Part shown: one piece after another, positions 1 to 64,000 of the stretch
Layout of the letters: the number at the start of each line of letters is the position of its first letter
How positions within the stretch are numbered: position 1 is the stretch's first letter
Sequence record: MH992123.1
Strand: one strand, 5' to 3'
Source: Escherichia phage OLB145
Length of the DNA stretch: 64,000 bases
The notes under the pieces: model-generated
Seen by the model: the letters and a program-made list of their open reading frames with translations, nothing else
What the model was told of the DNA's origin: nothing
Databases searched by the model: none
Position numbers and translations under genes: made by a program

Positions 1-502
1 GCTATCTGCCAATACCACTCACTCTATTGATGGCCTAGTAGTACGTGAGCTGGTTCGTCGTTGTGACTATGACAAGAACCAGATTGAATACATCAAGGCT
101 CTTTGCAATAGTGAAGCTGAATATAAGACTTCTGAAAAGAACTATGGCAAAGCAATGGAACTGTGGGGCTACTATGAGAAGACAGGATTCCTGACTGCTC
201 GTATCTTTGATTATCTGGATTCTGAAACTATTAAATTAGTAAATACTCAGGACATTCTAGACCTGATTGAATCCATGCCTAAGAAGCCATTCCATGTACT
301 CACTGTACATGACTGCTTCCGTTGCCTGCCTAACTATGGCAATGACATTCGTCGTCAGTACAACAACCTGTTAGCTACTATTGCTAAGGGTGATTTACTA
401 TCTTTCATTATGAGCCAAGTTCTAGGCCAAGAAGTTACTATTGGCAAACTAGACCCGACTCTATGGGAAGATGTATTAGAAACCGAATACGCTCTATCTT
501 AA
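1..502 (+). CDS. RNA polymerase II large subunit (T7-like single-subunit RNAP family), C-terminal fragment; 5' end lies outside the window
   Basis: Frame 2 is open from the first base of the window to TAA at 500-502 (track ORF 155-502 is only its last Met-initiated part); contains 'TVHDCF', resembling T7 RNAP motif C (HDSF); sits immediately upstream of the decoration-protein gene as N4 gp16 does. Confidence 0.6.
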   Translation, partial: LSANTTHSIDGLVVRELVRRCDYDKNQIEYIKALCNSEAEYKTSEKNYGKAMELWGYYEKTGFLTARIFDYLDSETIKLVNTQDILDLIESMPKKPFHVLTVHDCFRCLPNYGNDIRRQYNNLLATIAKGDLLSFIMSQVLGQEVTIGKLDPTLWEDVLETEYALS

Positions 503-509
503 TAACTAA

Positions 510-542
510 GGCTATCCCTACGGGGGTAGCCTTTATTTTTTT
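510..542 (+). terminator. intrinsic terminator
   Basis: 9-bp GC-rich stem 510-518/523-531 (one G-U pair), tetraloop TACG, then T-rich tract 532-542. Confidence 0.7.
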
Positions 543-586
543 AGTAAATCATAATGGATAGGCATTTAACCTATGAGGAAATTAAA

Positions 587-1426
587 ATGCCTGTTCTTAA
601 AGTGATGTTTCATAAAGACACCAACGTAGCTACTGTACTGGATGCCAGTGGTAGCCTTAGTGATGGTTCCATTGAGGTGGGTACTTTCCATCATCCTGAT
701 GAAACCTATCCCGATAGTGTAACTATCTATCATGGTGTACGTGACCTGCTGTATAAACGCAGTGCTAAAGACCCATCTCAAACTGCTTCTTACCCAAATA
801 ACATTATCAATATGCAAGTTATCAGTATTGATATGAAGGCAACTCCTCGCCTAATTCTGGGTACTGCATTGCCTCGTGTAATCTCTACTATTGAAGGTAA
901 AGATGTAACCTGGCATGTAGATGTTGCTGGTGGTAAAGCACCATTGACTTACAAGTGGCAGTTTAAAGCTAATACTGTAGGTGCTGCTTTCACTGATATT
1001 GATTCCGGAGAGAATCCTACAGCTAAAACTGCAACTCTTATTAACCATGCAGTAACTGCTGAATCTGCTGGTACTTATAAAGTCATCGTTACTGATGCTA
1101 ACGGTACTACTATCGAGAGTTCTTCTCTGCTGGTTGTAGGAGTTCAGGAACCACCTGAAGTAGCTTCTATTGTTGCTTATCCAAGTCCGCTGGCTCTATC
1201 AGTAGCTGATGATATTACCGATGGTAAAACAGTTAAGTTTTCTTCCCTGCCTGCTGGCTCTTTGATTGGTACTCTGTCCATTAAGACCCAGCCTGACAGT
1301 GGTAAAGCTACTGCTGAGATTAGTGGTAATGTACTGACAGTTAAACCTGTAGCCGCAGGTGACACTACTGTAGTGGTCACCAACGGAACCAAGGAAGTAA
1401 CTGTTACGGTTAATGTTACAGAGTAA
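587..1426 (+). CDS. Ig-like domain capsid decoration protein (N4 gp17-like)
   Basis: Track ORF 554-1426; ATG at 587 has GAGGA 7 nt upstream, ATG 554 has no SD; bacterial Ig-like (Big_2-type) repeats such as 'TYKVIVTDANGTTIESS' and 'VKPVAAGDTTVVVTNGTKEVTVTVNV'; position after the RNAPII gene matches N4 decoration protein. Confidence 0.6.
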   Translation: MPVLKVMFHKDTNVATVLDASGSLSDGSIEVGTFHHPDETYPDSVTIYHGVRDLLYKRSAKDPSQTASYPNNIINMQVISIDMKATPRLILGTALPRVISTIEGKDVTWHVDVAGGKAPLTYKWQFKANTVGAAFTDIDSGENPTAKTATLINHAVTAESAGTYKVIVTDANGTTIESSSLLVVGVQEPPEVASIVAYPSPLALSVADDITDGKTVKFSSLPAGSLIGTLSIKTQPDSGKATAEISGNVLTVKPVAAGDTTVVVTNGTKEVTVTVNVTE

Positions 1427-1447
1427 TGTGATTATTTTTATGAATGT

Positions 1448-1471
1448 AGCCCTCCTTGTGAGGGCTTTTTA
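1448..1471 (+). terminator. intrinsic terminator
   Basis: 7-bp stem 1448-1454/1460-1466, loop CTTGT, T-tract 1467-1470. Confidence 0.65.
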
Positions 1472-1495
1472 GTATCTATAGGAGAGTAAATAATT

Positions 1496-1810
1496 ATGGC
1501 TAATAAGAGCCGTCTTCGTGTATGGCATATCCCTCAAGTACCCGGCAAAGCCTTCTATGTTGAAGTAGATTCAGTAGAAGAAGGTGTACGTATCATTGAT
1601 ATACTAGCCAACTATGACCTATTCCAGTATGAGAACAACATCAAAGGTGATTACTGCAATGTCTCTGGTTTACAGATGTATGATGAACATATCACTGATG
1701 ATGAAATGGAAGAGATGGGTCTGACTGAACGTTGGGTAGACTGGTACTATGAAGATGACCAGAGCTTTTTTGATAACCCGAAAGAGTATTTGAATAATCT
1801 CAAGAAGTAA
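1496..1810 (+). CDS. hypothetical protein
   Basis: 104-aa ORF with AGGAGAG SD upstream of ATG 1496; acidic C-terminus. Confidence 0.6.
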   Translation: MANKSRLRVWHIPQVPGKAFYVEVDSVEEGVRIIDILANYDLFQYENNIKGDYCNVSGLQMYDEHITDDEMEEMGLTERWVDWYYEDDQSFFDNPKEYLNNLKK

Positions 1811-1850
1811 TTTCTTGGGGTTAATGACCCTTATTAATTCCTTATCCTTT

Positions 1851-1874
1851 GCCCTCCATAGGAGGGCTTTTTTA
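1851..1874 (+). terminator. intrinsic terminator
   Basis: Perfect 7-bp stem GCCCTCC/GGAGGGC (1851-1857/1861-1867) followed by TTTTTT. Confidence 0.7.
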
Positions 1875-1884
1875 CGGAGTACAA

Positions 1885-2091
1885 ATGTTTAAGTTCTTAG
1901 ACCTTATCTGGGCAGTCATTTTGCTGGTTGCTACAGGCTTTGTATATGGCTTCTTGCTCCCATCAATGATGTCTGCTTTAGACAGCATCATTGTTGTTAT
2001 GGGCTTGATAGTCTGTATTGTGTGGCCTCTTATCGTAGGCCGTATCGTTTATCTTACAGTTAAGAAAAGGATGAGAAGAAAGCATGTATAA
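1885..2091 (+). CDS. small two-TM membrane protein, translationally coupled to downstream SPFH gene
   Basis: Track ORF starts at TTG 1849 inside the terminator; first ATG 1885 has GGAG 4 nt upstream; product 'MFKFLDLIWAVILLVATGFVYGFLLPSMMSALDSIIVVMGLIVCIVWPLIVGRIVYL' is two hydrophobic helices; stop overlaps next start (ATGTATAA). Confidence 0.55.
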   Translation: MFKFLDLIWAVILLVATGFVYGFLLPSMMSALDSIIVVMGLIVCIVWPLIVGRIVYLTVKKRMRRKHV

Positions 2092-2920
2092 GTATATTGC
2101 AGTAGCAATTGCAGGGCTAATCATTGCTCTAAGTTTAACGAGCTGCTATGACCGAGTTGAACCAGGTAATGTAGGTATTATCGTTAACCGTCTCGGTGAA
2201 GATAAAGGTGTGGAAAATGAGGTTAAAGGTGTAGGCCGTTACTGGCTCACTTGGAATGAAGAACTTTATACATTCCCGACCTTTAAGCAGATGAAGACCT
2301 ATGATGGTCTGTTCTACTTCCAACTGTCTGATGGTACTCAGATAGGTCACCAGATGGCTATCAGCTATAAAGTGAACCCTACTAAGGTAACTAATATCTT
2401 CCAGACGTATCGTAAGGGAGTTAATGAAATTACCGAGCAGGATTTACGACAACGTATTGCTGATGTACTTAACAGACAGGGTAACTTGATTAACACTGAT
2501 ACCTTTATTGATGGTGGTAAATCTAAGCTACTGGATAGTGTCACTGACACAATCCGTAAAGAGATGGAACCAGTGGGGATTGATATTATTGCTATCTCCT
2601 GGATTGGTGCTCCTGAATACCCTGACAACGTTAAACGTGCCATTAATGCCAAAGTAGAAGCTACTCAGAAAACTCTGCAACGTGAGCAAGAGATTCAGCA
2701 ACGTGTAGCTGAAGCTAATATGGAACGTGAACAAGCTAAGGGTGTAGCAGATGCTATTCTGATTAAGGCTAAAGCAGAGGCTGACGCTATTCGTTTACGT
2801 GGTGAAGCACTCACCGAGAACCCAAATGTAATGCAACTGGAAGCCATTAATAAGTGGAATGGTACATTACCTACCACAATGATTCCTGGGGCTACTACAC
2901 CTTTCGTTAATGTGAAATAA
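2084..2920 (+). CDS. SPFH/band-7 (stomatin/prohibitin-like) domain lipoprotein
   Basis: N-terminal signal with lipobox 'LSLTSC'; SPFH-like core; C-terminal coiled coil 'KAKAEADAIRLRGEALTENPNVMQLEAINKWNGTLP', resembling the prohibitin/HflC C-terminus. Confidence 0.6.
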   Translation: MYKYIAVAIAGLIIALSLTSCYDRVEPGNVGIIVNRLGEDKGVENEVKGVGRYWLTWNEELYTFPTFKQMKTYDGLFYFQLSDGTQIGHQMAISYKVNPTKVTNIFQTYRKGVNEITEQDLRQRIADVLNRQGNLINTDTFIDGGKSKLLDSVTDTIRKEMEPVGIDIIAISWIGAPEYPDNVKRAINAKVEATQKTLQREQEIQQRVAEANMEREQAKGVADAILIKAKAEADAIRLRGEALTENPNVMQLEAINKWNGTLPTTMIPGATTPFVNVK

Positions 2921-2926
2921 CTAAGC

Positions 2927-2957
2927 AAACCCACCATTACGGTGGGTTTATTTTTTT
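2927..2957 (+). terminator. intrinsic terminator
   Basis: 9-bp stem AAACCCACC/GGTGGGTTT (2927-2935/2941-2949), then TTTTTTT. Confidence 0.7.
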
Positions 2958-2983
2958 GAAGTTATCTAACACTGGGTATTCCT

Positions 2984-3208
2984 ATGAAAGTAAATGTTTT
3001 ACGTCGTAAGAAAGTTCCTTTCTTTCAAATCAATTGTGGTTCATGTTTTCAACACGATGATGACTACTATATGAAGTGTAGTTATCAATCTAAAGAACAC
3101 TTCTACGGTGTGAATTTACAAACAGGGCATCTGTTCACATTTGATAATAATGACTTTGTTTATCCTGTGACTTTAGAAGCATGTATTCCTGACCCGCTTA
3201 ATAAATAG
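2984..3208 (+). CDS. hypothetical Cys-rich small protein
   Basis: 74-aa ORF; 'CGSCFQHDDDYYMKC' suggests a small zinc-binding motif. Confidence 0.4.
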   Translation: MKVNVLRRKKVPFFQINCGSCFQHDDDYYMKCSYQSKEHFYGVNLQTGHLFTFDNNDFVYPVTLEACIPDPLNK

Positions 3209-3209
3209 T

Positions 3210-3566
3210 ATGGCTCAAGAAAAGAATCGTCGTCAGACACTTATCGAACGTATTCAGGCCAGAATCAAATTACAGGACTTAGGCTATACCGTTAATGGTC
3301 AGCCTAGTCTCTGTCACATCTGGACTGGTTCACATTCAGGTAATGGACGTGGTGGGCAATATGGCAGGATTTCCGTGAATGGAGTTACCTCTGCAACTCA
3401 CATTATTGCCTATACCCATTATCATGGTTATATCCCCAATAAGATGCAAGTAGACCATCTCTGTAATAACCGTCTGTGCTGTAACCCTGAACATCTTGAA
3501 TTGGTTACTCACCAAGAGAACCAGAGAAGAAGGGCTAAGCGTTCTAAATCTAAAGGAAATAAATAA
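3210..3566 (+). CDS. HNH homing endonuclease
   Basis: 'HIIAYTHYHGYIPNKMQVDHLCNNRLCCNPEHLELVTHQENQ' is a complete HNH_3-type motif with a basic C-terminal tail. Confidence 0.75.
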   Translation: MAQEKNRRQTLIERIQARIKLQDLGYTVNGQPSLCHIWTGSHSGNGRGGQYGRISVNGVTSATHIIAYTHYHGYIPNKMQVDHLCNNRLCCNPEHLELVTHQENQRRRAKRSKSKGNK

Positions 3567-3737
3567 ATGATTAAAAAACTTATTTGTAAACTTATTGCAG
3601 CAATCTTAATTAGTATTATTGGTATTGCATGGGTAATTTCTACGCCAGATAACGTTATGCAACAAATTTATTATGCTGTGTATACATCAACCTCTTTTGT
3701 TTGGGTTTATGTAATGTACCGTATTTGCAGCGACTAA
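3567..3737 (+). CDS. small membrane protein (56 aa), not in the ORF track
   Basis: ATG 3567 directly after the HNH stop with AAGGAAA 8 nt upstream; 'MIKKLICKLIAAILISIIGIAWVISTPDNVMQQIYYAVYTSTSFVWVYVMYRICSD'; below the 60-aa track cutoff. Confidence 0.45.
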   Translation: MIKKLICKLIAAILISIIGIAWVISTPDNVMQQIYYAVYTSTSFVWVYVMYRICSD

Positions 3738-3766
3738 TACTTAATATAGCTTAACTGGAGAGTAAA

Positions 3767-4825
3767 ATGGCTAGTATTGATTCTATTGCCGTATGTAATC
3801 CACGGCAGGTACGTAAATTTGTTGAACACTGTATCCGTTCAGGATTGGTTCCATTTATCACTTCATCCCCTGGCATGGGTAAATCTGCAATTGTTCATCA
3901 GATTGCAGAAGATTTTGGCCTGAAACTGATTGACCATCGTCTGTCTACTTCAGCACCAGAAGACCTGTCAGGTCTGCCTCGTTTTAAAGAAAATGGTCGT
4001 GCTGAATTTGCTCCATTTGATGAGCTATTCCCACTGGAAGGGGATGCTGTACCTGAAGGATTTAATGGCTGGCTTCTCTTTCTCGATGAGTTTAACTCTG
4101 CTCGTAAAGAGATTCAGGCTGCTGCTTATAAACTGGTACTCGACCGTATGACCGGTCAGAAGAAGCTACATCCTTATGTAGCTATCGTATGTGCTGGTAA
4201 CAAAGCAACTGACCGTGCCATTACTAATAACCTGTCTACAGCTATGCAATCACGTCTTATTCATCTGGAAATGGAGACTGATTTTGATGTCTTCATGGAA
4301 GATGTAGCCATCCCTAATAAGTGGGATGAGCGTGTAATTGCATTCCTGAATGCTAACCCAAATAAACTGAATGATTTTGAACCAGACCATCAAGAGAAGA
4401 CTTTCTGTTGTTCTCGTACATGGGAGTTCGTTAACAAGATTGTTTCCATTCTCCCACCAGGACCAATTGATAGTGAAATGACTCTACTGTTAGCAGGCAC
4501 TATCACTTCTGGTGTAGCAACATCATTCGTCCAGTTTACTCAGGTCTATAGCAACATGGTGTCTTTGAATGAGATTTTGGATAATCCTAAGAAAGCTCGT
4601 ATGCCTGAAGACAATAACCTGTTGTGGGCTGTAGTCACTTCACTGATTAACAATACTGACGAAGATAATCATTCGAAAATCTTTGATTACGTTGAACGTA
4701 TGCCATTTACGTTCAAGGTTTTGTACTACCGTTCCGTAGGTAGTCTGGTTCCAGCTTTAGTTAAATTACCGAACTGGCGTGTTGCTGCAATCACATTATC
4801 TAAATACGTTCATGGTTCCAATTAA
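3767..4825 (+). CDS. AAA+ ATPase, MoxR-like (N4 gp24-like)
   Basis: Walker A 'SSPGMGKSAIV', Walker B 'LLFLDEFNSA', sensor-like 'VAIVCAGN'; GGAGAG SD. Confidence 0.7.
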   Translation: MASIDSIAVCNPRQVRKFVEHCIRSGLVPFITSSPGMGKSAIVHQIAEDFGLKLIDHRLSTSAPEDLSGLPRFKENGRAEFAPFDELFPLEGDAVPEGFNGWLLFLDEFNSARKEIQAAAYKLVLDRMTGQKKLHPYVAIVCAGNKATDRAITNNLSTAMQSRLIHLEMETDFDVFMEDVAIPNKWDERVIAFLNANPNKLNDFEPDHQEKTFCCSRTWEFVNKIVSILPPGPIDSEMTLLLAGTITSGVATSFVQFTQVYSNMVSLNEILDNPKKARMPEDNNLLWAVVTSLINNTDEDNHSKIFDYVERMPFTFKVLYYRSVGSLVPALVKLPNWRVAAITLSKYVHGSN

Positions 4826-4991
4826 TAAGAAGGGAGTTACAGACCTCCTGTATGTTGCTGGCTTTAACGGTGAAGAAATTACCGTATATGCCCCAAGTCT
4901 GGCTGCTGCTAAACAAAAGGCAGTTGAATACTTTCGTCCAAAGAAACGTGTAGCCCATACTATTTGGGTTCATCTCGCAGAGGAAAACTGA
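4812..4991 (+). CDS. hypothetical small protein
   Basis: Track ORF 4779-4991 overlaps the AAA+ gene; only in-frame ATG is 4812 (no SD, overlaps upstream stop). Confidence 0.3.
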   Translation: MVPINKKGVTDLLYVAGFNGEEITVYAPSLAAAKQKAVEYFRPKKRVAHTIWVHLAEEN

Positions 4992-4992
4992 T

Positions 4993-6135
4993 ATGTCCAT
5001 GACAGATGCTCAATTAACCCGTGAATATGACAGATGTCAGGCTAAAGCCTTTATGGGCAAAACTGCTGCATTCTTTGGTTCACTGTTATGTTCCCTGAAG
5101 TTCCGTTGGGTAAAAGATGGCTGTGATACAGCACAAACCGATGGTGAGCATCTCGAATGGAATCCTGATTGGTTTGAAAGTCTATTACCTGAATCTCGTG
5201 TAACAGTACTTATGCATGAACTATGGCATGTTGGCTTACTGCATTCTGTTCGTATGGGTTCTCGTGACCCAGAAGTATGGAATTATGCCTGTGATATTTA
5301 TATCAACAATCAGCTTATTCAGGATGGCTACAGCTTTATAGGAATCGAAAATTGCTGGAAAGACCCTAAGTATGCTGGTTGGGCTGAAGAACAAATCTAT
5401 GATGACCTCATGAGCAAACAGATACGTCCTCCTAAAGCACATGGTGCTTTTGGGACTGGCTCAGGTGGTGACATGAAATCTTCCACTTCGAAGGCTAGTC
5501 AGGTGAATATTGTCAATAATGTAGTAAGAGCCATGCACCAACAGAAACTATCTGGTGGCTCTTTGCCTGGGGTATTACCTGGAAAAATGGAAGAAGTTAT
5601 TACTCAATTCCTGAAACCAGTAGTACCGTGGCAGGTTTTACTTGAACGCTTCTTCAATGACCTGCAAGAAACTTACTACTCATGGCAACGGCCTAATCGT
5701 AGATACCCTGATATGTACCTACCATCTCCTATGGATGATGACGGTAGACTGGAACATCTGGCTTATTTCCTCGATACATCTGGCTCCATTAAACCTAAAG
5801 ATGCTTTACGCTTTAGCTCTGAAGTGGCCTATGTAAAAGAGAAATATCAGCCTCAGAAGATGACTCTAGTTCAGTTCACTACAGAGATTGTAGACGAACA
5901 AGTCATTGAAGATGGTGATAAGTTTACTGATGTCACTATCAAAGGACGAGGTGGTACTAGTCTGGTTCCTGTACGTGAGTGGATTATTAAGCATAAGCCT
6001 ACTGCTGCCATTATCTTTACTGACTTAGAAGTCAGACCGATGGAGCCATTGCCATTTGACATTCCTGTCATATGGGTAGTTATTCGTAACCCTGGTGCAC
6101 AAGTTCCATTTGGGAAAATTATTAACATTACATGA
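4993..6135 (+). CDS. von Willebrand factor A domain protein with N-terminal HExxH metallopeptidase-like motif (N4 gp25-like)
   Basis: 'VLMHELWHVGLLH' (HExxH); MIDAS-like 'LAYFLDTSGSI'; SD GAGGAAA; adjacent to the AAA+ ATPase. Confidence 0.65.
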   Translation: MSMTDAQLTREYDRCQAKAFMGKTAAFFGSLLCSLKFRWVKDGCDTAQTDGEHLEWNPDWFESLLPESRVTVLMHELWHVGLLHSVRMGSRDPEVWNYACDIYINNQLIQDGYSFIGIENCWKDPKYAGWAEEQIYDDLMSKQIRPPKAHGAFGTGSGGDMKSSTSKASQVNIVNNVVRAMHQQKLSGGSLPGVLPGKMEEVITQFLKPVVPWQVLLERFFNDLQETYYSWQRPNRRYPDMYLPSPMDDDGRLEHLAYFLDTSGSIKPKDALRFSSEVAYVKEKYQPQKMTLVQFTTEIVDEQVIEDGDKFTDVTIKGRGGTSLVPVREWIIKHKPTAAIIFTDLEVRPMEPLPFDIPVIWVVIRNPGAQVPFGKIINIT

Positions 6136-6141
6136 GGTTTT

Positions 6142-6648
6142 ATGGTTGTTAATGGAAAACTATTGTTAGGTGCTATGCCCATTAAGGGCATGGTTAACAG
6201 TAAACTCAGTTCAGGTGAGACTACATTTGGACTGGGAGAAGCTGGTTATGACATCCGTATTAAACAGGATGTTACCTTCTACCGATTTCTTGGTTTGATT
6301 CCCTGCATCAAGATTAAAGATGAAGGAAAGACCAAGTGGAAGTTTGGCACTTTCACATTAGCTTCTGCAATGGAACGTTTCAATGTACCTGCTGGCCTAG
6401 TAGGTATTGTCCATGACAAATCCACATGGGCAAGGCGTACATTATCTGTATTCAATACCGTTATTGAACCAGGATGGTCAGGCTATCTGACTTTAGAACT
6501 GGTTTATCACGGTCGTAAAAAACTTCATATCCCTGCTGGTTCAGGTATTGCTCAGGTCATCTTCCATGAGACAGTAGAGAATACTGCCTACAATGGACGA
6601 TACCAGAACCAGCCTAATCAACCTGTAGCTGCTAAGTCAGCTCGTTAA
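6142..6648 (+). CDS. dcd: dCTP deaminase / dUTPase-superfamily protein
   Basis: 'IVHDKSTWARRTLSVFNTVIEPGWSGYLTLELV' resembles the Dcd/dUTPase active-site region. Confidence 0.55.
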   Translation: MVVNGKLLLGAMPIKGMVNSKLSSGETTFGLGEAGYDIRIKQDVTFYRFLGLIPCIKIKDEGKTKWKFGTFTLASAMERFNVPAGLVGIVHDKSTWARRTLSVFNTVIEPGWSGYLTLELVYHGRKKLHIPAGSGIAQVIFHETVENTAYNGRYQNQPNQPVAAKSAR

Positions 6649-6661
6649 TTAAGGAAATATC

Positions 6662-6862
6662 ATGTCTATCTTTACTACTAAGGTTAATGGTCAGAAAGTT
6701 ACTGTTGTTGCTCGTAACGTAGCTTACGTTACTGAAAACAGTGAAGGCCATGGTGTAATTACTTTTACTAACGGTGATTCCATTGATACCCAGGTAGGTT
6801 ATGACTCTATCCGTCGTAACGTAGCTAAAGCACTTGATGGTGCTAAAGACATCGCAGAGTAA
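6662..6862 (+). CDS. hypothetical protein
   Basis: 66-aa ORF with AAGGAAA SD; followed by two tandem hairpin/T-tract elements. Confidence 0.5.
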   Translation: MSIFTTKVNGQKVTVVARNVAYVTENSEGHGVITFTNGDSIDTQVGYDSIRRNVAKALDGAKDIAE

Positions 6863-6937
6863 GGTGTTTACAGTAATGGGGCTATATAGTAGCCCTATTT
6901 ATGGAAATTCCTTTCTCCATTGCTTAGTCCCAACTAT

Positions 6938-6961
6938 GCCCACTTTATGTGGGCTTTTTTA
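6938..6961 (+). terminator. intrinsic terminator (second of a tandem pair; a weaker hairpin lies at 6879-6895)
   Basis: Stem GCCCAC/GTGGGC 6938-6943/6949-6954, then TTTTTT. Confidence 0.65.
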
Positions 6962-6975
6962 ATTAGAGACTATGT

Positions 6976-7218
6976 ATGAGCAAACTAGGTATACACGTTT
7001 ACATAGATGAAGCCGAGAAGATATACCCCTATACCTTATTTAGTTCCAGTGATTTACTTCAGATGAAGGTAAACTCCATCATCGTAAACTACTGGTATAA
7101 CGATAAGAATTGGGATTACTGGGCTGCACGACAGAAGAGTAAGAACAAGAAAGATATATTCAAAAGCAAATCAACTCCACATATGTTTCCTTGGTATCAC
7201 AGAAACCGGAGATATTGA
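6976..7218 (+). CDS. hypothetical protein
   Basis: 80-aa ORF; stop TGA overlaps next ATG (TGATG). Confidence 0.45.
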   Translation: MSKLGIHVYIDEAEKIYPYTLFSSSDLLQMKVNSIIVNYWYNDKNWDYWAARQKSKNKKDIFKSKSTPHMFPWYHRNRRY

Positions 7219-7679
7219 TGACAAGAATACCATTTTTAAAACCTAGAAAACGAACACCAAAGCTGTATCAAAAGACCTCAGAAGACGGTTTAGCCTTGAA
7301 CCAGAAAGCTATTAAGGCCGTTAGTGCACTGGTTCAAGGTAAACAGGATGCTGTTGCTTTACGTCTTGTTGTTGAGCAAATCTTAGTTGCTCTGACACTG
7401 GCTCAAGTAGCTAAACAAGAAGGTAAACAAGAAACCTGTAAAACAGCATTAGGTGCTTTGTACTGGTTGTATAAAGACCTTGCTGACAACTTTGAAATGT
7501 CTATGGATAAGTGGCAGGGCATTTCTTGTGTACTTGCTCTTAGAGAAGGGCAGGAATTACTGTCTACTCTACCAAAAGCAGAATTTAAACTCGCCTACAC
7601 TGGAGCACAAAAGATTGTTCTTGGTTCCAGTAAGGACATCTTTAACCACCTCAAGCTATTCAAGGCTTTCTATGATTAA
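7218..7679 (+). CDS. hypothetical protein
   Basis: Track ORF starts at TTG 7191; first ATG 7218 preceded by GGAG. Confidence 0.5.
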   Translation: MTRIPFLKPRKRTPKLYQKTSEDGLALNQKAIKAVSALVQGKQDAVALRLVVEQILVALTLAQVAKQEGKQETCKTALGALYWLYKDLADNFEMSMDKWQGISCVLALREGQELLSTLPKAEFKLAYTGAQKIVLGSSKDIFNHLKLFKAFYD

Positions 7680-8613
7680 TGCAAAAATCCTCGCTGATAG
7701 TATTACTATTTCTGGTGACCGCCTGGTAACAATGGAACTGGTTTATCCGCGTTTCATTCATTCAGAATTTATGACTCACCGAGCACTTAATCGTAATGCT
7801 TCCAGTAGTCGTGCTATTCCTACCCAACGCCTTATTGAGCAAGTTCGTAATGAACCAGTAATGCCAGTACATTGGGGTAAGAACCAGAAAGGAATGCAGG
7901 CAAGTGAAGAACTCACTCCTATGGAAATTAAGGATGCTGAGTTCATTTGGGAAAATGCTGCCTCTGCTGCTGCTGTGTATGCTGAACAACTTCGTCGTGG
8001 ACAAGTACATAAGCAGATTGTTAATCGTATTCTGGAACCATTCACGCATATCCGTGTAGTAGTGACAGCTACTCAATGGAATAACTTCTTTGGTTTACGC
8101 ATTCATCCCGATGCTCAACCAGAGATTTGTGAATTGGCTACTAAGATGAAGGAACAGTATGACCAATCAAAACCCCGTACCCTGTTGGCTGGGGAATGGC
8201 ATTTGCCGTACATTACTAATAGTGATTACCTCGATGCTTATGATTATTGCAAACATCAACGAATTACTCGTGATGAACCAAGTAGTGATGAGATTAATTG
8301 CCTGTTAGTAAAAATCTCTGCTGCTCGTTGTGCCCGTGCTTCCTATAACAACTTTAAAGGTACTCCTTCTACTATCGAAGAAGACCTGCGTTTGTTCTCT
8401 AAATTGGTTGAAAGTAAGCCTGTTCACGCAAGCCCTACTGAACATCAAGCAACTCCTCAGCATGTAATGAGTAAAGGCTTAAATGAGCCTACTGACCCAT
8501 CTACATGGGAAAATGGCATTAGCCACATGGACAGAAATTTACGTTTATACTCAGGTAATCTGTGTGGCTGGATTCAATTCCGTAAGCTGCTTGCAGATGA
8601 ATGCATCCACTAA
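7672..8613 (+). CDS. thyX: flavin-dependent thymidylate synthase ThyX
   Basis: ThyX-type signature in 'FMTHRALNRNASSSRAIP' (HR-x7-S); track ORF 7453-8613 is N-terminally over-extended, ATG 7672 'MINAKIL' overlaps the upstream stop. Confidence 0.7.
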   Translation: MINAKILADSITISGDRLVTMELVYPRFIHSEFMTHRALNRNASSSRAIPTQRLIEQVRNEPVMPVHWGKNQKGMQASEELTPMEIKDAEFIWENAASAAAVYAEQLRRGQVHKQIVNRILEPFTHIRVVVTATQWNNFFGLRIHPDAQPEICELATKMKEQYDQSKPRTLLAGEWHLPYITNSDYLDAYDYCKHQRITRDEPSSDEINCLLVKISAARCARASYNNFKGTPSTIEEDLRLFSKLVESKPVHASPTEHQATPQHVMSKGLNEPTDPSTWENGISHMDRNLRLYSGNLCGWIQFRKLLADECIH

Positions 8614-8658
8614 GTAGGTCTTTTGTGGGTGTAGACCACTCATAATAAACTCCGCTAT

Positions 8659-8687
8659 TTGCCCCCTGCATGGGGGCAATTTTTTTG
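8659..8687 (+). terminator. intrinsic terminator
   Basis: Stem TTGCCCCC/GGGGGCAA (8659-8666/8672-8679), loop TGCAT, then TTTTTTT. Confidence 0.75.
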
Positions 8688-8710
8688 ATTCCATGTACAT
8701 AGGAGGCTAT

Positions 8711-8944
8711 ATGGCTAAACCACGTAAATTCCGTATTAAGGATAAGCCTGTAATGGGTAGTGCTGCTGGTCAGTCACACGAGAAAGGAGACATTGTTTAT
8801 GAATGCCTTCAGTATGATTACGGCGTTGCTCATGATGACACTCGTGCTACTGGTGTCCCACATACCTCAGTAACTCTTGAAGAAGATGGTAGCTACCCAT
8901 TCTTCACTGTTCCTACTCATAACCTGGAAGAAATTCATGATTGA
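8711..8944 (+). CDS. hypothetical protein
   Basis: ATG 8711 follows AGGAGG (8701-8706); the track start 8693 has no SD. Confidence 0.5.
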   Translation: MAKPRKFRIKDKPVMGSAAGQSHEKGDIVYECLQYDYGVAHDDTRATGVPHTSVTLEEDGSYPFFTVPTHNLEEIHD

Positions 8945-9263
8945 CCCAAATATCATCCATGCCAAAACAGGCGAATCCCATAAGCTGTCTGAATATTCCA
9001 AAGTAGAAGATATTGCAGTTTGTCCTGCAAATATTGCTTCTCTTTGCATCTGTATTGCAGAGCTATCTAAAGAACGCCAACTATGGCTATCTCCTAATAA
9101 AACAATGGTTCAGGCAGGTCTGGCAGAAGTACAACGTATGCTGGATGAATGGTCTGAAGACCAGATGTTCATTGATGGCAATGCAGAAGCAATAACCGAT
9201 GACATGGCCTCTGATATGGCTGTGTTTGTATTACAAGCAATGGCTGAAAAGCGTAGTAGTTAA
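8937..9263 (+). CDS. hypothetical protein
   Basis: Internal ATG 8937 overlaps the upstream stop (ATGATTGA); track ORF 8877-9263. Confidence 0.45.
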   Translation: MIDPNIIHAKTGESHKLSEYSKVEDIAVCPANIASLCICIAELSKERQLWLSPNKTMVQAGLAEVQRMLDEWSEDQMFIDGNAEAITDDMASDMAVFVLQAMAEKRSS

Positions 9264-9288
9264 TTAATAATTTACTGGAGAAAATTCG

Positions 9289-11814
9289 ATGCAAGTAGCT
9301 GACTCTACTGAACTGACCACATCAGCAACGTTGGGTGCTCAAGATGCTATGGCCTTCGGTATTTCTGAAGACCCAGCATTCTTCCAAATACTCAGTGCTA
9401 ACCTCTATTCTAATCAGAAACTGGCAATGGTGCGTGAGACATTGTGCAATAGCTGGGATGCTCATATTGAGGGGAATAAAACAGATATTCCTATCCATGT
9501 AACCATTGATAAAGATGGTTTCCTTATCTTCCGTGACTATGGTTCTGGTATTCCTAAAGATAAGATTCAAGAGGTCTATGGGGTATATGGTGCATCTACC
9601 AAGAAAGCTAATACTGCTTCCACTGGTGGCTTTGGCTTAGGATGTAAATCCCCTATGGCCTATACAGACAGTTTTACTGTCACATCTATGTGTGACGGAA
9701 CCAAGACTGTCTATCACATTGCTAAATCTTCTGTTGAGACTAACGGTAAACCAGGGATTATTCCTATCGTTAGCGTACCTACTGAAGAATCTGGGCTTGA
9801 AGTTAAAATTCAGCTTCAGTCAGAAGATATTTTAGAAATTGATTCATATATTCGAGCCATTGTATTACATGGTGAGATTAAATGTATTTACTACAATCAG
9901 TATACAGGACCAAATACAGTAGAATTACTGCCTGTACTGGGTATGTCTTTTGAACCAGGTAGCTATACCCTAGACCATAGCACATGGCATAAATATTACA
10001 TGGGCAGTCATTCAATATTTATCCGTTATGGTAATGTTATGTACCCTGCTTTGGATACTCCTGCTACGCATGAAGCATTAAAACTGGTTAAACAGTTTAT
10101 GCAGGTTATTAACTGTAGCCGTATCGTTGTTCAAGCTGCCCCATCATCACTAGCTGTAGCACCTAGCCGTGAAACACTGTCATCTCAAAAAATGACCGAA
10201 GACGGTATCGTAAATTTAGCTGTAGCTTTAGTAGATAAAATGGAAGCAGATATTAAAGCTCGTCTTCCAAATGCTATTGAATATATTGGGAAGGCTATTA
10301 AAGAATATAGTCCTCACCGTTTTGAAGTAAATAGTTATTTGCCTTACACCAATTTAGTGCCTGATGTTATTGTCAGTCGTTATATGTCTTCTACTTTATT
10401 CAGTAAGCAATATGCTCATCTGTGTAAGAAATGGGGAAATATGGAAATTGACCGTCAACTAGAACATCCTGCACTGGCTCATTTCTCTGGTTCTCAAAAA
10501 GCCCATCTCCGTAAGCATTTAAAGAGGGCTAAGGATTTACGTAATTACAGGGAATTAACTAAAGTATTTACTGATATGGCTATTAAGCCAATGTTCAAAA
10601 CCTTTGCTAAATTGGGGATTACTAAAGGTATTTCCCTATTTCATTATCAATATGGTGTTGAACTGTGGCGTAATAATATTGTTAATAGTGTCCGTAGAAT
10701 ACACTCATTAAACTTCATGACTTATAGTTCTAAGAAGTGCCGTGTATTTGTTACCCCACGTATTACCAATATTGAAGATAGTCTGGCTGGGTATCCAGAG
10801 TTTGATAATCTTTCTACTGAGACACTGGTGAAATATAACTCAATCATTGTCAAAGTTGGAACCAAGAAAGGTGAAGCAGAAGCTATGACTAATCTGCTCA
10901 CTAAAGCAGGATACGAAGTCATTAATATGGCTGAATATCATGAGTGGGATTGTATAGCTCGCAGACGTAAAGAGGAACAAGAGGCTAAATTAGCCATTTC
11001 CAAATTACAAGCTAAGAAGGCTACTAATAAGAAAAAGGTTAGTCCTAATCGTCTTATTAGTATGAATATCCTTGAAATACCAAAAGAGCATCGTAGCTAT
11101 TCAAGTGAGGTATGTGGTTCTCACTACGCTTCTCGTTCTCATGACCGAATGGTTGATGTAGATACTCCCCAGTATTACATCATGCAGGAAGATATTAATA
11201 ACTACACAGGAAGGCTTGGTGTTCTTTCTATGTGGCAATTAACCCCTGCTACCATTAAAGCTGTAACTGTTGTTTGTCGTAATAAAATTGAACGTAATAA
11301 AGCTATTAAGCGAGGTGCTGTTCATTTGGATGAATGGACTGCTCCGTATATTGCTTCAGTTCTTACATCCAAACAATTCATTAAGTATGTCACTAAAGAA
11401 CGTCAGAAAACGTTAAGTGATATTGGTATTTACTCCAAACACCTCAGATTACTGAGAGAACTGGATATTACATATGCCCCATTGAAAGGTCTGCGTTATG
11501 ACCCAGAACTGGAGAATGCTTATCTCTTCTTACAAAGTAGTAGCTACCCTAAGCTACGTGCATTGTTAGGGAAGGGTCTGATTACTGAAGAAGAGTATCA
11601 CTTCCTCAGTGATGTTGATGTGCATTGCAAGACTTTCAGTAAGTACTCGGAACTTCGTAGGATACCGAAGATGTTCCTTGATATTGATGCTGGGGGTTAT
11701 ATGTTGGCTGCATGTACTGTAGACACATTGCTTCGTGAAATCGAACAATTTCCTGAATCAATCCCTGCAATCAAATTGCTTGTAAAAGCTGCTCTTAAAC
11801 GGAATACAGACTGA
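9289..11814 (+). CDS. rIIA: rIIA-like protein
   Basis: 841 aa; N-terminal GHKL ATPase-like boxes ('LCNSWDAH', 'IFRDYGSGIP', 'GGFGLG'); paired with the downstream rIIB-like ORF as in T4/N4. Confidence 0.65.
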   Translation: MQVADSTELTTSATLGAQDAMAFGISEDPAFFQILSANLYSNQKLAMVRETLCNSWDAHIEGNKTDIPIHVTIDKDGFLIFRDYGSGIPKDKIQEVYGVYGASTKKANTASTGGFGLGCKSPMAYTDSFTVTSMCDGTKTVYHIAKSSVETNGKPGIIPIVSVPTEESGLEVKIQLQSEDILEIDSYIRAIVLHGEIKCIYYNQYTGPNTVELLPVLGMSFEPGSYTLDHSTWHKYYMGSHSIFIRYGNVMYPALDTPATHEALKLVKQFMQVINCSRIVVQAAPSSLAVAPSRETLSSQKMTEDGIVNLAVALVDKMEADIKARLPNAIEYIGKAIKEYSPHRFEVNSYLPYTNLVPDVIVSRYMSSTLFSKQYAHLCKKWGNMEIDRQLEHPALAHFSGSQKAHLRKHLKRAKDLRNYRELTKVFTDMAIKPMFKTFAKLGITKGISLFHYQYGVELWRNNIVNSVRRIHSLNFMTYSSKKCRVFVTPRITNIEDSLAGYPEFDNLSTETLVKYNSIIVKVGTKKGEAEAMTNLLTKAGYEVINMAEYHEWDCIARRRKEEQEAKLAISKLQAKKATNKKKVSPNRLISMNILEIPKEHRSYSSEVCGSHYASRSHDRMVDVDTPQYYIMQEDINNYTGRLGVLSMWQLTPATIKAVTVVCRNKIERNKAIKRGAVHLDEWTAPYIASVLTSKQFIKYVTKERQKTLSDIGIYSKHLRLLRELDITYAPLKGLRYDPELENAYLFLQSSSYPKLRALLGKGLITEEEYHFLSDVDVHCKTFSKYSELRRIPKMFLDIDAGGYMLAACTVDTLLREIEQFPESIPAIKLLVKAALKRNTD

Positions 11815-13907
11815 TGAAACGAAATTATCTCGCCATTATTGCCCTGTCAGTAGACAGCCGTAACCTCACCTTATGGCAACCAGATGGTTCTACTATGGTC
11901 ATCCCCCAAGGGGATGCCCGTGTACCACGTATTGTTGCTGAAGCAAAAGAAAAGAATCTTACCCCAGGTAAGATTATCGAAGTGGATGTCACTATCGAAG
12001 CTCAGATTCGTCAGGAGTTTCTGGACGCTGAACGTGATACAGGTGGCTTTGTTAAATTCTTCCGTATTACCAAGAAGAAGCTACAAGAGTTCTTCTTAGG
12101 AGAAGAAGAAGAAGAACAAGTCCCTCATGTATCACCTGTAGAGTTAGGTGCTAAACCCACTGCTTTCAATGCTTTTATTGCTAATGCTGTGGGCAAAACT
12201 CTTGCTGTACAACATGCATCATTAAAAGCACCTGAACCAGAAATGACAGTTACTCATGAGCGTTTTTACGGTAACTATGCTGTATGGATTACAGATGTAG
12301 ACCCACGGAATCATCGTATTGAGGTTATTCATGTTATCCGTGAAATCTCAGGAAGAACCAGTGAATATGTCAATAACCTGCTGGCTCAACCAACCCCATT
12401 CAAAGTATTTGATTGGCTCACAGAGACGCAGGCTAAAGAGTTTGTAATACGTCTGAATAACACTCAGGGTGTTATCTCTGTCTATAACAAACTGGAAGAC
12501 GGTATTCCTGCTAAGGTTGCTGTAAAGGCCACAGAGCCAACCAATAAGGAAAAGCTGGAAGCTGCATCAACTAAGCTGAAAGCTATGGGTGCTATCGCTA
12601 CTGATGCTTATGAGTTTCATACTGACTTGAATGAGAATGAAGAGACTATTGTAGCTGTAGTGAATGATAAGGTGGTTCCTGATGTTCAGAACCTACACCG
12701 TCACATCCGTCAATCTGCAAACCTGAAAGACTATAAAGGCTTTACTAAGTTCCTTGAACGTCTGTCTACTGTAATTGATAAACGTCGTCACTCTGTTGAA
12801 GACCTGATGAAGTTTATGGAAAAAGGTGACCTGCCCATTGCAGATGATGGCTCCATTGTTATCTTCAAACGTCTGGAAAGCAAAGACAATCCTGAACATC
12901 TCAAAGACGTAATGGATGATGTATTTGTTGATTGCCATTCTAAGAAGATTGAGCAATGCGTTGGTATGCGTGTAATGGTTAAAGAAAACCTTGTAGACCA
13001 GAACCGTCGTAAAGACTGTTCTCATGGTTTGCACGTAGCTTCTCTGCAATACATTCGTAATTTCTCAGGCAACGTAACCATTATTGGTAAAGTTGCTCCA
13101 GAGGATGTATTTGCAGTACCAGAATACGATGTTACTAAGATGCGTGTATCTGCTTATCACATCATTACCAAGCTACCTGATGCTATTCGTGACCATGTTA
13201 ATAATGGCAATCCAATCTCCACCATTGAGGGTGGTACGGAAATCCTGAACATGGTTCTCAGTGGTAATCACCCTGAACCTTCCCGTCAGGTACTGGTTGG
13301 TGGTCATTATGGGACCAATCTGATTTATTCAGAACTCACTCGTAATTATCTGGATGATGATGAAGACAGCGTTATTCCAGATGAACCAGTAATTAAGAAA
13401 ACTGCCTTGAATATGGAAGAGAGCTTTACGGCAACTAATCCTAAAGCTGAACCAGTGAAGGCAACGGATGTTAAACCTATTAAGAAGACTAAGATGGAAA
13501 TTCTTAAAGACCTTTGGAACCAGTTCCTGAAAGCAGAGACTTCTAATGAAGCTATTACGCTGGCCGATGAAATCATTGCTGCTAAGGGCAAATGTAAGAA
13601 GTCATGGGCTTCTTTAGGCTTCAGTGGTGACATGGTTCAGAAACTGATTGATGCTCGTGCTAATAAGCCTAAGCCAGAAAAAGCAGTCAAACAGGATAAA
13701 ACTGTTGCACCTAAGAAAACTACAGTCACTCGTAGTCGGAATGCTGATGTTATTCGTAGTTATCTGAATGACAAAGGTATGTCTGATTACTGTAAAGCTC
13801 ATGCCATTCACGATGTGAAACGTGCTGCTAAGAAGTCTTATGCTGCACTGGGTTTGACTCCTGAAGAATGCAGCCAAATTGATAAACTGAAGCATCACCT
13901 GAAGTAA
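11814..13907 (+). CDS. rIIB: rIIB-like protein
   Basis: 697 aa, start overlaps rIIA stop (TGATG); assignment mainly by size and position. Confidence 0.5.
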   Translation: MKRNYLAIIALSVDSRNLTLWQPDGSTMVIPQGDARVPRIVAEAKEKNLTPGKIIEVDVTIEAQIRQEFLDAERDTGGFVKFFRITKKKLQEFFLGEEEEEQVPHVSPVELGAKPTAFNAFIANAVGKTLAVQHASLKAPEPEMTVTHERFYGNYAVWITDVDPRNHRIEVIHVIREISGRTSEYVNNLLAQPTPFKVFDWLTETQAKEFVIRLNNTQGVISVYNKLEDGIPAKVAVKATEPTNKEKLEAASTKLKAMGAIATDAYEFHTDLNENEETIVAVVNDKVVPDVQNLHRHIRQSANLKDYKGFTKFLERLSTVIDKRRHSVEDLMKFMEKGDLPIADDGSIVIFKRLESKDNPEHLKDVMDDVFVDCHSKKIEQCVGMRVMVKENLVDQNRRKDCSHGLHVASLQYIRNFSGNVTIIGKVAPEDVFAVPEYDVTKMRVSAYHIITKLPDAIRDHVNNGNPISTIEGGTEILNMVLSGNHPEPSRQVLVGGHYGTNLIYSELTRNYLDDDEDSVIPDEPVIKKTALNMEESFTATNPKAEPVKATDVKPIKKTKMEILKDLWNQFLKAETSNEAITLADEIIAAKGKCKKSWASLGFSGDMVQKLIDARANKPKPEKAVKQDKTVAPKKTTVTRSRNADVIRSYLNDKGMSDYCKAHAIHDVKRAAKKSYAALGLTPEECSQIDKLKHHLK

Positions 13908-13925
13908 GTAGGTTAACTATTCAAG

Positions 13926-13957
13926 TAGCTCCGGTTGAAATATACTGGAGCTATCTT
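13926..13957 (+). terminator. hairpin with short T-tract (weak terminator or processing site)
   Basis: 9-bp stem 13926-13934/13944-13952 (one G-U), 9-nt loop, then TCTTT. Confidence 0.35.
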
Positions 13958-13974
13958 TGAAGAGGATACATACT

Positions 13975-14370
13975 ATGGCCAAAGTTTATCGTGCTAACCG
14001 TAAAGCCCATGATGACGATATTATTCGTATGAATGCAGTCGGTTTATCATTGGGAACCATTGCTAAAACACTGGGTGTTCACCCCACTACAGTTACCTTA
14101 CGATTACGCTCTCTTGGTATTGAACCAGCCGACACACGTCGAACATTTATGGAGAACGTACTAGCACCATTACCTACTCACGTAGCTGATTGGTTATCAG
14201 AACAAGTAGGACCAAAATATGAGATTCGACAATACGTTCGAGACTTATTACTGGAAGCCTACAATAATCGTCATAATCATAAGGAAACTGCTCATGAACG
14301 ATTCCTCAAAAGATACGTTGGTACAAACTCAGAACTGGTTTCTGAAGGCAGTACCCAGCCCAACGAGTAA
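13975..14370 (+). CDS. helix-turn-helix DNA-binding protein
   Basis: ATG 13975 after AGAGGA; 'MNAVGLSLGTIAKTLGVHPTTVTLRLRSLG' is HTH-like; track start 13957 is TTG. Confidence 0.5.
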   Translation: MAKVYRANRKAHDDDIIRMNAVGLSLGTIAKTLGVHPTTVTLRLRSLGIEPADTRRTFMENVLAPLPTHVADWLSEQVGPKYEIRQYVRDLLLEAYNNRHNHKETAHERFLKRYVGTNSELVSEGSTQPNE

Positions 14371-14749
14371 AAACATTAGTACCCAAATTGGTTGTCATCT
14401 GGAAGAAGTAGTTGAGATGCTGGAAGAATTGGCTCCAAATTCTGGAGAAGCATACGATACACTTCATAATGCCATTGCAGCTTTAACTGAATTGTCAGAA
14501 TTAATTAAAGAAAATAATGTTTATGCACCTAACAGCAATCGCTTAGCTATTCTGGATGCACTGGCAGACCAGATTGTTACAGCAACTGGCATCGGTACTT
14601 TCTTGGGTATGAACGTACCTGGAGCACTCACTGAAGTGAACCGTTCTAATTATTCAAAATTTGAAGACGGTGAGCCTGTTTTCAATGAGAATAAGAAAGT
14701 AATGAAAGGTAAGGATTACACTCCGCCTGATTTAACCCCATTCATTTAA
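14294..14749 (+). CDS. MazG-like nucleotide pyrophosphohydrolase (putative)
   Basis: ATG 14294 with AAGGAAA SD; 'HLEEVVEMLEEL' (EExxE) and 'ILDALADQIV' resemble MazG metal-binding motifs; the first 77 nt overlap the upstream ORF. Confidence 0.4.
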   Translation: MNDSSKDTLVQTQNWFLKAVPSPTSKNISTQIGCHLEEVVEMLEELAPNSGEAYDTLHNAIAALTELSELIKENNVYAPNSNRLAILDALADQIVTATGIGTFLGMNVPGALTEVNRSNYSKFEDGEPVFNENKKVMKGKDYTPPDLTPFI

Positions 14750-14753
14750 AAGA

Positions 14754-14777
14754 GCCGCCCATATAGGGCGGTTTTTG
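14754..14777 (+). terminator. intrinsic terminator
   Basis: Stem CCGCCC/GGGCGG 14755-14760/14766-14771, loop ATATA, then TTTTT. Confidence 0.7.
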
Positions 14778-14791
14778 TATCTGGAGAACTC

Positions 14792-16111
14792 ATGTATAAA
14801 AGTACTACTAAGCTGCCACTAAATCCTGGTCAAGAGGCAGCGGCAGAAGGTTTCTTCGACTTTCTGCTCGACCCCAATGCTTCTGAACTTCGTATTAGTG
14901 GACCTGGTGGTACAGGCAAGACATTTACAATGGCTCATATGATTGACGAGATTATGCCTCGTTATCATGAGACATGTAGTCTGATGGGAATCCCTGCCCT
15001 CTATAACGAAGTTATTATGACTGCTACTACTAATAAGGCAGCAGAAGTATTAGCCCGTGCAACAGGACGTCCTACGTCTACCTATCATTCCTTTCAAGGT
15101 CTGACAGTACGGAATAACCTGAAGACTGGGGAAGCAGACCTGATTCCATCTAAGTCCTTCAGTATCAAAAAGAATAAGGTCATTTTTATTGATGAAGCAT
15201 CAATGATTGACCGTAAACTGAAGAAGTTTATTAACGAAGGTACTCACCAAAGTAAGATTGTTTACTTAGGTGATAAATGCCAATTGTTACCTGTAAAGGA
15301 AACTTCTTCCCCTGTCTACAATGACAGTAGCATTAAAGAGTTTATGCTGACCCAGCAGATGCGTACTGATGTCCCTGAACTCCATGCACTGCATGAACAG
15401 CTTCGTGGAACCATTGAAGGTAAGCACGGATTCCTGCCTATTAAAGCAGTTCCAGGTATTATCGACTGGATTGAAGATGGTGATGAAATGAGAAAAGAAG
15501 TCGAAGGTCATTTCATGACTAAGACTGACACTCGTATTGTTGCCTATACCAACCAACAGGTCGTTAACTATAACACCTTCATTCGAGCCATGAATGGATT
15601 CCACGGAGAGTTCTGTATTGGCGAAGAGTTAGTAAGTAACTCTGCTATTCATATTGGTGCTGGTGACCGCCTTAGTATTGAACAGGAATGCCAGATTGTT
15701 GACCAGGATTCTGCTACTCGTAAGATTCTGATTGATTCCTCTGGTATCGAATTAGAAGTACGTGATTGCACTCTAGATACTGGTTATGGTGGTGTCTTTG
15801 AAGGTATCCCTATTCCGGTAGATATGGATTATTTCATTCGTTTGCAAAAGTACTATGCACACCAAAAGAACTGGGAACGTCATTTCTATTTGAAAGAAAC
15901 ATTCCCTGAACTTCGAGCATTACATGCTTCTACTGTGCATAAGTCGCAAGGTTCTACCTACGACACCATCTTTATTGATGCTACTGATTTATCTACTTGC
16001 CGTCAGCCTGATGTAGTAGCACGTCTGCTTTATGTAGCAGTATCTCGTGCTCGTCATCGTGTTGTGTTCTATGGCTCTTTGGCAGAGAAATTAGGTGGTC
16101 TGGTTCGCTAA
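14792..16111 (+). CDS. SF1 DNA helicase, Dda/RecD-like
   Basis: Walker A 'GPGGTGKTF', Walker B 'VIFIDEASMI', 'TVHKSQGSTYD', 'YVAVSRARHRVVFYG'. Confidence 0.75.
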   Translation: MYKSTTKLPLNPGQEAAAEGFFDFLLDPNASELRISGPGGTGKTFTMAHMIDEIMPRYHETCSLMGIPALYNEVIMTATTNKAAEVLARATGRPTSTYHSFQGLTVRNNLKTGEADLIPSKSFSIKKNKVIFIDEASMIDRKLKKFINEGTHQSKIVYLGDKCQLLPVKETSSPVYNDSSIKEFMLTQQMRTDVPELHALHEQLRGTIEGKHGFLPIKAVPGIIDWIEDGDEMRKEVEGHFMTKTDTRIVAYTNQQVVNYNTFIRAMNGFHGEFCIGEELVSNSAIHIGAGDRLSIEQECQIVDQDSATRKILIDSSGIELEVRDCTLDTGYGGVFEGIPIPVDMDYFIRLQKYYAHQKNWERHFYLKETFPELRALHASTVHKSQGSTYDTIFIDATDLSTCRQPDVVARLLYVAVSRARHRVVFYGSLAEKLGGLVR

Positions 16112-16120
16112 GGAGAACTT

Positions 16121-16648
16121 ATGCAACTGGGTGAAAAACAAATCCGTGAAATGACTAATAGTAGTGAACTGGTTCAGGAATTATTCTTAGCCGAGTTACG
16201 TCGGCTAGATAAAGTGCTGGATAGTATCATTACACGTAATGGGGAAACATTCGCTGTATACAACTCAACAGGATTCCTGTATTTAGGGGAGTTCTATTCG
16301 AGTTCCCGTTCATCACAACAACCTCCTTCTGGTCATCGTCTGGCTCTAGCTAATCACCTACTGGATGATATGCGGGAGTATCTGGAACAAGCAGGTAAAC
16401 TTCTGCTAGAAGTCCATATGGTAAATCAGATGGTCTTTCGTCTGGTTCAGGGCTGTAAGACTTATCAAGACGTTCGTGATGCATTGCCAGAATGCCTCAT
16501 TGCTATGGATAAACAGGGTCATCTGAAATCCTTACAGAGAACCAGAAAGGCAGCATTTACTCTGGATAATGATGCTATGGCTCTCCGTCAGTATGAGAAA
16601 ATCTTGCCGATTATCGAATACTATGCGGGAACCCATCTTATCTTTTGA
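16121..16648 (+). CDS. hypothetical protein
   Basis: 175-aa ORF with AAGGAG SD. Confidence 0.5.
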   Translation: MQLGEKQIREMTNSSELVQELFLAELRRLDKVLDSIITRNGETFAVYNSTGFLYLGEFYSSSRSSQQPPSGHRLALANHLLDDMREYLEQAGKLLLEVHMVNQMVFRLVQGCKTYQDVRDALPECLIAMDKQGHLKSLQRTRKAAFTLDNDAMALRQYEKILPIIEYYAGTHLIF

Positions 16649-16655
16649 GGTCTGT

Positions 16656-19235
16656 ATGCGTTACATTACATTCAACAATGAGGGTATCTACCCTATTGCT
16701 ATCCTTACTACAACGTTACGTAAGGATGATATTGTCAAAGCATACATGGAACCCTGGGATGTAGATAAAGATTCAGTAATGATTCTTGAACTTCATACAG
16801 CCCCAGGGAAAAAGAAAACTCCTGCTAAAGAGATGCAGGAGTTTATTACCCAAGAATTAGTGCCAGCATTCGAAGCAGCACAAACTCAGTATATCATCTG
16901 TGGTGATTCTGAATATTACAAACAGCTAACCAAACAAGGTAAAGCTGATGCCAATATTGGCTATGTAATGGATTGTGCTTATGGGAACCAGAAAGTTATT
17001 TACGTTCCCAATTACAGACAAATCTTTTATGACCCGGATAAGGTAAAGACTAAGATTGCTTTATCCATGCAGGCTCTGATTGATTATGTCTCTGGTTCTT
17101 ATGTTGAGCCAGGAACTAAGATTATCCATTATGCTGATTATCCATTAACTCCAGAAGCTATATCTAAGTGGTTAGATAAGTTACTGGAGATGAATGTTCC
17201 ATTAGCAGTAGATATAGAAACCTTCAGTCTGAAGCATTATGACTGTGGTATAGGCACTATTACATTCTGTTGGAACAAGCATGAAGGGATTGCATTCCCT
17301 GTGGATTATGAACCAATTGAGGGGGCTACTGAAGCTCCTTATGGTAGACAAGTTCACAACATGCTTGTTCGTTCTATGCTCAGGGACTTTTTTATTAAGT
17401 ATCTGAACAGGCAGATGTATCACAATATTGCCTTTGACGTATATGCACTCATTTACCAGTTATTTATGACAGACCTTCTGGATACAGAAGGGTTGTTGCA
17501 TGGCATGAGTATCATGCTAAGAAACTGGGATTGCACTAAGTTAATTACCTATCTGGCTACTAACTCTTGTGCTGGTAATAAGCTAAGTCTTAAAGACCAG
17601 GCTCAAGAATATGCTGGTAACTATGCTCAAGAAGAAATCAATGACATTACCAGAATCCCATTAGCAGAGTTGTTGGAATACAACTTAGTGGATGGATTAT
17701 GTACCTGGTATGTCTATGAAAAGCATTGGGATACTCTGGTTAATGACCAACAGTTAGATGTTTATACAAACATCTTTAAACCTGCATGTGAAGATATTAT
17801 TCAAATGCAGTTAACTGGTATGCCTATCAATATGAAGACAGTATTGGAGGTAGAAGAGGCATTAACCCAAGACTATAACAATGCGTTAAAAACAATTGCT
17901 GACAGTAAAGTAATCAAAGATTTTACCCGTCTTCTTAATGAAGAATGGGTAGAAAAACAAAACCAGATTCTGAAGAAGAAACGAGTAACTTTAGCTGATG
18001 CTAAAGAGCAGTTTAATCCAAACTCAGGTATTCAATTACAGAAGCTACTTTTTGAGTTTCTGGAGTTACCTGTACTGGGTTTGACTGCAAGTAAACTACC
18101 TGCTACTGGTAGTGGCATACTCAAGTCTTTGAAGAACCATACTCAAGATACCAGTATTCTGGAAATTCTTGATGCTCTGATTGATTACAAAGCTGTAGAT
18201 AAAATTCTGACAGCATTTATTCCAGCATTAAAAAATGCCAGACAAGGACCAGATGGTTGGCATTATCTCTTTGGTAATCTGAACTTAGGTGGGACTGTAT
18301 CAGGCCGTCTATCCAGTAGTGAACCAAACCTACAGAACCTACCTTCTGGTTCCAGATATGCCAAGATAATTAAAAAGTGTTTTGAGGCTCCCCCTGGATG
18401 GATATTTTGTGGGCTAGACTTTGCTTCTCTCGAAGACCGTATATCTGCTTTAACAACCAAAGACCCTAATAAACTAAAGGTGTATACCGATGGTTACGAC
18501 GGGCATAGTCTTCGTGCATATGCTTACTTCGGTGAGATGATGCCTGACATTGAAGATACGGTAGAGTCTGTTAATTCTATTCAGGAGAAGTACAAAGCAT
18601 ATCGTCAGGATTCTAAAGCACCTACCTTTGCTCTTACCTATCAGGGCACATACATCACTTTGATGAAGAACTGTGGTTTCCCTGAACAGAAAGCTCGAAT
18701 GGTTGAGGAACGTTATCATACACTTTATAAGGTAAGTGATGACTGGGTTCAGGCTAAACTAGACCAAGCTGCAAAAGATGGTTATGTAACCGTAGCATTT
18801 GGCCTGAGAGTCAGAACCCCCTTACTTCAACAAGTTATTCGTGGAACCAGTAAAACTCCTTATGAAGCTGAAGCTGAAGGACGTACTGCTGGTAATGCAT
18901 TAGGCCAAAGTTGGTGTCTTCTGAATAACCGTGCTGGTTCAGAGTTCATGCGTAAGGTACGGAATAGTAAGCATCGTCTTGATATTCGTCCAAGTACCCA
19001 TATTCATGATGCTCAGTATTTCCTTATCCGTGATGATATGGATGTTGTGATATATACCAATACTCATTTGGTGAAAGCAGTACAATGGCAAGACCATCCT
19101 GATATTGCCCATCCAGATGTTCATTTGGGTGGGGAACTCTCCTTATTTTACCCAACGTGGGCTAACGAGATTGAGATTCCAAACTACGCTACGCCCGAAC
19201 AAGTCCATGAAGCAATCCAAAAGGCATTTAAATGA
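16656..19235 (+). CDS. DNA polymerase, family A, with 3'-5' exonuclease domain
   Basis: Exo motifs 'VDIETFSL' and 'YNLVDGLCTWYVY'; pol motif A 'LDFASLEDRISA', motif B 'RQDSKAPTFALTYQG', motif C 'HIHDAQY'; ATG 16656 after GAGG (track start 16569 over-extended). Confidence 0.8.
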   Translation: MRYITFNNEGIYPIAILTTTLRKDDIVKAYMEPWDVDKDSVMILELHTAPGKKKTPAKEMQEFITQELVPAFEAAQTQYIICGDSEYYKQLTKQGKADANIGYVMDCAYGNQKVIYVPNYRQIFYDPDKVKTKIALSMQALIDYVSGSYVEPGTKIIHYADYPLTPEAISKWLDKLLEMNVPLAVDIETFSLKHYDCGIGTITFCWNKHEGIAFPVDYEPIEGATEAPYGRQVHNMLVRSMLRDFFIKYLNRQMYHNIAFDVYALIYQLFMTDLLDTEGLLHGMSIMLRNWDCTKLITYLATNSCAGNKLSLKDQAQEYAGNYAQEEINDITRIPLAELLEYNLVDGLCTWYVYEKHWDTLVNDQQLDVYTNIFKPACEDIIQMQLTGMPINMKTVLEVEEALTQDYNNALKTIADSKVIKDFTRLLNEEWVEKQNQILKKKRVTLADAKEQFNPNSGIQLQKLLFEFLELPVLGLTASKLPATGSGILKSLKNHTQDTSILEILDALIDYKAVDKILTAFIPALKNARQGPDGWHYLFGNLNLGGTVSGRLSSSEPNLQNLPSGSRYAKIIKKCFEAPPGWIFCGLDFASLEDRISALTTKDPNKLKVYTDGYDGHSLRAYAYFGEMMPDIEDTVESVNSIQEKYKAYRQDSKAPTFALTYQGTYITLMKNCGFPEQKARMVEERYHTLYKVSDDWVQAKLDQAAKDGYVTVAFGLRVRTPLLQQVIRGTSKTPYEAEAEGRTAGNALGQSWCLLNNRAGSEFMRKVRNSKHRLDIRPSTHIHDAQYFLIRDDMDVVIYTNTHLVKAVQWQDHPDIAHPDVHLGGELSLFYPTWANEIEIPNYATPEQVHEAIQKAFK

Positions 19236-19570
19236 CCAAACAAATTGAAGAGAAAAAGCATCACTGGTTAGTAGCAGCTCAACTGACTTTTGTTATTCCT
19301 GATAACAAAGATGGTCAGGAAGGTGCTGTTATTGTTCAGAACACTATGCTGCTTACTGAAGAGAAACAGGTAACTTTCCGTGACCTGGGACGTGCTCAGT
19401 CTGCTCTATTTCAGAATCTGAATGACCGTTTTGGTCAAGTGGTAGATGTACGGGATATTGTATTCCTGAACGTCAGCTACCTGGGTCATATGAGCCAGCC
19501 TGACTTTCAGCAAAATCTGGTAACTAAAGATACTGCTGCGAAGAAAGCTAAACTGAAAGCTGTGGAGTAA
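19232..19570 (+). CDS. hypothetical protein
   Basis: 112-aa ORF, start overlaps the polymerase stop. Confidence 0.45.
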   Translation: MTKQIEEKKHHWLVAAQLTFVIPDNKDGQEGAVIVQNTMLLTEEKQVTFRDLGRAQSALFQNLNDRFGQVVDVRDIVFLNVSYLGHMSQPDFQQNLVTKDTAAKKAKLKAVE

Positions 19571-19572
19571 TC

Positions 19573-20181
19573 ATGTCTGAAAAACTATCAGGTGGTTTTA
19601 ATAACTACTATCTGGTTCAGGTAACCAACCCTCAACGTATGGAACAGCCTCCATATCAGGCCGAGTGTGAGGATATTATCCAAGCACTAAATATGACCTT
19701 TGATGAAGGGTGTCTGTTCAAGGCATTGTGGCGTAATGCTGCTGCTCGTTTAGGTAACGGTAAACCAGGTAACAATGCCGTTTATGATGCAGAGAAGATG
19801 GTTCATTATGCTAACCGTATTTTTATTAAAGAATCCGGTGGGCAGAAAAAAGAAGCAGAAGAACCAGTTTCTGAAGCTCTGAAGAAGGGTGAAGAGATTC
19901 ATATGTCTCTGTCTGAATTATTCACCCTGTTAACTGGTGAAGCAGCAGAAGGTGAAGTAATGAGCCTTGCTGGTTGGCATACTCACGTACCAAACCGTTT
20001 GGGTGTTATGCCTATTGCTGTTGCAATGAGCAAAGCAGAACAAGTTGATGTAGTACGTGCCGATGGAATGACTATTACTCATGTATTTCCTCATGAGATT
20101 GACTGGTCTGATAAGATTGCCCCCTTTGCTCGAATCACTGCATGGCGTTTCAGTAACCCATCTAAGGTCGCTTCTAAATGA
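19573..20181 (+). CDS. hypothetical protein
   Basis: 202-aa ORF. Confidence 0.45.
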   Translation: MSEKLSGGFNNYYLVQVTNPQRMEQPPYQAECEDIIQALNMTFDEGCLFKALWRNAAARLGNGKPGNNAVYDAEKMVHYANRIFIKESGGQKKEAEEPVSEALKKGEEIHMSLSELFTLLTGEAAEGEVMSLAGWHTHVPNRLGVMPIAVAMSKAEQVDVVRADGMTITHVFPHEIDWSDKIAPFARITAWRFSNPSKVASK

Positions 20182-21152
20182 AAATCACGAACAATCATGA
20201 CGTGTCCTTGCCATTAGCTGTCTGGCTTTTGCATGACGAGTATGATTACGTGAAGGATAAAAAGTATCTTTCTGTGACTACCCTGCTTAAGCCAATTAAG
20301 CACATTGTCATGAAGCATCGTGTAGACCTTTCTGTAGAAAGTATGGACATCATGGATTTGGTGTCCACTTCTATGGGTACAGGCTTACATGATTCTATTG
20401 AGAAGGCATGGCATAACGGACACCACAATGCATTACGCAAGTTAGGGTATCCTGAGCGTGTCGTTCAGAATGTTGTCATCAACCCTACCCCTGAGCAGAT
20501 TGCATCAAATCCAAACTTAATTCCTGTATGGATAGAACAACGAGCAACTAAAAAGATTGCTGGTTGGACTATTGGGGGCAAGTTCGACATCGTTACTGAA
20601 GGTCTTCTTCAGGATGTAAAATCCACCTCCACTTACACATGGGTAAAGGGTGGACGTGATGAAGAACATAGACTTCAGGGGTCAATGTATCGTTGGTTAC
20701 ATGACGACAAGATTACCGAAGATGTGATTCGTATTAACTACATCTTCACTGACTGGATGAAAGCATTAGCTACATCTCAAGAAAACTATCCAAAGCACCG
20801 TGTGCTGCATAAAGACATTCCATTGATGTCTTATGAAGCGACTGAAGAATGGATTAAAGCCAAGCTGGCTCTCATTGATAAGTACTGGGATGCTCCTGAA
20901 AGCGAGATTCCAGAATGTACTGATGAAGAGTTATGGCGTTCTGATCCAGTGTTTAAATACTTTGCTGACCCAGAGAAGGCAAAGCAACCTGGTGCTCATT
21001 CTACCAAAAACTTCCCTACTCTCTTTGAGGCTCGGAAGTTCATGGCAGAGAAAGGCAAAGGCACTATTCTTCATGTTCCTGGTGAACCTAAACGATGCAA
21101 CTATTGCTCAATTTTTAACATCTGCGAACAAAGAAAGAGATATTTCCCATGA
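20178..21152 (+). CDS. PD-(D/E)xK nuclease with Cas4-like cysteine cluster (putative exonuclease)
   Basis: 'GGKFDIVTEGLLQDVKSTSTY' (D...QDVK) and C-terminal 'RCNYCSIFNIC' (C-x2-C-x5-C) with an upstream Cys, as in Cas4/AddB-type Fe-S nucleases. Confidence 0.45.
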   Translation: MKITNNHDVSLPLAVWLLHDEYDYVKDKKYLSVTTLLKPIKHIVMKHRVDLSVESMDIMDLVSTSMGTGLHDSIEKAWHNGHHNALRKLGYPERVVQNVVINPTPEQIASNPNLIPVWIEQRATKKIAGWTIGGKFDIVTEGLLQDVKSTSTYTWVKGGRDEEHRLQGSMYRWLHDDKITEDVIRINYIFTDWMKALATSQENYPKHRVLHKDIPLMSYEATEEWIKAKLALIDKYWDAPESEIPECTDEELWRSDPVFKYFADPEKAKQPGAHSTKNFPTLFEARKFMAEKGKGTILHVPGEPKRCNYCSIFNICEQRKRYFP

Positions 21153-23296
21153 TTGACCTGACCGGAGTCTCACATCATCCGGCGATTGAAGAAATCGTTG
21201 ATGTGTTATGTAACAAGACGCAAAACGCTGACCGTGATTTTTTCCGTGTAGAAGTGGCCTATTTCCTTGCGAAAATGGCTTCATGTATGGGTGCAACTAT
21301 CATCACTAAAGACCGTGGTGAAATTCCAGTAAACATCTATGCAGTGGCTCTTGCTACTTCAGGCTTCGGTAAAGGCCATTCGGTCAACATTGTTGAAGAC
21401 GGTTTTATGGCTGGCTTTAAGAAGCGGTTTATGGAAGACACCATGCCTGCTTTAGCAGAAGACCGTCTGTGGAAAATTGCTAACGAACGTTCTGCTCGTA
21501 ATGCTACTGACCAGAAGGAAGAGTTTGACAAGGTGGAAGCTGAATACAGACGTACGGGTGCTTATCCATTTACGTTTGACTCAGGTACACCTCCTGCTGT
21601 GAAACAGTTACGTCATAAACTCTTATTAGCTGGATGTGGTGCTATTAACTTACAGATTGATGAGATTGGTTCAAACCTTCTCGCTAATGCTGATGTATTA
21701 ACTGTGTTCCTTGAGTTGTACGACCAAGGCAAGATTAAACAGAAACTTACTAAGAATACTGCTGAAAGTATTCGTAGTGAGGAAGTTGATGGTAAAACTC
21801 CAGCTAACCTTCTTCTGTTTGGTACACCGAGCAAACTTCTCAATGGGAGCCAGACTGAGGAACTCTTCTACGACTTCCTTGATACTGGCTATTCTCGTCG
21901 TTGTCTGTTTGCTGTAGGTCAGGCAGATAAACGTGCATATCTGAGCCAGAGTGCTGAAGAAATCTATCGTAATCTGATTAAGCAGGATAACAATGCTGTT
22001 GTGAATAAGTGGGCTAACCACTTTCATAGCCTTGCAGATGCATCCAAGTTTGGTTGGAAAATGACAGTTGAAGATGATGTTGGTATTGCACTAATCGACT
22101 ACAAGATTCAGTGTGAAAAACAAGCAGCAGCTTTAGCTGACCACGAAGAGATTCGTAAAGCAGAATTGGAACATCGCTACTTTAAAGCACTGAAATTGGC
22201 AGGTGCATTTGCATTTGTTGATAACAGTATCATGTTAGAGATGGAACATCTGAAGCAAGCAATTCTTCTGGTAGAAGAATCTGGTGTTGCATTCCAGACT
22301 ATCCTCAATCGTGAAAAAGCCTACGTTAAATTAGCCAAGTATATTGCATCTGTTGGTACTGAAGTTACTCATGCAGATTTGCTTGAGGCTTTACCATTCT
22401 ATAAGAGTGGGAATGCTGCACGTAATGAGATGATGACTTTAGCTACTGCATGGGGCTATAAGCAGCACATCATCATTAAGAAGACATACAACGAAGGTAT
22501 TGAGTTCTTCCGTGGTGAAACACTGAAAGAGACTGATACTAACGAAATGATTGTTTCTTATGGTGAGAACTTTGCTTATGACTATATTGCAGAGAAAGTT
22601 CCATTTGACCAGTTACATGTACTGACCCAGCAAGCAGGTTATCACTGGGCTAATCACCATTTCCGTCGAGGGCATCGTGCTGAAGAGAATGCTATTGCTG
22701 GCTTCAATATGATTGTCATTGATGTGGATGGTACGTGTAGTTTGGACGTGTGCCATGAATTGATGAAAGAATACCGATTCATGACCTATACAACCAAACG
22801 CCATACTGATGAAGAAAACCGTTTCCGGTTAATTATTCCAATGAACTATCAGCTTGAACTTGATGGTGCTGAGTACAAAGAGTTCATGGATAACGTTATG
22901 GCATGGCTCCCATTTAAAACGGACGAGTCTGCTAATCAACGAGCCAAGAAATGGGAATCATGTGCTAAGGGTACGTATTACTACAATATGGATGCTCCCC
23001 TGCTAGACGTAAGAGATTTCATTCCTAGAACCAGTAAGAATGAGGCATTCCAGCAAGGGATGCAGAAGGTTCAAAATCTGGATAATCTCGAACGTTGGTT
23101 TGCCCAACGAATTGCTACAGGCAATCGTAATAACCACATGATTAAGTATGCTCTGGCTCTGGTAGATAGTGGTATAGGCTTCAATGAAGTTAAACAACGT
23201 GTGCATGAGTTCAATAAGAAACTCAGCAATCCCCTATCTGCTGATGAACTGGATTCCACTGTAATGATTACTGTGGCTAAACGTTACACATCTTAA
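21149..23296 (+). CDS. DNA primase-like protein (putative primase-polymerase)
   Basis: 715 aa; 'FNMIVIDVDG' resembles the acidic hhhDhD motif of archaeo-eukaryotic-type primases; replication-module position. Confidence 0.4.
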   Translation: MIDLTGVSHHPAIEEIVDVLCNKTQNADRDFFRVEVAYFLAKMASCMGATIITKDRGEIPVNIYAVALATSGFGKGHSVNIVEDGFMAGFKKRFMEDTMPALAEDRLWKIANERSARNATDQKEEFDKVEAEYRRTGAYPFTFDSGTPPAVKQLRHKLLLAGCGAINLQIDEIGSNLLANADVLTVFLELYDQGKIKQKLTKNTAESIRSEEVDGKTPANLLLFGTPSKLLNGSQTEELFYDFLDTGYSRRCLFAVGQADKRAYLSQSAEEIYRNLIKQDNNAVVNKWANHFHSLADASKFGWKMTVEDDVGIALIDYKIQCEKQAAALADHEEIRKAELEHRYFKALKLAGAFAFVDNSIMLEMEHLKQAILLVEESGVAFQTILNREKAYVKLAKYIASVGTEVTHADLLEALPFYKSGNAARNEMMTLATAWGYKQHIIIKKTYNEGIEFFRGETLKETDTNEMIVSYGENFAYDYIAEKVPFDQLHVLTQQAGYHWANHHFRRGHRAEENAIAGFNMIVIDVDGTCSLDVCHELMKEYRFMTYTTKRHTDEENRFRLIIPMNYQLELDGAEYKEFMDNVMAWLPFKTDESANQRAKKWESCAKGTYYYNMDAPLLDVRDFIPRTSKNEAFQQGMQKVQNLDNLERWFAQRIATGNRNNHMIKYALALVDSGIGFNEVKQRVHEFNKKLSNPLSADELDSTVMITVAKRYTS

Positions 23297-23354
23297 TAAA
23301 AACTATTCAGTCCTTTTCTTGGTTGAAGAGGACTGTCAGTTAAAAGAGGAAACT

Positions 23355-24110
23355 ATGTCAGAAGAATTTGAACATGGCGAAATGAATGACCAGCTAATCC
23401 TGATTGTAGGATTTTCTGCTGCTGGTAAATCGGCCTCACTTCGTAACATCCGTAACCAGGAACGTTGGGTATATCTGAATACAGAAGCTGGTAAACGTCT
23501 GCCATTTAAGAATAACTTCAATGGTGTTCGTATTACTGACCCATACCAAATCCTGGAATACTTTGACCAATGCATTGAACATCGTGATGACGTGGACGGA
23601 ATCATTGTAGATTCCCTGACTTTCATGATGGATATGCTGGAAACTCAGTATGTACTCACTGCTGCAAACACTCAGAAGGCTTGGGGTGAATTTGCACAGT
23701 TCTTCAAAATTCTCCTTCAGGAGAAAGTAGTTAAATTTGCCAAACCAGTTATCTTCACTGCTCACGTCAAAGACGAAGTAGATGAACGTGCAATGGAACT
23801 GAAGACTTTCGTTCCAGTAAAAGGTTCTCTGAAGAACAATGGTATTGAAGCATACTTCTCTACTGTTGTATCAGCAGAACGTATCGACCTTAAAGAACTT
23901 GAAAAGTATTCCAATGGAATGTTGGAAATTACTGAGGATGAGCAAGAGTTAGGGTACAAACACGTATTTCAGACTCGACCTACTAAGAAAACAGTAGGTA
24001 AACGTATTCGTTCTCCTATGGGTATGTTCAGTAAGCAAGAGACTTATATGGACAATGATGCCCAAAAACTTCTCGACCATCTGGCAGAGTATTACTCTAC
24101 CGGTGCTTAA
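23355..24110 (+). CDS. P-loop ATPase, RecA-like (possible Sak4-type recombination protein)
   Basis: Walker A 'GFSAAGKSAS', Walker B-like 'IIVDSLTFMM'; ATG 23355 after AAGAGGA (track start is TTG 23319). Confidence 0.4.
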   Translation: MSEEFEHGEMNDQLILIVGFSAAGKSASLRNIRNQERWVYLNTEAGKRLPFKNNFNGVRITDPYQILEYFDQCIEHRDDVDGIIVDSLTFMMDMLETQYVLTAANTQKAWGEFAQFFKILLQEKVVKFAKPVIFTAHVKDEVDERAMELKTFVPVKGSLKNNGIEAYFSTVVSAERIDLKELEKYSNGMLEITEDEQELGYKHVFQTRPTKKTVGKRIRSPMGMFSKQETYMDNDAQKLLDHLAEYYSTGA

Positions 24111-24155
24111 TCTGGTTGTTAGTCATTCATTAATTTAATTAAGTAGGAAATATAA

Positions 24156-24953
24156 ATGAGCAATTTATTCGGAAATCTGGCAGGTCAGGCAGCTAAAGCA
24201 GAGAAAGCAACGGATAACCTGGGTGGTGGATTTGGTGCAAAAGAATCTGATATTTATCTGGCTAACCTGAAAGTAGCTTATGTAGGTAAAGCAGCTTCTG
24301 GTGCTAACTTCATTCAGATTATTGCAGACCTGACTGACCTTGATGGACACAGTGCTGGTGAATATCGTGAGCAACTGTACATCACTTCTGGTACTGAAAA
24401 AGGCTGCAAGTGTACTTATGAAAAGAATGGTAAGGAATACTTCCTGCCGGGCTACACTGTAATCAATGACATCCTGGTAATGACTTCTGGTGAGACTATT
24501 CCTGAAGCAGTCTTCGAGGAGAAAGTCGTTAACGTATATGACTTCGATGAGAAGAAAGAAGTTGCCAAATCTGTCATGGTTCCAGTCAATGCTATCGGTG
24601 GTAAGTTTGCTGTAGCTATTCTGAAATCTGAAGAAGATAAGCAGACTAAAGATGGCTCCGGTAACTATGTGTCTACTGGTGAAACTCGTTTCACTAATAC
24701 CATCGAAAAAGTATTCCATCCTGACCTGCATCTGACTGTTGTTGAAGCAGAAGAACTGACTGAACGTGGTAAAGAACTGACCGTTGAAGAAGCAGTCTTC
24801 TGGGACAAATGGCTGGAGAAAAACAAAGGCGTTACCCGTGACAAAACCACTAAAGGCGGTGCTTCCGGTAAAGCTGGTCAGCCACCAAAACCAGGTGCTA
24901 CTAACACTGGTGCGGGTGCTTCTGCTGCAAAATCTCTGTTCGGTAAGAAATAA
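24156..24953 (+). CDS. single-stranded DNA-binding protein candidate (N4 SSB-like by size and position)
   Basis: 265 aa with Gly/Pro/Lys-rich C-terminal tail; assignment from synteny and recalled N4 SSB length only. Confidence 0.4.
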   Translation: MSNLFGNLAGQAAKAEKATDNLGGGFGAKESDIYLANLKVAYVGKAASGANFIQIIADLTDLDGHSAGEYREQLYITSGTEKGCKCTYEKNGKEYFLPGYTVINDILVMTSGETIPEAVFEEKVVNVYDFDEKKEVAKSVMVPVNAIGGKFAVAILKSEEDKQTKDGSGNYVSTGETRFTNTIEKVFHPDLHLTVVEAEELTERGKELTVEEAVFWDKWLEKNKGVTRDKTTKGGASGKAGQPPKPGATNTGAGASAAKSLFGKK

Positions 24954-25510
24954 TGCAGATACCTGTGCTTGGAGTTGACCCCAGTTTTCGTAACTGGGGA
25001 CTAGCACGGGGAATGCTCGACTTAGAGACGGGAATACTCTCTGGATTAGACCTGAAGCTGGTAGAAACCAAACCTGATGGAACCAAGCAAGTAAGGCAGA
25101 ACAGCAAAGATATGCAAGCTGCTGAGGACATTACTACTGGTGTCATCGACTGGTTCAAAGAAGCAAAGGTCATCTTTGTAGAGGTTCCCGTTGGCTCACA
25201 AAGTGCCAATGGAATGAAATCCTATGGTGTTTGTGTAGGCATCTTAGGAGCACTCAGGGCACTAGGACATGAGATTATTGAAGTTACTCCTATCGAGAAC
25301 AAAGTAGCTCTGTCCGGTATTAAGACTGCTTCTAAAGATGTGATGATTAGAGCAGCTACAGGATTTTATCCAGAGGCCAACTGGCTCAAGGATACCAAAG
25401 GTAGGCTGCTCAATAAGAACGAGCATTTAGCTGATGCTGTAGGTGCTATCCATGCAGGGGTACTCACTCCTGCTTTCCAGAATTTAATGAGAATTTTATC
25501 AAAGGTATAA
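24953..25510 (+). CDS. RuvC-like Holliday junction resolvase (RNase H-fold nuclease)
   Basis: 'VLGVDPS', 'IFVEVPVG' and 'HLADAVGAIHAG' match the acidic-residue pattern of RuvC/YqgF-type nucleases. Confidence 0.5.
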   Translation: MQIPVLGVDPSFRNWGLARGMLDLETGILSGLDLKLVETKPDGTKQVRQNSKDMQAAEDITTGVIDWFKEAKVIFVEVPVGSQSANGMKSYGVCVGILGALRALGHEIIEVTPIENKVALSGIKTASKDVMIRAATGFYPEANWLKDTKGRLLNKNEHLADAVGAIHAGVLTPAFQNLMRILSKV

Positions 25511-25512
25511 CA

Positions 25513-25968
25513 ATGCAAGTAATCCTGACCCAACCTGAAATCGAAGCTGCTCTGACTGGTTATGTAAACGACCTGATGTCTGTACGTGAAGGTATGGAAA
25601 TTAAAGTAACCTTCAAAGCTACTCGTGGTGATGATGGTGCTACTGCAATCGTAGATATTGTCCCTGCTGGTTCCCAATCTGTTGAAGTGGTCGAGGAACC
25701 AAAGAAAGAGTCAAAGGAACGCAAGCATCGTCCAGTAACCCAGACCAATACTGCTGCTGTCAGTGCTCTGGCTTCTGCTACTGGTAAGAAAAAAGAAGAA
25801 GTAGTTGAAGTAGAAACTACTACTGAAACTGTTGATGAAACTGTAGATGAAACTGTAGAAGTAGCTGAAGAAGCTGCTGCTCAGGAAGAAGAAAAAGAAG
25901 TACAGGAAGAAGAGGCTAAAGAACCAGTACAAGCCAAACCTTCTCTGTTTGCAGGTCTGAAACGTTAA
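25513..25968 (+). CDS. hypothetical protein with strongly acidic low-complexity C-terminal tail
   Basis: 151 aa; C-terminal 'EEVVEVETTTETVDETVDETVEVAEEAAAQEEEKEVQEEEAKE'. Confidence 0.55.
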   Translation: MQVILTQPEIEAALTGYVNDLMSVREGMEIKVTFKATRGDDGATAIVDIVPAGSQSVEVVEEPKKESKERKHRPVTQTNTAAVSALASATGKKKEEVVEVETTTETVDETVDETVEVAEEAAAQEEEKEVQEEEAKEPVQAKPSLFAGLKR

Positions 25969-25982
25969 TATCTGGGTAAACG

Positions 25983-26147
25983 GTGGCTACAAAGCTACTG
26001 CTGGGTGTGGTGGTGTTTATAGTTTTGATTCTTCTTATTGTCAGAATTATAGACGTGTCGGCTCCATATCTAGCATTCATTATCACCGTCATTATCTTGT
26101 ATAAGTGCTGTGGTAGTGGTGGTGACACTAAGCCGCCAGATGTTTAA
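25983..26147 (+). CDS. possible small hydrophobic protein (54 aa, GTG start)
   Basis: GTG-initiated ORF 'VATKLLLGVVVFIVLILLIVRIIDVSAPYLAFIITVIILYKCCGSGGDTKPPDV'; weak SD; followed by an imperfect hairpin at 26156-26187. Confidence 0.2.
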   Translation: MATKLLLGVVVFIVLILLIVRIIDVSAPYLAFIITVIILYKCCGSGGDTKPPDV

Positions 26148-26298
26148 CTAATAAGAGGCGACTGGATTACTCTCCCCAGTCGCTTCGTTAGTTTATTCAC
26201 CGCTTAGTAAATATCCAAATAAAGAAAGAAGTTGTTTCTTGAAATTAGTTACTGCTTGTAAGAGCAGATAAGTTTGTAGTATAACTACGCTCAATCAA

Positions 26299-26373
26299 GA
26301 TGGTGTAGCTCAGTGGTAGAGCAGTTGGCTGTTAACCAACTGGTCGATGGTTCGAATCCATCCACCATCGCCA
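26299..26373 (+). tRNA. tRNA-Asn (anticodon GTT)
   Basis: Perfect 7-bp acceptor stem GATGGTG/CACCATC, anticodon loop CTGTTAA, T-arm GATGG-TTCGAAT-CCATC, encoded CCA. Confidence 0.85.
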
Positions 26374-26378
26374 AATTT

Positions 26379-26468
26379 GGAAGGTTGTCAGAGAGGCCGA
26401 TTGTACCTGACTTGAAATCAGGAGGCGCAGAGATGCACCCGAAGGTTCGAATCCTTCACCTTCCACCA
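26379..26468 (+). tRNA. tRNA-Ser (anticodon TGA), class II with long variable arm
   Basis: Acceptor GGAAGGT/ACCTTCC, anticodon stem CCTGA/TCAGG with loop CTTGAAA, T-arm GAAGG-TTCGAAT-CCTTC, encoded CCA. Confidence 0.8.
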
Positions 26469-26472
26469 AATT

Positions 26473-26548
26473 GCTGGTTTAGCTCAGTTGGTAGAGCAAT
26501 TGCCTTGTAAGCAATGGGTCAATGGTTCAAGTCCATTAACCAGCACCA
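26473..26548 (+). tRNA. tRNA-Thr (anticodon TGT)
   Basis: Acceptor GCTGGTT/AACCAGC, anticodon stem ATTGC/GCAAT with loop CTTGTAA, T-arm AATGG-TTCAAGT-CCATT, encoded CCA. Confidence 0.8.
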
Positions 26549-26555
26549 ATACAGG

Positions 26556-26637
26556 TTATTAGTGAACACACTATGGAACCTCCCAGCTTCCTCCAGATGT
26601 ACGGCAATACATTAGCTGGTAGTGTGTTCACTGATAG
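26556..26637 (+). repeat. long imperfect hairpin (inverted repeat)
   Basis: Perfect 13-bp stem AGTGAACACACTA (26561-26573) / TAGTGTGTTCACT (26620-26632), extended to about 18 bp with G-U pairs; inner stems CCAGCT/AGCTGG and ATGTA/TACAT. Confidence 0.7.
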
Positions 26638-26716
26638 GTTGTACTATCACAGTCCAGACAATATCTGCGTGACTTAAAAAAACAGATGGAGCCAGGTGGA
26701 ATCCCTGGCAATTAAT

Positions 26717-37300: not shown

Positions 37301-38873
37301 CATCACGAATAGTAACTTCTGCTTCTGGTGCTTGAGCCATAGCTTCTTGTGCTGCCTGTGCAACATAGTCATCAGCAACAGGAGATGCTTCTTCATTCTG
37401 CTTCATAACCCGCTCACCACGAGCTACCAAAGTGTTCTTAATAGGGGAAACAACCTTACCTGCTACACTACCAGCAGCTTTAACACCAGCCATTGTGGTA
37501 CGCAATACAGGAGCAGTTGCAGCACCTGCTAAACGAGCAGCACCAGCCGGAGCCTGTACAACACCAGCAGAGCCAAAGCCATAAAGAGCACCTAAACCAG
37601 CTTGTGTACCGACACCTTTAAGCAGGTCTTGGTTCTTATCAATGTTTTGTTGCTGTGCAATATTCTGAGCCAGTTGTCCTGTAGCACCCTGAACACCTTC
37701 TTCCACTGTTTCACGGGCAAGGTTCATACCTACAGCACCTAAAGAACCAGCACGGAAAGGGGCCATCTCAAAACGAAATACCAGAGGACCAGTTGCAGCA
37801 GCAATAGGTAATTGAATAGCAGCAGCAGTAAGACCCGTTTCAGATGCAGTCTGACGACGAGCCTGTTCTGGAGACATACCATCTTTAATATGTTGCTGAT
37901 AAACAGGAGACTTCTCTAAGTCTTTAAGACTCATCTTCATAATTTCATCAGCAGTTTGTTGGTATGCACCACCAGCTTCTATTGCACCAACACCAACCAT
38001 ACCCGGTGCAGCTCTACCTACAGTAGAGGCAATACGAGCCAGTGACTGAGTACCAGTACCTGCATCAATAGCACCAGCCAATGCAGCACTACGAAGAGTA
38101 TTTGCTGGAACAACTGCTTTACCCAGTAAAGATGCACCCCTTAATACAGGACCAGCACCTAATAGAGAACCTACCCCTTCTGCTAACCCATCGGAAATAA
38201 TGGAGTCAGTTTGAGCAGCATTCTCAATTGAACCTACAAAATCACGTCCAAATTTAGATAAGGAAGCTACTATGTCATTAGTGCCTTCTTTCTTATCTGT
38301 TTGATACTGACGTTCACTCTCTACTTCATTCATTAAGTTACGAGCAGCAAAGAGCTTACGTTTATCTTGTAATGCCTGGCTTTGGGTAGCATGAACAGCA
38401 TCATTAAACTTACTCAATTGTTGAGCAACAACAGCACCTGCATCATCGTTGAGTAAGCCTGCCCCAAGAGCACCAATGCCCCCAAGGGTATTAACAAAAC
38501 CAAGACCAACACCAGTAGCAATATCACCCAGTTCTTCCCCAGGAGTTCTTGTAGTAACTGAATCATTGAATACCTGGTTCCCTGCATCAGCACGAGCATT
38601 GATAAGTTGTAAGCCTTGCTCAACCCCATACTTATTCATGATTTGCATTGGAGTCAGATTCATGAAATCTGATTGCACTGTCCCTGGTTCAAATGCATTA
38701 GCCCCAACATTACCAGTACGGGCAGCTTGCATTTGATAAGCAGCATCAGGAGAAACAAGAGGAGTAGTGACACCTTGTTCAGCTTTCTTCTGGGCGGTTG
38801 CAGTAGAGACGTCAACTTGCTTTGCATTGGTTACGCTGTCTGCGAACCCAGCCAGTCTATCAAATACTGACAT
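28371..38873 (-). CDS. virion-encapsidated RNA polymerase (vRNAP), giant single-subunit RNAP of N4-like phages
   Basis: Single uninterrupted ORF; track start 38891 is TTG, first ATG 38873 has AGGAAA 6 nt upstream and gives exactly 3500 aa, the length I recall for N4 gp50; position at the head of the late cluster. Confidence 0.8.
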   Translation of the reverse strand: MSVFDRLAGFADSVTNAKQVDVSTATAQKKAEQGVTTPLVSPDAAYQMQAARTGNVGANAFEPGTVQSDFMNLTPMQIMNKYGVEQGLQLINARADAGNQVFNDSVTTRTPGEELGDIATGVGLGFVNTLGGIGALGAGLLNDDAGAVVAQQLSKFNDAVHATQSQALQDKRKLFAARNLMNEVESERQYQTDKKEGTNDIVASLSKFGRDFVGSIENAAQTDSIISDGLAEGVGSLLGAGPVLRGASLLGKAVVPANTLRSAALAGAIDAGTGTQSLARIASTVGRAAPGMVGVGAIEAGGAYQQTADEIMKMSLKDLEKSPVYQQHIKDGMSPEQARRQTASETGLTAAAIQLPIAAATGPLVFRFEMAPFRAGSLGAVGMNLARETVEEGVQGATGQLAQNIAQQQNIDKNQDLLKGVGTQAGLGALYGFGSAGVVQAPAGAARLAGAATAPVLRTTMAGVKAAGSVAGKVVSPIKNTLVARGERVMKQNEEASPVADDYVAQAAQEAMAQAPEAEVTIRDAVEATDATPEQKVAAHQYVSDLMNATRFNPENYQEAPEHIRNAVAGSTDQVQVIQKLADLVNTLDESNPQALMEAASYMYDAVSEFEQFINRDPAALDSIPKDSPAIELLNRYTNLTANIQNTPKVIGALNVINRMINESAQNGSLDVTEESSPQEMQNVALAAEVAPEKLNPESVNVVLKHAADGRIKLNNRQIAALQNAAAILKGAREYDAEAARLGLRPQDIVSKQIKTDESRTQEGQYSALQHANRIRSAYNSGNFELASAYLNDFMQFAQHMQNKVGALNEHLVTGNADKNKSVHYQALTADREWVRSRTGLGVNPYDTKSVKFAQQVALEAKTVADIANALASAYPELKVSHIKVTPLDSRLNAPAAEVVKAFRQGNRDVASSQQKADSVNQVKETPVTKQEPVTSTVQTKTPVSEPVKTEPTTKESRPQAIKEPVSQSEKQDATLTNEDTIEQPTESVKETETSVKERTVTEELREGIDAVYPSLVGTADSKAEGIKNYFKLSFTLPEEQKSRTVGSEAPLKDVAQALSSRARYELFTEKEVANPAFNGEVIKRYKELMEHGEGIADILRSRLAKFLNTKDVGKRFAQGTEANRWVGGKLLNIVEQDGDTFKYNEQLLQTAVLAGLQWRLTATSNTAIKDAKDVAAITGIDQALLPEGLVEQFDTGMTLTEAVSSLAQKIESYWGLSRNPNAPLGYTKGIPTAMAAEILAAFVESTDVVENIVDMSEIDPDNKKTIGLYTITELDSFDPINSFPTAIEEAVLVNPTEKMFFGNDIPPVANTQLRNPAVRNTPEQKAALKAEQTTEFYVHTPMVQFYETLGKDRILELMGAGTLNKELLNDNHAKSLEGKNRSVEDSYNQLFSVIEQVRAQSEDISTVPIHYAYNMTRVGRMQMLGKYNPQSAKLVREAILPTKATLDLSNQNNEDFSAFQLGLAQALDIKVHTMTREVMSDELTKLLEGNLKPAIDMMVEFNTTGSLPENAVDVLNTALGDRKSFVALMALMEYSRYLVAEDKSAFVTPLYVEADGVTNGPINAMMLMTGGLFTPDWIRNIAKGGLFIGSPNKTMNEHRSTADNNDLYQASTNALMESLGKLRSNYASNMPIQSQIDSLLSLMDLFLPDINLGENGALELKRGIAKNPLTITIYGSGARGIAGKLVSSVTDAIYERMSDVLKARAKDPNISAAMAMFGKQAASEAHAEELLARFLKDMETLTSTVPVKRKGVLELQSTGAGAKGKINPKTYTIKGEQLKALQENMLHFFVEPLRNGITQTVGESLVYSTEQLQKATQIQSVVLEDMFKQRVQEKLTEKAKDPTWKKGDFLTQKELNDIQASLNNLAPMIETGSQTFYIAGSENAEVANQVLATNLDDRMRVPMSIYAPAQAGVAGIPFMTIGTGDGMMMQTLSTMKGAPKNTLKIFDGMNIGLNDITDASRKANEAVYTSWQGNPIKNVYESYAKFMKNVDFSKLSPEALEAIGKSALEYDQRENATVDDIANAASLIERNLRNIALGVDIRHKVLDKVNLSIDQMAAVGAPYQNNGKIDLSNMTPEQQADELNKLFREELEARKQKVAKAKAEVKEETVSEKEPVNPDFGMVGREHKASGVRILSATAIRNLAKISNLPSTQAATLAEIQKSLAAKDYKIIYGTPTQVAEYARQKNVTELTSQEMEEAQAGNIYGWTNFDDKTIYLVSPSMETLIHELVHASTFEEVYSFYQGNEVSPTSKQAIENLEGLMEQFRSLDISKDSPEMREAYADAIATIEGHLSNGFVDPAISKAAALNEFMAWGLANRALTDKQKRTSSLVQMVKDVYQAIKKLIWGRKQAPALGEDMFSNLLFNSAILMRSQPTTQAVAKDGTLFHSKAYGNNERLSQLNQTFDKLVTDYLRTDPVTEVERRGNVANALMSATRLVRDVQSRGFNMTAQEQSVFQMVTAALATEAAIDPHAMARAQELYTHVMKHLTVEHFMTDPDSTNPADRYYAQQKYDTISGANLVEVDAKGRTSLLPTFLGLAMVNEELRSIIKEMPVPKADKKLGNDVDTLLTNAGTQVMESLNRRMAGDQKATNVQDSIDALSETIMTAALKRESFYDAVATPTGNFIDRANQYVTDSIERLSETVIEKADKVIANPSNVAAKGVAHLAKLTAAIASEKQGEIVAQGVMTAMNQGKVWQPFHDLVNDIVGRTKTNANVYDLIKLVKSQISQDRQQFREHLPTVIAGKFSRKLTDTEWSAMHTGLGKTDLAVLRETMSMAEIRDLLSSPKKVKDEISTLEKEIQNQAGRNWNLVQKKSKQLAQYMITGEVGNNLLRNAHAISRLLGERITNGPVADVAAIDKLITLYSLELMNKSDRDLLSELAQSEVEGMEFSIAYMVGQRTEEMRKAKGDNRTLLNHFKGYIPVENQQGVNLIIADDKEFAKLNSQSFTRIGTYQGSTGFRTGSKGYYFSPVAARAPYSQGILQNVRNTAGGVDIGTGFTLGTMVAGRITDKPTVERITKALAKGERGREPLMPIYNSKGQVVAYEQSIDPNMLKHLNQDNHFAKMVGVWRGRQVEEAKAQRFNDILIEQLHAMYEKDIKDSSANKSQYVNLLGKIDDPVLADAINLMNIETRHKAEELFGKDELWVRRDMLNDALGYRAASIGDVWTGNSRWSPSTLDTVKKMFLGAFGNKAYHVVMNAENTIQNLVKDAKTVIVVKSVVVPAVNFLANIYQMIGRGVPVKDIAVNIPRKTSEINQYIKSRLRQIDAEAELRAAEGNPNLVRKLKTEIQSITDSHRRMSIWPLIEAGEFSSIADAGISRDDLLVAEGKIHEYMEKLANKLPEKVRNAGRYALIAKDTALFQGIQKTVEYSDFIAKAIIYDDLVKRKKKSSSEALGQVTEEFVNYDRLPGRFRGYMESMGLMWFYNFKIRSIKVAMSMIRNNPVHSLIATVVPAPAMFGNVGLPIQDNMLTMLAEGRLDYSLGFGQGLRAPTLNPWFNLTH

Positions 38874-38930
38874 AGTAGGTTTCCTATACAAACTTATATC
38901 TATTAGAAATCACACTATACCTAGTGTAAG

Positions 38931-38958
38931 GACGAGAAAAAAGCCCCGAAGGGCTTTT
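38931..38958 (-). terminator. intrinsic terminator between gp51-like gene and vRNAP gene
   Basis: Stem AGCCC/GGGCT (38942-38946/38951-38955) with loop CGAA; on the - strand it is followed by TTTTTT (complement of 38936-38941). Confidence 0.55.
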
Positions 38959-38973
38959 GTATTATGGTAGAAA

Positions 38974-40830
38974 TTAACGAGGAAATATATCAGGGATACC
39001 CAATCGACGTCCGGCATCTCTGCCTAAACTTCTCCGGTTTGCCTCGCTCTCTTCCTGTTTAATATTTTGTAGGCTCTTAATATCCAAATTCTGAGGGTCA
39101 GCAGCTACAGCACTACGAGCACCATCAAGAAGACGTTTAGCAGTATTAACTCGCTCCTGATAGCGAGGTAGTACACTTCTAAGGTTTTCCTGACCGGTCT
39201 GAATTCGACGCTGTACTTCACGTAAATCAGCAAGTGCAGTATCTAACGTATTCTGTGCTGCATAGATGTTTGATTGAATTTGTGCAGTAAGCTGATTACG
39301 AGCATTCTGTTCAATAGCAGTACCAGTAGTTGCAAGTTTTGCATTTGCTTCTACGGCTGCTTTATCCAGTTGGTAATCACCACCCAAATCAATAACATCA
39401 GTATCAAAGGCATTTCGAATACCACTAAACCATCCCTCTGGTTTACCAGTGATACTACGTTGAATGATTGCCCCTGCCATAGCGGGAGAAATAGCATTCT
39501 GTTTTGCTACCTCATTGATTTGTCGAACCAGTGCACCTTGGTTAATGCCTTTCAGTTCATTGCTATCAATAATACGTTTAGCCACCTGACCGGTCGTAGA
39601 GGGGTCAACAGTAGCAGCTTGGTATTCTGGCAGCAGAGTATTACCAATATTCTGCATATTACGAGTACCAACAGTATTACCAGCAACAGAAGTGAATGCT
39701 TGTTCTTGTAATGGATTAATAGAATTACCTGTTTCTGCTTGAGCAATGTAATCCTTCATTTCATCCCATGACAAGTTCTTATAAGCACCAGGAGTATCAT
39801 CCGGTAAAGCAGCCCATGTACTCTTCAGATTGCCATTCTTACGGGCATTAAAAATAGCTTCACCCAGTTTGTCTTGATTCTCCGGAGACATAGGAATGTT
39901 CTGCCAATCTTCACCAAATACCTTTGGAGCAAAGTCTTTAAGGGTATCTTGGTTAATCTGGTATGCACCAACAGGAGAAGCACCTAGTGTCTTCTTCATA
40001 GTGTCTTGATGCTGAACCACCTCACCTAAGTTCATCTGAGTAATAGGTACATCAGTTGGTGTGAACTTATAGGTAGTGTCATATGCAGAACCATTCCTAG
40101 TACCCTGAGTACCAGGAGGGGATAGAGATGCAGAACCAGTTCCCGGAGTATATGCACCTGGATATGCTCTATCTAACTGAGATAGTGCACGACTTACTGC
40201 TCCTGGTGACATTTGGTCGAACGTACCCTCTGCAAGCATACGAGCATCGTCAGCACTGTATGCACCACGACGAATATTATTCAGTAACTGCATAGCAGCC
40301 TGAGTATCCGCATCGTTACGCATATCAACACCTAAGTTGAATAAGCTGCGACGTTGACCAATACCAGCAGTACCCTGTCCTTGAAGGTTGTTCATGTAGT
40401 CCATAACAACACCAGCAGGAAGGGTTTTTAATACATCCCCATACTGAGCCTGTGCTGCCTGAACCTTTCTTGGGTCACCAGATTGATAGGCCAGAGCCAA
40501 TTCCTGTAATGCAGGGGCAGCAGCATCAGTAGCTGCATTTACCTTCATGGTTCTGTCATTACTGTATCGAGTGAAATCCAGATTTTGTTGTTTAGATGCT
40601 TGGTCTAACAGATTGCCAGCACGATTATCTAAGTTCTCCATAGTACGAGAAGAAATTAGAGAAGGGTCATAGCCAGCAAATAATGCTCCAGAAGCTAAGG
40701 CATTACGATACTCATTAGGGTCTTGGTAACGCATGGCTTCAGCCATAATTGCATCACCAGCTTGCTGTCTTGCAGAGTTTCGAAAATCACCTAATGCATT
40801 ACTCAATCCGGCAGTGGCATTACCCAGCAT
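38974..40830 (-). CDS. virion protein with SLT-like lytic transglycosylase motif (N4 gp51-like by position)
   Basis: 618 aa; 'NLGEVVQHQDTMKKTLGASPVGAYQINQDT' (aa 267-296) resembles the Slt70 'ES...SPVGASGLMQI' catalytic region. Confidence 0.5.
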   Translation of the reverse strand: MLGNATAGLSNALGDFRNSARQQAGDAIMAEAMRYQDPNEYRNALASGALFAGYDPSLISSRTMENLDNRAGNLLDQASKQQNLDFTRYSNDRTMKVNAATDAAAPALQELALAYQSGDPRKVQAAQAQYGDVLKTLPAGVVMDYMNNLQGQGTAGIGQRRSLFNLGVDMRNDADTQAAMQLLNNIRRGAYSADDARMLAEGTFDQMSPGAVSRALSQLDRAYPGAYTPGTGSASLSPPGTQGTRNGSAYDTTYKFTPTDVPITQMNLGEVVQHQDTMKKTLGASPVGAYQINQDTLKDFAPKVFGEDWQNIPMSPENQDKLGEAIFNARKNGNLKSTWAALPDDTPGAYKNLSWDEMKDYIAQAETGNSINPLQEQAFTSVAGNTVGTRNMQNIGNTLLPEYQAATVDPSTTGQVAKRIIDSNELKGINQGALVRQINEVAKQNAISPAMAGAIIQRSITGKPEGWFSGIRNAFDTDVIDLGGDYQLDKAAVEANAKLATTGTAIEQNARNQLTAQIQSNIYAAQNTLDTALADLREVQRRIQTGQENLRSVLPRYQERVNTAKRLLDGARSAVAADPQNLDIKSLQNIKQEESEANRRSLGRDAGRRLGIPDIFPR

Positions 40831-40918
40831 ATTGGAGAAAGTACGAATACTATCCCCAACACCAGAGAAAGAAACTAACTAAACAATACCCAAATCTCAA
40901 TGACTCATACGATACCTC

Positions 40919-41371
40919 TTAACGAGTTAAGCGATTGGCTGCAATGTAAGCATCAGCCGTAGATTGGTCACGATTTTCTGCAACAGCACGACTACGAGCA
41001 CGGTCTTCCAGAGCAGTGTTATAGGACTTAATCTGGTTATTCAGATTAGTGTTAGTAACATCTTTAGCAAAAGAGAACTGATTCTTAGCTAACTTGTTAG
41101 CCTGTAATGCACCATAGATATTACCCAGTGCATTAAGACCACCTAACCCCAACTGGAAGGTGGGAATATTCAGACCCAGTTGGTCAGTAAGCCCCCGAGT
41201 CTGCCCACCGGTATTCCCTGTAGCACCACCAGTAATATTCTGAAGCCAGTCATTACTAAGGATGCCGGATTGCATAGGGTTATAGTTCATGGTTGGGGTA
41301 TTAAAGGAACCATACCCATAGCCAAAATTGCTTTGTGCAGATGGGGTTCCAAAAAGGAAATTAGTATCCAT
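40919..41371 (-). CDS. Gly/Asn-rich virion protein (N4 gp52-like by position)
   Basis: 150 aa, AGGAG SD. Confidence 0.5.
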   Translation of the reverse strand: MDTNFLFGTPSAQSNFGYGYGSFNTPTMNYNPMQSGILSNDWLQNITGGATGNTGGQTRGLTDQLGLNIPTFQLGLGGLNALGNIYGALQANKLAKNQFSFAKDVTNTNLNNQIKSYNTALEDRARSRAVAENRDQSTADAYIAANRLTR

Positions 41372-41384
41372 AAGGATTCTCCTG

Positions 41385-44042
41385 TTACGTATCTAAATCA
41401 AGCTGCAACGTTATATCTGCAAAGTTGGTAATCATGTTGTTAGACATGTCAGCTATATCATGACCAGTCATAAGAGTACGGCTAAGGAATGAATCCAGTG
41501 GTTCAAATTGTTGGCCTACATTAGTTAGGTTCATTGGGTCAATGTAACCCATGCCCTCAGTGCCAAACATTTCCTCGTACTTTTCCTGAATGGTTTTCAT
41601 CTGGTCACGGTACTCTGCCATAAGTTTCTCTGTCTTTTTGACAGTTTCCATAGCAGAAGCATTGATGTAATCACTTATGCCATTTCCTACAGATGAAGTG
41701 AGTTTAATGATGTTGTCTGCTTTCATCATTTCACCCAGCATCGTAGACATGGATGAACCAGTGGATAAAGCTGTACCAACATTCATGGCTACCATAGAGG
41801 CAATAGTAGCAACAATGATTCCAATCTTATCCCCAAGCAGACTAACAGAGACTGTTTGAATAATGGACATCAGAATCATAGCTGCAATGGCATTAGCCAC
41901 AGCCCCAACGATAATAGCAGCTAACCCTGCAAAACCTAATGCAGCACCAATAGAAGCAGCAGTACCCATTACCCCAGCACCAGCAGCAGGAGTAAAGAAC
42001 ACAGACACTACTACTGCAACAACAACCACTACTACTTTAAAGATGCCAGACTGATACCATTTCTTCTTAACTTTCTTATATGAGTTAAGAACCAGATAAC
42101 AACATGCAGTAGATAACTGAGTACCATTTACCAAAGACATACTACGATAAATGTTGTTATGAAGAGGGATGATAAATCCGGACTCTTCATCATCATTTAG
42201 TGCATCTACACCAGAAATGCTTACAGATTTATTCTTGTAAACATTATTGTTATGGTTCAGGCCATAGACAGAAATCTTCCTCCATGAATTATCCCCATCC
42301 TGCCAATACATTGTTATCTTATCTAGCCTGTAGATAGTAAACCCAACTTTGTCATTACCTTTTTCAGAGTACATAACGGCTTTCTGCATAAGGACTACAG
42401 TACCTTCATAAGCAAACTTGAGCTGCCCTTTCTTGGCTCCAGAGAATGCTTTACCTGAACCAACTGATTCTTCAATGAAGTTCCAACTAATAGTCATGTT
42501 GTAACGGTATCCACCGTTAGAACGAATATTAATGGATTTAGAAGGTATTGTTGGATATACGGGTCTTTTAGGAGGCTTCCCTATGGGAATATCCCTATTA
42601 CCACTGCGAGATTTCCACCATTCCTGGTAAGCATCAAAGTCCCTGTTAGCCTGAGCAAAGCCTTCTACCAAAGCATCCATAGTTGGGTAGTTTGGGTCAG
42701 CAGGCATTGACTGATTCACTAACTGGAAGAATCTGTATATGTACTCTTTAGCTGTATTTTCAGGACTATTAAGAGAACAACCAAATACAGCATAGATATA
42801 CTGAATATCACCAATATCTTTGTTCTTCTTCAGGTCATCCATAATGTCAGAAATCTTACCCCCTGTAGCCTTCTTAAAGGCTCTCTTACAAAGAGTATAC
42901 GTAGAGCCAGAAATCCAGTTCTTATCACTACGGATAGGGATAAATGAATAGAATCTGTTATTGGTCGTCTTATTAATAAACAAAGCATCAAGAACGGCAT
43001 TGCCACTATTCTGTTTATAAATAAACAATTGAGGCATACCACCAGCAGACAAAGTAGTAACTACATCTGTATTCTGATAAGACCATGTATAACCTAAAGT
43101 ATCTTTAGTTACTGTAGTAGTTCTGGTTTCAGTAACCCCACCGCCTAAATCAATAACTTCAGTGTTTGTAGTGGAACCAGTAGATACAGTACCAGTCTGT
43201 ACCTGGGTCATTGTAGTCTTACGAATAATGATTAAGCCTACTTCACTTGGTTCACGAAATTCTTTCTCGTAAACATCTGAGAAGTTAGTCCAACTAACCT
43301 GTTCTTCTTCAGTATTGGTACTTTCCTCATCAGGTCTGCCATCAGAGAATACACTCTTAATATGAGTAACTGTCTTCAGGGTAGCTGACTTAGGAGTATG
43401 GTTCTGAGATACCTGAGTCCATTCAGAAGTAGAAGGTAAGTCATCAGCAGATGATACAGATACAACAGGATGAACTACTGGGTCTGCAACACTAGTAGGC
43501 TGTATGTAGTAATAGTTCACATACAGATACATTGCATCCTGACTGAAATTCTCTGGGTAAAAGGATAACTCACTACCATCAGTAGCAGTGAGTACAATCC
43601 TGTCATCATCCATGATGTCTATTTCAAACTCTTCAGTAATACGGTCTGGATAATTCTCATAGAGGAATTTATCAGCCCATTCCTCAAAATCACCAAATCC
43701 AATCCTACTGCTCTGAACCTGTACCTCATAACCTGCTTTTTGAGGAACTTGCCATTTAACTACTTCAGGGTCTATCTGAGACAGTATTGACAAGTTCCCA
43801 TAAGCAATACCAATTGAAGGGTCATAGTTAGTTGCAGCCCAACCAGGGAATCTACGTAAACGAATACCAGGTCCATTTAAATAAGAGTTAGTGATGGTAT
43901 CACCCATACTAAAGTCAGATTTACTGACGATGTTACCAATCACCGTAGTCTTTAAATAATTTGGACGTTTATGTATATCCCCTGCCAAATTGTAGACAGA
44001 GGATGCTACGTAGATTTTAGTCTTACTGCTAAACAGTCCCAT
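41385..44042 (-). CDS. large virion protein with extended hydrophobic segment (N4 gp53-like by position)
   Basis: 885 aa; about 100-aa hydrophobic Ala/Gly/Val-rich stretch 'VVVVVAVVVSVFFTPAAGAGVMGTAASIGAALGFAGLAAIIVGAVANAIAAMILMSII...'. Confidence 0.55.
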   Translation of the reverse strand: MGLFSSKTKIYVASSVYNLAGDIHKRPNYLKTTVIGNIVSKSDFSMGDTITNSYLNGPGIRLRRFPGWAATNYDPSIGIAYGNLSILSQIDPEVVKWQVPQKAGYEVQVQSSRIGFGDFEEWADKFLYENYPDRITEEFEIDIMDDDRIVLTATDGSELSFYPENFSQDAMYLYVNYYYIQPTSVADPVVHPVVSVSSADDLPSTSEWTQVSQNHTPKSATLKTVTHIKSVFSDGRPDEESTNTEEEQVSWTNFSDVYEKEFREPSEVGLIIIRKTTMTQVQTGTVSTGSTTNTEVIDLGGGVTETRTTTVTKDTLGYTWSYQNTDVVTTLSAGGMPQLFIYKQNSGNAVLDALFINKTTNNRFYSFIPIRSDKNWISGSTYTLCKRAFKKATGGKISDIMDDLKKNKDIGDIQYIYAVFGCSLNSPENTAKEYIYRFFQLVNQSMPADPNYPTMDALVEGFAQANRDFDAYQEWWKSRSGNRDIPIGKPPKRPVYPTIPSKSINIRSNGGYRYNMTISWNFIEESVGSGKAFSGAKKGQLKFAYEGTVVLMQKAVMYSEKGNDKVGFTIYRLDKITMYWQDGDNSWRKISVYGLNHNNNVYKNKSVSISGVDALNDDEESGFIIPLHNNIYRSMSLVNGTQLSTACCYLVLNSYKKVKKKWYQSGIFKVVVVVVAVVVSVFFTPAAGAGVMGTAASIGAALGFAGLAAIIVGAVANAIAAMILMSIIQTVSVSLLGDKIGIIVATIASMVAMNVGTALSTGSSMSTMLGEMMKADNIIKLTSSVGNGISDYINASAMETVKKTEKLMAEYRDQMKTIQEKYEEMFGTEGMGYIDPMNLTNVGQQFEPLDSFLSRTLMTGHDIADMSNNMITNFADITLQLDLDT

Positions 44043-44045
44043 GTA

Positions 44046-44954
<909 letters not shown>

Positions 44955-45024
44955 TCATTGGTTCATTAAAAGAAAACGGCTCACGGTTTTACCCAGTGAG
45001 CCGTGCTAACTTACAGATTAACTC

Positions 45025-45651
45025 TTATTGAGAGTCTACGCTACCAGCAGCAATCTGAGCAGCAGCCAGAGTTTGTAATTCTTCCTTAGTCAGTGGAGGC
45101 AGAACTTCAATGGCAAACTCACGTACCCATGCAGATGTAATATTAGGCTGACCATTCTTACCTTTGGTAACTCGAATGTTCAGGAACTTACGTTCTTTGA
45201 GGAAATTATAAATACAGTAAGGGATGTGATAGCCCTCATCAGTAGCTTCACCAAATGGAACGAATTTACGAACAGTACCAATATATTCGTTAGCTACTGT
45301 AATAATCTCACCAGGCAGGTCTTTCTTCTTAGGGTCAAGGTTCTGAATACGTACTCGAACCAGCTTTAATTGTTCTAAGCGTTGCTGGTGACGTAAAGAA
45401 GTTGCCGTAGTTACTGTACCTGTAGACAGAGCCAGAGGATTAGGCTGAGGTTCTACTGGTTCCTGAGCTTTATTTTCCTGTGCTGCTTCAATCTTCTTAC
45501 GAAGAGTTTCAGCACTAATATTATTTGAGTATGAAATACCCATCATATTAGCTCGTTGTTTCAGCAGAGAAAGTTCATCAACCTTAACTTCATCAACGGT
45601 GTCATCGTTGCCCTGAGTTAAATCAGCGGTCGGTTTATCGTTAATGCTCAT
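45025..45651 (-). CDS. hypothetical late protein (N4 gp55-like by position)
   Basis: 208-aa ORF immediately downstream of the capsid gene. Confidence 0.5.
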   Translation of the reverse strand: MSINDKPTADLTQGNDDTVDEVKVDELSLLKQRANMMGISYSNNISAETLRKKIEAAQENKAQEPVEPQPNPLALSTGTVTTATSLRHQQRLEQLKLVRVRIQNLDPKKKDLPGEIITVANEYIGTVRKFVPFGEATDEGYHIPYCIYNFLKERKFLNIRVTKGKNGQPNITSAWVREFAIEVLPPLTKEELQTLAAAQIAAGSVDSQ

Positions 45652-45668
45652 GTGTATATATCCTATTC

Positions 45669-45696
45669 ATAAAGTAAGGGGAGGTTTCCCTCCCCC
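45669..45696 (-). terminator. intrinsic terminator downstream of the major capsid gene
   Basis: Stem GGGGAGG/CCTCCCC (45678-45684/45689-45695) with loop TTTC; on the - strand followed by TTACTTTAT. Confidence 0.55.
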
Positions 45697-45713
45697 TGAT
45701 GTTAGCCCAACTA

Positions 45714-46919
45714 TTACAGCGGAGCTACAGTTTTAATAAGAGCCAGACGTTCTGGACGTTTAACCAGAATACCGTAGTACCATTTGATGCTGGAGAACCC
45801 AGTTTCACCATATGGGTCATTACGGTCAGCAGTTTCTTTACCAGGCATCTTAGTCATAACGGTAAATTTAAGTGACTTACCGTCAGTCTGGAAGCCAATA
45901 GAGGTAAAGGAATCATCACCTACTACCAGCATTGGGTAAACGTCATAGTGCTCTTGACCAGATACCATAGAGGTACGGTAACCAGGGTTAGCTCCAGTAG
46001 CCTGTGCACCAGCACCTGCCCAGTGCAGCATTTCTGGAACCTGAATGATACGGAACTTATCAATAGAACCGACTTCACCATTCATGATAGTACCTGCATC
46101 AGCATAGTGCTGAGTTTCGATAAAGGCTTTATTACCGAACAGGTCTTTCATTGCTTTCAGTTCCGGAACCAGTTCAGAACCTACATACATAACACGAGTA
46201 GCACCGATGACTTTAGTATCAATCATACGGGAACCAGTGATAATGGTAGTCTGAGTAGGAGTACGGTTCTCTGTCAGAATCTGGTCAAGACGCATCAGGT
46301 TCTTATAAGAAACGATAGACGGAGTAGAACCTTCACCAGTGATGGTGGCATCAGAAGTAGCAGCACCAGCATACAGAACAGTACCAGCAGCAGCCAGCAG
46401 GTCTTTTTGCAGTACAGCTTCAGTAATCTGAGTAGCACCATTCATCAGTTCACGGGACAGGTGTTCCATCAGGCCATCATCAGAATCGAAGTCAATAGAT
46501 TCCTGAGTGAACTCATAGAAGAAGCCAAACTTGTGAATAGAACCTTCACGAGCAATACGAGTAAAACCAACACGGTTAACTCGACCACCGTTTTCAGTCA
46601 GTAGAGGCAGTTTGGAAGTAATGTTACCGATGTCTTTGCTGGAACCATACAGGTTACCATTAACGATAGTAGCACCACTTGCATCAATACCCTGGTCATT
46701 GATGTTACGGTCATCCAGCAGAGGAACATATTCATATACCTTGATGGTCTTACCGTAATGCTTCGGCATGTTAGTTACAGAGGCCAGTGGCATGAAGTAC
46801 TGCTCTTTACGGGCAGTGATGATTGCTTTCTTCAGCCAGAAGAAGGTTTGCATCTGGTCAGAGTTAGCACCATCAATACTAGATTTCTGACCGTCAATAG
46901 GAGCGTTATAGTTCAACAT
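45714..46919 (-). CDS. major capsid protein
   Basis: 401 aa, the length I recall for N4 MCP gp56; flanked by a downstream terminator. Confidence 0.65.
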
Positions 46920-46930
46920 GTCTCAATTCC

Positions 46931-48148
46931 TTATAGGCCGTTCAGCCGAGGTAGTTTCATAAAGTCCTCGTCACTCATTGCAAGAGGGTTAACAAGGACT
47001 TCTGTCTTACGCGGTGTAACCCGTGATGGGGATGCCGCTGCTGCCTGTTGAGTATTAGTGATTTCAGACTTAGGAGTTGCAACACGAGTTGCTACTGGCT
47101 GAACCACTGGTTTAGGTTGTTCAACAGGTTTCTGCTTAATCAAATCATTAAAACCACCATTAGCAGCAAGGTAGTTACCGACTTGATTATAAGCATCAAG
47201 GAATGCTGTACCGATTGGGATTTGGCCTAAGATTTTGAGTCGTTCAATTTCAGAAACAATACGGTCGTAAATACCGTTAGCTTTCTGTTCAACGATGGTA
47301 TTAACCAGACCACGATTTTCCAGCAATGCCTGTTTGCTGTGGTCATCCCACGTAGTCGAAATTAACTGAAGAGTAGCTTGTCCTTCTGGAGTGGATTTAG
47401 CATCTTCCAGTTCGGTTGCAAATGCTGCTTCAGCATCTGACACACGGTGATTACCAGCTTGGTATTTAACTTCCTCTTCCGGATTAATATCCAGAACATC
47501 AATACCAGATTCTTTAACCAACTTCTTAATAGCATCAGGATTCCCTTTAACTAAATCGATAGCATAAGAGAGTTGCCCTTCATCTAATAATCCGTTGTTT
47601 TCTAACATCAGAAGATACTTACGATACGGCTGAATCTCCTGCATTTTACGGGTATAGTTAGCTCCCATTTGCATCAAGCTAATGACCTCTTCAGGACTCT
47701 GAGGAGTAATCATTTTGCCGTTAGCTTTAAACGGAGCCATTATCCGTTCATAACCAGCCTTATAGTCGAAGTCAGTTTTCTGGTCTGATACCTGCTTGTC
47801 TTCTTCTACTTTTGCTTGGCCTTGCTCAGTAGTAGAAGGTGCATTATCAGTAGCAGGCTTACTGTTGCTGTCAACCTTATTTGGGTCAACTGTAGCACTA
47901 TCATTACCAGTTGTGAATGCATCTGAATTGCTTTCTGATTCAGAAGTATTTTCTACTTCAGTTGGTTCAGTAGTTACTTCTGGTTCATCAGTTTGTTCAA
48001 CTTCAACAATTGGGTCTGGTTGTGCAGGAGTATTATTTTCTACCGGTTCCGGGTTGTTCTGAATGCTTGATGGACCAGGCATGTTCAGAATCTCTTCATC
48101 CGACATTTTAAAAATGTCGGAAGCTGTTTTTGCAGCTTCCGTAGTCAT
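46931..48148 (-). CDS. putative scaffolding / capsid assembly protein
   Basis: 405 aa; acidic Pro/Glu/Thr-rich N-terminal half, helical C-terminal half; located between portal and capsid genes. Confidence 0.35.
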   Translation of the reverse strand: MTTEAAKTASDIFKMSDEEILNMPGPSSIQNNPEPVENNTPAQPDPIVEVEQTDEPEVTTEPTEVENTSESESNSDAFTTGNDSATVDPNKVDSNSKPATDNAPSTTEQGQAKVEEDKQVSDQKTDFDYKAGYERIMAPFKANGKMITPQSPEEVISLMQMGANYTRKMQEIQPYRKYLLMLENNGLLDEGQLSYAIDLVKGNPDAIKKLVKESGIDVLDINPEEEVKYQAGNHRVSDAEAAFATELEDAKSTPEGQATLQLISTTWDDHSKQALLENRGLVNTIVEQKANGIYDRIVSEIERLKILGQIPIGTAFLDAYNQVGNYLAANGGFNDLIKQKPVEQPKPVVQPVATRVATPKSEITNTQQAAAASPSRVTPRKTEVLVNPLAMSDEDFMKLPRLNGL

Positions 48149-48173
48149 GGGAGTATCTCCGAGTTAGGATTAA

Positions 48174-48521
48174 TTAAACTTCTTCAGGTTCACCACGAGC
48201 AACATCCAATGCATTCTCAATATCTGATTGGACACCTACCAGTGTTTCTGCTTTCTGAAGAGTAATTTCCAGATAACGTTTTAAACAACCAGCAGCTTGA
48301 GCCATAGCAAGAGCATCAGCACGTTGACGGTCTTCAAGCAATGGGTCACAGGATTCTTGTACATAACGAGCACAGTCTACAGTACAGAATTGCTCAAGAA
48401 TTACTTTACGGAAAAGGGAATTACCCATCAGCTTACGAACATCTTCTGCATAAGCACGAGCAGCTTTAATACCCTTCAGTTGGTGTTCCAGTCCTTCAAT
48501 TTCTTTTTCTTTGCTGTACAT
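48174..48521 (-). CDS. hypothetical late protein
   Basis: 115-aa ORF between portal and scaffold-like genes. Confidence 0.5.
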   Translation of the reverse strand: MYSKEKEIEGLEHQLKGIKAARAYAEDVRKLMGNSLFRKVILEQFCTVDCARYVQESCDPLLEDRQRADALAMAQAAGCLKRYLEITLQKAETLVGVQSDIENALDVARGEPEEV

Positions 48522-48523
48522 AA

Positions 48524-51307
<2,784 letters not shown>

Positions 51308-51327
<20 letters not shown>

Positions 51328-51934
51328 TACACCTCTCCAGAGGGACATTACCAATACGGTTAGCAATCCATCCTGTAGTGTACTCAGGCATATTAAGAGA
51401 TAAATAGTAGTTTAACTGTTTACCATCCAGAGACTTCAAAATGAGCTTACAGGCTTCTACTTTGCCTCGTTTATTCTGAAGGCTTTTATATGCACTTAGA
51501 GTTCCAGAACCGACTTTACCATCAACTTGTATTTTAGGGTAGTCTTTGCCATTTCTGGAGAAAGCATTAAGAGATTCTTGTAACCAACGAGATGGTCTTG
51601 CAGGTCCAGTATTAACACCAGCATCTACTAGTTTTTCTGTTACCGCTGGTGATACATCTGCAAACTTAACAAAGCCAGGCTTCAAGATGTAATCGTTGTA
51701 ATAAATACTTGATGCCATTTCCTGAGTTAAGTTCTTCATTGAACCATCCCAGTTATACATCGACTCTAGTTCTTGCTTATGCTTTTGAGCAACCTGAATA
51801 GTTACACCATGATTAGTTTCACCTCCTGGGTCTTTGGGGTCATTAACGTATCCGCCCTCAACAGCAAATACAGCAGCAATGATTGCTGCAATAACCCCTC
51901 CAACACCACCAACTTTCTTCTTACTTATTGCCAC
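51308..51934 (-). CDS. N-acetylmuramidase endolysin (GH108-like with peptidoglycan-binding domain)
   Basis: 208 aa; 'EGGYVNDPKDPGGETNHGVT' (EGGY motif); GTG start 51934 preceded by AAGGAGG at 6-nt spacing. Confidence 0.75.
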
Positions 51935-52184
51935 ACCAATCCTCCTTTGGTTTCAAACGAACCAATCGGCAAATAATATTCAGCACAAAGAGTGCTATAG
52001 CAATGTTATTGCCATGTGGAATATCTTTGAGGATATGTTGGGGTAATGCAGAGAAAGAACTGGATAAGACATCCACACAAGAGAAGAACAATATTGCTAA
52101 TGTGCTAATCTGAATAGATGCCCATTTCCAACAACGTTTCCAATTAGGAACCATTTCCACATGTTTGGTTAACTTGCGAACCAT
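51921..52184 (-). CDS. putative holin (two-TM small membrane protein)
   Basis: ATG 52184 after GGGAGA; two hydrophobic segments 'ASIQISTLAILFFSCVDVL' and 'IAIALFVLNIICRLV'; overlaps the muramidase start. Confidence 0.45.
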   Translation of the reverse strand: MVRKLTKHVEMVPNWKRCWKWASIQISTLAILFFSCVDVLSSSFSALPQHILKDIPHGNNIAIALFVLNIICRLVRLKPKEDWCGNK

Positions 52185-52501
52185 GCAAAAATCTCCCGTC
52201 TGGCAGCAGCCAGTATACCAATAATGATACCTGCTCCGGCCCATACCCATTTACCAAACAATCCAGCACCAACAACTTTGTGTTTGATGGTAATGAACTC
52301 TTCAATAGTAGGGGCAGACTCAGCCAGAGACTTTTCTACATTCTCTAGTCGAGTGTCCATCTTATTAATAGACAGTTGAAGGTTACGTACAGCATCATCT
52401 AAATCTTGCCGAGATTTAGCATCACGGGCATTATTTTCGAAGAGTGTCTTCATACGTTCCTCCATTCGAGCTAGGAGCACCTCTACGGATTCATGACTCA
52501 T
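52169..52501 (-). CDS. coiled-coil protein with C-terminal TM helix (possible holin partner/antiholin)
   Basis: 110 aa; C-terminal 'VVGAGLFGKWVWAGAGIIIGILAAA'; AAGGA SD directly after the upstream terminator. Confidence 0.45.
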   Translation of the reverse strand: MSHESVEVLLARMEERMKTLFENNARDAKSRQDLDDAVRNLQLSINKMDTRLENVEKSLAESAPTIEEFITIKHKVVGAGLFGKWVWAGAGIIIGILAAARREIFAWFAS

Positions 52502-52514
52502 GCTAAATCCTTAT

Positions 52515-52540
52515 CGAAAAAGCCGGGTATCCCCGGCTCT
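52515..52540 (-). terminator. intrinsic terminator
   Basis: Stem AGCCGGG/CCCGGCT (52521-52527/52532-52538), loop TATC; on the - strand followed by TTTTCG. Confidence 0.6.
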
Positions 52541-52604
52541 GTTAGTCCTAATGAACAGAGAGTGTGTTTATACACCCGTCAAATAGTACCGATATTTACT
52601 AGTA

Positions 52605-53861
<1,257 letters not shown>

Positions 53862-53890
53862 TTAATACCCCCATTGCTGGGGGTTCCTTG

Positions 53891-60464
<6,574 letters not shown>

Positions 60465-61427
60465 TCACACAATATATGAAGAGAGTGGGTTAACACTTCC
60501 AGTATCATCACCATCATCCCACAATGGGTCACCTGATGTATTAACTGGAACCATACCTGCTTGTGGTTTCCACGGGTTCAGGTAGCCAAGCATTGAAATG
60601 GTATCAATACAGTCATCCTTACCTTTAAGACCATTGATAGTGGCTAAACGAATTTGCCCCATAAAGAGTGTCATGATTGGGCTATCTTTCATTTCAGCAG
60701 GAAAATACATCTTACCAGCTTTGAACCAGGGAACCACGAGGTTAAACCTCGATAGCTTACTGGTTACAGGATGAATACCCGGTTGGCCCCCACGACTGGA
60801 TGCAAAGTTAAAGAACACATTACGGTTAAGCATTTCCTTCTGAAGAAGAGAAATAAAACCACCTTGCTGTCCAGTAGTTTCTACACCAACTTGTTGTGGT
60901 TGGTATTCCTGAACCAGACGGAATAAGTCATCAAAGTTCTTATCCATAGTTTGACGGCAAGCAATACCATCTACCCAGAACCAGTCACCATTAGAACCAT
61001 ATGCCCATACTGATATTACAGAGTAGTCAGATACCTGCTTCTCACTGGTAGCAAAGTCAGTGGTGATATAGAAGTTATAACAAGAACGGAGACGTAATAG
61101 CTGCGTGCGGGAATACCATTTAATCTCTGAATCTTGAATCAGACGTTCATCTTCAGAACTGATACGTAACATCAATTCCTGATAAAAGGATGCCAGCTTA
61201 CCTGTCTTCAATGCCATCTGGTATTGGTCATTGATGTAGTCATAGGAGAAACGGTCTTCCCAAGCACCTTGAAATTCTTCTCGCGTACATGGGAATTTCT
61301 CACATACAGGCCATACGTTGACATCCCAAGCACCAGATTCAACTGCTTCAATAAGAATATCTTCCTTATTAAAGGGAGTACCATTAAAGATTACCTTACG
61401 TCTTGTTGGGTCAAGAGCATGGTTCAC
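60465..61427 (-). CDS. terminase large subunit, C-terminal (nuclease) portion, frame-disrupted relative to the ATPase portion
   Basis: Track ORF starts at GTG 61427; this frame is open upstream to a stop at 61479-61481; contains 'VIFNGTPF' (ATPase coupling motif) and an acidic nuclease-like region. Confidence 0.6.
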   Translation of the reverse strand: MNHALDPTRRKVIFNGTPFNKEDILIEAVESGAWDVNVWPVCEKFPCTREEFQGAWEDRFSYDYINDQYQMALKTGKLASFYQELMLRISSEDERLIQDSEIKWYSRTQLLRLRSCYNFYITTDFATSEKQVSDYSVISVWAYGSNGDWFWVDGIACRQTMDKNFDDLFRLVQEYQPQQVGVETTGQQGGFISLLQKEMLNRNVFFNFASSRGGQPGIHPVTSKLSRFNLVVPWFKAGKMYFPAEMKDSPIMTLFMGQIRLATINGLKGKDDCIDTISMLGYLNPWKPQAGMVPVNTSGDPLWDDGDDTGSVNPLSSYIV

Positions 61428-62098
61428 ACCCTTATATACCGTGTCTTTAATGGCTTCATTGATGTACGTGAGCGAGCATCATCATCACTAACTAAGTCAT
61501 CCAGTACGCAAAGAACGGGACGTTTACCAAAAATCTTAGTACCACGAAGACCTGTCTTAGCACCAAACATCTTCACACCAAGACGGTGACCTTCAGCATT
61601 TACAAACTCAAGGTAGTTATCTGTGAAGGTAGCTTTAGGAATCCATTGTTGCAGGAATGGTGAATTGTTGTATCGAAACTCAATGTTCTTACGGGCAGAC
61701 TTAACACCGTTATCCATAGAGTCAGATACATAAATCATTCCTTCTACTTTACCCAAGCTAGGTAGATGCCCAAACACTGCTAAGAACAAAGTAAAGTATT
61801 CCATGAACAGAGTTGTCTTTGCTGCACCACGGAAACATAAGTTAGCAATGTACTGATTCTTACTGGTTATCTTATCCAGCATCTTTAAGTGAACAGGAGG
61901 GGTTTTGTTTGATTCCCCCTCCTTACCATTAACCAGCTTAATAAAGTTAGCAAAGGTCAGTGCAAATTCGGTTGGTATATACGTAGGGGTATTCAGAACG
62001 GAATAGTCCACTTGGTCTAGCCATTCATCCAACTCCTGTTTAATTAGTTCAGACATCAATAATATCCTCGTCTTCTCGAACCAGTGTGGAACCTGCAA
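61424..62098 (-). CDS. terminase large subunit, N-terminal ATPase portion
   Basis: Walker A 'CFRGAAKTT', Walker B 'VLCVLDDLVSDDD'; ends at TGA 61424-61426 in a different frame from the downstream nuclease portion. Confidence 0.6.
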   Translation of the reverse strand: MQVPHWFEKTRILLMSELIKQELDEWLDQVDYSVLNTPTYIPTEFALTFANFIKLVNGKEGESNKTPPVHLKMLDKITSKNQYIANLCFRGAAKTTLFMEYFTLFLAVFGHLPSLGKVEGMIYVSDSMDNGVKSARKNIEFRYNNSPFLQQWIPKATFTDNYLEFVNAEGHRLGVKMFGAKTGLRGTKIFGKRPVLCVLDDLVSDDDARSRTSMKPLKTRYIRV

Positions 62099-62741
62099 TT
62101 ACTTTAGTAGGTGTACCAGCTTCAATAGCTGCTTTCTGAGCTTCAGCCAACTGGGTTAGTGTGTTCTTGAGTTCAGTCAATCCAGAGTTTTCTCTCAAAT
62201 CCAGATTGATATTAGTAACAGCATCCTTCGGTTTCTGGAGGTGAGTAAGGATAGAGTTGGCAGCATCACACTGTACCTTCTCACTGGTAGCATTCTTCAT
62301 GAGCCATGCCTGATGGTTCAATGCTTCCTGAAACAAATCCTGATTAACAATCCATACTGGAATCAGTGATTGTTCCATAATGAGGTTTACTAACTTACCT
62401 CTATGGTAAGCAGATACATAAGCAGAGATGTCCTTCTCACTGGTTCCCCTTGCTACTAATTCAGCTTGTCTGTTGGGGAATGTTTTGAAGTAAGCATCTT
62501 TATTGCTATACCCCATGTGTTTGTAAGTAACATATTGAACAGCATTAAGATAATCCTGGGTCTTAAACTTCCCATCCTTCATCACCCCAGCATAAGTCAC
62601 AAAGTTATTTCTAATTTGCTCTGCTGCTGTCTGGTCTTGGGTCACATTGTTAATCATGTTTACCAGTTGGTCAGTAACACTGCTTTTAAACTGGGGAGGC
62701 AATGCAGAAACAATGTCTTTCTTAGTCAGTAGTGTGCTCAT
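62049..62741 (-). CDS. putative terminase small subunit (N4 gp69-like by position)
   Basis: 230 aa, first gene of the - strand late cluster, AGGAAG SD, 3' end overlaps the terminase ATPase gene. Confidence 0.4.
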   Translation of the reverse strand: MSTLLTKKDIVSALPPQFKSSVTDQLVNMINNVTQDQTAAEQIRNNFVTYAGVMKDGKFKTQDYLNAVQYVTYKHMGYSNKDAYFKTFPNRQAELVARGTSEKDISAYVSAYHRGKLVNLIMEQSLIPVWIVNQDLFQEALNHQAWLMKNATSEKVQCDAANSILTHLQKPKDAVTNINLDLRENSGLTELKNTLTQLAEAQKAAIEAGTPTKVIAGSTLVREDEDIIDV

Positions 62742-62826
62742 AGTCTTCCTACAAATTATCTAGAGTGAAGAGGATTCTTTTCTTGGGGTTAGCACCCCTT
62801 GCAGAAACCTATACATAGATTTAGAC

Positions 62827-62854
62827 TTTAGACTTTCTTTAGTCTCCTTACAAT
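62827..62854 (+). promoter_or_regulatory. candidate sigma70-type promoter overlapping direct/inverted repeats
   Basis: -35-like TTTAGA (62827-62832), 16-nt spacer, -10-like TACAAT (62849-62854); overlaps tandem TTAGACTT/TAGACTT and the imperfect palindrome TAGACT-TTCTTT-AGTCT. Confidence 0.25.
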
Positions 62855-62901
62855 AGTAAGACAGAGACATGGGGAGCCTATTGCCCAAAGGAACCAGTAA
62901 C

Positions 62902-63210
62902 ATGAGGCTATTCTATAGTTTTGACGGTAATGACCAATGGAATGAGATAGACTTCAGTAAAATAGGTGGAGCTATCCCAGTTGGAGGGGCTATGCCAGGT
63001 GACCATATCTTATGTCACGATGAGGAGTCTTTCCATTACATCTCAGGTATGATGTTAATCAATAACGTCACTGGATTTACTGTACATAAACCTGCACCAG
63101 TACGTGTCATTACCAAGCCTATCGAGGGTCTTGCATTCTTTACAAGAATACCTCAAAGTATCTCTATCAAACGACAGCGTGACGCCATCGAGATGACCGT
63201 GGTTGCTTGA
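62902..63210 (+). CDS. hypothetical protein
   Basis: Track ORF 62869-63210; ATG 62902 has AAGGA upstream. Confidence 0.45.
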   Translation: MRLFYSFDGNDQWNEIDFSKIGGAIPVGGAMPGDHILCHDEESFHYISGMMLINNVTGFTVHKPAPVRVITKPIEGLAFFTRIPQSISIKRQRDAIEMTVVA

Positions 63211-63373
63211 TAAGCCATTGCCCGCCCAGGAGTTGGTGGCGGGAAACAGGGAACTGTTTGAATAACCACTTCAGCTACATTCACCTATCTCCAAGACGCC
63301 TTTGTTATCTGCCATTGGGTGATGAGTAGTATCAGAGAGAACTGATTTAACAAACACACTCGGTATAGGAATT

Positions 63374-63400
63374 GGGAGCCATCTGGCTCCCTTTTTCTTT
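63374..63400 (+). terminator. intrinsic terminator / attenuator hairpin immediately upstream of gene 63421
   Basis: Stem GGGAGCC/GGCTCCC (63374-63380/63385-63391), loop ATCT, then TTTTTCTTTT; AAGGAG SD at 63409-63414. Confidence 0.65.
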
Positions 63401-63420
63401 TATGAACCAAGGAGTTCTAT

Positions 63421-63786
63421 ATGAACATTCGTCCTAATGAAGTCTATGGTATCAACCTAGAATACACTACAAACAAACCTGCTCTATTTCATTGTGGTTC
63501 CACCAATCTATTTCATGCTATGTGTGGTAATACCAAACCCCTTTACTTACCCGAATCGGATGATACCCATGCTCTACTAGGTAACTGGTTCTTAGAAGGT
63601 AAAGACATTAGTACCATTCTTCTTGAACCAAGGAAGAAAGTAGCAATACCTACTAATGCATGGAATAACGAAGTCATTTACTTCCTAGCACCAGAAGGCT
63701 TTGAACCAGTGATAGAACAGAATCACTTTAATCATGCAGTTACTTTCTACTTCAGAGAGACTTCAAAGATACCTGCTTATAAATAA
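63421..63786 (+). CDS. hypothetical protein
   Basis: 121-aa ORF with AAGGAG SD at 6-nt spacing. Confidence 0.55.
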   Translation: MNIRPNEVYGINLEYTTNKPALFHCGSTNLFHAMCGNTKPLYLPESDDTHALLGNWFLEGKDISTILLEPRKKVAIPTNAWNNEVIYFLAPEGFEPVIEQNHFNHAVTFYFRETSKIPAYK

Positions 63787-64000
63787 GGAAAGCTATGTGG
63801 TATATAACAGTTAAAGGTTTATCCGAACCAGTGATGATAGATAGCCTGGCCTTCGTAGAAGTAGGTCATCCTATTCTTATAGAAGGTAAGTTGTATGAAG
63901 TTGTTAGTATTTATAAGAGATAAATAGGAAGTCTATTAGATAGATACCCTATAATTTTTTCTTAGTGAAAATAGTCATAGTTACTTATGAGTTTAGTATT

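Follow-up and report, generated by a model that had tools for sequence, protein, structure and literature searches.

The hairpin and T-run elements found ahead of ribosome-binding sites in this phage genome are probably factor-independent terminators of phage N4, predicted signals of the intrinsic type in which an RNA hairpin adjoins a U-run. The DNA analysed (the window, 64,000 nt) is from a strain of Escherichia phage N4, is 98.1% identical to EF056009, and begins at N4 position 6173. A first-pass annotation had listed nine such elements on the + strand and one on the - strand, and all ten are indeed in place. Their stems lie at 510-531, 1448-1466, 1851-1867, 2927-2949, 6938-6954, 8659-8679, 14755-14771, 27427-27452 and 63374-63391 on the + strand and at 52522-52537 on the - strand. 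The stems are GC-rich and 6-11 bp long with loops of 3-6 nt (4-6 nt in nine of the ten), and minimum free energies range from -11.7 to -19.8 kcal/mol (z -2.7 to -5.6 against dinucleotide shuffles); only 0-2 of 200 shuffles reach the folding stability of each element. A T-rich run of 4-11 nt begins 0-1 nt past the stem in every case, and all ten thus show the hallmarks of an intrinsic terminator, a stable GC-rich stem-loop and a T-run 0-2 nt from the stem. From the end of the T-run to the start codon, the nine + strand elements measure, in order, 44, 25, 11, 26, 15, 24, 15, 19 and 19 nt, and the - strand element 15 nt. The annotation had placed an SD and start codon within 10-25 nt, which is roughly right for nine of the ten elements (11-26 nt) and wrong for the outlier before gp17, at 44 nt; a clear SD is absent at gp21 and gp28.

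Chance or a composition artefact can be ruled out as the source of these elements. Scanning for a hairpin of -10 kcal/mol or better followed by a T-run, we found 17 elements in the window versus 0.75 ± 0.8 (maximum 3) in 40 dinucleotide shuffles, and 15 of the 17 fall within non-coding DNA, which is 5.4% of the window. A generic scan of window positions 1-20000 returned 24, versus 12.0 ± 3.5. Nearly all intergenic elements are co-oriented with their flanking genes, apart from symmetric hairpins that also read, more weakly, on the reverse strand, and a hairpin at 58054-58075. Eight of the 12 + strand gaps of at least 40 nt contain a hairpin and T-run, and two more contain a strong hairpin that lacks the T-run. 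In long gaps, defined as window gaps with at least 40 nt between stop codon and stem, the hairpin adjoins the downstream start and not the upstream stop in six of seven cases (one-sided p about 0.06), a placement toward the downstream gene that is suggestive only.

The positions of the elements are conserved across genera. Hairpins with T-runs occupy matching junctions in three further genera of the same subfamily, in PD38 (Gamaleyavirus), Moo19 (Moovirus) and VLCpiP4b (Kaypoctavirus), and their stem sequences are unrelated to the N4 stems. The shared junctions are those after RNAP2 and before the homologues of gp19, gp28, gp31, the helicase and gp48. Within the N4 species we observed one compensatory change, C-G to T-A, at 8664/8674 in the gp30/gp31 stem relative to N4 and four other strains. 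Under identical rules, folding of the sense strand gives 15 internal G·U wobbles and folding of the template strand gives 4, small numbers in both cases; the four template-strand wobbles lie in AT-rich extensions or separate AT-rich hairpins, none in the GC-rich core of a listed element. This bias favours selection on the sense strand, or RNA, and not on a template-strand hairpin. In the sister phage vB_Eco_Jura (LR999871.1, 98.6% identical), all ten elements are annotated as 'regulatory: terminator', their loci corresponding to Jura Terminators 001, 010, 011, 014-019, 021, 022 and 025. Rho-independent terminators are also listed for the N4-like phages LUZ7/LIT1 (PMC3715699) and Pectobacterium phage CB1 (PMC6027278); these annotations, like those of Jura, are software predictions in which overlap with promoters was not considered.

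The element after gp16 (RNAP2) and upstream of gp17 (508-542, +; stem 508/510-531/533, then TTTATTTTTTT) folds at -19.8 kcal/mol (z -4.8), is a Jura-annotated terminator, and has positional orthologues in PD38, Moo19 and VLCpiP4b; it marks the end of the early operon running from Pe3 through gp15-gp16. Five further + strand terminators, each also annotated in Jura, follow at gene junctions. That between gp17 and gp18 (1448-1470) has a 7-bp stem, TTTT and then AGTATCTATAGGAG, and its hairpin and leader are identical in Moo19, where the flanking coding DNA is divergent. Between gp18 and gp19 (1851-1873), a 7-bp stem with a 3-nt loop precedes TTTTTT, and the SD starts 2 nt past the T-run; the loop (1858-1860) reads ATA in the window and TAT in N4, a flipped version. 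The gp20/gp21 element (2927-2957; 9-bp stem, then ATTTTTTT) doubles as a weak reverse-strand terminator. At the gp27/gp28 junction, the terminator (6938-6960) lies downstream of a weaker hairpin at 6879-6895 that is likewise annotated in Jura, and at the junction of gp30 (thyX-like) with gp31 (8659-8686) an 8-bp stem is followed by TTTTTTT. The terminator before the helicase gene, at the gp36/gp37 junction (14753-14776, +; stem, TTTTT, then GTATCTGGAG), is Jura-annotated too, and this junction carries three different hairpin types across 16 viral contigs. Farther right on the + strand lie a terminator after the tRNA cluster and upstream of gp48 (27426-27460; Jura Terminator001) and, at the right genome end, a terminator-like element that precedes gp71 (63374-63401; Jura Terminator011).

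A bidirectional terminator (28345-28369; Jura Terminators 002-004) separates the convergent genes gp49 (+) and gp50 (-), the latter encoding vRNAP. The late strand (-) carries terminators at the gp64/gp63 junction (52517-52537; Jura Terminator010), the gp55/gp54 junction (44968-45004; -19.2 kcal/mol; Jura Terminator006) and the junction of gp51 with vRNAP gp50 (38937-38956; Jura Terminator005). The first-pass list had lacked the elements at 28345-28369, 44968-45004 (-) and 38937-38956 (-), which in narrower coordinates lie at 28345-28362 (bidirectional), 44976-45004 (-) and 38941-38956 (-), and a further T-run element at 51262-51286 (-). Five strong hairpins stand before ribosome-binding sites without a T-run, at 13925-13954, 23308-23335, 45678-45696 (-), 53867-53884 (-) and 58054-58074 (-). 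The first of these (+; -16.6 kcal/mol; no proper T-run) is 20 nt upstream of the gp35 start, and the second (+; -16.1 kcal/mol) is 19 nt upstream of the gp44 start, at a junction orthologous to that between the primase gene and gp64 of LUZ7.

In the mechanism that we propose, a GC-rich hairpin would form beside a U-run in the nascent RNA and release a fraction of the single-subunit polymerases of the phage. The enzyme released would be vRNAP where the early region meets the middle region and the T7-like RNAPII within the middle region itself; late-strand elements of this anatomy would act on host RNAP. The hairpin remaining at the 3' end may then shield the released transcript. In series, the + strand elements would partition the middle genes into roughly eight transcription units: gp17; gp18; gp19-20; gp21-27; gp28-30; gp31-36; gp37-47 plus tRNAs; and gp48-49. 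With about 95% of the genome coding, intergenic DNA is limited to terminators and ribosome-binding sites, and this would explain why each hairpin abuts the next SD. In anatomy, the elements are like the T7-type 'class I' terminators (e.g. T-phi), with a GC-rich stem-loop leading directly into a T/U-run and folding energies in the usual range. T-phi terminates with partial efficiency, and the same would be expected here. Like other intrinsic terminators, the window elements sit just past stop codons and are co-oriented, with one bidirectional copy between convergent genes. Unlike class I terminators, seven to eight occur in series on one strand, each against the next ribosome-binding site, and the polymerase concerned differs, N4 RNAPII being a gp15/gp16 heterodimer that requires the gp2 SSB.

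The earlier suggestion of 'leaky terminators' stands as to termination, given the anatomy, co-orientation, intergenic confinement, conserved positions with changed stems, sense-strand wobbles and Jura annotation. As to leakiness, we infer it because seven to eight terminators in series on one strand precede essential replication genes; efficient terminators with no promoters after them would starve the replication genes, which lie beyond seven in a row, of transcript. That RNAPII terminates at these sites is suggested by the behaviour of T7-like RNAPs at hairpin and U-run terminators and by LUZ7, in which mapped 3' ends coincide with 14 predicted intrinsic terminators and average efficiency is below 50% at more than 60% of mapped termination sites, giving stepwise read-through (PMC9163698). 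Partial termination would yield nested, overlapping transcripts, and N4 middle RNAs have been described as 'a series of overlapping transcripts' (PMC4496689). Our literature search found no genome-wide start-site, Term-seq or 3'-end data for N4, nor did the literature examined contain mapped terminators of N4 RNAPII. As terminators, the elements are nothing new; their identity is largely ordinary, these being standard signals already annotated in a sister genome. Together they form a map from which the division of the N4 middle region into transcription units can be predicted, and they supply exact coordinates for an old problem, namely how the T7-like, promoter-poor N4 RNAPII chooses its start sites with gp2 as single-strand-binding cofactor.

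Two features of the hairpins sit poorly with a role in termination alone. In six of the seven long gaps they hug the downstream start, a placement that a terminator does not need, and five equally strong hairpins before ribosome-binding sites lack a T-run, so termination is not the whole story for this class of hairpin. Among its readings, the first-pass annotation had included a part in the recognition signal for RNAPII. It is conceivable, though we think it somewhat doubtful, that each element both ends the upstream transcript and supplies a start site for RNAPII. The T-run would then be the AT-rich -7 to -1 region, the first purine past it would be the start site, and a leader of 11-44 nt would carry the SD; the hairpin or an easily melted AT-rich flank could aid access of gp2 and RNAPII to single-stranded DNA, or the polymerase could reinitiate directly after release. 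The minimal promoter of N4 RNAPII is AT-rich and extends only from -7 to +2 (PMC4496689). The first-pass statement that no room is left for a separate promoter was thus overstated, as a promoter of this size fits the 11-44 nt between hairpin and start. A promoter for the downstream unit would presumably have to fire 3' of the 5' arm of the hairpin, and this is the only space left to it. The base directly 3' of the T-run is A or G in all nine + strand elements, as such a start would require, a count that is also near compositional expectation.

A real precedent comes from LUZ7, whose transcript ends were charted by ONT-cappable-seq (Putzeys et al., 2022; PMC9163698) and whose middle promoters are described as GC-rich hairpins (stem of at least 6 bp, loop of 3-4 nt) placed some 15 bp before the start. 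Its strongest middle start, PM3 (39375), is 1 nt past the 3' end of the intrinsic terminator T41 (39374; efficiency 0.54-0.68), so that T41 and PM3 share one hairpin, at the very junction orthologous to that before gp44; read-through terminators in LUZ7 produce nested units (PMC9163698). The layout of PM3 (primase stop, hairpin, TTTC, G at +1, 20-nt leader, ATG) is the architecture seen in the window, where a GC-rich hairpin is followed by a few T-rich bases, a candidate purine start and about 20 nt of leader. Set against a LUZ7-type promoter, the window elements have stems of at least 6 bp, loops of 3-6 nt and 14-22 nt from loop centre to first purine; at 1448, 1851, 6938 and 14755 this distance is 14-15 nt, as in PM3. 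LUZ7 PM2, which also speaks for a promoter function, lies in a divergent gap with no co-directional gene upstream. LUZ7 is nonetheless unlike N4 in being GC-rich, in belonging to the subfamily Migulavirinae and in using Drc instead of gp1/gp2; only four middle start sites were found in it, and its authors state that the middle promoters of N4 differ (PMC9163698).

Other observations weigh against a start site within each element. Conservation of the T-run is accounted for equally well by termination, and the wobble bias points to selection on the sense strand or RNA, against a template-strand hairpin. In LUZ7, cleavage of the RNA, and not termination plus initiation, could have produced the abutting 3' and 5' ends. 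In the divergent gp69/gp70 gap (62742-62901), where a pure promoter would be needed, there is no hairpin and T-run, only a sigma-70-like site; this says little about RNAPII, as gp70-72 may be transcribed by another polymerase. A putative start consensus for N4, tTTTA, was not used as evidence, and any T-run is trivially AT-rich in the sense of the N4 RNAPII promoter. We are more doubtful about a bifunctional 'stop-and-restart' scheme for RNAPII and gp2, in which the RNA hairpin would release the transcript and the AT-rich, easily melted, gp2-coated T-run would act as the minimal middle promoter, with initiation at the first purine past the T-run, possibly by the polymerase that had just terminated. 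If true, it would explain the lack of a separate middle-promoter consensus in N4-like genomes, the start of LUZ7 PM3 1 nt past the end of T41, and the position of the hairpins relative to the downstream start codon. Should 5'-triphosphate ends prove to lie directly past the T-runs, as at PM3/T41, a single element would serve as both terminator and promoter, which among phages with single-subunit RNA polymerases would be a compact and unusual way of arranging regulation.

Alternatively, the hairpins could act mainly in RNA stability or processing, as blocks to 3' exonucleases or as boundaries of endonucleolytic cleavage in the adjacent A/U-rich stretch. Stable segments would then arise by cutting of long polycistronic middle RNAs, and there would be little true termination. 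We consider this unlikely. It would accommodate hairpins that fold in the sense RNA, the five that hold the same position without a T-run, and the abutting LUZ7 ends at 39374/39375, and the LUZ7 authors concede a processing origin for some 3' ends (PMC9163698). In 14 elements, however, the T-run strictly adjoins the stem, which specifically marks intrinsic termination and which a stabiliser would not need; RNase III requires longer stems than the 6-11 bp seen here; and the 5' end of LUZ7 PM3 was recovered by triphosphate enrichment (PMC9163698). A role in 3' stabilisation as such, another reading of the first-pass annotation, fits the anatomy and is compatible with that of a terminator, the two not being exclusive.

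The first-pass annotation had also offered attenuators as a reading, and here the folding results are unfavourable. A regulated attenuator or antitermination target, at which a phage factor, a leader peptide or alternative folding of the RNA would switch termination efficiency during infection, has a parallel in the ten LUZ7 terminators whose read-through shifts by at least 30% between infection stages (PMC9163698). Yet with 90 nt of upstream RNA included, the terminator hairpin forms with probability 0.9-1.0 in eight elements and no competing structure appears in them. An attenuator in the sense of mutually exclusive terminator and antiterminator folds was accordingly rejected. Nor did we find leader ORFs or conserved upstream boxes, and Rfam at gathering thresholds matched four tRNAs in the window and no other family, with no cis-regulatory match. 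Regulated attenuation is thus very unlikely, although a protein antiterminator may act on the elements.

We regard as highly improbable a function at the level of DNA, whether as template-strand hairpin promoters of the vRNAP type, as cruciforms, or as boundaries for recombination of gene cassettes of the PeSL kind. The early hairpin promoters of N4 vRNAP (Glucksmann, 1992; Davydova, 2007) do resemble miniature terminators, with a short GC hairpin, T4 and a G start. They consist of 5-bp hairpins followed by TTTTGG at about N4 92-104, 561-573 and 4551-4563, all outside the window. As a class, vRNAP promoters have 5-7 bp stems and a strict 3-nt loop, form as hairpins in template DNA, and are confined to the left 5 kb; the published rules call for a 3-nt loop, a central purine on the template strand and -8G (PMC3715699). 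The window elements depart from this pattern, with longer stems, variable loops of 3-6 nt (4-6 nt in nine of the ten) and wobbles biased to the sense strand, the wrong side for such a promoter; the sole 3-nt loop is flipped between strains. We rejected a vRNAP-type promoter on these grounds. As to cassettes, at the helicase junction of one contig the hairpin has stayed beside the downstream gene although a different gene lies upstream, and the gp18 cassette in Moo19 retains its upstream hairpin and leader. T4-type PeSL cassettes reportedly have a stem-loop and an early promoter before each ORF. The window elements are like PeSLs in that a stem-loop and regulatory signals are packed directly upstream of small genes and may travel with the downstream gene. 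PeSLs have a recognisable sigma-70 early promoter, whereas the window elements have none, and sigma-70-like sites are in fact depleted; a role in recombination also leaves the T-run unexplained.

Sequence shared just 3' of the T-run, to which the first-pass annotation had drawn attention, is present as TTTT-A-GTATCT-ATAGGAG at 1467-1485 and as TTTTT-GTATCT-GGAG at 14772-14786. GTATCT occurs 2 times versus 0.06 expected in the nine leaders (post hoc and uncorrected). The shorter TATCT occurs 3 times versus 0.36 expected in the same leaders and 8 times versus 2.9 expected in short N4 intergenic DNA, both counts being post hoc. Most of the orthologous leaders in PD38 and VLCpiP4b lack the motif, as do most leaders of Moo19. 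With post hoc counts and a motif missing from most orthologous leaders, we rejected it as a general promoter, and the shared sequence is a lead and not a finding. Outside the window, AACTATCT occurs in three copies after early terminators, again a post hoc observation.

Our data best support the interpretation that the ten hairpin-plus-T-tract elements, nine on the + strand and one on the - strand, are predicted intrinsic terminators. All ten are present where the first-pass annotation placed them. Folded as RNA in local context they reach -11.7 to -19.8 kcal/mol (z-scores -2.7 to -5.6), and a T-run of 4-11 nt begins 0-1 nt after the stem. A general terminator scan of positions 1-20000 returns 24 sites against 12.0 +/- 3.5 in shuffles. 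A stricter scan of the whole window, which required a hairpin at or below -10 kcal/mol with the T-run directly after it, yields 17 elements against 0.75 +/- 0.8 (maximum 3) in 40 dinucleotide shuffles. Non-coding DNA, only 5.4% of the window, holds 15 of these 17. Nearly all of the intergenic elements are co-oriented with the flanking genes, the exceptions being symmetric hairpins read on the reverse strand and the hairpin at 58054-58075, and 8 of the 12 + strand gaps of at least 40 nt contain a hairpin-plus-T-run element. Beyond the original ten, we find a bidirectional element where gp49 and the virion RNA polymerase gene converge (28345-28362) and three on the late (-) strand (38941-38956, 44976-45004 and 51262-51286). 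Five further strong hairpins precede ribosome-binding sites (RBS) without a T-run (13925-13954, 23308-23335, 45678-45696, 53867-53884 and 58054-58074).

Elements of this kind are already in public annotation. The record of the sister phage vB_Eco_Jura (LR999871.1; 98.6% identical) lists 25 features of the type 'regulatory: terminator', which match all ten elements as well as the extra ones found here; it annotates no promoters. Genome papers on N4-like phages usually predict 10-18 rho-independent terminators (PMC3715699; PMC6027278). The ten elements are thus ordinary in kind, predicted intrinsic terminators known from existing records.

The window begins within the RNAP2 gene (gp16), at a position equivalent to N4 6173, and its first 15000 nt are 98.1% identical to Escherichia phage N4 (EF056009) and 99.5% identical to vB_EcoP_3HA13. 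We carried the gene map over from N4 by BLAST: the + strand carries the 3' end of gp16 through gp49 (up to 28333) and, at the right end, gp70-72, and the - strand carries gp50 (vRNAP) through gp69. N4 uses three polymerases. The virion RNAP reads early genes from hairpin promoters in the template strand; RNAPII, a T7-like heterodimer (gp15/gp16), reads middle genes with the gp2 single-stranded DNA-binding protein and probably gp1; and host sigma-70 RNAP with N4SSB reads the leftward late genes (PMC4496689). On this map, element 508-542 would end the early operon that begins at the third early promoter, upstream of gp15-gp16, which we locate at N4 4551-4563 (GCTGC-TCC-GCAGC, then TTTTGG). The later + strand elements would divide the middle region into gp17, gp18, gp19-20, gp21-27, gp28-30, gp31-36, gp37-47 with the tRNAs, and gp48-49. 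In N4 itself the corresponding hairpins stand at 6680-6714, 7620-7642, 8023-8045, 9099-9128, 13109-13131, 14830-14857, 20918-20943 and 33578-33612.

Two gaps in this map are not empty. The 1.5 kb between gp47 and gp48 holds four tRNA genes (Asn-GTT, Ser-TGA, Thr-TGT and Pro-TGG; 26299-26978, +), which are already known for N4. They are absent from the EF056009 feature table and are the only matches in an Rfam search; the first terminator downstream of them is the element at 27427. Between gp24 and gp25, the 167-nt gap (4811-4990, +) contains a 59-codon ORF, annotated in other N4-species records, that overlaps the end of gp24. In addition, gp36 (14294-14749, +) is 81.9% identical to N4, against 97-99% for neighbouring genes; it is apparently a local mosaic replacement that ends just before the helicase terminator.

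We infer that RNAPII would terminate at these elements, and only partially. The known behaviour of T7-like RNA polymerases at terminators composed of a hairpin and a U-run points in this direction. N4 middle RNAs are described as 'a series of overlapping transcripts' (PMC4496689), and in LUZ7, an N4-like phage of another subfamily, average efficiency stays under 50% at more than 60% of the mapped termination sites (PMC9163698); both are consistent with partial termination.

The position of the hairpins is more conserved than their sequence. In PD38 (Gamaleyavirus), Moo19 (Moovirus) and VLCpiP4b (Kaypoctavirus), the Enquatrovirinae that we scanned, a hairpin and T-run occur at the same gene junctions as in the window with unrelated stems. 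The junctions common to these genera are those after RNAP2, before the gp19, gp28, gp31 and gp48 homologues, and before the helicase gene. Three types of hairpin are seen at the helicase junction in a set of 16 viral contigs: GCCGCCC/GGGCGG followed by T5, AACCCTC/GAGGGTT followed by T4, and CTGCCC/GGGTAG without a T-run. Six strains of the N4 species have nearly the same elements, differing by a single compensatory C-G to T-A change at 8664/8674, a flipped loop (ATA/TAT) at 1858-1860 in this strain relative to N4, and one disruptive change, in AlfredRasser. The apparent loop inversion at 1858-1860 is accompanied by a second loop difference from N4 at 28352-28355, and the hairpins of about 20 nt with such loop or stem changes differ more than the 2% genome average.

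To see which strand folds, we ran the same search twice under identical energy rules, allowing G.T wobbles in either the sense or the template strand (A.C in sense). Internal wobbles number 15 in 45 elements for the sense strand and 4 in 39 for the template strand, and none of the latter four falls within the GC-rich core of a listed element; all lie in AT-rich extensions or separate AT-rich hairpins. Although the numbers are small, this is the direction predicted for selection on RNA and opposite to that for a vRNAP-type template-strand hairpin. When the fold is extended by 90 nt of upstream RNA, each terminator stem still forms with probability 0.9-1.0, and no competing fold of the antiterminator type is found.

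The first-pass annotation also proposed that a start codon follows each element within 10-25 nt, leaving no room for a separate promoter. The spacing holds roughly, apart from the first element: from T-run end to start codon we measure 44, 25, 11, 26, 15, 24, 15, 19 and 19 nt for the nine + strand elements, and 15 nt for the single - strand element. No clear Shine-Dalgarno sequence is present at gp21 or gp28. The promoter argument is overstated, because the reported minimal RNAPII promoter is short (-7 to +2) and AT-rich (PMC4496689). Elements adjoin the next RBS because coding sequence takes up about 95% of the genome. Even so, three observations hint that a subset of elements, at least, has a role for the gene that follows, whether by restarting transcription, by marking a processing boundary or by both: the hairpin adjoins the downstream start and not the upstream stop in 6 of 7 long gaps, some hairpins at the same position lack a T-run, and the replication genes stand behind seven terminators in series.

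LUZ7 offers a parallel. PM3, the strongest of its middle start sites, is at 39375, 1 nt past the 3' end of intrinsic terminator T41 (39374) (PMC9163698 supplementary tables; bioRxiv 10.1101/2022.03.18.484859 Tables S2/S3), and the two have one hairpin in common, gggccgcttccagcggctc then tttc. From the primase stop at 39346 the sequence runs through the hairpin, a T-rich stretch and G(+1) into a 20-nt leader before the ATG (39395), the same architecture as the window elements. The late promoter PL13 likewise begins immediately past the T46 T-run (bioRxiv 10.1101/2022.03.18.484859 Tables S2/S3). The names T41 and PM3 are not found in the text of the LUZ7 paper (PMC9163698), so both overlaps are apparently undiscussed there. 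Against a promoter role stand the wobble bias toward the sense strand, the lack of a hairpin-plus-T-run element in the divergent gp69/gp70 gap, and the published difference between N4 and LUZ7 middle promoters (PMC9163698); abutting 3' and 5' ends could also arise from RNA cleavage. What interest the elements hold stems from the question of how N4 RNAPII chooses its promoters. For that question, the element coordinates together with the T41/PM3 overlap offer a sharp, cheap test.

Within the gp69/gp70 gap (62742-62901) lie tandem TTTAGACT repeats, an inverted repeat (AGACT...AGTCT) and, at 62827-62854, a sigma-70-like site with the sequence TTTAGA-16-TACAAT. Three segments of the window hold about two- to four-fold fewer sigma-70-type promoter-like sites than shuffles do (28 vs 55.6, 11 vs 41.5 and 22 vs 47.0), and a fourth shows the shortfall less clearly (10 vs 15.7), which suggests avoidance of host promoters.

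The shared sequence 3' of the T-run is as described earlier, with GTATCT at 1472 and 14777, and TTATCT occurs at 2961. TATCT is found 8 times in the short intergenic stretches of N4, where 2.9 copies would be expected (post hoc). Three copies of AACTATCT lie 10-25 nt past early terminators outside the window (N4 538-545, 1111-1118 and 2571-2578), among 5 copies in 36 kb (post hoc); this sequence, related to GTATCT, may be an N4-specific motif for regulation or for transcription starts. Its first copy (N4 538-545) is kept in PD38. PD38 and VLCpiP4b do not retain the TATCT-type motif in their orthologous leaders, and Moo19 retains it with the gp18 cassette; as an N4-specific signal the motif may be considered a lead. 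Separately, a near-identical leader, TTTCTTTTA(A)TGAACCAA(G/T)GAGG, follows one hairpin-plus-T-run element on each strand, that before gp71 (63392-63414, +) and that before the late gene gp54 (44953-44975, -). It could be a common late promoter or -10-like box, or a shared leader. Finally, + strand RBSs have a common extended form, (A/T)CTGGAGA (e.g. 3756-3763, 9277-9284 and 14780-14787), in which 16S pairing does not explain the CT; TGGAG occurs 9 times in N4 intergenic DNA against 1.5 expected.

Follow-up and report, generated by a model that had tools for sequence, protein, structure and literature searches.

The gp19-gp20 locus

The window, a stretch of 64,000 nucleotides from Escherichia phage OLB145 (MH992123.1), is closely related to coliphage N4, with 98-99.8% nucleotide identity (98.3-99.8% to N4 and its relatives). 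The locus considered here holds two overlapping open reading frames that, judged by sequence, are genes 19 and 20 of N4 (products gp19 and gp20); the gp20 of the window and that of N4 are 99.6% identical. The features of the locus are as follows.

1851-1873 (stem 1851-1867), plus strand: upstream terminator-like hairpin GCCCTCC-ATA-GGAGGGC with T-run; 7 pairs, 6 of them GC
1876-1879, plus strand: gp19 Shine-Dalgarno GGAG, 5 nt before the ATG, by sequence inspection
1885-2091, plus strand: gp19 ORF, 68 aa, ATG start; PHROG 1130, E=2.7e-20. Predicted parts: TM1 (residues ~4-29), turn (30-33), TM2 (~34-55) and the basic C-terminal tail KKRMRRKH
1960-1962, 1972-1974 and 2002-2004, plus strand: Pro26, Ser30 and Gly40 of gp19, invariant in family alignments
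2084-2091, plus strand: gp19/gp20 overlap ATGTATAA, 8 nt, with the gp20 start codon within the end of gp19
2084-2920, plus strand: gp20 ORF, 278 aa, ATG start; Band_7, E=1.7e-23; PHROG 200, E=6.8e-95
2084-2146, plus strand: predicted signal peptide (residues 1-20) and lipobox L18-T19-S20-C21, with Cys21 at 2144-2146, from alignment
2153-2713, plus strand: SPFH (Band_7) domain, residues 24-210, from Pfam PF01145 and secondary structure
2624-2818, plus strand: long coiled-coil-type helix, residues 181-245, from the AlphaFold model
2852-2872, plus strand: KWNGTLP C-terminal motif, residues 257-263, from the family alignment
2927-2956 (stem 2927-2949), plus strand: downstream terminator-like hairpin AAACCCACC-ATTAC-GGTGGGTTT with T-run; 9 pairs, 5 of them GC

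Both reading frames described in the first-pass annotation, the longer one at 2084-2920 and the 68-aa frame that overlaps it from upstream, are present, and their 8-nt overlap indicates that gp19 and gp20 are translationally coupled. The GGAG of gp19 begins 2 nt past the T-run of the upstream hairpin (1868-1873), which leaves the gene no space for a promoter of its own after the terminator. An alternative TTG start for gp19 at 1849 lies just 5' of this hairpin; translation from there would have to cross the terminator, which makes 1885 the likely start. The two hairpins with their T-runs bear out the earlier description of a module bracketed by terminators, and are predicted to close the gp18 unit upstream and the gp19-gp20 unit downstream. 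Over 6 kb the terminator scan returned 11 sites, where shuffled sequences gave 3.9 +/- 2.2, and a weak terminator-like site within gp19 (2020-2045) was judged to be a chance match. Sigma-70-like promoters were not enriched, with 11 found and 17.2 expected.

In N4, the module is in the left half of the genome and follows, on its downstream side, the RNAPII genes gp15 and gp16. Judged by this position it belongs to the middle-gene region of N4, and not to the early region in which it had previously been placed. Its neighbours are gp18, gp21, an HNH endonuclease and an AAA ATPase, none of them a lysis gene, and a comparison of gp18, gp19, gp20 and gp21 with the PADLOC-DB models gave no match at E<=0.1. 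Nothing marks gp19 or gp20 as parts of the virion, and as an exported lipoprotein gp20 is unlikely to be a capsid or tail component.

Predicted structures of gp20 and gp19

HMM searches, structure prediction and comparative genomics agree with the first-pass reading of a phage SPFH/Band-7 lipoprotein coupled to a small two-TM protein, and we consider it very probable that gp20 is an SPFH lipoprotein with a dedicated two-TM partner. The SPFH fold is confidently predicted. With 84 bits, gp20 is well above the Pfam Band_7 cut-off of 23.6, its match covers profile positions 2-175 of 176, and the AlphaFold model (mean pLDDT 78.2) comprises an alpha/beta SPFH core followed by the long helix 181-245 and a short helix at 248-256. 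Foldseek searches with this model retrieved 63 PDB chains at E<=0.001, and the best 50 of the 63 are SPFH-family or vault chains. The top match is the human prohibitin complex (E=4.5e-14), followed by HflK/C, erlin and stomatin, and the alignments with prohibitin, HflK/C-FtsH, erlin and stomatin subunits extend over 240-300 columns (E 1e-14 to 1e-10). The single sequence-level match to the PDB is the coiled coil of prohibitin-2 (6iqe, E=0.0022), which agrees, as does the long helix, with the prohibitin-like C-terminal coiled coil recognised at first pass.

This coiled coil had been said to end in KWNGTLP. The motif is there, with K257, W258, G260 and P263 invariant in the alignment of the gp20 family, but it stops 15 residues short of the C-terminus of the protein. 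The tail that follows it is modelled at low confidence (pLDDT ~52), as would be expected of a segment that folds only in the oligomer, and may resemble the segment capping the cage in solved SPFH complexes. In the model, gp20 has the full architecture of a cage-forming SPFH subunit of the prohibitin or HflK/C type, namely the core, the ~65-residue helix and KWxGxxP. The model is that of a monomer, and oligomerisation is what we infer.

The N-terminus of gp20 carries the lipoprotein signal noted earlier. Cys21 is invariant in a 10-sequence alignment with distant phage homologues (25-81% identity), and the lipobox is present in ~107 of 120 close homologues; some of these have no Cys at all, and would retain an uncleaved inner-membrane anchor. 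Together, signal peptide and lipobox predict that gp20 is exported, with a lipid as the predicted anchor in place of the usual SPFH transmembrane helix or hairpin. Cys21, which would become the acylated N-terminus, is followed by Tyr at position +2 and Asp at +3, and the first beta-strand of the model starts at residue 22, so that no flexible tether lies behind the Cys.

The small partner is predicted to be a tight inner-membrane hairpin. Two hydrophobic segments (residues 7-25 and 34-52) correspond in the AlphaFold model (mean pLDDT 79.8) to a helical hairpin formed by residues 4-29 and 34-67, with a turn at 30-33. Positive-inside analysis found net basic N- and C-terminal tails and a net acidic loop, and this charge distribution argues for an N-in/C-in topology in which ~4 residues are exposed to the periplasm. 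Pro26, Ser30 and Gly40, the sole invariant residues of gp19, cluster at the periplasmic turn, outside the transmembrane helices.

By profile similarity, gp19 belongs to an unnamed family of small proteins. A search with the single gp19 sequence found 2 proteins only; the family was recovered by collecting the ORFs upstream of SPFH loci and then running profile searches. In public protein data it makes up at least 285 clusters (50% identity, E<=1e-3), and 171 of 175 members carry the motif P-x2-h-S-x9-G. Among the best 150 members, lengths range from 47 to 133 aa, mostly ~60-90, and no 'Rosetta stone' fusion of gp19 to an SPFH protein was found; one apparent 359-aa fusion proved to be an artefact of out-of-frame ORF extension. 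A Pfam scan of gp19 and family members gave no domain above cut-off.

Distribution of the pair and its relation to known SPFH systems

In a profile search, 187 of 201 sequence sources had a gp19-like ORF upstream of the SPFH gene and on its strand, and 176 of the 188 gp19-profile matches fell within 60 nt of an SPFH match. The stop and start codons overlap in 97 of 121 unique gp19-SPFH pairs, and a further 13 are separated by a 3-nt gap. When one genome per species was considered, 29 SPFH homologues were full-length and at least 35% identical, and the partner was present at 27 of them, at loci that include Pseudomonas, Xanthomonadales, Sutterella, Leptospira, Saprospirales and Bacteroidales. 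Reciprocal look-up of gp19-profile proteins from Dyella and Vibrio found a Band_7 gene immediately downstream in each. On this evidence of gene order, the two genes are co-inherited across very distant lineages.

We define the module as an ORF of 47-133 aa with the motif G-x3-P-x-[LM]-[IV]-S-x2-[DN]-x6-G directly upstream of an SPFH lipoprotein gene, in the same orientation and in most cases overlapping it, as is found for the gp19-gp20 pair of the window. Its hosts range over several phyla, from Enterobacterales to Leptospira and Bacteroidota, and its carriers include podo-, myo- and siphoviruses, crAss-like phages, prophages and phage-plasmids. Homologues of gp20 occur in 702 of 50,697 phage records, and in 737 of 5,426 complete E. 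coli genomes (13.6%), where they are split between prophages and large plasmids. The module occupies variable positions in unrelated genomes, which suggests that it is accessory and that any role it plays is probably conditional. Its sequence distribution is that of an accessory two-gene cassette common to many phages and prophages.

The closest parallels to gp20 are the cage-forming SPFH proteins that face the side of the membrane predicted for gp20. It shares with the E. coli HflK/HflC-FtsH complex (PDB 7VHQ, 7WI3, 9CZ2) the fold of the whole subunit (Foldseek E 1e-13 to 1e-10) and the domain order of SPFH core, long helix and C-terminal cap segment, and would probably also share its location on the periplasmic side of the inner membrane. 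The module differs in having one SPFH gene rather than a tandem K/C pair, with a 68-aa non-SPFH hairpin encoded upstream, and in its putative lipid anchor, where HflK/C has an N-terminal transmembrane helix; transmembrane helices, if there are any, would come from gp19. Pairwise BLASTP against E. coli K-12 gave 21% identity to HflK (E=0.083) and 20% to HflC (E=0.007). The NCBIfam search with gp20 yielded no hflK match and a far sub-threshold match to hflC (TIGR01932, 19.6 bits against a cut-off of 134.4). With marginal identity, a score below the equivalog cut-off and no K/C tandem, gp20 was rejected as an HflK/HflC orthologue. Human prohibitins (PHB1/PHB2; 8RRH, 9O9Z) provide the best structural match, with ~16-18% identity between gp20 and PHB1/2 in the structural alignment, and one gp20 homologue is named 'prohibitin family protein' in GenBank. 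The published account of the SPFH4 or p-prohibitin group (Hinderhofer et al. 2009) likewise has these proteins probably facing the periplasm and lacking an NfeD partner; it does not include a lipobox, a KWxGxxP motif or a dedicated two-TM partner.

A more direct relative is MbpS of Staphylococcus Kayvirus, a homologue with ~30% identity to gp20 over 88% of its length, for which a role in Sec-dependent export has been proposed speculatively. Its gene is also overlapped from upstream by one for a small membrane protein, mbpV. Unlike gp19, MbpV has a single transmembrane helix with a long charged tail, and the gp19-family profile does not detect it. The Kayvirus genes adjoin lysis genes, and act in a Gram-positive host that has neither a periplasm nor Lol sorting.

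The identification of gp20 as an SPFH protein is not new, and stands in several GenBank records: VEc25 and PMBT57 list it as 'SPFH domain-containing protein', Moo19 as 'predicted HflC'. N4 gp20 itself is recorded as 'lipoprotein' (NC_008720), which is also the name of PHROG 200; PHROG 1130, to which gp19 belongs, is labelled 'membrane protein'. Many records give gp20 homologues the label 'serine protease', which is wrong, and the gp19-type ORF is often unannotated, for example in Stx2_95 and crAss cr128_1. What is new here is the gp19 family and its pairing with gp20-type genes; the searched records, family libraries and papers contain no link between the two as a module. Literature searches on phage SPFH proteins, N4 gp20, and SPFH proteins in superinfection exclusion returned annotation tables and the one speculation on Kayvirus MbpS. 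No experimental study of gp19, gp20 or their homologues was found in the literature searched.

Proposed function and its alternatives

We are able to propose a mechanism for the module. After export and lipidation at Cys21, and with no tether between this residue and the first beta-strand, gp20 would lie right against the inner membrane on its periplasmic face. There it would oligomerise into a ring or cage like those of HflK/C or prohibitin. With its periplasmic turn, gp19 would bind under the rim of gp20, keep the lipoprotein in the inner membrane, and supply the transmembrane helices that gp20 lacks and that HflK/C and prohibitin possess in cis. In infected cells or lysogens, the assembly would then enclose part of the inner membrane. 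An inner-membrane ring or cage containing both proteins is probable. The fuller reading, a gp19-gp20 inner-membrane SPFH assembly that acts on a conserved inner-membrane function, is in our judgement the best explanation of the data as a whole, and somewhat more probable than its negation.

The most immediate alternatives concern where gp20 sits and what gp19 is. In E. coli lipoproteins, Asp at +2 is the Lol-avoidance signal, and under the canonical rule Asp is the only residue that confers inner-membrane retention. Following this rule, N4 gp20 with its Tyr, and the Vequintavirinae homologues with Glu at the same position, would be sent to the outer membrane. Aromatic residues at +2 can reportedly also retain lipoproteins; a literature search for an aromatic +2 retention signal found no citable statement. 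Asp is found at +2 in the prophage and P1-like homologues (62-65% identity), and the lipobox Cys is missing from some close homologues, so that if function is shared the inner membrane is favoured. An outer-membrane gp20 is also hard to reconcile with the missing tether between Cys21 and the folded domain, or with a coupled partner whose ~4 exposed residues could touch only a protein on the inner membrane, and we hold this placement to be quite improbable. Resemblance to SPFH/NfeD operons had been remarked upon at first pass, and holds for gene arrangement: as in QmcA-YbbJ (8Z5G), Pyrococcus PH1511/PH1510 and B. subtilis YuaG/YuaF, a small membrane-protein gene, here overlapping its neighbour, is co-transcribed with the SPFH gene, and QmcA shares its subunit fold with gp20 (Foldseek E=4.4e-08). 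It does not extend to the NfeD domain or to cytoplasmic facing. NfeD partners accompany the cytoplasm-facing SPFH1/2/5 proteins, and the HflK/C and prohibitin-like groups, which face the periplasm, have no known NfeD partner, whereas the SPFH domain of gp20 is predicted to be exported. With no match to PF01957 at E<=0.1, 68 residues (too short for an OB-fold) and an unrelated, unnamed family without a Pfam match, gp19 was rejected as an NfeD member, and there is next to no chance that the module is a phage version of such an operon with gp19 as a minimal NfeD.

Other explanations accept an envelope location and assign the module a different task. Superinfection exclusion, membrane remodelling and control of a membrane protease were put forward as candidate roles at first pass. 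T4 Imm and Sp, P22 SieA and T5 Llp block later-arriving phages at the envelope, SieA being a precedent for the blocking of injection by a protein of the inner membrane, and gp19-gp20 could likewise prevent DNA entry in superinfection. Both are predicted envelope proteins made before lysis, and their presence in prophages and phage-plasmids, as in the 737 E. coli genomes above, is a typical setting for exclusion genes. The neighbouring gp18 falls in Pfam PF17420, 'Superinfection exclusion gene product 17', and PhiSH19, an unrelated phage of the Ackermannviridae, has a gp18 homologue beside a gene for an SPFH lipoprotein. However, this label is a family name, and the adjacency is rare: tblastn of gp18 against ~90 loci found it in N4 and Moo19 only, which with PhiSH19 makes 3 phages among ~200 loci, and the gp18 link was dropped as functional evidence. 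Similarity to known exclusion proteins is absent, as are PADLOC matches, and each known exclusion protein is tied to a single injection apparatus, which sits poorly with a module carried by podo-, myo-, siphoviruses and crAss-like phages of several host phyla. Exclusion is thus unlikely, and a part for the module in the timing of lysis appears less likely still. For the latter, gp19 would be a holin- or antiholin-like protein, and either it or other lysis proteins would be organised or restrained in membrane microdomains by the SPFH scaffold. Its ~65-aa size, two transmembrane helices, N-in/C-in topology and charged, basic C-terminal tail recall class II holins, although these features are generic and insufficient for membership. 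In addition, gp19 has a sub-threshold match to Phage_holin_3_6 (E=0.044, 14.3 bits against a cut-off of 28.4), one family member is named 'Holin' in UniRef, and the Kayvirus mbpS and mbpV genes adjoin the endolysin gene lysK, with a holin resemblance of MbpV noted by the authors. Against this, no holin family is matched above its cut-off, MbpV is not detectable as a gp19 family member, and the invariant residues of gp19 lie at the periplasmic turn rather than in its membrane helices. The module has no lysis-cassette position beside an endolysin, the annotated 2-6 kb flanks examined in N4, Moo19, P1-like, Stx, Vequintavirinae (BIS47) and Pseudomonas phages hold no lysis gene, and a lethal holin would be odd cargo for such widespread prophages and plasmids.

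Returning to an inner-membrane gp19-gp20 assembly, its target must be something that many bacterial phyla have in common, and a block of a phage-specific receptor is less likely. Our best guess is that the assembly would control an FtsH-type machine for quality control in the inner membrane, or more generally stabilise the membrane during infection. Both HflK/C and prohibitins are regulators of FtsH or m-AAA proteases, and face the side of the membrane predicted for gp20. As the similarity of gp20 to HflK and HflC is marginal, the link to FtsH is one of analogy, and FtsH or membrane homeostasis as the target is a tentative suggestion. A bolder and rather more doubtful one is that the two proteins form a previously undescribed, self-sufficient two-component membrane cage, spread by phages across phyla, which captures or shields a universal host machine or sets the timing of lysis, with gp19 as an in-trans anchor that overrides Lol sorting. 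An FtsH-type protease, Sec/YidC and membrane-damaging abortive-infection effectors would be the candidates for that machine. If this is true, SPFH operons would gain a new class of partner, and a viral SPFH protein its first defined function.

For annotation, the gain lies in correcting the 'serine protease' label and in drawing attention to a small upstream ORF that gene callers frequently overlook. More generally, the SPFH cages of HflK/C, prohibitin, stomatin, flotillin and erlin are under intense structural study, yet their working principle is still debated, and their viral members are without an assigned role. The module is both common and minimal, with one SPFH gene and a 68-aa partner, and is present in a genetically tractable model phage. 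It could therefore serve as a simple system in which to study the contents of an SPFH cage and its use by phages.

The gp19–gp20 locus and its expression

Window positions 1400-3300 are 98.3% identical in sequence to coliphage N4; the figure for vB_EcoP_3HA13 is 99.8%, and that for the BASEL phage AlfredRasser 99.2%. Mapping to the N4 RefSeq record identifies the two ORFs as gp19 ('membrane protein') and gp20 ('lipoprotein').

Features of the locus (window coordinates; genes by N4 RefSeq mapping)
Upstream genes: RNAPII large subunit gp16, decoration protein gp17, gp18
508-533, terminator-like hairpin and T-run after gp16
1448-1466, terminator-like hairpin and T-run after gp17
1851-1867, terminator-like hairpin and T-run after gp18
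1885-2091 (+), gp19
2084-2920 (+), gp20
2927-2949, terminator-like hairpin and T-run after gp19-gp20
Downstream genes: gp21, HNH endonuclease gp22, gp23, AAA ATPase gp24, vWA protein gp25

The left half of the N4 genome is covered by middle transcripts made by RNAPII, so that gp19 and gp20 are, by position, middle genes and not early genes as the first-pass annotation had it. Its overlap between the SPFH ORF and the stop of the small membrane protein gene is present and spans 8 nt (ATGTATAA), and the proposed bracketing by terminators agrees with the hairpins at 1851-1867 and 2927-2949. The scan counted 11 such hairpins in 6 kb, versus 3.9 +/- 2.2 in shuffled sequences. Since gp16, gp17, gp18 and gp19-20 each carry their own, the region resembles a string of single-gene and two-gene units. 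The gp19 Shine-Dalgarno sequence starts only 2 nt past the preceding T-run, and expression of the module must therefore depend on read-through or on a promoter overlapping the terminator. Further downstream (3767-6135), the gene after gp24 (PHROG 1297) encodes a 380-aa protein whose RefSeq name, 'HNH endonuclease', appears doubtful, as the protein resembles the vWA/metallopeptidase-type partner common in N4-like phages.

Predicted structure and localisation of the two proteins

The N-terminus of gp20 is a hydrophobic signal sequence ending in a lipobox, L-T-S-C (Cys21), and residues 24-210 match Pfam Band_7 (84 bits, E=1.7e-23). An AlphaFold model built from 50 homologues (mean pLDDT 78) has beta-strands from residue 22, an SPFH alpha/beta core, a single helix (181-245), a short helix (248-256) and a low-confidence tail. 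Foldseek aligned nearly the full chain to PDB structures, including human prohibitin complex subunits (E=4.5e-14), E. coli HflK/C with FtsH, erlin1/2, stomatin, flotillin and QmcA-YbbJ, while the sole PDB match by sequence was the prohibitin-2 coiled coil. KWNGTLP occupies residues 257-263, with K257, W258, G260 and P263 invariant in an alignment from N4 to Staphylococcus and crAss-like phage homologues. The lipoprotein signal, SPFH-like core, prohibitin-like coiled coil (helix 181-245) and KWNGTLP motif read from the DNA are all borne out, and the overall finding of an SPFH lipoprotein with a small two-TM partner is real and was read correctly.

The gp19 model is a hairpin of two helices (4-29 and 34-67) joined by a turn from Ser30 to Asp33, and the family shares the turn consensus G-x-h-h-P-x-[LM]-[IV]-S-[SA]-x-[DN]-[TDS]-h-x-V-x-x-G. 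Together with net basic termini and a net acidic loop, this model gives a predicted N-in/C-in topology that places the conserved residues where the inner membrane meets the periplasm. The suggested likeness to SPFH/NfeD operons survives in gene arrangement, a small membrane-protein gene overlapping an SPFH gene, but not in the partner: gp19 has no PF01957 match and no room for an OB fold, and was rejected as an NfeD protein. NfeD partners accompany cytoplasm-facing SPFH groups, and none is known for HflK/C and prohibitin-like groups. Nor is gp20 an HflK/HflC orthologue. It scores 19.6 bits against TIGR hflC (cut-off 134), is only 20-21% identical to host HflK/HflC, and is encoded by one SPFH gene where HflK/HflC requires two.

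Lipobox context varies between homologues. Close prophage and P1-like homologues (62-65% identity) carry C-D-R, whose +2 Asp serves in E. coli as the signal for Lol avoidance; N4-type gp20 (C-Y-[DEQ]) and Vequintavirinae homologues (C-E-R) would go to the outer membrane by the canonical +2 rule. Elsewhere among 120 close homologues, enterobacterial members have almost exclusively Tyr, Asp or Glu at +2, and Pseudomonas members almost exclusively Ser. About 9 of the 120 lack the lipobox Cys, Gly-Tyr replacing Gly-Cys (...MGIIGYDRVEPG...); judged by sequence, these would be unlipidated and keep an uncleaved inner-membrane anchor. We favour an inner-membrane location for the whole family, because in the model the folded domain begins right at Cys21, because the partner is modelled as an inner-membrane hairpin exposing only ~4 residues, and because the two genes are translationally coupled. 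The gp19-type partner may itself keep the lipoprotein in the inner membrane.

Conservation and spread of the partner gene

Partners were sought by viewing annotated neighbourhoods and then re-calling ORFs. In N4, Moo19, a P1-like phage and a Pseudomonas phage, the SPFH gene is closely preceded by a small two-TM ORF carrying the gp19 loop motif; in a Vequintavirinae phage one ORF intervenes. Members unannotated in GenBank/RefSeq were found in the Stx2a-converting phage Stx2_95 (62 aa; L004 ~2253-2441) and the crAss-like cr128_1 (67 aa; L011 1754-1957); gene callers seem often to miss these genes. The partner was present in 78 of the 80 IMG/VR loci closest to gp20 and, by profile HMM, in 187/201 sources. 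It always precedes the SPFH gene in the same orientation, and 176 of the 188 profile matches are no more than 60 nt from the SPFH match. Negative sources were truncated loci or SPFH homologues of at most 34% identity. Partner stop and SPFH start overlap in 97 of 121 unique pairs, mostly by 4, 8 or 20 nt; 13 others have a 3-nt gap and 9 an inserted ORF. Clustered at 50% identity, the 85 distinct partner sequences from these loci fall into 24 groups.

When one genome per species was scanned, the partner accompanied 27 of the 29 full-length SPFH homologues with 35% identity or more, these loci spanning Enterobacterales, Sutterella, Pseudomonas, Luteibacter/Dyella, Methylumidiphilus, Leptospira, Saprospirales, Bacteroidales and an actinobacterium. 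Below 35%, some of the Caulobacterales and Sphingomonadales loci still have recognisable or variant two-TM ORFs. Reciprocal searches with the small-protein profile retrieved only unnamed proteins without Pfam domains, and both loci looked up (a Dyella prophage and Vibrio) had a Band_7 gene directly downstream in phage-like surroundings. An exhaustive search gave 285 clusters at 50% identity (E<=0.001), the 150 listed all measuring 47-133 aa; P-x2-h-S-x9-G is present in 171/175 family members.

In two chromosomes, one from Shigella flexneri and one from E. coli (L207 524-730, L208 515-721), a partner with an altered C-terminus lies ~775 nt from the SPFH match at 1501, which looks like a module split by an insertion. 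In N4 and Moo19 the HNH gene (gp22, window 3210-3566) is downstream of the module, whereas other N4-like contigs (L013-L017, ~1640-2302) have an HNH gene upstream of it, immediately next to the module in L014 and at a distance of ~330 nt in L013 and L015-L017. Horizontal spread of the cassette could be connected with a homing endonuclease on one or the other of its flanks. In the P1-like vB_EcoM-Ro157c2YLVW (L003 2233-3277), the module has an Asn/Tyr/Thr tRNA cluster upstream and tRNA-Met directly downstream, the whole lying between dmt and a gene annotated 'DNA primase/helicase', a placement consistent with a moron-like accessory cassette. The neighbouring gp18 (1496-1810) is a member of Pfam PF17420, 'Superinfection exclusion gene product 17' (E=9.8e-56). 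In PhiSH19 (L092), an unrelated phage of the Ackermannviridae, a clear gp18 homologue (2638-2958, -) precedes an SPFH lipoprotein gene (1641-2432) by ~200 nt, with no gp19-like ORF between; among ~90 other loci checked, only N4 and Moo19 share this adjacency.

Proposed function and significance

In our preferred model, gp20 would assemble at the periplasmic side of the inner membrane into a ring or cage of SPFH subunits, like those of its nearest structural relatives, and gp19 would provide the transmembrane elements in trans. The target should be a universal inner-membrane function, because the module is carried by lytic as well as temperate phages whose injection and lysis machineries are unrelated and whose hosts belong to several phyla. 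HflK/C and prohibitin suggest, by analogy, an FtsH-type protease or the quality control of membrane proteins as the leading candidate; the alternative would be a general stabilising effect on the membrane during infection.

Three less probable rivals each have some support: superinfection exclusion, control of lysis timing in which gp19 acts as a holin-like protein, and a separate role at the outer membrane. PADLOC defence models gave no match. Nothing was found to suggest a virion role, and an exported lipoprotein is unlikely as a virion structural component.

The fold of gp20 is already public knowledge. N4 relatives carry it in GenBank as 'SPFH domain-containing protein', 'putative SPFH domain protein' or 'predicted HflC', gp20 and gp19 belong to PHROG 200 and PHROG 1130, and annotation tables have listed SPFH domains in phage genomes since 2006. 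Homologues occur in 702 phage records by tblastn (Kayviruses, Pseudomonas, Erwinia and Klebsiella phages, P1-like, Stx-converting, phiCbK and crAss-like phages), many wrongly labelled 'serine protease'. They also occur in 737 of 5,426 complete E. coli genomes, about half chromosomal and half on plasmids of ~90-230 kb, where the two genes appear under the PGAP names 'SPFH domain-containing protein' and 'hypothetical protein'. Our literature search found no functional study of gp20-type phage SPFH proteins; the only functional comment was a speculative suggestion of a role for MbpS of Kayviruses in helping Sec-dependent export. What is added here is modest: a conserved but unnamed two-TM partner and the wide distribution of the module, which together define a variant type of SPFH operon.

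What the first reader, a model, noticed from the sequence alone, without database searches (positions are those of the whole stretch)
3767..6135. MoxR-like AAA+ ATPase paired with a VWA protein carrying an HExxH metallopeptidase-like motif
Adjacent, co-oriented genes: a MoxR-type AAA+ ATPase (Walker A/B present) and a 380-aa protein combining an N-terminal HELWH motif with a C-terminal VWA domain (MIDAS-like DTSGS). MoxR-VWA pairs usually act as chaperone or metal-insertion systems. Their target in a phage is unknown; it could be maturation of a virion or replication component, or manipulation of a host complex.
Basis: partly seen in the sequence, partly recalled or inferred. Interest (0 to 1): 0.55.

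Follow-up and report, generated by a model that had tools for sequence, protein, structure and literature searches.

The report
N4 gp24-gp25 ATPase and VWA-peptidase pair
These are the known, never-characterised core genes gp24 and gp25 of coliphage N4: a MoxR-like motor ATPase and a partner protein that joins a zinc-peptidase-like domain to a VWA docking domain. The same two-gene unit also occurs in other phage groups and in conjugative plasmids.

Summary
The window is an N4-group Enquatrovirus, 99.6% identical to vB_EcoP_3HA13 and 98% to N4. The two ORFs are N4 gp24 (352 aa) and gp25 (380 aa).

- **gp25** is DUF2201_N (E 6e-86) plus DUF2201 (VWA-like, E 2e-46). HExxH, H84, D101 and all five MIDAS residues are invariant in 40 relatives.

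The pair is already in the literature as a Schitoviridae core pair. The same architecture has been described in jumbo phages. No functional study was found.

New here:
- A gp24-like gene plus a gp25-like gene form a self-contained core that recurs in conjugative plasmids and ICEs, usually with a third DUF3150-like gene that phages lack.
- An unannotated, conserved 59-aa gene lies between gp24 and gp25.
- Some bacterial relatives have lost the catalytic Glu but keep the metal and MIDAS residues.

Most likely it is an ATP-driven machine that captures, remodels and cleaves a target protein. The target is unknown and probably not virion-specific. The feature is already known; interest is moderate.

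The parts
3767..4825 (+). gp24: AAA+ ATPase of the MoxR/midasin/dynein (AAA_5) clade, 352 aa
3863..3886 (+). gp24 Walker A (SSPGMGKS, aa 33-40)
   Evidence: G38, K39 and S40 are invariant in 35 relatives. Coordinates.
4073..4093 (+). gp24 Walker B (LLFLDEF, aa 103-109)
   Evidence: D107 and E108 are invariant. N145 (sensor-1 position), R163 and R217 are also invariant.
4812..4991 (+). Small conserved gene between gp24 and gp25 (59 aa). It overlaps the gp24 stop by 14 nt and ends 1 nt before the gp25 ATG.
   Evidence: phrog_19202 at E 2e-33. Annotated in AL25 and PMBT57 but not in the N4 RefSeq record. tblastn finds 46-56% identity in Achromobacter, P. putida and Erwinia schitoviruses; where both coordinates are listed (Axy24, Kuerle) the hit lies just upstream of the gp25 homologue. 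Sequence context.
4993..6135 (+). gp25: zincin-like metallopeptidase domain plus VWA domain, 380 aa
   Evidence: Pfam DUF2201_N at aa 10-245 (E 6e-86) and DUF2201 at aa 256-380 (E 2e-46). AlphaFold model with mean pLDDT 80.
5215..5244 (+). HELWHVGLLH: HExxH plus a conserved fifth-residue His (H75, E76, H79, H84)
   Evidence: Invariant in 40 relatives. Lies on predicted helix 66-81. The profile aligns this stretch to the active-site helix of minigluzincin MJ1213.
5281..5310 (+). NYACDIYINN: conserved helix carrying N97, D101 and N105 (candidate third metal ligand or catalytic support)
   Evidence: N97, A99, D101 and N105 are invariant. D101 is kept in all bacterial homologues aligned at this site and in all but one representative.
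5758..6132 (+). VWA domain with a complete MIDAS (D261, S263, S265, T322, D344)
2927..2949 (+). Terminator-like hairpin closing the upstream unit (after gp20)
   Evidence: Nine-pair stem followed by a T-run. Annotated as a terminator in phage AL25.
6938..6954 (+). Terminator-like hairpin after gp27. It closes the predicted gp21-gp27 unit that contains gp24, the small ORF, gp25 and the dCTP deaminase gene.
   Evidence: and the AL25 annotation.

Best explanation
gp24 and gp25 form a two-protein, ATP-driven 'capture, remodel and cut' machine that works in the cytoplasm during the middle phase of infection. By analogy with solved MoxR/VWA couples, gp24 assembles into a hexameric AAA+ ring. One gp25 docks on the ring through its VWA domain. 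The MIDAS metal site of gp25 grips an acidic residue on a target protein. ATP hydrolysis pulls on gp25 and on the target. The N-terminal zinc-peptidase domain of gp25 then cleaves the exposed target, or possibly gp25's own linker. The same two-gene core is carried by unrelated phage lineages and by conjugative plasmids and ICEs. The target is therefore more likely a host or DNA-transaction protein relevant to establishing or replicating incoming mobile DNA than a virion component. Shown here: the domain identities, the conservation of catalytic residues, the gene pairing and the distribution. Inferred: complex formation, proteolysis and the nature of the target.
For: gp24's fold is closest to midasin, dynein, CbbQ and NorQ, and its ATPase motifs are invariant. 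gp25's VWA fold has a MIDAS that is invariant in the 40 aligned phage relatives and kept in virtually all 231 aligned homologues. HExxH, H84 and D101 are invariant in all 40 N4-like relatives. The domain profile matches minigluzincin and M48 peptidases. Neither protein has a membrane-like segment. Pairing is conserved: a gp24-like gene lies directly upstream in 69 of 80 bacterial loci, it is adjacent in jumbo phage 121Q and it lies within 4 kb in an rV5-like phage. gp24 and gp25 are the only window genes shared with 77 bacterial loci. The module occurs on 75 plasmids, 30 of them typed conjugative. It sits directly upstream of virB11-virB4 on a Burkholderia conjugative plasmid, beside TraM/TraN and ParB in Chitinophaga, and beside a PRTRC cassette, SRAP and ImuA/ImuB/DnaE2 in Acidicapsa. 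In N4, gp24 and gp25 are middle transcripts (PMC4193335). Here they lie in a terminator-bounded unit with dCTP deaminase. The MoxR/VWA docking mechanism comes from NorQ/NorD (PMC9976466, PMC13036017).
Against: No experiment on gp24, gp25 or any DUF2201 protein was found. No complex prediction could be run. No structural match to a solved zincin was obtained, because VWA hits fill both fold-search lists. About 10% of the bacterial homologues have lost the catalytic Glu (HTxxH, HLxxH, HIxxH) while keeping the His, Asp and MIDAS residues, so peptide cleavage is not universal in the family. In conjugative elements the module sits next to transfer-apparatus genes, which also fits an assembly role. 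The Schitoviridae papers I read name no scaffolding protein or maturation protease for N4 (the DEV paper says none has been identified for the scaffold), so a virion role remains open.
Confidence: 0.42

Rival explanations
1. Virion (or ejection-apparatus) morphogenesis system. gp24 and gp25 chaperone and proteolytically process structural proteins during particle assembly. This was proposed for the same architecture in jumbo phages, by analogy with the MoxR/VWA pair needed for tail development in Acidianus two-tailed virus.
For: Proposed by Iyer et al. 2021 (PMC7824862). In phage 121Q the pair is flanked by genes annotated as structural. In roseophage RPP1, four virion-protein genes lie near the gp24/gp25 homologues (PMC4193335). 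No scaffolding protein has been identified for N4 (PMC11445570). No maturation protease is mentioned for Schitoviridae in the two structural papers checked. In conjugative elements the module abuts T4SS genes, so a generalised role in assembling the DNA-transfer machine is conceivable.
Against: The module is present on plasmids and ICEs that make no virion. In N4 it is a middle-gene unit with nucleotide-metabolism genes, on the strand opposite to the vRNAP gene and the rest of the minus-strand block beyond about 28 kb. That this block is the late structural region is from my own knowledge of N4. The gp24/gp25 homologues are not among the RPP1/RLP1 virion proteins listed in the excerpt of Table 4 that I saw. 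rV5-like and T4-related jumbo phages that carry the module already encode canonical prohead proteases (from my own knowledge, not tested here). Both proteins are predicted to be soluble and cytoplasmic, whereas most T4SS parts are in the envelope.
Confidence: 0.25
2. Metal-delivery or cofactor-insertion chaperone of the NorQ/NorD, CoxD/CoxE or CobS/CobT type. The His3/Asp site of the N-domain holds a metal ion that is handed to a client enzyme rather than hydrolysing peptides.
For: This is the generic role of several MoxR/VWA couples. The catalytic Glu is replaceable while H75, H79, H84 and D101 are retained in some bacterial homologues. gp24 weakly matches the phage 'CobS / porphyrin biosynthesis' PHROG at E 8e-7.
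Against: The Glu is invariant in all 40 N4-like relatives and in 119 of 150 distant representatives. The domain aligns to peptidase active-site regions, including the strand before the HExxH helix. gp25 has no CobT, BchD or NorD-specific domain. No conserved client metalloenzyme accompanies the module across phages and plasmids.
Confidence: 0.12
3. Conflict (defence or counter-defence) module related in logic to the vWA-MoxR ternary systems. The peptidase is an effector held inactive until a trigger appears. Phages use the two-gene core against host immunity or against competing elements.
For: Kaur et al. 2020 and the 2026 BREX paper describe MoxR plus vWA-fused peptidase plus a third sensor component as counter-invader systems. 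The bacterial relatives are three-gene units on mobile elements. One plasmid copy lies among Sir2, WYL and DUF262 genes.
Against: There are no PADLOC hits for the phage or the bacterial proteins. The third bacterial gene is DUF3150-like, not a recognised VMAP/iSTAND (homology to VMAP was not tested). It is absent from the phages examined. Strict conservation as one of about 14 core genes of a whole phage family is unusual for accessory conflict genes.
Confidence: 0.13
4. gp25 is an HNH endonuclease, as labelled in RefSeq and in Pharokka-type annotations.
For: The only support is the PHROG label of phrog_1314, which has propagated into RefSeq records.
Against: gp25 has no HNH Pfam match. The whole protein is covered by DUF2201_N plus DUF2201. 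The real HNH gene is gp22, at 3210-3566.
Confidence: 0.01

Closest known systems
Escherichia phage N4 gp24 (YP_950502) and gp25 (YP_950503), core genes of Schitoviridae
   Same: These are the same genes. The DNA is 98% identical over 3 kb. They are listed as core genes ('24 Unknown; 25 vWFA domain', 'AAA+ ATPase; gp25') in PMC4193335 and PMC7650795.
   Different: Nothing of substance differs. The reference N4 record omits the 59-aa gene between them and mislabels gp25 as an HNH endonuclease.
MoxR-vWA pair with an N-terminal metallopeptidase on the vWA protein, described in group 2.2 jumbo phages (Iyer et al. 2021)
   Same: Same three-domain architecture. Jumbo phages such as 121Q carry true homologues of both proteins: gp25 at 25% identity over 96% of its length and gp24 at E 1e-28.
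   Different: The jumbo-phage proteins are longer (441 and about 475 aa) and only 25-29% identical. Their proposed virion-assembly role is untested, and it does not explain the copies on plasmids and ICEs.
NorQ/NorD, CbbQ/CbbO and RavA/ViaA (bacterial MoxR AAA+ / VWA chaperone couples)
   Different: Those partners carry no peptidase domain and serve a named client (cNOR, Rubisco, respiratory complexes). gp25 adds a zincin domain and has no known client. Sequence similarity is below Pfam thresholds for gp24.
vWA-MoxR ternary conflict systems (Kaur et al. 2020; BREX paper 2026)
   Same: A MoxR ATPase plus a vWA protein fused to a peptidase effector. The bacterial relatives of gp24 and gp25 also have a third conserved gene.
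   Different: The phage has no third large component. The bacterial third gene is DUF3150-like rather than VMAP/iSTAND. Metallopeptidase effectors are rare in the described systems. There are no PADLOC hits.
Minigluzincins (selecase MJ1213, projannalysin) and M48 peptidases (HtpX, BepA)
   Same: The profile of the gp25 N-domain aligns its strand-turn-helix and HExxH region to their active-site region (E 0.003-0.3).
   Different: The similarity is weak and covers only about 40 residues. gp25 has an HExxHxxxxH...D pattern and a long helical linker not seen in those enzymes. No structural superposition was obtained.

Membership tests
Schitoviridae core pair gp24/gp25 | Orthology and synteny with N4 gp24 and gp25 | tested here: met
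   98-99.6% DNA identity to N4-group genomes with the same gene order. The gp24-gp25-dCTP deaminase order is kept in distant N4-like contigs.
MoxR-class AAA+ ATPase (AAA_5/AAA_3, helix-2-insert clade) | Walker A, Walker B, sensor 1 and arginine residues intact | tested here: met
   G38, K39, S40, D107, E108, N145, R163 and R217 are invariant in 35 relatives.
MoxR-class AAA+ ATPase (AAA_5/AAA_3, helix-2-insert clade) | Pfam AAA_5 or AAA_3 match above the gathering score | tested here: not met
   The window protein scores 19.8 bits on AAA_5 against a cutoff of 22, and 19.7 on AAA against 21.2. A bacterial orthologue passes AAA_5 (24.1 against 22) but not AAA_3 (25.5 against 27).
MoxR-class AAA+ ATPase (AAA_5/AAA_3, helix-2-insert clade) | Fold closest to midasin, dynein and MoxR members | tested here: met
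MoxR-class AAA+ ATPase (AAA_5/AAA_3, helix-2-insert clade) | Helix-2 insert and pre-sensor-1 beta-hairpin | tested here: inconclusive
   The model shows short strands at 72-79, between beta2 and beta3, and at 132-134, before beta4. However, pLDDT is only 59-64 for residues 60-90.
MoxR-class AAA+ ATPase (AAA_5/AAA_3, helix-2-insert clade) | Encoded next to a VWA-domain partner | tested here: met
MoxR-class AAA+ ATPase (AAA_5/AAA_3, helix-2-insert clade) | Hexamer formation and ATP hydrolysis | not testable with these tools
   Needs biochemistry or a multimer prediction.
VWA / MIDAS domain | VWA alpha/beta fold | tested here: met
VWA / MIDAS domain | Complete MIDAS motif DxSxS...T...D | tested here: met
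   D261, S263, S265, T322 and D344 are invariant in 40 relatives and kept in virtually all 231 aligned homologues (one T322N; three rows unaligned at T322/D344).
Zincin metallopeptidase (Pfam DUF2201_N) | HExxH on a helix preceded by a beta-sheet | tested here: met
   H75, E76 and H79 lie on helix 66-81, after strands 36-56. They are invariant. Pfam scores 288.7 bits.
Zincin metallopeptidase (Pfam DUF2201_N) | Identified third metal ligand | tested here: inconclusive
   H84 and D101 are both invariant candidates.
Zincin metallopeptidase (Pfam DUF2201_N) | Detectable relationship to solved zincins | tested here: inconclusive
   Profile hits: MJ1213 at E 0.003, M48 at 0.011, HtpX at 0.018. No fold-search hit is listed, because VWA hits dominate.
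Zincin metallopeptidase (Pfam DUF2201_N) | Proteolytic activity | not testable with these tools
   No experimental report was found.
vWA-MoxR ternary conflict system | Third VMAP/iSTAND-type component encoded with the pair | tested here: not met
   Only a 59-aa ORF lies between the genes. The bacterial third gene (DUF3150-like) has no homologue in the window or in the eight phage and N4-like loci searched (L001-L008). No PADLOC hits.
Chelatase pairs (CobS/CobT, BchI/BchD) | CobT- or BchD-specific domains in the VWA partner | tested here: not met
   gp25 has no such Pfam match. gp24 has only a weak CobS-type PHROG match.
HNH endonuclease (database label of gp25) | HNH domain | tested here: not met
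   No HNH Pfam hit in gp25. The HNH_3 hit belongs to gp22.

The most novel reading that the evidence does not exclude
gp24 and gp25 would be the phage form of a pan-mobile-element 'establishment protease'. It would be an ATP-driven, MIDAS-targeted metallopeptidase that phages, ICEs and conjugative plasmids all use to cleave one conserved host protein soon after their DNA enters a cell. The target could be a defence, nucleoid or replication factor. In N4 it could even correspond to an unmapped middle function such as host DNA-synthesis shut-off. That last link comes from my memory of the old N4 genetics and is untested.
Probability: 0.18. Interest if true: 0.75.

Novelty: already known. Interest (0 to 1): 0.38.

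Why it matters
gp24 and gp25 are two of only about 14 genes shared by every N4-like phage, and nobody knows what they do. The family is very large: 14,133 cluster representatives at 50% identity. It spans podoviruses, myoviruses, jumbo phages and conjugative elements. A conserved ATP-driven protease with an unknown substrate, common to such different mobile elements, would point to a shared and undescribed step in how incoming DNA takes hold in a cell, or in how transfer machines are built. The practical yield here is modest:
- a corrected annotation (not an HNH endonuclease);
- a missed small gene;
- a clear set of point mutants to test.

Tried and rejected
- **Defence and naming libraries.** PADLOC and NCBIfam scans of the phage proteins and PADLOC on three bacterial trios gave no meaningful hits.
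- **Solved structures by sequence.** Single-sequence searches with gp24 and gp25 found nothing.
- **Functional screens.** The CRISPRi-ART paper tested only rIIA/rIIB in N4. The phage Tn-seq preprint covers phiKZ only.
- **Literature.** Searches for DUF2201, DUF3150, COG3864 and the Pfam accessions found nothing relevant.
- **Third bacterial gene in phages.** A search for the DUF3150-like gene in the window and in eight phage and N4-like loci (L001-L008) found nothing. A profile search of that gene against solved structures and the large protein database gave no function and showed no domain fusions.
- **rV5-like 'anti-sigma factor'.** The gene next to the rV5-like gp25 homologue is not the ATPase partner. 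The real partner lies 3.7 kb away.
- **Rejected readings.** The chelatase (CobS/CobT) reading and the HNH label were considered and rejected.
Full report
**Identity of the region**

The 3-kb stretch around the finding is 99.6% identical to Escherichia phage vB_EcoP_3HA13 and 98.0% identical to phage N4 (Enquatrovirus, Schitoviridae). In the N4 record the two ORFs are gp24 and gp25. gp24 is labelled 'ATPase; similar to S. coel. protein 1'.

The neighbours are:
- gp20, an SPFH/Band-7 lipoprotein;
- gp22, an HNH endonuclease;
- gp23;
- gp26, a dCTP deaminase;
- a ThyX-like gene;
- rIIA and rIIB.

- gp24 has Walker A SSPGMGKS (aa 33-40) and Walker B LLFLDEF (aa 103-109).
- gp25 has HELWH (aa 75-79) and DTSGS (aa 261-265).
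- gp25 matches Pfam DUF2201_N ('putative metallopeptidase domain', E 6e-86, aa 10-245) and DUF2201 ('VWA-like domain', E 2e-46, aa 256-380).
- gp24 matches AAA_5 and AAA only below their gathering scores (19.8 against 22 bits, and 19.7 against 21.2). It matches phrog_1297 'ATPase' at E 1e-136.

The genes are not quite adjacent. A 59-aa ORF (4812-4991) overlaps the gp24 stop by 14 nt and ends 1 nt before the gp25 start. It matches phrog_19202. It is annotated in phages AL25 and PMBT57 but not in N4. It is conserved at 46-56% protein identity in Achromobacter, Pseudomonas putida and Erwinia schitoviruses. Where both sets of coordinates are available (Axy24, Kuerle) the hit lies just upstream of the gp25 homologue.

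**Anatomy of gp24**

In an alignment of 35 relatives at 52-79% identity, these residues are invariant:
- G38, K39 and S40 (Walker A);
- D107 and E108 (Walker B);
- N145, at the sensor-1 position;
- R163 and R217.

**Anatomy of gp25**

In 40 relatives at 51-86% identity, the following are invariant:
- H75, E76, H79 and H84, giving the pattern HExxHxxxxH;
- N97, D101 and N105 on the next helix;
- all five MIDAS residues: D261, S263, S265, T322 and D344;
- most of a WxRPNRR...YLP motif just before the VWA domain.

The model (mean pLDDT 80) shows a three-stranded sheet (36-56) and a helix at 66-81 carrying HExxH. A second helix at 93-110 and a poorly predicted helical linker (about 150-250, pLDDT 44-70) follow, and then a compact VWA domain.

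A profile of the N-domain alone (23 phage and bacterial sequences) reaches the minigluzincin MJ1213 (E 0.003), an M48 peptidase (0.011), HtpX (0.018), projannalysin (0.24) and BepA (0.3). The alignment covers the strand, turn and HExxH helix. The evidence is sequence-profile and secondary-structure level, not a structural superposition. Neither protein has a membrane-like segment.

**What is already published**

- gp24 and gp25 are listed among the roughly 14 core genes of N4-like phages, as '24 Unknown; 25 vWFA domain' (PMC4193335) and as 'AAA+ ATPase; gp25' (PMC7650795).
- They were called 'putative ATPase, AAA superfamily' and 'vWFA super-family' in 2009 (PMC2784036).
- PMC4193335 also states that they are middle transcripts in N4.
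- Iyer et al. [quoted passage not shown] They proposed a role in virion assembly with peptidolytic processing, by analogy with the Acidianus two-tailed virus (PMC7824862).

I found no experimental work on gp24, gp25 or any DUF2201 protein. CRISPRi-ART addressed only rII in N4. The feature is therefore already known, and its function is open.

**Distribution**

- gp25 has 1130 relatives in the 90%-clustered database. The best 120 are mostly on contigs of about 70-76 kb, the size of N4-like genomes.
- An exhaustive search of 50%-identity representatives finds 14,133 proteins at E up to 0.001, and 1300 at E up to 1e-30.
- tblastn finds gp25 in 688 phage records. These are all the N4-like groups, plus 350-kb jumbo phages (121Q, fHe-Yen9-03, BF), rV5-like myoviruses, Alcyoneusvirus and others.
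- tblastn finds gp24 in 840 phage records.

The ATPase is adjacent to the gp25 homologue in 121Q and in phiKp_21. In the rV5-like phage EmilHeitz it lies 3.7 kb away and is divergently oriented. The gene next to the gp25 homologue there, labelled 'anti-sigma factor', is unrelated to gp24.

**Bacterial and plasmid relatives**

A scan of one genome per species found at least 573 loci.
- In the 80 loci fetched, a gp24-like gene is directly upstream in 69 (phmmer E down to 1e-49).
- When every window ORF is compared with the 77 non-N4-like loci, only gp24 and gp25 are shared. The exception is L009, which is itself N4-like. The two genes thus form a self-contained core.
- In 60 of 80 loci a third conserved gene of about 300 aa accompanies them, usually between the two. 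It is weakly DUF3150-like: it reaches the Pfam cutoff for one member, and UniRef names one relative DUF3150. It has no homologue in the window or in the other phage and N4-like loci searched.

The surroundings are mobile elements:
- VirB11, TrbC and VirB4 in Paraburkholderia.
- On a Burkholderia pseudomallei conjugative plasmid (MOBH, MPF_T), the trio lies directly upstream of virB11-virB2-virB3-virB4 and near an integrase.
- TraM and TraN upstream and ParB downstream in Chitinophaga.
- A PRTRC cassette (Prok-E2_D, ThiF, PRTRC_E), a RES toxin, SRAP, ImuA-like/ImuB/DnaE2 and Sipho_Gp157 in Acidicapsa.
- RadC, Rad52, a recombination directionality factor, AbiEii, DnaN and a DNA ligase in other loci.

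In PLSDB, 75 plasmids carry a homologue. Thirty are typed conjugative and 11 mobilizable.

**A caution about catalysis**

I aligned 231 homologues. The MIDAS residues are kept in virtually all of them (one T322N; three rows are unaligned at T322/D344). The full HExxH...H...D pattern is kept in 67 of 80 bacterial loci and in 119 of 150 distant representatives. Eight Desulfobacter-lineage loci and a few representatives replace the catalytic Glu (HTxxH, HLxxH, HIxxH, HQxxH) while keeping H75, H79, H84 and D101. Docking through the MIDAS is therefore the universal feature. Peptide hydrolysis is probably ancestral and is retained in all N4-like phages, but it is dispensable in some lineages.

**Expression context in the window**

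Strong terminator-like hairpins lie at 2927-2949 and 6938-6954 on the plus strand. They bracket gp21, gp22, gp23, gp24, the 59-aa ORF, gp25, gp26 (dCTP deaminase) and gp27. Phage AL25 annotates terminators at the same two places. The gp24-gp25-dCTP deaminase order recurs in distant N4-like contigs.

**Mechanism**

The best-supported reading uses the solved NorQ/NorD system as a template. There, a VWA 'finger' enters the pore of the MoxR hexamer, the VWA protein's C-terminus contacts the ring, the MIDAS needs target carboxylates, and ATP hydrolysis remodels a linker in the VWA protein (PMC9976466 and PMC13036017).

Applied here, gp24 forms the ring and gp25 docks on it through its VWA domain. 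The MIDAS of gp25 captures an acidic residue of a target. ATP-driven pulling then exposes the target, or relieves an auto-inhibited peptidase, for cleavage by the zincin domain.
- Shown: the domains, the residue conservation, the pairing and the distribution.
- Inferred: complex formation, cleavage and the target.

The same core serves podoviruses, myoviruses, jumbo phages and conjugative elements. In N4 it is a middle-gene unit with nucleotide-metabolism genes. I therefore favour a target that is not virion-specific, such as a host or DNA-transaction protein (confidence about 0.4).

The virion or transfer-apparatus assembly reading remains a serious rival (about 0.25). It is favoured by several observations. 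The pair lies near structural genes in 121Q and RPP1 and next to T4SS genes in plasmids. No scaffolding protein has been identified for N4, and the structural papers I checked mention no maturation protease. A metal-delivery role (about 0.12) and a conflict-system role (about 0.13) are less likely. The HNH label is wrong.

**Comparison and verdict**

The pair is N4 gp24/gp25. It works like a MoxR/VWA chaperone couple with an added peptidase. It resembles, but is not a member of, the vWA-MoxR ternary conflict systems of Kaur et al. 2020, because it has no third VMAP/iSTAND component. It belongs to the same family as the jumbo-phage pair noted in 2021.

Novelty: already known. Interest is moderate (0.38). 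A specialist would not be surprised by the genes. The unknown function of a universally conserved pair is a real open question. The distribution across mobile elements, the missed 59-aa gene and the Glu-loss variants sharpen how it can be tested.

Noticed in passing
window 4812-4991 (+): A 59-aa gene is wedged between gp24 and gp25. It overlaps the gp24 stop by 14 nt and ends 1 nt before the gp25 ATG, with no obvious SD of its own. It is missing from the N4 reference annotation but conserved (46-56% identity) in several other schitovirus genera. It may be a third component of the module.
   Followed up: partly
L010-L085 (bacterial loci), e.g. L017:4991-5932, L086:8013-8942: A third conserved gene of about 300 aa, weakly DUF3150-like, accompanies the ATPase and VWA-peptidase genes in 60 of 80 bacterial or plasmid loci. 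It is absent from the phages. It has no known function, no solved relative and no PADLOC hit.
   Followed up: partly
L015, L030, L036, L037, L038, L045, L054, L082 (Desulfobacter-lineage homologues): The catalytic Glu of HExxH is replaced (HTxxH, HLxxH, HIxxH) while the three His, D101 and all five MIDAS residues are kept. These are probably peptidase-dead but still metal-binding and still docking variants.
   Followed up: partly
L007 (Mesorhizobium yinganensis contig2, 727 kb, 434974-448110) and L009 (Xenophilus sp. Marseille-Q4582, 914-kb contig, 70911-83996): N4-like gene blocks sit inside very large bacterial contigs. L007 has gp24-gp25-dCTP deaminase-ThyX. L009 has gp25 plus helicase, DNA polymerase and vRNAP homologues. 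These may be integrated N4-like elements or assembly chimeras. N4-like phages are usually regarded as strictly lytic.
   Followed up: no
window 4993-6135; RefSeq NC_008720 gp25 and many other records: gp25 homologues are widely labelled 'HNH endonuclease' in RefSeq and Pharokka-style annotations, apparently from the name of phrog_1314. No HNH domain is present. Other records call it 'virion RNA polymerase', 'Zn-dependent hydrolase (T4-gp25-like)' or 'putative anti-sigma factor'.
   Followed up: yes
L088 (Acidicapsa dinghuensis, 170567-191502): The bacterial trio lies between a PRTRC cassette (Prok-E2_D, ThiF, PRTRC_E) with a RES-domain gene and an SRAP gene followed by an ImuA-like/ImuB/DnaE2 mutasome operon and Sipho_Gp157. 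This is a DNA-damage and mobile-element neighbourhood.
   Followed up: no
L003 (Escherichia phage EmilHeitz, rV5-like): The gene directly upstream of the gp25 homologue is annotated 'anti-sigma factor' and is unrelated to gp24. The true gp24 homologue (bas49_0063) lies 3.7 kb away on the other strand, so the pair is split in Vequintavirinae.
   Followed up: yes
window 2084-2920 (+): gp20 is an SPFH/Band-7 protein (Pfam E 2e-23). It is annotated variously as 'lipoprotein' (N4 RefSeq) and 'serine protease' (AL25). It lies in the unit just upstream of the gp21-gp27 unit.
   Followed up: no
window 3210-3566 (+): gp22 is an HNH_3 homing-type endonuclease (E 9e-20) in the same predicted transcription unit, 200 nt upstream of gp24. 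A distant N4-like contig (L089) also has an HNH_3 gene a few genes upstream of the pair.
   Followed up: no
window about 28000: Cumulative GC skew peaks near 28 kb, and the large vRNAP ORF (28374-38909) lies on the minus strand beyond that point. From my own knowledge of N4, this is the switch from the early and middle genes to the late structural block.
   Followed up: no

Follow-up and report, generated by a model that had tools for sequence, protein, structure and literature searches.

Lysozyme domains have been described in the ejection proteins of several podoviruses, namely (i) at the N-terminus of T7 gp16, where the domain is of the SLT type, (ii) at the C-terminus of phiKMV gp36 and Ar-KM gp42, where it is T4-lysozyme-like, and (iii) in a central position, around residue 300, in the tunnel proteins of the Dunnvirinae (PMC4819975; bioRxiv 10.64898/2026.05.18.726046). 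In these phages, which belong to the Autographivirales, the domain is of GH23-like or T4/GH24-like lineage, retains its canonical catalytic residues, and is carried as a wall-directed module by an internal virion protein rebuilding into a trans-envelope channel. T7 mutants in the gp16 transglycosylase reveal their defect when plated on stationary-phase cells or at low temperature. Another lineage is represented by endolysin R of phage lambda, a free GH104 lytic transglycosylase (PDB 1AM7, 1D9U, and 3D3D). The lambda-type lysozymes, i.e., GH104, correspond to the "family 4" of Blackburn and Clarke (2001), and the essential Glu19 closes the N-terminal helix, which constitutes motif I (Jespers, 1992; Blackburn and Clarke, 2001; both as quoted in PMC4656821). 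In the complex of lambda lysozyme with NAG6 (3D3D), the sugars are contacted or hydrogen-bonded by Gln68, Trp124, Ala125, Ser126, and Tyr132, with a hydrogen bond in the case of Gln68, the segment running from W124 to Y132 forming the groove wall and the "upper lip" and touching the sugars (PMC6916166).

In coliphage N4, gp51 is an ejection protein, which surrounds the portal in full virions and is missing from empty particles (Bellis et al., 2026, PMC13434306). It resembles T7 gp15, makes a decameric channel as well as membrane pores, and possesses predicted hydrophobic C-terminal residues, which may span the inner membrane (PMC13434306). The deltaC-gp51 construct comprises N4 residues 1-359, i.e., up to aa 333 in the phage considered here; its cryo-EM structure resolves N4 residues 52-255 (aa 26-229), and the protein is disordered beyond residue 255 (PMC13434306). 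[quoted passage not shown]

The DNA analysed here, referred to as the window, is a stretch of 64,000 nucleotides from Escherichia phage OLB145, an N4-type coliphage strain (MH992123.1). The gene under consideration and the codons preceding it are as follows:

38974..40830, minus strand: gp51 ORF, 618 aa plus stop, N4-type, T7 gp15-like periplasmic-tunnel ejection protein (PHROG 6126, PDB 11mn, DNA identity)
40831..40908, minus strand: 26 codons conserved at the N-terminus of N4 gp51, MAQITWRNVDAPSFSGVGDSIRTFSN, which OLB145 reads as MSH*DLGIV*LVSFSG...

The product of the ORF is 100% identical over 618 residues to the OLB145 "structural protein." The ORF matches PHROG 6126, "virion structural protein" (E 1.7e-256), and PDB 11mn, the N4 "66 kDa protein" (aligned span aa 1-333), and its DNA is 99.8% identical to that of Escherichia phage vB_EcoP_3HA13 and 98.1% identical to that of coliphage N4. 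Taken together, PHROG 6126, PDB 11mn and the DNA identity to N4 establish the ORF as N4 gp51. Its direct upstream neighbour encodes a 150-aa gp52 homolog, and a virion RNA polymerase of 3,506 aa is encoded downstream of it. The full N4-type gp51 comprises 644 aa, the N4 residue number being the OLB145 number plus 26. In OLB145, the 26-codon N-terminus is interrupted by stops because a densely substituted patch of 37 nt brings in a TGA and a TAG. From the N- to the C-terminus, the protein can be divided as follows:

40144..40830, minus strand: N-terminal helical "leg," aa 1-229 (N4 27-255), the region of the decameric deltaC-gp51 cryo-EM structure
40087..40143, minus strand: flexible linker GTGSASLSPPGTQGTRNGS, aa 230-248, rich in Gly, Pro, and Thr, with conserved glycines and no conserved acid
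39727..40086, minus strand: lambda-type lysozyme-like domain, aa 249-368 (N4 275-394), about 120 aa
38977..39726, minus strand: C-terminal region, aa 369-618, poorly conserved (about 24% mean pairwise identity)

For comparison, 12 full-length gp51 homologs from divergent schitoviruses were aligned, with hosts belonging to the genera Escherichia, Xanthomonas, Achromobacter, Erwinia, Burkholderia, Pseudomonas, and Stenotrophomonas. Mean pairwise identity amounts to 32% over aa 1-229, 46% over aa 249-368 and 24% from aa 369 onward; the protein diverges fast, and the lysozyme-like domain is where it is conserved best and under strong constraint. It is flanked by the Gly/Pro-rich linker (aa 230-248) on one side and, after G368, by an unconserved stretch on the other. 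Querying with aa 246-370, tblastn retrieved 137 phage records, most of the rows listed having 45-70% identity over the segment. A word-indexed homolog search with the domain gave no matches, whereas HMMER, run exhaustively over 1.84 billion cluster representatives, returned 472 matches at E<=1e-3; for most of the 150 listed among them, the domain lies at about residues 240-450 of proteins of 500-800 aa. The solved counterpart from a Pseudomonas schitovirus, DEV gp72, did not match the domain profile, which indicates that the domain is not universal among schitoviruses. In schitovirus cp20, a lambda-type lysozyme is found as a free-standing ORF of 162 aa, presumably its endolysin, and not within its gp51. 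As for annotation, the gp51 homolog of SP5M bears the GenBank product name "lysozyme containing protein," the only one of this kind found.

Residue conservation was counted by column in 151 sequences, representatives of clusters at 50% identity. G288, Q319, and E366 are invariant (151/151), and E366 is likewise kept in all 139 sequences of a second set; Q291 (150/151), T296 (149/151), and W339 (149-150/151) are nearly so, and position 320 is D or E in 145/151. Within the domain, the segments bearing on its relationship and possible function are:

40063..40083, minus strand: YDTTYKF, aa 250-256, family consensus Y-D-V-V-x-G-x-G (low confidence)
39985..40032, minus strand: N-cap plus helix H1, NLGEVVQHQDTMKKTL, aa 267-282, containing E270 at 40021-40023
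39943..39984, minus strand: G-x-Y-Q motif segment GASPVGAYQINQDT, aa 283-296, counterpart of lambda G65-R-Y67-Q68
39862..39888, minus strand: P-x-x-Q-D-x-x-A motif, SPENQDKLG, aa 315-323, counterpart of lambda P88-x-x-Q91-D92-x-x-A95
39781..39816, minus strand: W-A-x-L-P…G-x-Y segment WAALPDDTPGAY, aa 339-350, counterpart of lambda W124-A-S-L-P128-G-A-G-Y132
39727..39768, minus strand: helix H4 WDEMKDYIAQAETG, aa 355-368, with E366 (39733-39735) at its C-terminal end and x-Gly after it

These counterparts emerged from profile comparison. The profile of the lambda R family was built from nine diverse relatives taken from phage records and 30-65% identical to lambda R, a word-indexed search with lambda R itself having given only sequences at least 85% identical, which are unsuited to profile building. 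Aligned by hhalign against this family, the gp51-domain profile reached a probability of 96.3% (E 1.6e-9, score 61.0, 65 columns), while 40 column-shuffled controls scored 12.1 +/- 2.3 with a maximum of 19.7. The aligned columns place G-A-Y-Q, S-P-E-N-Q-D-K-L-G and W-A-A-L-P…G-A-Y of gp51 on lambda G65-R-Y67-Q68, P88…Q91-D92…A95 and W124-A-S-L-P128…Y132, respectively; the lambda family shows no variation at G65, Y67, Q68, P88, Q91, D92, A95, W124, A125, S126, and P128. In other words, the GH104 consensus downstream of motif I, i.e., G-(R)-Y-Q, S-P-x-x-Q-D-x-x-A and W-A-S-L-P-G-x-G-Y, is present in the gp51 domain, and the motifs shared with lambda R include sugar-contacting residues. Upstream of these motifs, YDTTYKF is possibly the counterpart of the lambda segment G-Y33-D-V-x-V-G-G, a pairing of low confidence which appears only in the low-stringency/global hhalign alignment.

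Structure prediction leads to the same family. With an alignment of 43 sequences, AlphaFold2 modelled aa 246-370 at pLDDT 93.1 and pTM 0.85, with helices at 268-282, 294-305, 316-330, and 355-367, and two models of the domain are both confident (pLDDT 93 and 95). The predicted fold is a lysozyme-like alpha+beta one, superimposable on lambda R, which is its best structural match. A Foldseek search gave no match, which may explain why the likeness went unnoticed; scanning gp51 against NCBIfam gave no match either. Judging from the profile alignment, the gp51 domain is homologous to the lambda-type lysozymes; it is a remodelled lambda-type lysozyme fold with lambda R (GH104) as nearest family, and it retains the glycan-binding groove through the equivalents of lambda Gln68, Q91-D92, Trp124-Ala-Ser, and Tyr132. 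The remodelling itself is substantial: the helix at about 105-120 of lambda R is missing, helix H1 stands where lambda R has its "lower lip" segment, and the conservation of the Glu that is invariant in the C-terminal helix of gp51 does not extend to the lambda family. Moreover, lambda R is a free endolysin, whereas the gp51 domain is part of a 644-aa virion protein.

With respect to function, it could be argued that the domain has no dealings with the wall at all and serves as a structural "knee" or as an oligomerisation or plug module, its lysozyme look being convergent or vestigial. Such a proposal is hard to reconcile with a highly significant profile homology that falls on the substrate-contacting motifs, and with the invariant residues being polar ones of the groove (Q291, Q319, E366, and W339) and not a hydrophobic interface; it is considered improbable.

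The same region had attracted attention in an earlier note on this DNA, where an SLT-like motif resembling the catalytic region of Slt70 was read in the gp51 protein and Glu270 proposed as catalytic residue. The peptide lies where it had been placed, the minus strand of 39931-40050 translating to VPITQMNLGEVVQHQDTMKKTLGASPVGAYQINQDTLKDF inside ORF 38974-40830, and residue 270 is a Glu, encoded at 40021-40023. The GH108 endolysin from which the putative activity was to be distinguished is also real, the ORF at 51308-51934 encoding GH108 and PG_binding_3 domains, and the gp51 domain is distinct from it. What stands is the occurrence of a domain of the lysozyme/lytic transglycosylase superfamily; what does not is its attribution to the Slt70/PF01464 type. 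In favour of a GH23-type lytic transglycosylase with Glu270 as the acid, according to the pattern E...S-P-V-G-A...Q-I, one may cite the identical SPVGA pentapeptide followed by Q-I. Over the SPVGA…Q stretch, BLASTP of gp51 against Slt70 gave E = 18, i.e., chance level, and when the family profile was run against the C-domain of Slt70, hhalign put the probability at 0.4%. In SLT domains, the catalytic Glu precedes GLMQ by about 18 residues and forms part of an invariant E-S motif. The 21 residues from E270 to Q291 come near this spacing; the E-S motif itself is absent, the residue after E270 being V or A and not S. The Pfam profile check that had been suggested yielded no match to gp51 even at E<=10, and no match to PF01464 at the gathering score. 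Among 43 homologs, sub-threshold matches were obtained for PF01464 in five (best E 7e-4) and for PF06737 (Rpf-type transglycosylase-like) in eight; one scanned homolog scored 16.7 bits against a PF01464 gathering score of 21.3. These weak matches, which can be read as echoes at the superfamily level, span positions 33-91 of 117 in PF01464 and 20-68 of 77 in PF06737, in both cases beginning past the catalytic Glu of the profile. The absence of an SLT-domain hit, which the note had offered as a refutation, cannot by itself discriminate since lambda R has no Pfam match either.

Glu270 fares no better as a catalytic residue. Of the 151 sequences, 86 have E at position 270, 34 have D, 21 Q, 4 G, and 2 A (E 57%, D 23%, Q 14%), Q, G, or A thus replacing the acid in 27. 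A sequence S/T-x-x-E/D/Q at a helix start is a classic helix capping box. In both models, DSSP places E270 as third residue (N3) of helix H1 within such an S/T/N-x-x-E box, position 267 being T in 87, S in 26, P in 16, K in 8, and N in 6 of the 151. Moreover, E270 sits at the N-terminal end of this 15-residue helix, and it is the opposite end that runs into the G-x-Y-Q strand. Given its variability, its capping-box position and its location at the wrong end of H1, E270 is regarded as structural and is probably not catalytic. With lambda R and not SLT as the nearest family, a Slt70-like enzyme acting through Glu270 is therefore an unlikely description of the domain.

If Glu270 is not the acid, the question arises as to where a lambda-type enzyme would carry it. 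The GH104 motif I, i.e., the S-E-G-T helix with Glu19, has no aligned counterpart in gp51, all sequence methods aligning from G-x-Y-Q onward, and in this the gp51 domain differs both from lambda R and from the baseplate hub protein of cyanophage A-1(L) (PDB 8KEA), which keeps the Glu19 equivalent and belongs to a contractile-tail baseplate, gp51 being an ejected tunnel protein. At low stringency, hhalign lays lambda S-E-G-T…G-Y-D-V on A-P-G-T…x-Y-D-V of the gp51 linker, with Pro/Ala opposite Glu19, and no conserved acid was found in the 90 residues upstream of the domain. The look-alike of lambda MLAWSEGT found in the leg, MLAEGT (aa 197-203), was set aside as a chance resemblance, its Glu occurring in only 33 of 139 sequences.

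Within the domain, E366 is the only invariant acid. Next to last in H4 by DSSP of both models and with x-Gly after it, it has the helix-C-terminal setting typical of lysozyme catalytic glutamates. As such, E366 (E392 in N4) is the best remaining candidate for the catalytic acid. To see whether H4 could take the place of helix 1 of lambda, as in a circular permutation, the profile was permuted by moving H4 with E366 to the N-terminal side. This lifted the hhalign score from 59.8 to 64.7, with E366 falling on Glu19, a gain equalled by 8 of 60 shuffled-helix controls as well as by the reversed helix.

The domain would thus be either an enzyme whose acid has moved or a module for binding the wall, peptidoglycan binding, its cleavage and the identity of the catalytic residue being inferences. 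The chances that it is active as a wall-cutting enzyme are put at about even. A more specific form, considered less likely than not, is that of an active lytic transglycosylase of new architecture, in which the lambda-type groove would be kept, the acid shifted from Glu19 of the N-terminal helix to Glu366 of the C-terminal helix, and the fold thereby topologically rewired or permuted; some 10 copies ringing the tunnel would then provide the wall-breaching enzyme that the N4 ejectosome seemed to miss. The domain could also be a dead lysozyme relic limited to peptidoglycan binding, which anchors or registers the tunnel in the sacculus, passage being ensured by natural pores or by host or other enzymes. 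Such a relic would fit the absence of the Glu19 helix together with the retention of the sugar-groove residues, as well as a wall activity supplied in trans as suggested in PMC13434306, and what backs the relocated acid is conservation; yet, binding alone explains poorly why E366 is invariant in 151/151 and located at a helix C-terminus as in lysozyme catalytic glutamates, and no other virion candidate for a wall hydrolase was found, gp52, gp53, and the N- and C-terminal thirds of gp50 being devoid of any Pfam-recognisable one. The relic is deemed less likely than the enzyme. In the searchable literature, no zymogram or enzymatic assay of gp51 or of N4 virions was found.

For the favoured enzyme with a relocated acid, the following course can be proposed. 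The domain, which would derive from a lytic transglycosylase of the lambda type (GH104), lies between the N-terminal "leg" and the divergent C-terminal region, in the middle of the tunnel protein, with a flexible Gly-rich linker as its tether. Upon infection, about 10 copies of gp51 would be expelled and assemble beneath the outer membrane, which would place the domains level with the sacculus, immediately under the N-terminal channel near the outer membrane, where they could engage the glycan strands. The sacculus would then be opened locally, with E366 (N4 Glu392), and not E270, as the acid, and the opening would let through the tunnel and then the vRNAP of 3,500 aa together with the DNA. 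In this respect, the suggestion of the earlier note that a virion-associated wall degradation operates at ejection remains a sensible one, the domain being sited in N4 gp51, a virion protein expelled at infection (PMC13434306). The find it reported is real and makes biological sense; it is the family and the catalytic residue that were mis-assigned.

Compared to the ejection proteins of T7, phiKMV, Ar-KM and the Dunnvirinae, gp51 follows the same logic, and its domain is central as in the Dunnvirinae tunnel protein; it differs in belonging to the Schitoviridae, in the lambda/GH104-like lineage of its lysozyme domain and in apparently lacking the canonical catalytic residues. No paper describing a lysozyme-like domain in gp51 was found in the literature searches; the disorder reported past residue 255 in deltaC-gp51 is readily explained because the construct ends inside the domain. 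What is new here is a lambda/GH104-like domain without the canonical catalytic helix in the tunnel protein of a schitovirus, and its occurrence in N4 gp51 contradicts the explicit recent statement on the N4 ejection proteins (PMC13434306). N4 serves as a model for the ejection of a 383-kDa protein and DNA through the Gram-negative envelope, and the gp51 domain, with its putative activity, is the first concrete candidate for the passage of the cell wall, the residues singled out being, in N4 numbering, E392, E296, Q317, Q345, W365, and Y376. If active, it would represent a third lysozyme lineage in ejection proteins, one whose catalytic layout is unorthodox; an inactive domain would be a lysozyme fold recycled into a cell-wall anchor.

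At its start (window 40870-40910, minus strand), the OLB145 gene for gp51, the periplasmic-tunnel ejection protein, carries a 37-nt patch in which 18 positions are unlike vB_EcoP_3HA13, the two phages being near-identical elsewhere across 821 nt. Respective to the close relatives found, 15 in all, the identity of a 221-nt segment with the patch falls to ~92% in every case, VEc25 excepted (97.7%, in two pieces). Within the patch, the conserved gp51 N-terminus, i.e., MAQITWRNVDAPSF, is turned into MSH*DLGIV*LV, and because TGA and TAG thereby stand in frame, the OLB145 gp51 ORF begins at N4 Met27, a start preceded by no obvious Shine-Dalgarno sequence; the identical 618-aa product is annotated in the public OLB145 record. 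As such, the patch could be (i) a sequencing or assembly artefact, (ii) a knock-out-like replacement, or (iii) a real truncation of gp51.

Upstream of gp51 lies its 150-aa neighbour:

40919-41371, gp52

Against Escherichia phage VEc25 (MW175414.1 47615-48428), a 221-nt query spanning the gp52/gp51 junction aligns in two pieces across 814 nt, which suggests an insertion of ~600 nt in VEc25 at or near this junction. In Escherichia phage AlfredRasser, the 150-aa gp52 homolog (L015, the record of this phage, 2640-3092) is labelled "lysozyme-like protein" and gp51 is annotated "hypothetical protein." A Pfam scan of the gp52 of the window returned no match, and the label probably belongs to the adjacent gp51, not to gp52.

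A further motif-level observation is in the vRNAP:

28371-38891, vRNAP gp50

The C-terminal region of gp50 exhibits an HExxH motif (…LIHELVHAST…), called zincin-like in a 2026 N4 paper too (PMC13434306). Pfam gave no peptidase domain for this region, which is perhaps a candidate peptidase, possibly wall-directed.

In the HMMER search, a few metagenomic proteins (P0088, P0034, P0065, P0111, and P0121) bear the gp51-type lysozyme-like domain N-terminally in products of 130-320 aa; in P0088 (256 aa), the domain profile matches in three stretches. These may be gene fragments or genuine stand-alone versions of the domain, the latter, if real, being handy for biochemistry. Besides, cp20, an N4-like Klebsiella schitovirus, has a lambda R-type lysozyme as a separate ORF of 162 aa (L024, the cp20 record, 5869-6357); this protein is 55% identical to lambda R and presumably serves cp20 as endolysin, where N4 uses a GH108 enzyme. 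Lysozyme genes of the lambda type are thus in circulation among the Schitoviridae.

Follow-up and report, generated by a model that had tools for sequence, protein, structure and literature searches.

A one-base deletion interrupts the large terminase gene in the Escherichia phage OLB145 sequence and probably reflects an error in the record

In the sequence record of Escherichia phage OLB145 (MH992123.1), the terminase large subunit appears as two open reading frames rather than one, which raises the question of whether this phage truly makes its packaging motor from two polypeptides or whether one gene has been broken, in the phage or in the record. We analysed a 64,000-nucleotide stretch of this record, hereafter the window. 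The upstream ORF (61424-62098, minus strand) begins at a TTG, encodes 224 aa and ends in ...DDDARSRTSMKPLKTRYIRV, with its TGA at 61424-61426. The downstream ORF (60465-61427, minus strand) encodes 320 aa from a GTG start and lies in the -1 frame relative to the upstream ORF. A first-pass annotation, made from the sequence alone, had described these as two parts of one terminase on the same strand in different frames, and our translation of the region bore out both this arrangement and the further observation that the downstream frame is open upstream to 61478, where it translates as CSLTYINEAIKDTVYKGVNHALDPTRRKVIFNGTPF.

Searches with a 2-kb region around the break retrieved matches in 97 phage records, the best being vB_EcoP_3HA13 (99.7%), VEc25 (99.3%), and N4 (98.2%), all of them Enquatrovirus N4. 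The full window is 99.5-99.6% identical to positions 6174-70142 of 3HA13, and it is therefore the right-hand 64 kb of an N4-species (Enquatrovirus) genome. Window position 64000 pairs with the final base (70142) of the 3HA13 record, so the window reaches what is annotated in this phage type as the right end of the genome.

The annotated terminase large subunit CDS of 3HA13, N4 (gp68), and VEc25 is a single frame of 1593 nt and 530 aa that begins at an ATG equivalent to window position 62056. The two ORFs of the window correspond to residues 1-200 and 201-530 of this protein; since both match one annotated terminase, their juxtaposition is not due to chance, and the proposal that they are one large subunit stands. 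Homology places the true start of the gene at the ATG at 62056 and not at the TTG at 62098 with which the upstream ORF had been called. The gene and its parts are laid out as follows.

60465-62056, minus strand: terminase large subunit gene (N4 gp68 homologue), placed by the mapped CDSs of 3HA13, N4, and VEc25
62049-62741, minus strand: intact gp69 homologue of 230 aa, annotated as the terminase small subunit in some relatives
61457-62056, minus strand: codons 1-200 (MSELIK...RSRTSM), genuine N-terminal protein still in the original frame, from translation and relatives
61424-61456, minus strand: out-of-frame tail KPLKTRYIRV and the premature TGA (61424-61426), from translation
60465-61454, minus strand: codons 202-530 and the stop in the -1 frame, with the remainder of the ATPase followed by the RNase-H-like nuclease domain
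61425-61427, minus strand: GTG that opens the downstream ORF, overlapping the premature stop (GTGA)

The gene is 1592 nt long in the window and 1593 nt long in all relatives. The 3' end of the gp69 homologue overlaps the start of the large subunit gene by 8 nt, and the order gp69, gp68, and then the 30-kDa and 60-kDa virion proteins is common to the window, N4, and 3HA13. With the frame repaired as described below, the protein matches PHROG 38, "terminase large subunit", over residues 35-516 (E = 6e-106). The locus is the known N4 gp68 large terminase gene, and as a gene it adds nothing new. Two details of the first-pass reading of the junction held in part: the end of the upstream ORF had been called out of frame, which is true of KPLKTRYIRV (61456-61427) only, RSRTSM still being genuine protein, and the upstream portion of the second frame had been read as continuing protein, which is true from EAIKD... 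onward but not of CSLTYIN, which is out of frame.

Alignment of the junction to 3HA13, N4, and VEc25 revealed a single gap within nearly identical flanks, the relatives reading ACATCAATGGAAGCC and the window ACATCAATGAAGCC. Where the relatives have ATGGAAG the window has ATGAAG (on the plus strand, TTCCAT has become TTCAT), and both the DNA alignment and the listing of indels relative to 3HA13 place the lesion at the same point.

61456-61457, minus strand: missing G, one of a GG pair, between 61457 and 61456

The GG spans codons Met200-Glu201, and without one of its bases the frame shifts by -1 after codon 200 and reaches a stop 10 codons on. It had been predicted that a single-base indel somewhere within 61427-61481 would restore one terminase of about 540 aa. 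Inserting one G at 61456/61457 does restore an ORF, identical in product to N4 gp68, and its length is 530 aa. In amino-acid sequence the repaired product equals both the 3HA13 and the N4 protein (100% identity to QDF14965.1 and ABK54429.1), whereas the window as given, lacking one G at codon 201, yields pieces of 210 and 320 aa. Every nucleotide difference between the repaired gene and these two relatives is synonymous: 4 of 4 relative to 3HA13, and 31 of 31 relative to N4, of which 23 lie downstream of the lesion. This synonymous-only pattern indicates that the downstream frame was under full purifying selection until essentially now, and as such the deletion must be either extremely recent or not real.

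To place the break in the protein, we used a family alignment of 34 sequences from a homologue search and an AlphaFold2 model of the intact protein built on that alignment (mean pLDDT 73, pTM 0.47, which makes the domain limits approximate). The elements relevant to the break are the following.

61811-61831, minus strand: RGAAKTT (residues 76-82), the presumed Walker A motif or P-loop, on strand 69-73 and helix 78-95 of the model
61496-61516, minus strand: VLCVLDD (residues 181-187), the presumed Walker B strand, on strand 182-186 of the model
61416-61451, minus strand: invariant block IKDTVYKGVNHA (residues 203-214), from the 34-sequence alignment
61374-61388, minus strand: FNGTP (residues 224-228), the presumed equivalent of the coupling motif (C-motif), on strand 221-226 of the model
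61050-61067, minus strand: ITTDFA (residues 331-336), the first nuclease strand with its conserved Asp, on strand 328-334 of the model

We take RGAAKTT to be the Walker A motif known from terminase ATPases, the name Walker B for VLCVLDD is likewise presumed, and FNGTP is presumably the coupling motif by likeness to the "TTT/STP" motif of T4 gp17-type enzymes. Invariant columns in the 34-sequence alignment include R76, G77, A78, K80, and T81 in the first of these; L185, D186, and D187 in the second; M200 and all of I203-A214; the residues of FNGTP; and T332, T333, D334, and A336 in the nuclease strand. Walker B lies 13 codons upstream of the break and FNGTP downstream of it, and after Walker B the model continues with helix 197-214, strand 221-226 (VIFNGT), and strand 245-248. 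The break at residue 200 is therefore located by the model inside the ATPase core, past Walker B but before the FNGTP strand and at no domain boundary, and the labels "ATPase half" and "nuclease half" given earlier to the two ORFs do not fit. The out-of-frame tail KPLKTRYIRV stands in for residues 201-210 (residues 203-210 of the invariant block), and a restart at the GTG, which is codon V211, would skip residues 201-210 as well. With the invariant block (M200, I203-A214) lost, the truncated products are presumably inactive, and both fragments should be non-functional.

Apart from the interruption, the protein has the features of a large terminase. Walker A, Walker B, and the coupling motif sit on the model elements expected of an N-terminal ASCE ATPase, and Foldseek searches with the model support a C-terminal RNase-H-like nuclease. 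Full-length terminase matches ranged from E = 3e-16 (PhiV-1, 8dgc_E) to 1e-9, and matches to isolated domains included the ATPase of P74-26 TerL and the nucleases of HCMV UL89, HSV pUL15, G20c, and RB49 gp17. The solved terminases of PhiV-1 (8dgc_E), T4 (gp17, 3cpe), HK97 (6z6d), and Sf6 (gp2, 4idh) share the arrangement of an N-terminal ASCE ATPase and a C-terminal RNase-H-like nuclease with the intact protein, with sequence identities of just 8-15%. A PDB sequence search returned nothing significant, and Pfam searches with both halves and the whole protein gave no match above the gathering score, the C-terminal part matching Terminase_6C weakly and under that score (E = 0.0022). What the window's gene does not have is one uninterrupted ORF, its 1592 nt carrying a -1 shift after codon 200. 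The interrupted ORF is a defect of the window's copy or of the record, not of the terminase family.

The family itself is encoded almost uniformly in one piece. A tblastn search with the intact protein found 479 phage records. In 474 of these a single place accounts for 80% or more of the protein, and each of 60 rows taken from along the whole ranking was one piece; N4-like terminases are thus contiguous, and the natural two-polypeptide arrangement that would have undone the first-pass reading was not found among them. The best 120 of 6369 homologues from a large protein collection are 518-543 aa long, bar three of 873-875 aa.

These three long homologues (P0031, P0036, and P0047) point to another kind of interruption. 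P0031 and P0036 carry a precomputed intein-type homing-endonuclease domain (PF14528), and the stretch inserted in P0031, about 340 aa long, comes after residue 167 (GAK|TGLRG), which puts it upstream of Walker B and not at residue 200. In Vibrio phage 1.238.A, a "hint domain protein" is annotated at the terminase locus (MG592603.1, 4325-5536). Inteins and the like are natural interruptions of the terminase family, located elsewhere than the break in the window. An intein or intron in the window was ruled out, as no inserted sequence separates the two halves, which meet directly but for the one lost base.

We then asked whether the deletion occurs in any other sequence. In all 14 close GenBank relatives, judged by match length, the region spans 2002 nt as opposed to the 2001 nt of the query, and three of the 14 were aligned base by base. 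The intact allele ATGGAAG is carried by 16 of 16 related loci. These include three isolates as well as 12 public viral or metagenome contigs in which the allele was read directly, namely the N4 copy in IMG/VR, metagenome contig OGXX01009825, and 10 ENA/Logan contigs. The 10 were drawn from the 15 or more ENA/Logan contigs that encode P0001, the cluster representative of the intact protein (I139V). When the last 12 kb of the window was compared with the related loci, over up to its full 12 kb, the terminase deletion was the sole gap in every case except L009, whose alignment has one gap more. The deletion allele had no exact match in a viral contig collection, searched with the window's exact 32-nt version, and none among metagenome contigs, searched with two nearby polymorphic sites left degenerate; the intact allele is present in both. 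The products of the two halves had no exact match among called genes on record, and complete E. coli genomes and PLSDB plasmids yielded no match whatever. The deletion is a singleton, missing from all relatives examined.

The remainder of the window gives a picture of the quality of the sequence. Of the 55 annotated 3HA13 genes within the window, 54 have full-length intact counterparts and the terminase alone is broken; its deletion is the only frame-breaking change in the window. The other 17 gap positions are in-frame, compensated within a few bases, or intergenic, the in-frame gaps comprising one 24-nt insertion and two 3-nt insertions. We checked two homopolymer-length differences, an A6/A7 run at 26676 and a C-run at 8662, and found both to be common to N4 or to most relatives; they are real polymorphisms, and the terminase deletion is the sole indel found that is not shared by any relative. 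A generally error-prone assembly is not supported, as there is no second broken gene and both of the checked indels are shared polymorphisms.

The comparison to 3HA13 also brought out several local differences unrelated to the terminase. The 24-nt in-frame insertion (25834-25857) lies in the homologue of AC3HA13_470 and consists of two additional copies of a 12-mer resembling GATGAAACTGTA. A short, strongly divergent patch at 14429-14564 falls in the homologue of AC3HA13_360, which has 75% protein identity while its neighbours have 99-100%, and suggests local recombination or a mosaic segment. At 40870-40905, the start of a minus-strand gene, roughly the first 12 codons in the homologue of the 644-aa AC3HA13_510 cannot be aligned with 3HA13 and several small indels sum to zero, which would make this a homologue with a replaced N-terminus. 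In the homologue of AC3HA13_260, a -1 and a +1 indel lying 3 nt from each other (5440-5442) compensate, so that one or two residues change and the frame is kept. A terminator-like GC-rich hairpin at 27420-27460, followed by a T run (GAAGCCTCC..GGAGGCTTTTTT), has the same stem as in 3HA13 and a loop that differs from 3HA13 by compensating indels. The intergenic CCCCC-TGCAT-GGGGG hairpin at 8650-8680, annotated as a terminator in some records, has a C-run of C5 in the window and C7 in 3HA13; the window shares its run length with most other relatives, and 3HA13 is the outlier. Lastly, a tRNA cluster at 26299-26978 comprises Asn(gtt), Ser(tga), Thr(tgt), and Pro(tgg), and the spacer between the Thr and Pro genes, which contains the A6/A7 polymorphism at 26676 shared with N4, is annotated as "tRNA-Undet" in some records.

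Could the phage still make a working terminase from the sequence as given? One route would be a real deletion that ribosomes correct by slipping -1, and the overlap of the two frames offers one place for this.

61445-61448, minus strand: A_AAG tetramer (in CCA UUA AAG), the sole -1-slippery element in the overlap, from a manual codon scan

A slip there would correct the frame and give a terminase of wild-type length, 530 aa, reading ...TSMKPLKDTVYKG... with the junction peptide TSMKPLKDTVYK and, as computed, the three substitutions E201K, A202P, and I203L. The needed shift is indeed -1, A_AA.G is the tetramer most prone to shift in E. coli (PMC4066793), and "savior" frameshifting that corrects indels has been described (PMC5009743). 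Against this, I203, which the slip would change, is invariant in the family, and the drive would be weak: unstimulated tetramers in E. coli slip at a rate of about 0.15%, over a background of 0.11%, and frequencies of 0.26-5.6% are reached only with a strong pseudoknot (PMC4066793). A stimulator would be an SD-like element about 10 nt upstream, or a stable hairpin or pseudoknot 5-9 nt downstream, and none is well placed here: no GGAG or AGGA precedes A_AAG, RNA folding around the site gives nothing out of the ordinary (z = -1.78) with A_AAG itself paired, and the one solid hairpin lies too far off, beginning about 21 nt downstream. The overlap at 61478-61427 contains no X_XXY_YYZ heptamer in a zero-frame codon scan, and the flanks are identical in relatives that need no shift, so nothing has been selected for recoding. 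The arrangement resembles dnaX, IS3/IS911, and the tail-chaperone G/GT sites in having two overlapping same-strand frames in a -1 relation, here with A_AAG in the overlap, but unlike those systems it lacks a heptamer and a suitably spaced stimulator and is not conserved, the relatives all being single-frame. A programmed -1 frameshift was rejected on these three counts, and transcriptional slippage because inspection showed no A/T run in the overlap longer than AAA; the literature was also searched for Enquatrovirus terminases that are split or frameshifted, with no relevant result. The other route would be a terminase that works as two polypeptides, the 210-aa N-terminal piece and a 320-aa piece re-initiated at the GTG. 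The GTGA overlap of stop and start (61427-61424) does resemble translational coupling, yet the purine-rich AAGGG directly 5' of the GTG is almost without spacing from it, and invariant residues within 201-210 would be absent from both pieces. The cut also passes through the ATPase fold at helix 197-214 and parts the Walker A and B strands from strands 221-226 and 245-248, while the nuclease domain begins only at about residues 310-330 of the model; a functional split at a domain boundary was rejected on the model together with the map of invariant columns, and the contiguity of the family noted above leaves no split relative. We regard recoding and a functional split as very unlikely, slippage at A_AAG having only a very slim chance of being correct and the two-polypeptide terminase being scarcely credible at all. 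Of the three causes proposed in the first-pass annotation, translational frameshifting is thus the one argued against, and a sequence error or a recent inactivating mutation both fit.

Between these two, the choice rests largely on what the gene does. Packaging cannot proceed without the terminase. A real deletion would mean that the sequenced genome had lost terminase function by mutation very recently, for instance as a defective variant that rose to high frequency in the sample because wild-type co-infecting phage packaged it in trans, or as a dead-end genome picked up when environmental DNA was assembled. The given sequence does carry the deletion, the synonymous-only pattern fits a mutation only generations old as well as it fits an artefact, and two observations count against an error in the record: the site is a GG dinucleotide only, which is no classical hotspot and not the long homopolymer where indel errors concentrate, and the rest of the 64 kb is clean, with no evident error-prone technology. 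Nevertheless, every packaged genome needs a terminase, and a null allele would therefore not be expected to make up most of a lysate. This allele is missing from all other isolates and metagenome contigs examined, and apart from the deletion the protein is 100% conserved across the species. We therefore consider a real mutation unlikely, though it deserves to be taken seriously. A sequence or consensus error in the record is the probable cause, favoured by the essential packaging role of the gene and the perfect conservation of everything else in it; as a packaging-null genome cannot be the majority in a propagating phage, we infer an artefact and not a true mutation. A polished assembly can be expected to retain errors at about this rate, one leftover indel per 64 kb. 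Under such an error, a base-calling, consensus, or polishing step would have dropped one base of the two-base G run, the "split" would have no biological existence, and the phage itself would carry an intact single-polypeptide terminase combining an N-terminal packaging ATPase with a C-terminal RNase-H-like nuclease.

The main value of this finding is in quality control, in that the record needs either a correction or a note that the gene is frameshifted. If left uncorrected, the fragments may enter protein databases as "short terminases", and terminase-based phylogeny and packaging-type calls would miss or mishandle the gene. Should the deletion prove real, OLB145 would represent a terminase-null N4 variant, maintained either as a defective genome packaged in trans or through translational rescue. 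If slippage at the unstimulated A_AAG were that rescue, it would be a natural case of "savior" frameshifting that supplies catalytic amounts of terminase and thereby saves an essential phage gene.

Follow-up and report, generated by a model that had tools for sequence, protein, structure and literature searches.

The gap that separates the leftward gene gp69 from the rightward gene gp70, at the boundary of the late operon in a coliphage N4-like genome, is best explained by a two-way sigma-70-type promoter joined to a conserved leader RNA, a reading that we consider probable from comparison of the sequences. Two putative promoters, P_R (rightward) and P_L (leftward), would stand back to back in this gap with -10 hexamers that overlap by 3 bp on opposite strands, and the rightward transcript would carry a hairpin (H1), an invariant heptamer (Box B) and a ribosome-binding site ahead of its first gene (Table 1). 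Phages that employ three RNA polymerases one after another have their model in N4, in which both the targeting of the host polymerase to the late genes and the driver of the small right-end genes are poorly defined at the level of sequence.

Table 1. Features of the gp69-gp70 gap and its surroundings, with positions in the window; promoter elements, H1 and the ribosome-binding site are predictions.
Feature	Position	Strand	Basis or remark
gp69, small-terminase-like, first gene of the leftward late operon	62049..62741	-	start codon 62739-62741
Hairpin GGGGT-TAGC-ACCCC, preceded by a T-rich tract	62785..62798		in the gp69 leftward leader, just upstream of the P_R -35
P_R -35, TTGCAG, candidate rightward promoter for gp70-72	62799..62804	+	TTG 17 bp (18 in L207) from the TAGACT-type hexamer in 11/13 lineages
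Tandem repeat, TTTAGAC twice	62820..62833		spans both overlapping -10 hexamers; second copy not conserved as a repeat
P_R -10, TAGACT	62822..62827	+	T1, A2 and T6 kept in 13/13 lineages; part of the core TAGACTTTA
P_L -10, TAAAGT, candidate leftward late-operon promoter	62825..62830	-	T1, A2 and T6 kept in 13/13 lineages
H1, GTCTC-CTTAC-(AATA loop)-GTAAG-(ACA bulge)-GAGAC, putative rightward leader	62842..62868	+	covariation in 22 sequences
P_L -35, TTGTAA (reverse complement of TTACAA)	62848..62853	-	TTG at 17 bp (18 in L207) in 12/13 lineages
Box B, CCTATTG, invariant	62877..62883	+	identical in all 19-22 aligned sequences; 8 nt 3' of H1
Ribosome-binding site of gp70, AAAGGAA, within the semi-conserved GAACCAAGG box	62887..62893	+	sequence
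gp70, PHROG 7213, unknown function, first rightward gene	62902..63210	+	homologues and the N4 annotation
Intrinsic terminator after gp70	63374..63391	+	promoter/terminator scan

The window, that is, the whole stretch of 64,000 nt from Escherichia phage OLB145 (MH992123.1) that was analysed, shares 99.7% identity with Escherichia phage vB_EcoP_3HA13, and 98.7% with coliphage N4, over its right-hand 2.2 kb. The leftward block headed by gp69 extends for ~34 kb and contains late genes, while gp70-72 are small right-end genes read rightward. The first-pass annotation of this DNA had measured the gap as 127 bp, which would be right if gp70 started at the ATG at 62869; in the N4 annotation and in all homologues, however, the start is the ATG at 62902 (MRLFY...), so that the gap is probably 160 bp long. 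Translation from the upstream ATG would stay in the gp70 frame and lengthen the protein by 11 residues (MGSLLPKGTSN, 62869-62901), but this ATG is missing in JWAlpha and the KP8-like phages and opens just a 9-codon ORF in inbricus, and for this lack of conservation a coding explanation in which gp70 is extended from 62869 was rejected. Past the end of gp70 lies a strong terminator (GGGAGCC-ATCT-GGCTCCC and then a T run) that separates it from gp71. The gp70 homologues of JWAlpha and SPSP are likewise followed by such a terminator, and the first right-end gene may therefore stand apart from the rest. Two further observations concern the window at large: the large terminase gene, a single 1593-nt CDS in N4 (gp68), is here divided into two overlapping minus-strand ORFs (60465-61427 and 61424-62098) by the loss of one base near 61457 in comparison with N4, which is either a sequencing error or a real frameshift, and four tRNA genes (Asn, Ser, Thr, Pro) lie on the plus strand at 26299-26978.

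Across phage subfamilies the region is the most conserved DNA of its neighbourhood. A non-coding block of 75 nt (62821-62895) is 85-92% identical in distant N4-like phages, including members of another subfamily: 92% in Pseudomonas phage inbricus and Achromobacter phage Axy13 (subfamily Rothmandenesvirinae), 86% in JWAlpha, JWDelta and phiAxp-3, and 85-86% in the Klebsiella KP8-like phages, with recognisable parts in Gamaleyavirus and in Stenotrophomonas phage Philippe. Its position is constant, with the leftward late genes beginning on one side of it and the rightward genes on the other, and the proteins encoded beside it are just 26-39% (gp70) and 49-86% (gp69) identical; in inbricus a megablast search with the 2.2-kb query matched this block only. 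The motif of H1 and Box B reaches as far as Sinorhizobium phage ort11, and the hosts of the carrier phages belong to the gamma-, beta- and alpha-proteobacteria. The element is absent from Pseudomonas phage LUZ7, in which the equivalent gap is just 68 nt, and because LUZ7 lacks it the start-site study of that phage is uninformative here. The gp70 alignment was too divergent for scanning, and chance hits dominated a first pattern scan of viral contigs, so loci anchored on gp69 were used instead; the alignment comprises the lineages together with 80 viral-metagenome loci so anchored. A length of 75 nt is also that of a tRNA, an identity ruled out by ARAGORN, which calls tRNAs in the window only at 26.3-27.0 kb and none at the block. 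A search of N4 and the divergent loci against Rfam 15, at both gathering and permissive thresholds, gave no match, and hence no membership in a described structured-RNA family.

The invariant positions of the left part of the block and its flank are TA.A.T.TA (TAGACTTTA, 62822-62830) together with a TTG on its left and a CAA on its right, each at a distance of 20 nt, and they make up the pseudo-symmetric layout TTG-N20-TAGACTTTA-N20-CAA (62799-62853). This arrangement fits two overlapping -10 hexamers, each with a TTG-type -35 at a distance of 17 bp, and on that reading every conserved base of the core would be accounted for. The two opposite-strand hexamers have the form TAnnnT, a -35-like element lies on each side within the range of 16-18 bp, and genes flank the 160-bp gap in both directions with no other promoter available for them. 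Among the lineages the -10 of P_L takes the forms TAAAGT, TATAGT or TAAACT. The promoter spacers cannot be aligned between subfamilies, yet the spacing of the TTG is kept. The strict pattern TTGnnn-N16-18-TAnAnTnTA-N16-18-nnnCAA matches exactly this site in 10 distinct lineages and occurs once in the 64-kb window, against 0-2 matches per round in shuffled loci (five rounds, several hundred kb). An independent promoter scan picked one arm or the other as the sole promoter-like site within 1 kb in two lineages, TTGATA-17-TAGACT (P_R) in JWAlpha and TTGACG-18-TAAAGT (P_L) in L207. In inbricus and JWAlpha the leftward start codon is only ~37-42 nt from the core, so that in these phages the late promoter must overlap the core; the P_L predicted here is 77 nt upstream of the gp69 start. 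Applying the 7-bp rule, we place the start of P_R at ~62834 (+/-2), within a pyrimidine run in N4, and that of P_L at ~62818, so that the predicted starts are 16-17 bp apart.

The agreement with the sigma-70 consensus in N4 itself is weak for both arms (7/12 for P_R and 8/12 for P_L), and the scan flags neither of them in the window. A correctly spaced TTG is missing for P_R in Philippe and L193, and the TTG of P_L is missing in Gamaleyavirus; among those carriers of H1 and Box B that are most distant, for example L154-L159, we did not find a clear double promoter. The wide host range of the carriers fits a signal read by the host polymerase. According to PMC4496689, which cites Cho, Choi and Rothman-Denes (1995), host sigma-70 RNA polymerase transcribes the late genes of N4, with N4SSB as its activator. 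P_L resembles the N4 late promoters in pointing leftward, in lying upstream of a late gene and in having a weak sigma-70-like -10. Our literature search found no transcript-start data for N4 or any relative with the element, and P_L may already be mapped as an N4 late promoter; the sources consulted on N4 late promoters mention neither an overlap of divergent promoters nor conservation across subfamilies.

The layout has a close parallel in bacterial genomes. The bidirectional promoters described by Warman, Grainger and colleagues are pseudo-symmetric and share a -10, with starts mostly 18 bp apart (PMC12825309); binding in the two directions is sterically exclusive, and substantial activation of one direction represses the divergent RNA (PMC12825309). 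Across these promoters the divergent starts are ~10, 18 or 23 bp apart. The site studied here shares with them the opposite-strand -10 elements with bases in common, the -35 on each side and the short spacing predicted between divergent starts. Unlike them, it is a phage site at the boundary of two temporal gene classes, is kept across subfamilies and hosts, and in N4 has hexamers that overlap by 3 bp (TAnAnTnTA). H1 and Box B beside it together look like an undescribed leader RNA motif, with no match in Rfam.

The second component of the region is H1. In nearly all of 22 sequences an H1-type hairpin occupies the same place, ~8 nt before CCTATTG, and across the carriers it has a pyrimidine-rich 5' arm, a purine-rich 3' arm, a bulge on the 3' side and an AT-rich loop, with stem sequences that differ. 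Running MAFFT and RNAalifold on the divergent sequences returned no structure, the stems being out of register, and a covariance model was used for this reason. In the covariance-model alignment of the 22 sequences 95.6% of the H1 cells are paired, against 79.8% in shuffles, the pairing being inflated in that the alignment is fitted to the model; controls with the hairpin slid along the sequence reach only 36-57%. Changes on both sides of the stem affect 7 of the 10 pairs, with 27 such cells where 8.1 are expected and none of 500 shuffles as high, so that H1 has the compensatory changes of a structured RNA in an alignment that is, again, fitted to the model. A permissive custom hairpin search was discarded, since it over-paired the sequences and its ratio of G-U to A-C (27:18) was uninformative; pairs were counted with RNAfold instead, which gives 216 on the plus strand (16 of them G-U) and 187 on the minus strand (9 G-U), with the total energy favouring the plus strand in 11 of the 22 sequences.

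These properties bear on an alternative that we regard as unlikely though worth some weight, in which H1 and Box B form a DNA site where a phage or host factor activates or represses P_L from about -25 to -65. Box B is as invariant as a protein site would be and is centred at about -62 from the predicted P_L start, joint changes on the two arms are also usual for inverted repeats to which dimers bind, and the gaps between Box B and the P_L -35 (22-24 and 31-32 nt, judged by eye) differ by roughly one helical turn. The phasing is not clean, however, with a further class of gap at 37 nt, and the position of H1 relative to the -35 varies by lineage while its spacing to Box B is fixed. The bulge on the 3' side of H1 is conserved, its T-G positions (the 16 G-U pairs counted above) can pair only as plus-strand RNA, and H1 is much less stable on the other strand in five lineages (L175, L159, L193, L151 and L187), with -14.6 against -3.7 kcal/mol in L175 and -9.5 against -3.8 in L159. 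N4SSB, moreover, reportedly activates without binding DNA (PMC4496689). Wobble positions are mostly T-G on the plus strand, and with the energies of these lineages this favours an RNA hairpin in the rightward transcript, whereas the total energies of the 22 sequences are by themselves ambiguous. An RNA hairpin at H1 needs a rightward start upstream of 62842, which P_R would provide.

The repeats within the core had been interpreted otherwise in the first-pass annotation, as an operator for a dimeric DNA-binding protein laid over a rightward promoter, TTTAGA-16-TACAAT. That account has something to build on. The tandem TTAGACTT-TAGACTT does lie at 62821-62835 as had been reported, with TTTAGAC repeated at 62820-62826 and 62827-62833; the palindrome at 62829-62845 is present as AGACT (62830-62834) and an inverted AGTCT (62841-62845) around a 6-nt spacer; and TTTAGA (62827-62832), a 16-nt spacer and TACAAT (62849-62854) form a sigma-70-like match of 9/12, the best of the region in N4, with TACAAT also found in the KP8-like phages, L138 and Philippe. 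It is in the relatives that the account fails. The palindrome is lost from the KP8-like, Gamaleyavirus, Philippe, L190 and L209 sequences, and the second repeat copy becomes TTTAGCC or TTTAGTC, while the promoter bases are kept. The register of the proposed -10 is not kept either, A2 and T6 of TACAAT being retained together in just 6 of 13 lineages, T6 lost in 7, and TACAAC, TGCAAA, TTCAAC or AACAAC found elsewhere; the portion that never varies is CAA, the TTG of an opposite-strand -35, to which its invariance is suited, and it is this P_L -35 that TACAAT overlaps. The hexamer also straddles the 5' arm and loop of H1, and a start from it at ~62861 would halve the hairpin despite the RNA-type covariation of H1.

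Taken by themselves, the listed repeats do not exceed chance. By chance 0.81 copies of a tandem-like 14-mer, allowing up to 2 mismatches, would be expected in the window, and 55 of 100 shuffles contained at least one; TAGACTT is counted 9 times where 13.8 are expected, TTAGACTTTAG with up to 2 mismatches has 21 copies against 29.5 expected, and a scan at the 1-kb scale found 2 promoter-like sites, fewer than the 6.7 in shuffles. Looking for further copies of the motif across the genome, a check that the annotation had itself put forward, gave none, the motif being single-copy and under-represented. No operator family is matched, and the half-sites are not conserved as repeats. The protein suggested as a regulator (13957-14370) has only sub-threshold HTH matches in Pfam, the HTH_38 match scoring 18.8 bits against a cut-off of 27. 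An operator for a dimeric protein over TTTAGA-16-TACAAT is for these reasons a reading we find quite improbable, although the broader idea of a regulatory, promoter-bearing divergent region at the boundary of the late operon is borne out in spirit by the conserved promoter pattern. The repeats most likely form a core that two back-to-back host-type promoters share, and not a site bound by a repressor. The tandem repeat would be largely a by-product of the two overlapping -10 hexamers and the bases just 3' of each, and nothing in the data appears to call for a protein bound here.

It is very unlikely that the core is a promoter for a T7-like RNA polymerase of the phage, either RNAPII or the virion polymerase. 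The sequence ACTTTAG resembles positions -7 to +1 of the T7, T3 and SP6 promoters (ACTATAG, ACTAAAG), and at the same place L193 has ACTATAG and L187 has CCTATAG. The promoter of N4 RNAPII is said to be short and AT-rich, running from -7 to +2 (PMC4496689). Against this, N4 has many middle promoters, situated in the left half of its genome, and the present element has a single copy; ACTWWAG shows no enrichment (35 copies against 52 expected), neither the TTAG spacing patterns nor the triple TTAG is repeated in the genome, and a T7-type promoter would have no use for the TTG and CAA that flank the core at 17 bp. The three promoters of the N4 virion polymerase (P1-P3), at the left end of N4, are quite unlike the core, being GC-rich hairpins with stems of 5-6 bp and 3-nt loops that are followed by TTTTGG. 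H1 is like them in that it is a hairpin in a transcription signal of the same phage, but it differs in its pyrimidine/purine stem of 10-12 bp, which is bulged, and in its AT-rich loop of 4-9 nt (10 bp and 4 nt in N4), and a reading of H1 as a hairpin promoter for the virion polymerase was rejected, as its flanks have no similarity to those of P1-P3. Scarcely any credence attaches to the block being a replication origin or packaging signal instead of a transcription element, since, for all that it is single-copy, strongly conserved, placed where transcription diverges and adjoining a small-terminase-like gene, it lacks both an AT-rich unwinding tract and an array of repeated binding sites, it lies anywhere from ~1.1 to 2.5 kb from the terminal repeat depending on the phage, its invariant bases match promoter hexamers and its hairpin has wobble pairs of the RNA type.

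Under the two-way promoter and leader RNA, the events at this boundary might run as follows. P_L (TTGTAA-17-TAAAGT) would start the leftward late operon at gp69 and so be its first late promoter, while P_R (TTGCAG-17-TAGACT) would start the rightward unit of gp70-72. The P_L arm is presumably driven by the phage activator N4SSB. With predicted starts only ~16-17 bp apart, one polymerase at a time could occupy the site, and strong late activation of P_L would then also silence P_R through competition between polymerases. The rightward RNA would open with a leader of ~68 nt containing H1, CCUAUUG and the ribosome-binding site, to which many relatives add a second hairpin, and our best guess is that this leader most likely controls the stability or the translation of the first right-end gene. 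If the scheme is true, a single, mutually exclusive site kept across subfamilies and host classes serves both as first late promoter and as right-end promoter, and it constitutes a simple temporal switch in which activating one direction represses the other; single-base changes at A62823 (for P_R) and T62829 (for P_L) should separate the two activities. We also raise, tentatively and as a possibility that we think doubtful at present, a larger hypothesis in which H1, CCUAUUG and, in most relatives, the second hairpin form an undescribed family of cis-acting leader RNAs of N4-like phages with alpha-, beta- and gamma-proteobacterial hosts, the box being read by a conserved phage or host factor that gates translation or read-through, and in which this leader together with the promoter is a switch that turns the right-end genes off as N4SSB turns the late operon on.

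Structured 5' leaders that hide a ribosome-binding site, and promoter-proximal RNA elements such as lambda nut and HK022 put, are known from other systems. The leader proposed here is like them in having one or two hairpins and a short conserved single-stranded box just 3' of a promoter, and a terminator after the first gene. In many sequences the CCU of the box, with a few variable bases before it, is predicted to base-pair with the AGG in the ribosome-binding site that serves the first rightward gene. The leader differs in having no sequence similarity to nut boxA/boxB or put and, in N4, no second hairpin. In 12-14 of the 22 sequences the second hairpin starts at the G of CCTATTG and is perfectly paired and variable in sequence; it is absent in N4, the KP8-like phages, Gamaleyavirus, inbricus and Axy10. 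Among the more distant carriers the leader precedes a gene that is no gp70 homologue, so it goes with the position and not with the gene. The complete invariance of CCTATTG is a point against the promoter and leader reading, which does not account for it. As a repeated site Box B was rejected, the 4 other copies of CCTATTG in the window lying in coding sequence without a hairpin. The GAACCAAGG box around the ribosome-binding site, which bears a resemblance to E. coli 6S RNA, gives no match to 6S in Rfam, and LUZ7 has AAACCAAGGAG yet lacks the element; GAACCAAGG is probably just the context of the ribosome-binding site. The hairpin and CCUAUUG leader is a candidate new regulatory RNA motif for the Schitoviridae, and a handy marker with which to annotate the boundary between late and right-end genes in metagenomic N4-like genomes.

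Several minor observations concern the flanks of the core and individual carriers. To the left of the core, the T-rich tract and the GGGGT-TAGC-ACCCC hairpin (region 62770-62812) are found in N4, the KP8-like phages and Gamaleyavirus at ~80% identity and are absent in Rothmandenesvirinae; the hairpin is kept in Enquatrovirinae only, with a loop that differs and reads GGGGTGAGTTACCCC in Gamaleyavirus. To the right, AGCCU (62874-62878), which starts shortly 5' of Box B and runs into it, can pair with AGGCU at codons 2-3 of gp70 (62905-62909), and the KP8-like equivalents are AAUC and GAUU, possibly a compensatory change, in a pairing that would enclose the gp70 start codon. Philippe (L009, 2575-2613) has two CCTATTG boxes 32 nt apart, 3' of a TAGACTTTA core and TTACAA, with no obvious H1. 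In ort11 (L215, 1992-2282), where the rightward unit includes tRNA genes, H1 and Box B fall inside an annotated opposite-strand CDS for a hypothetical protein of 96 aa, Smphiort11_089, which may be a mis-call. Several uncultured relatives (L157, L159, L190 and L192) have an extra GGGG...CCCC hairpin after GAACCAAGG and no obvious gp70-like ORF, and a structured RNA that extends beyond the leader may therefore exist in some lineages.
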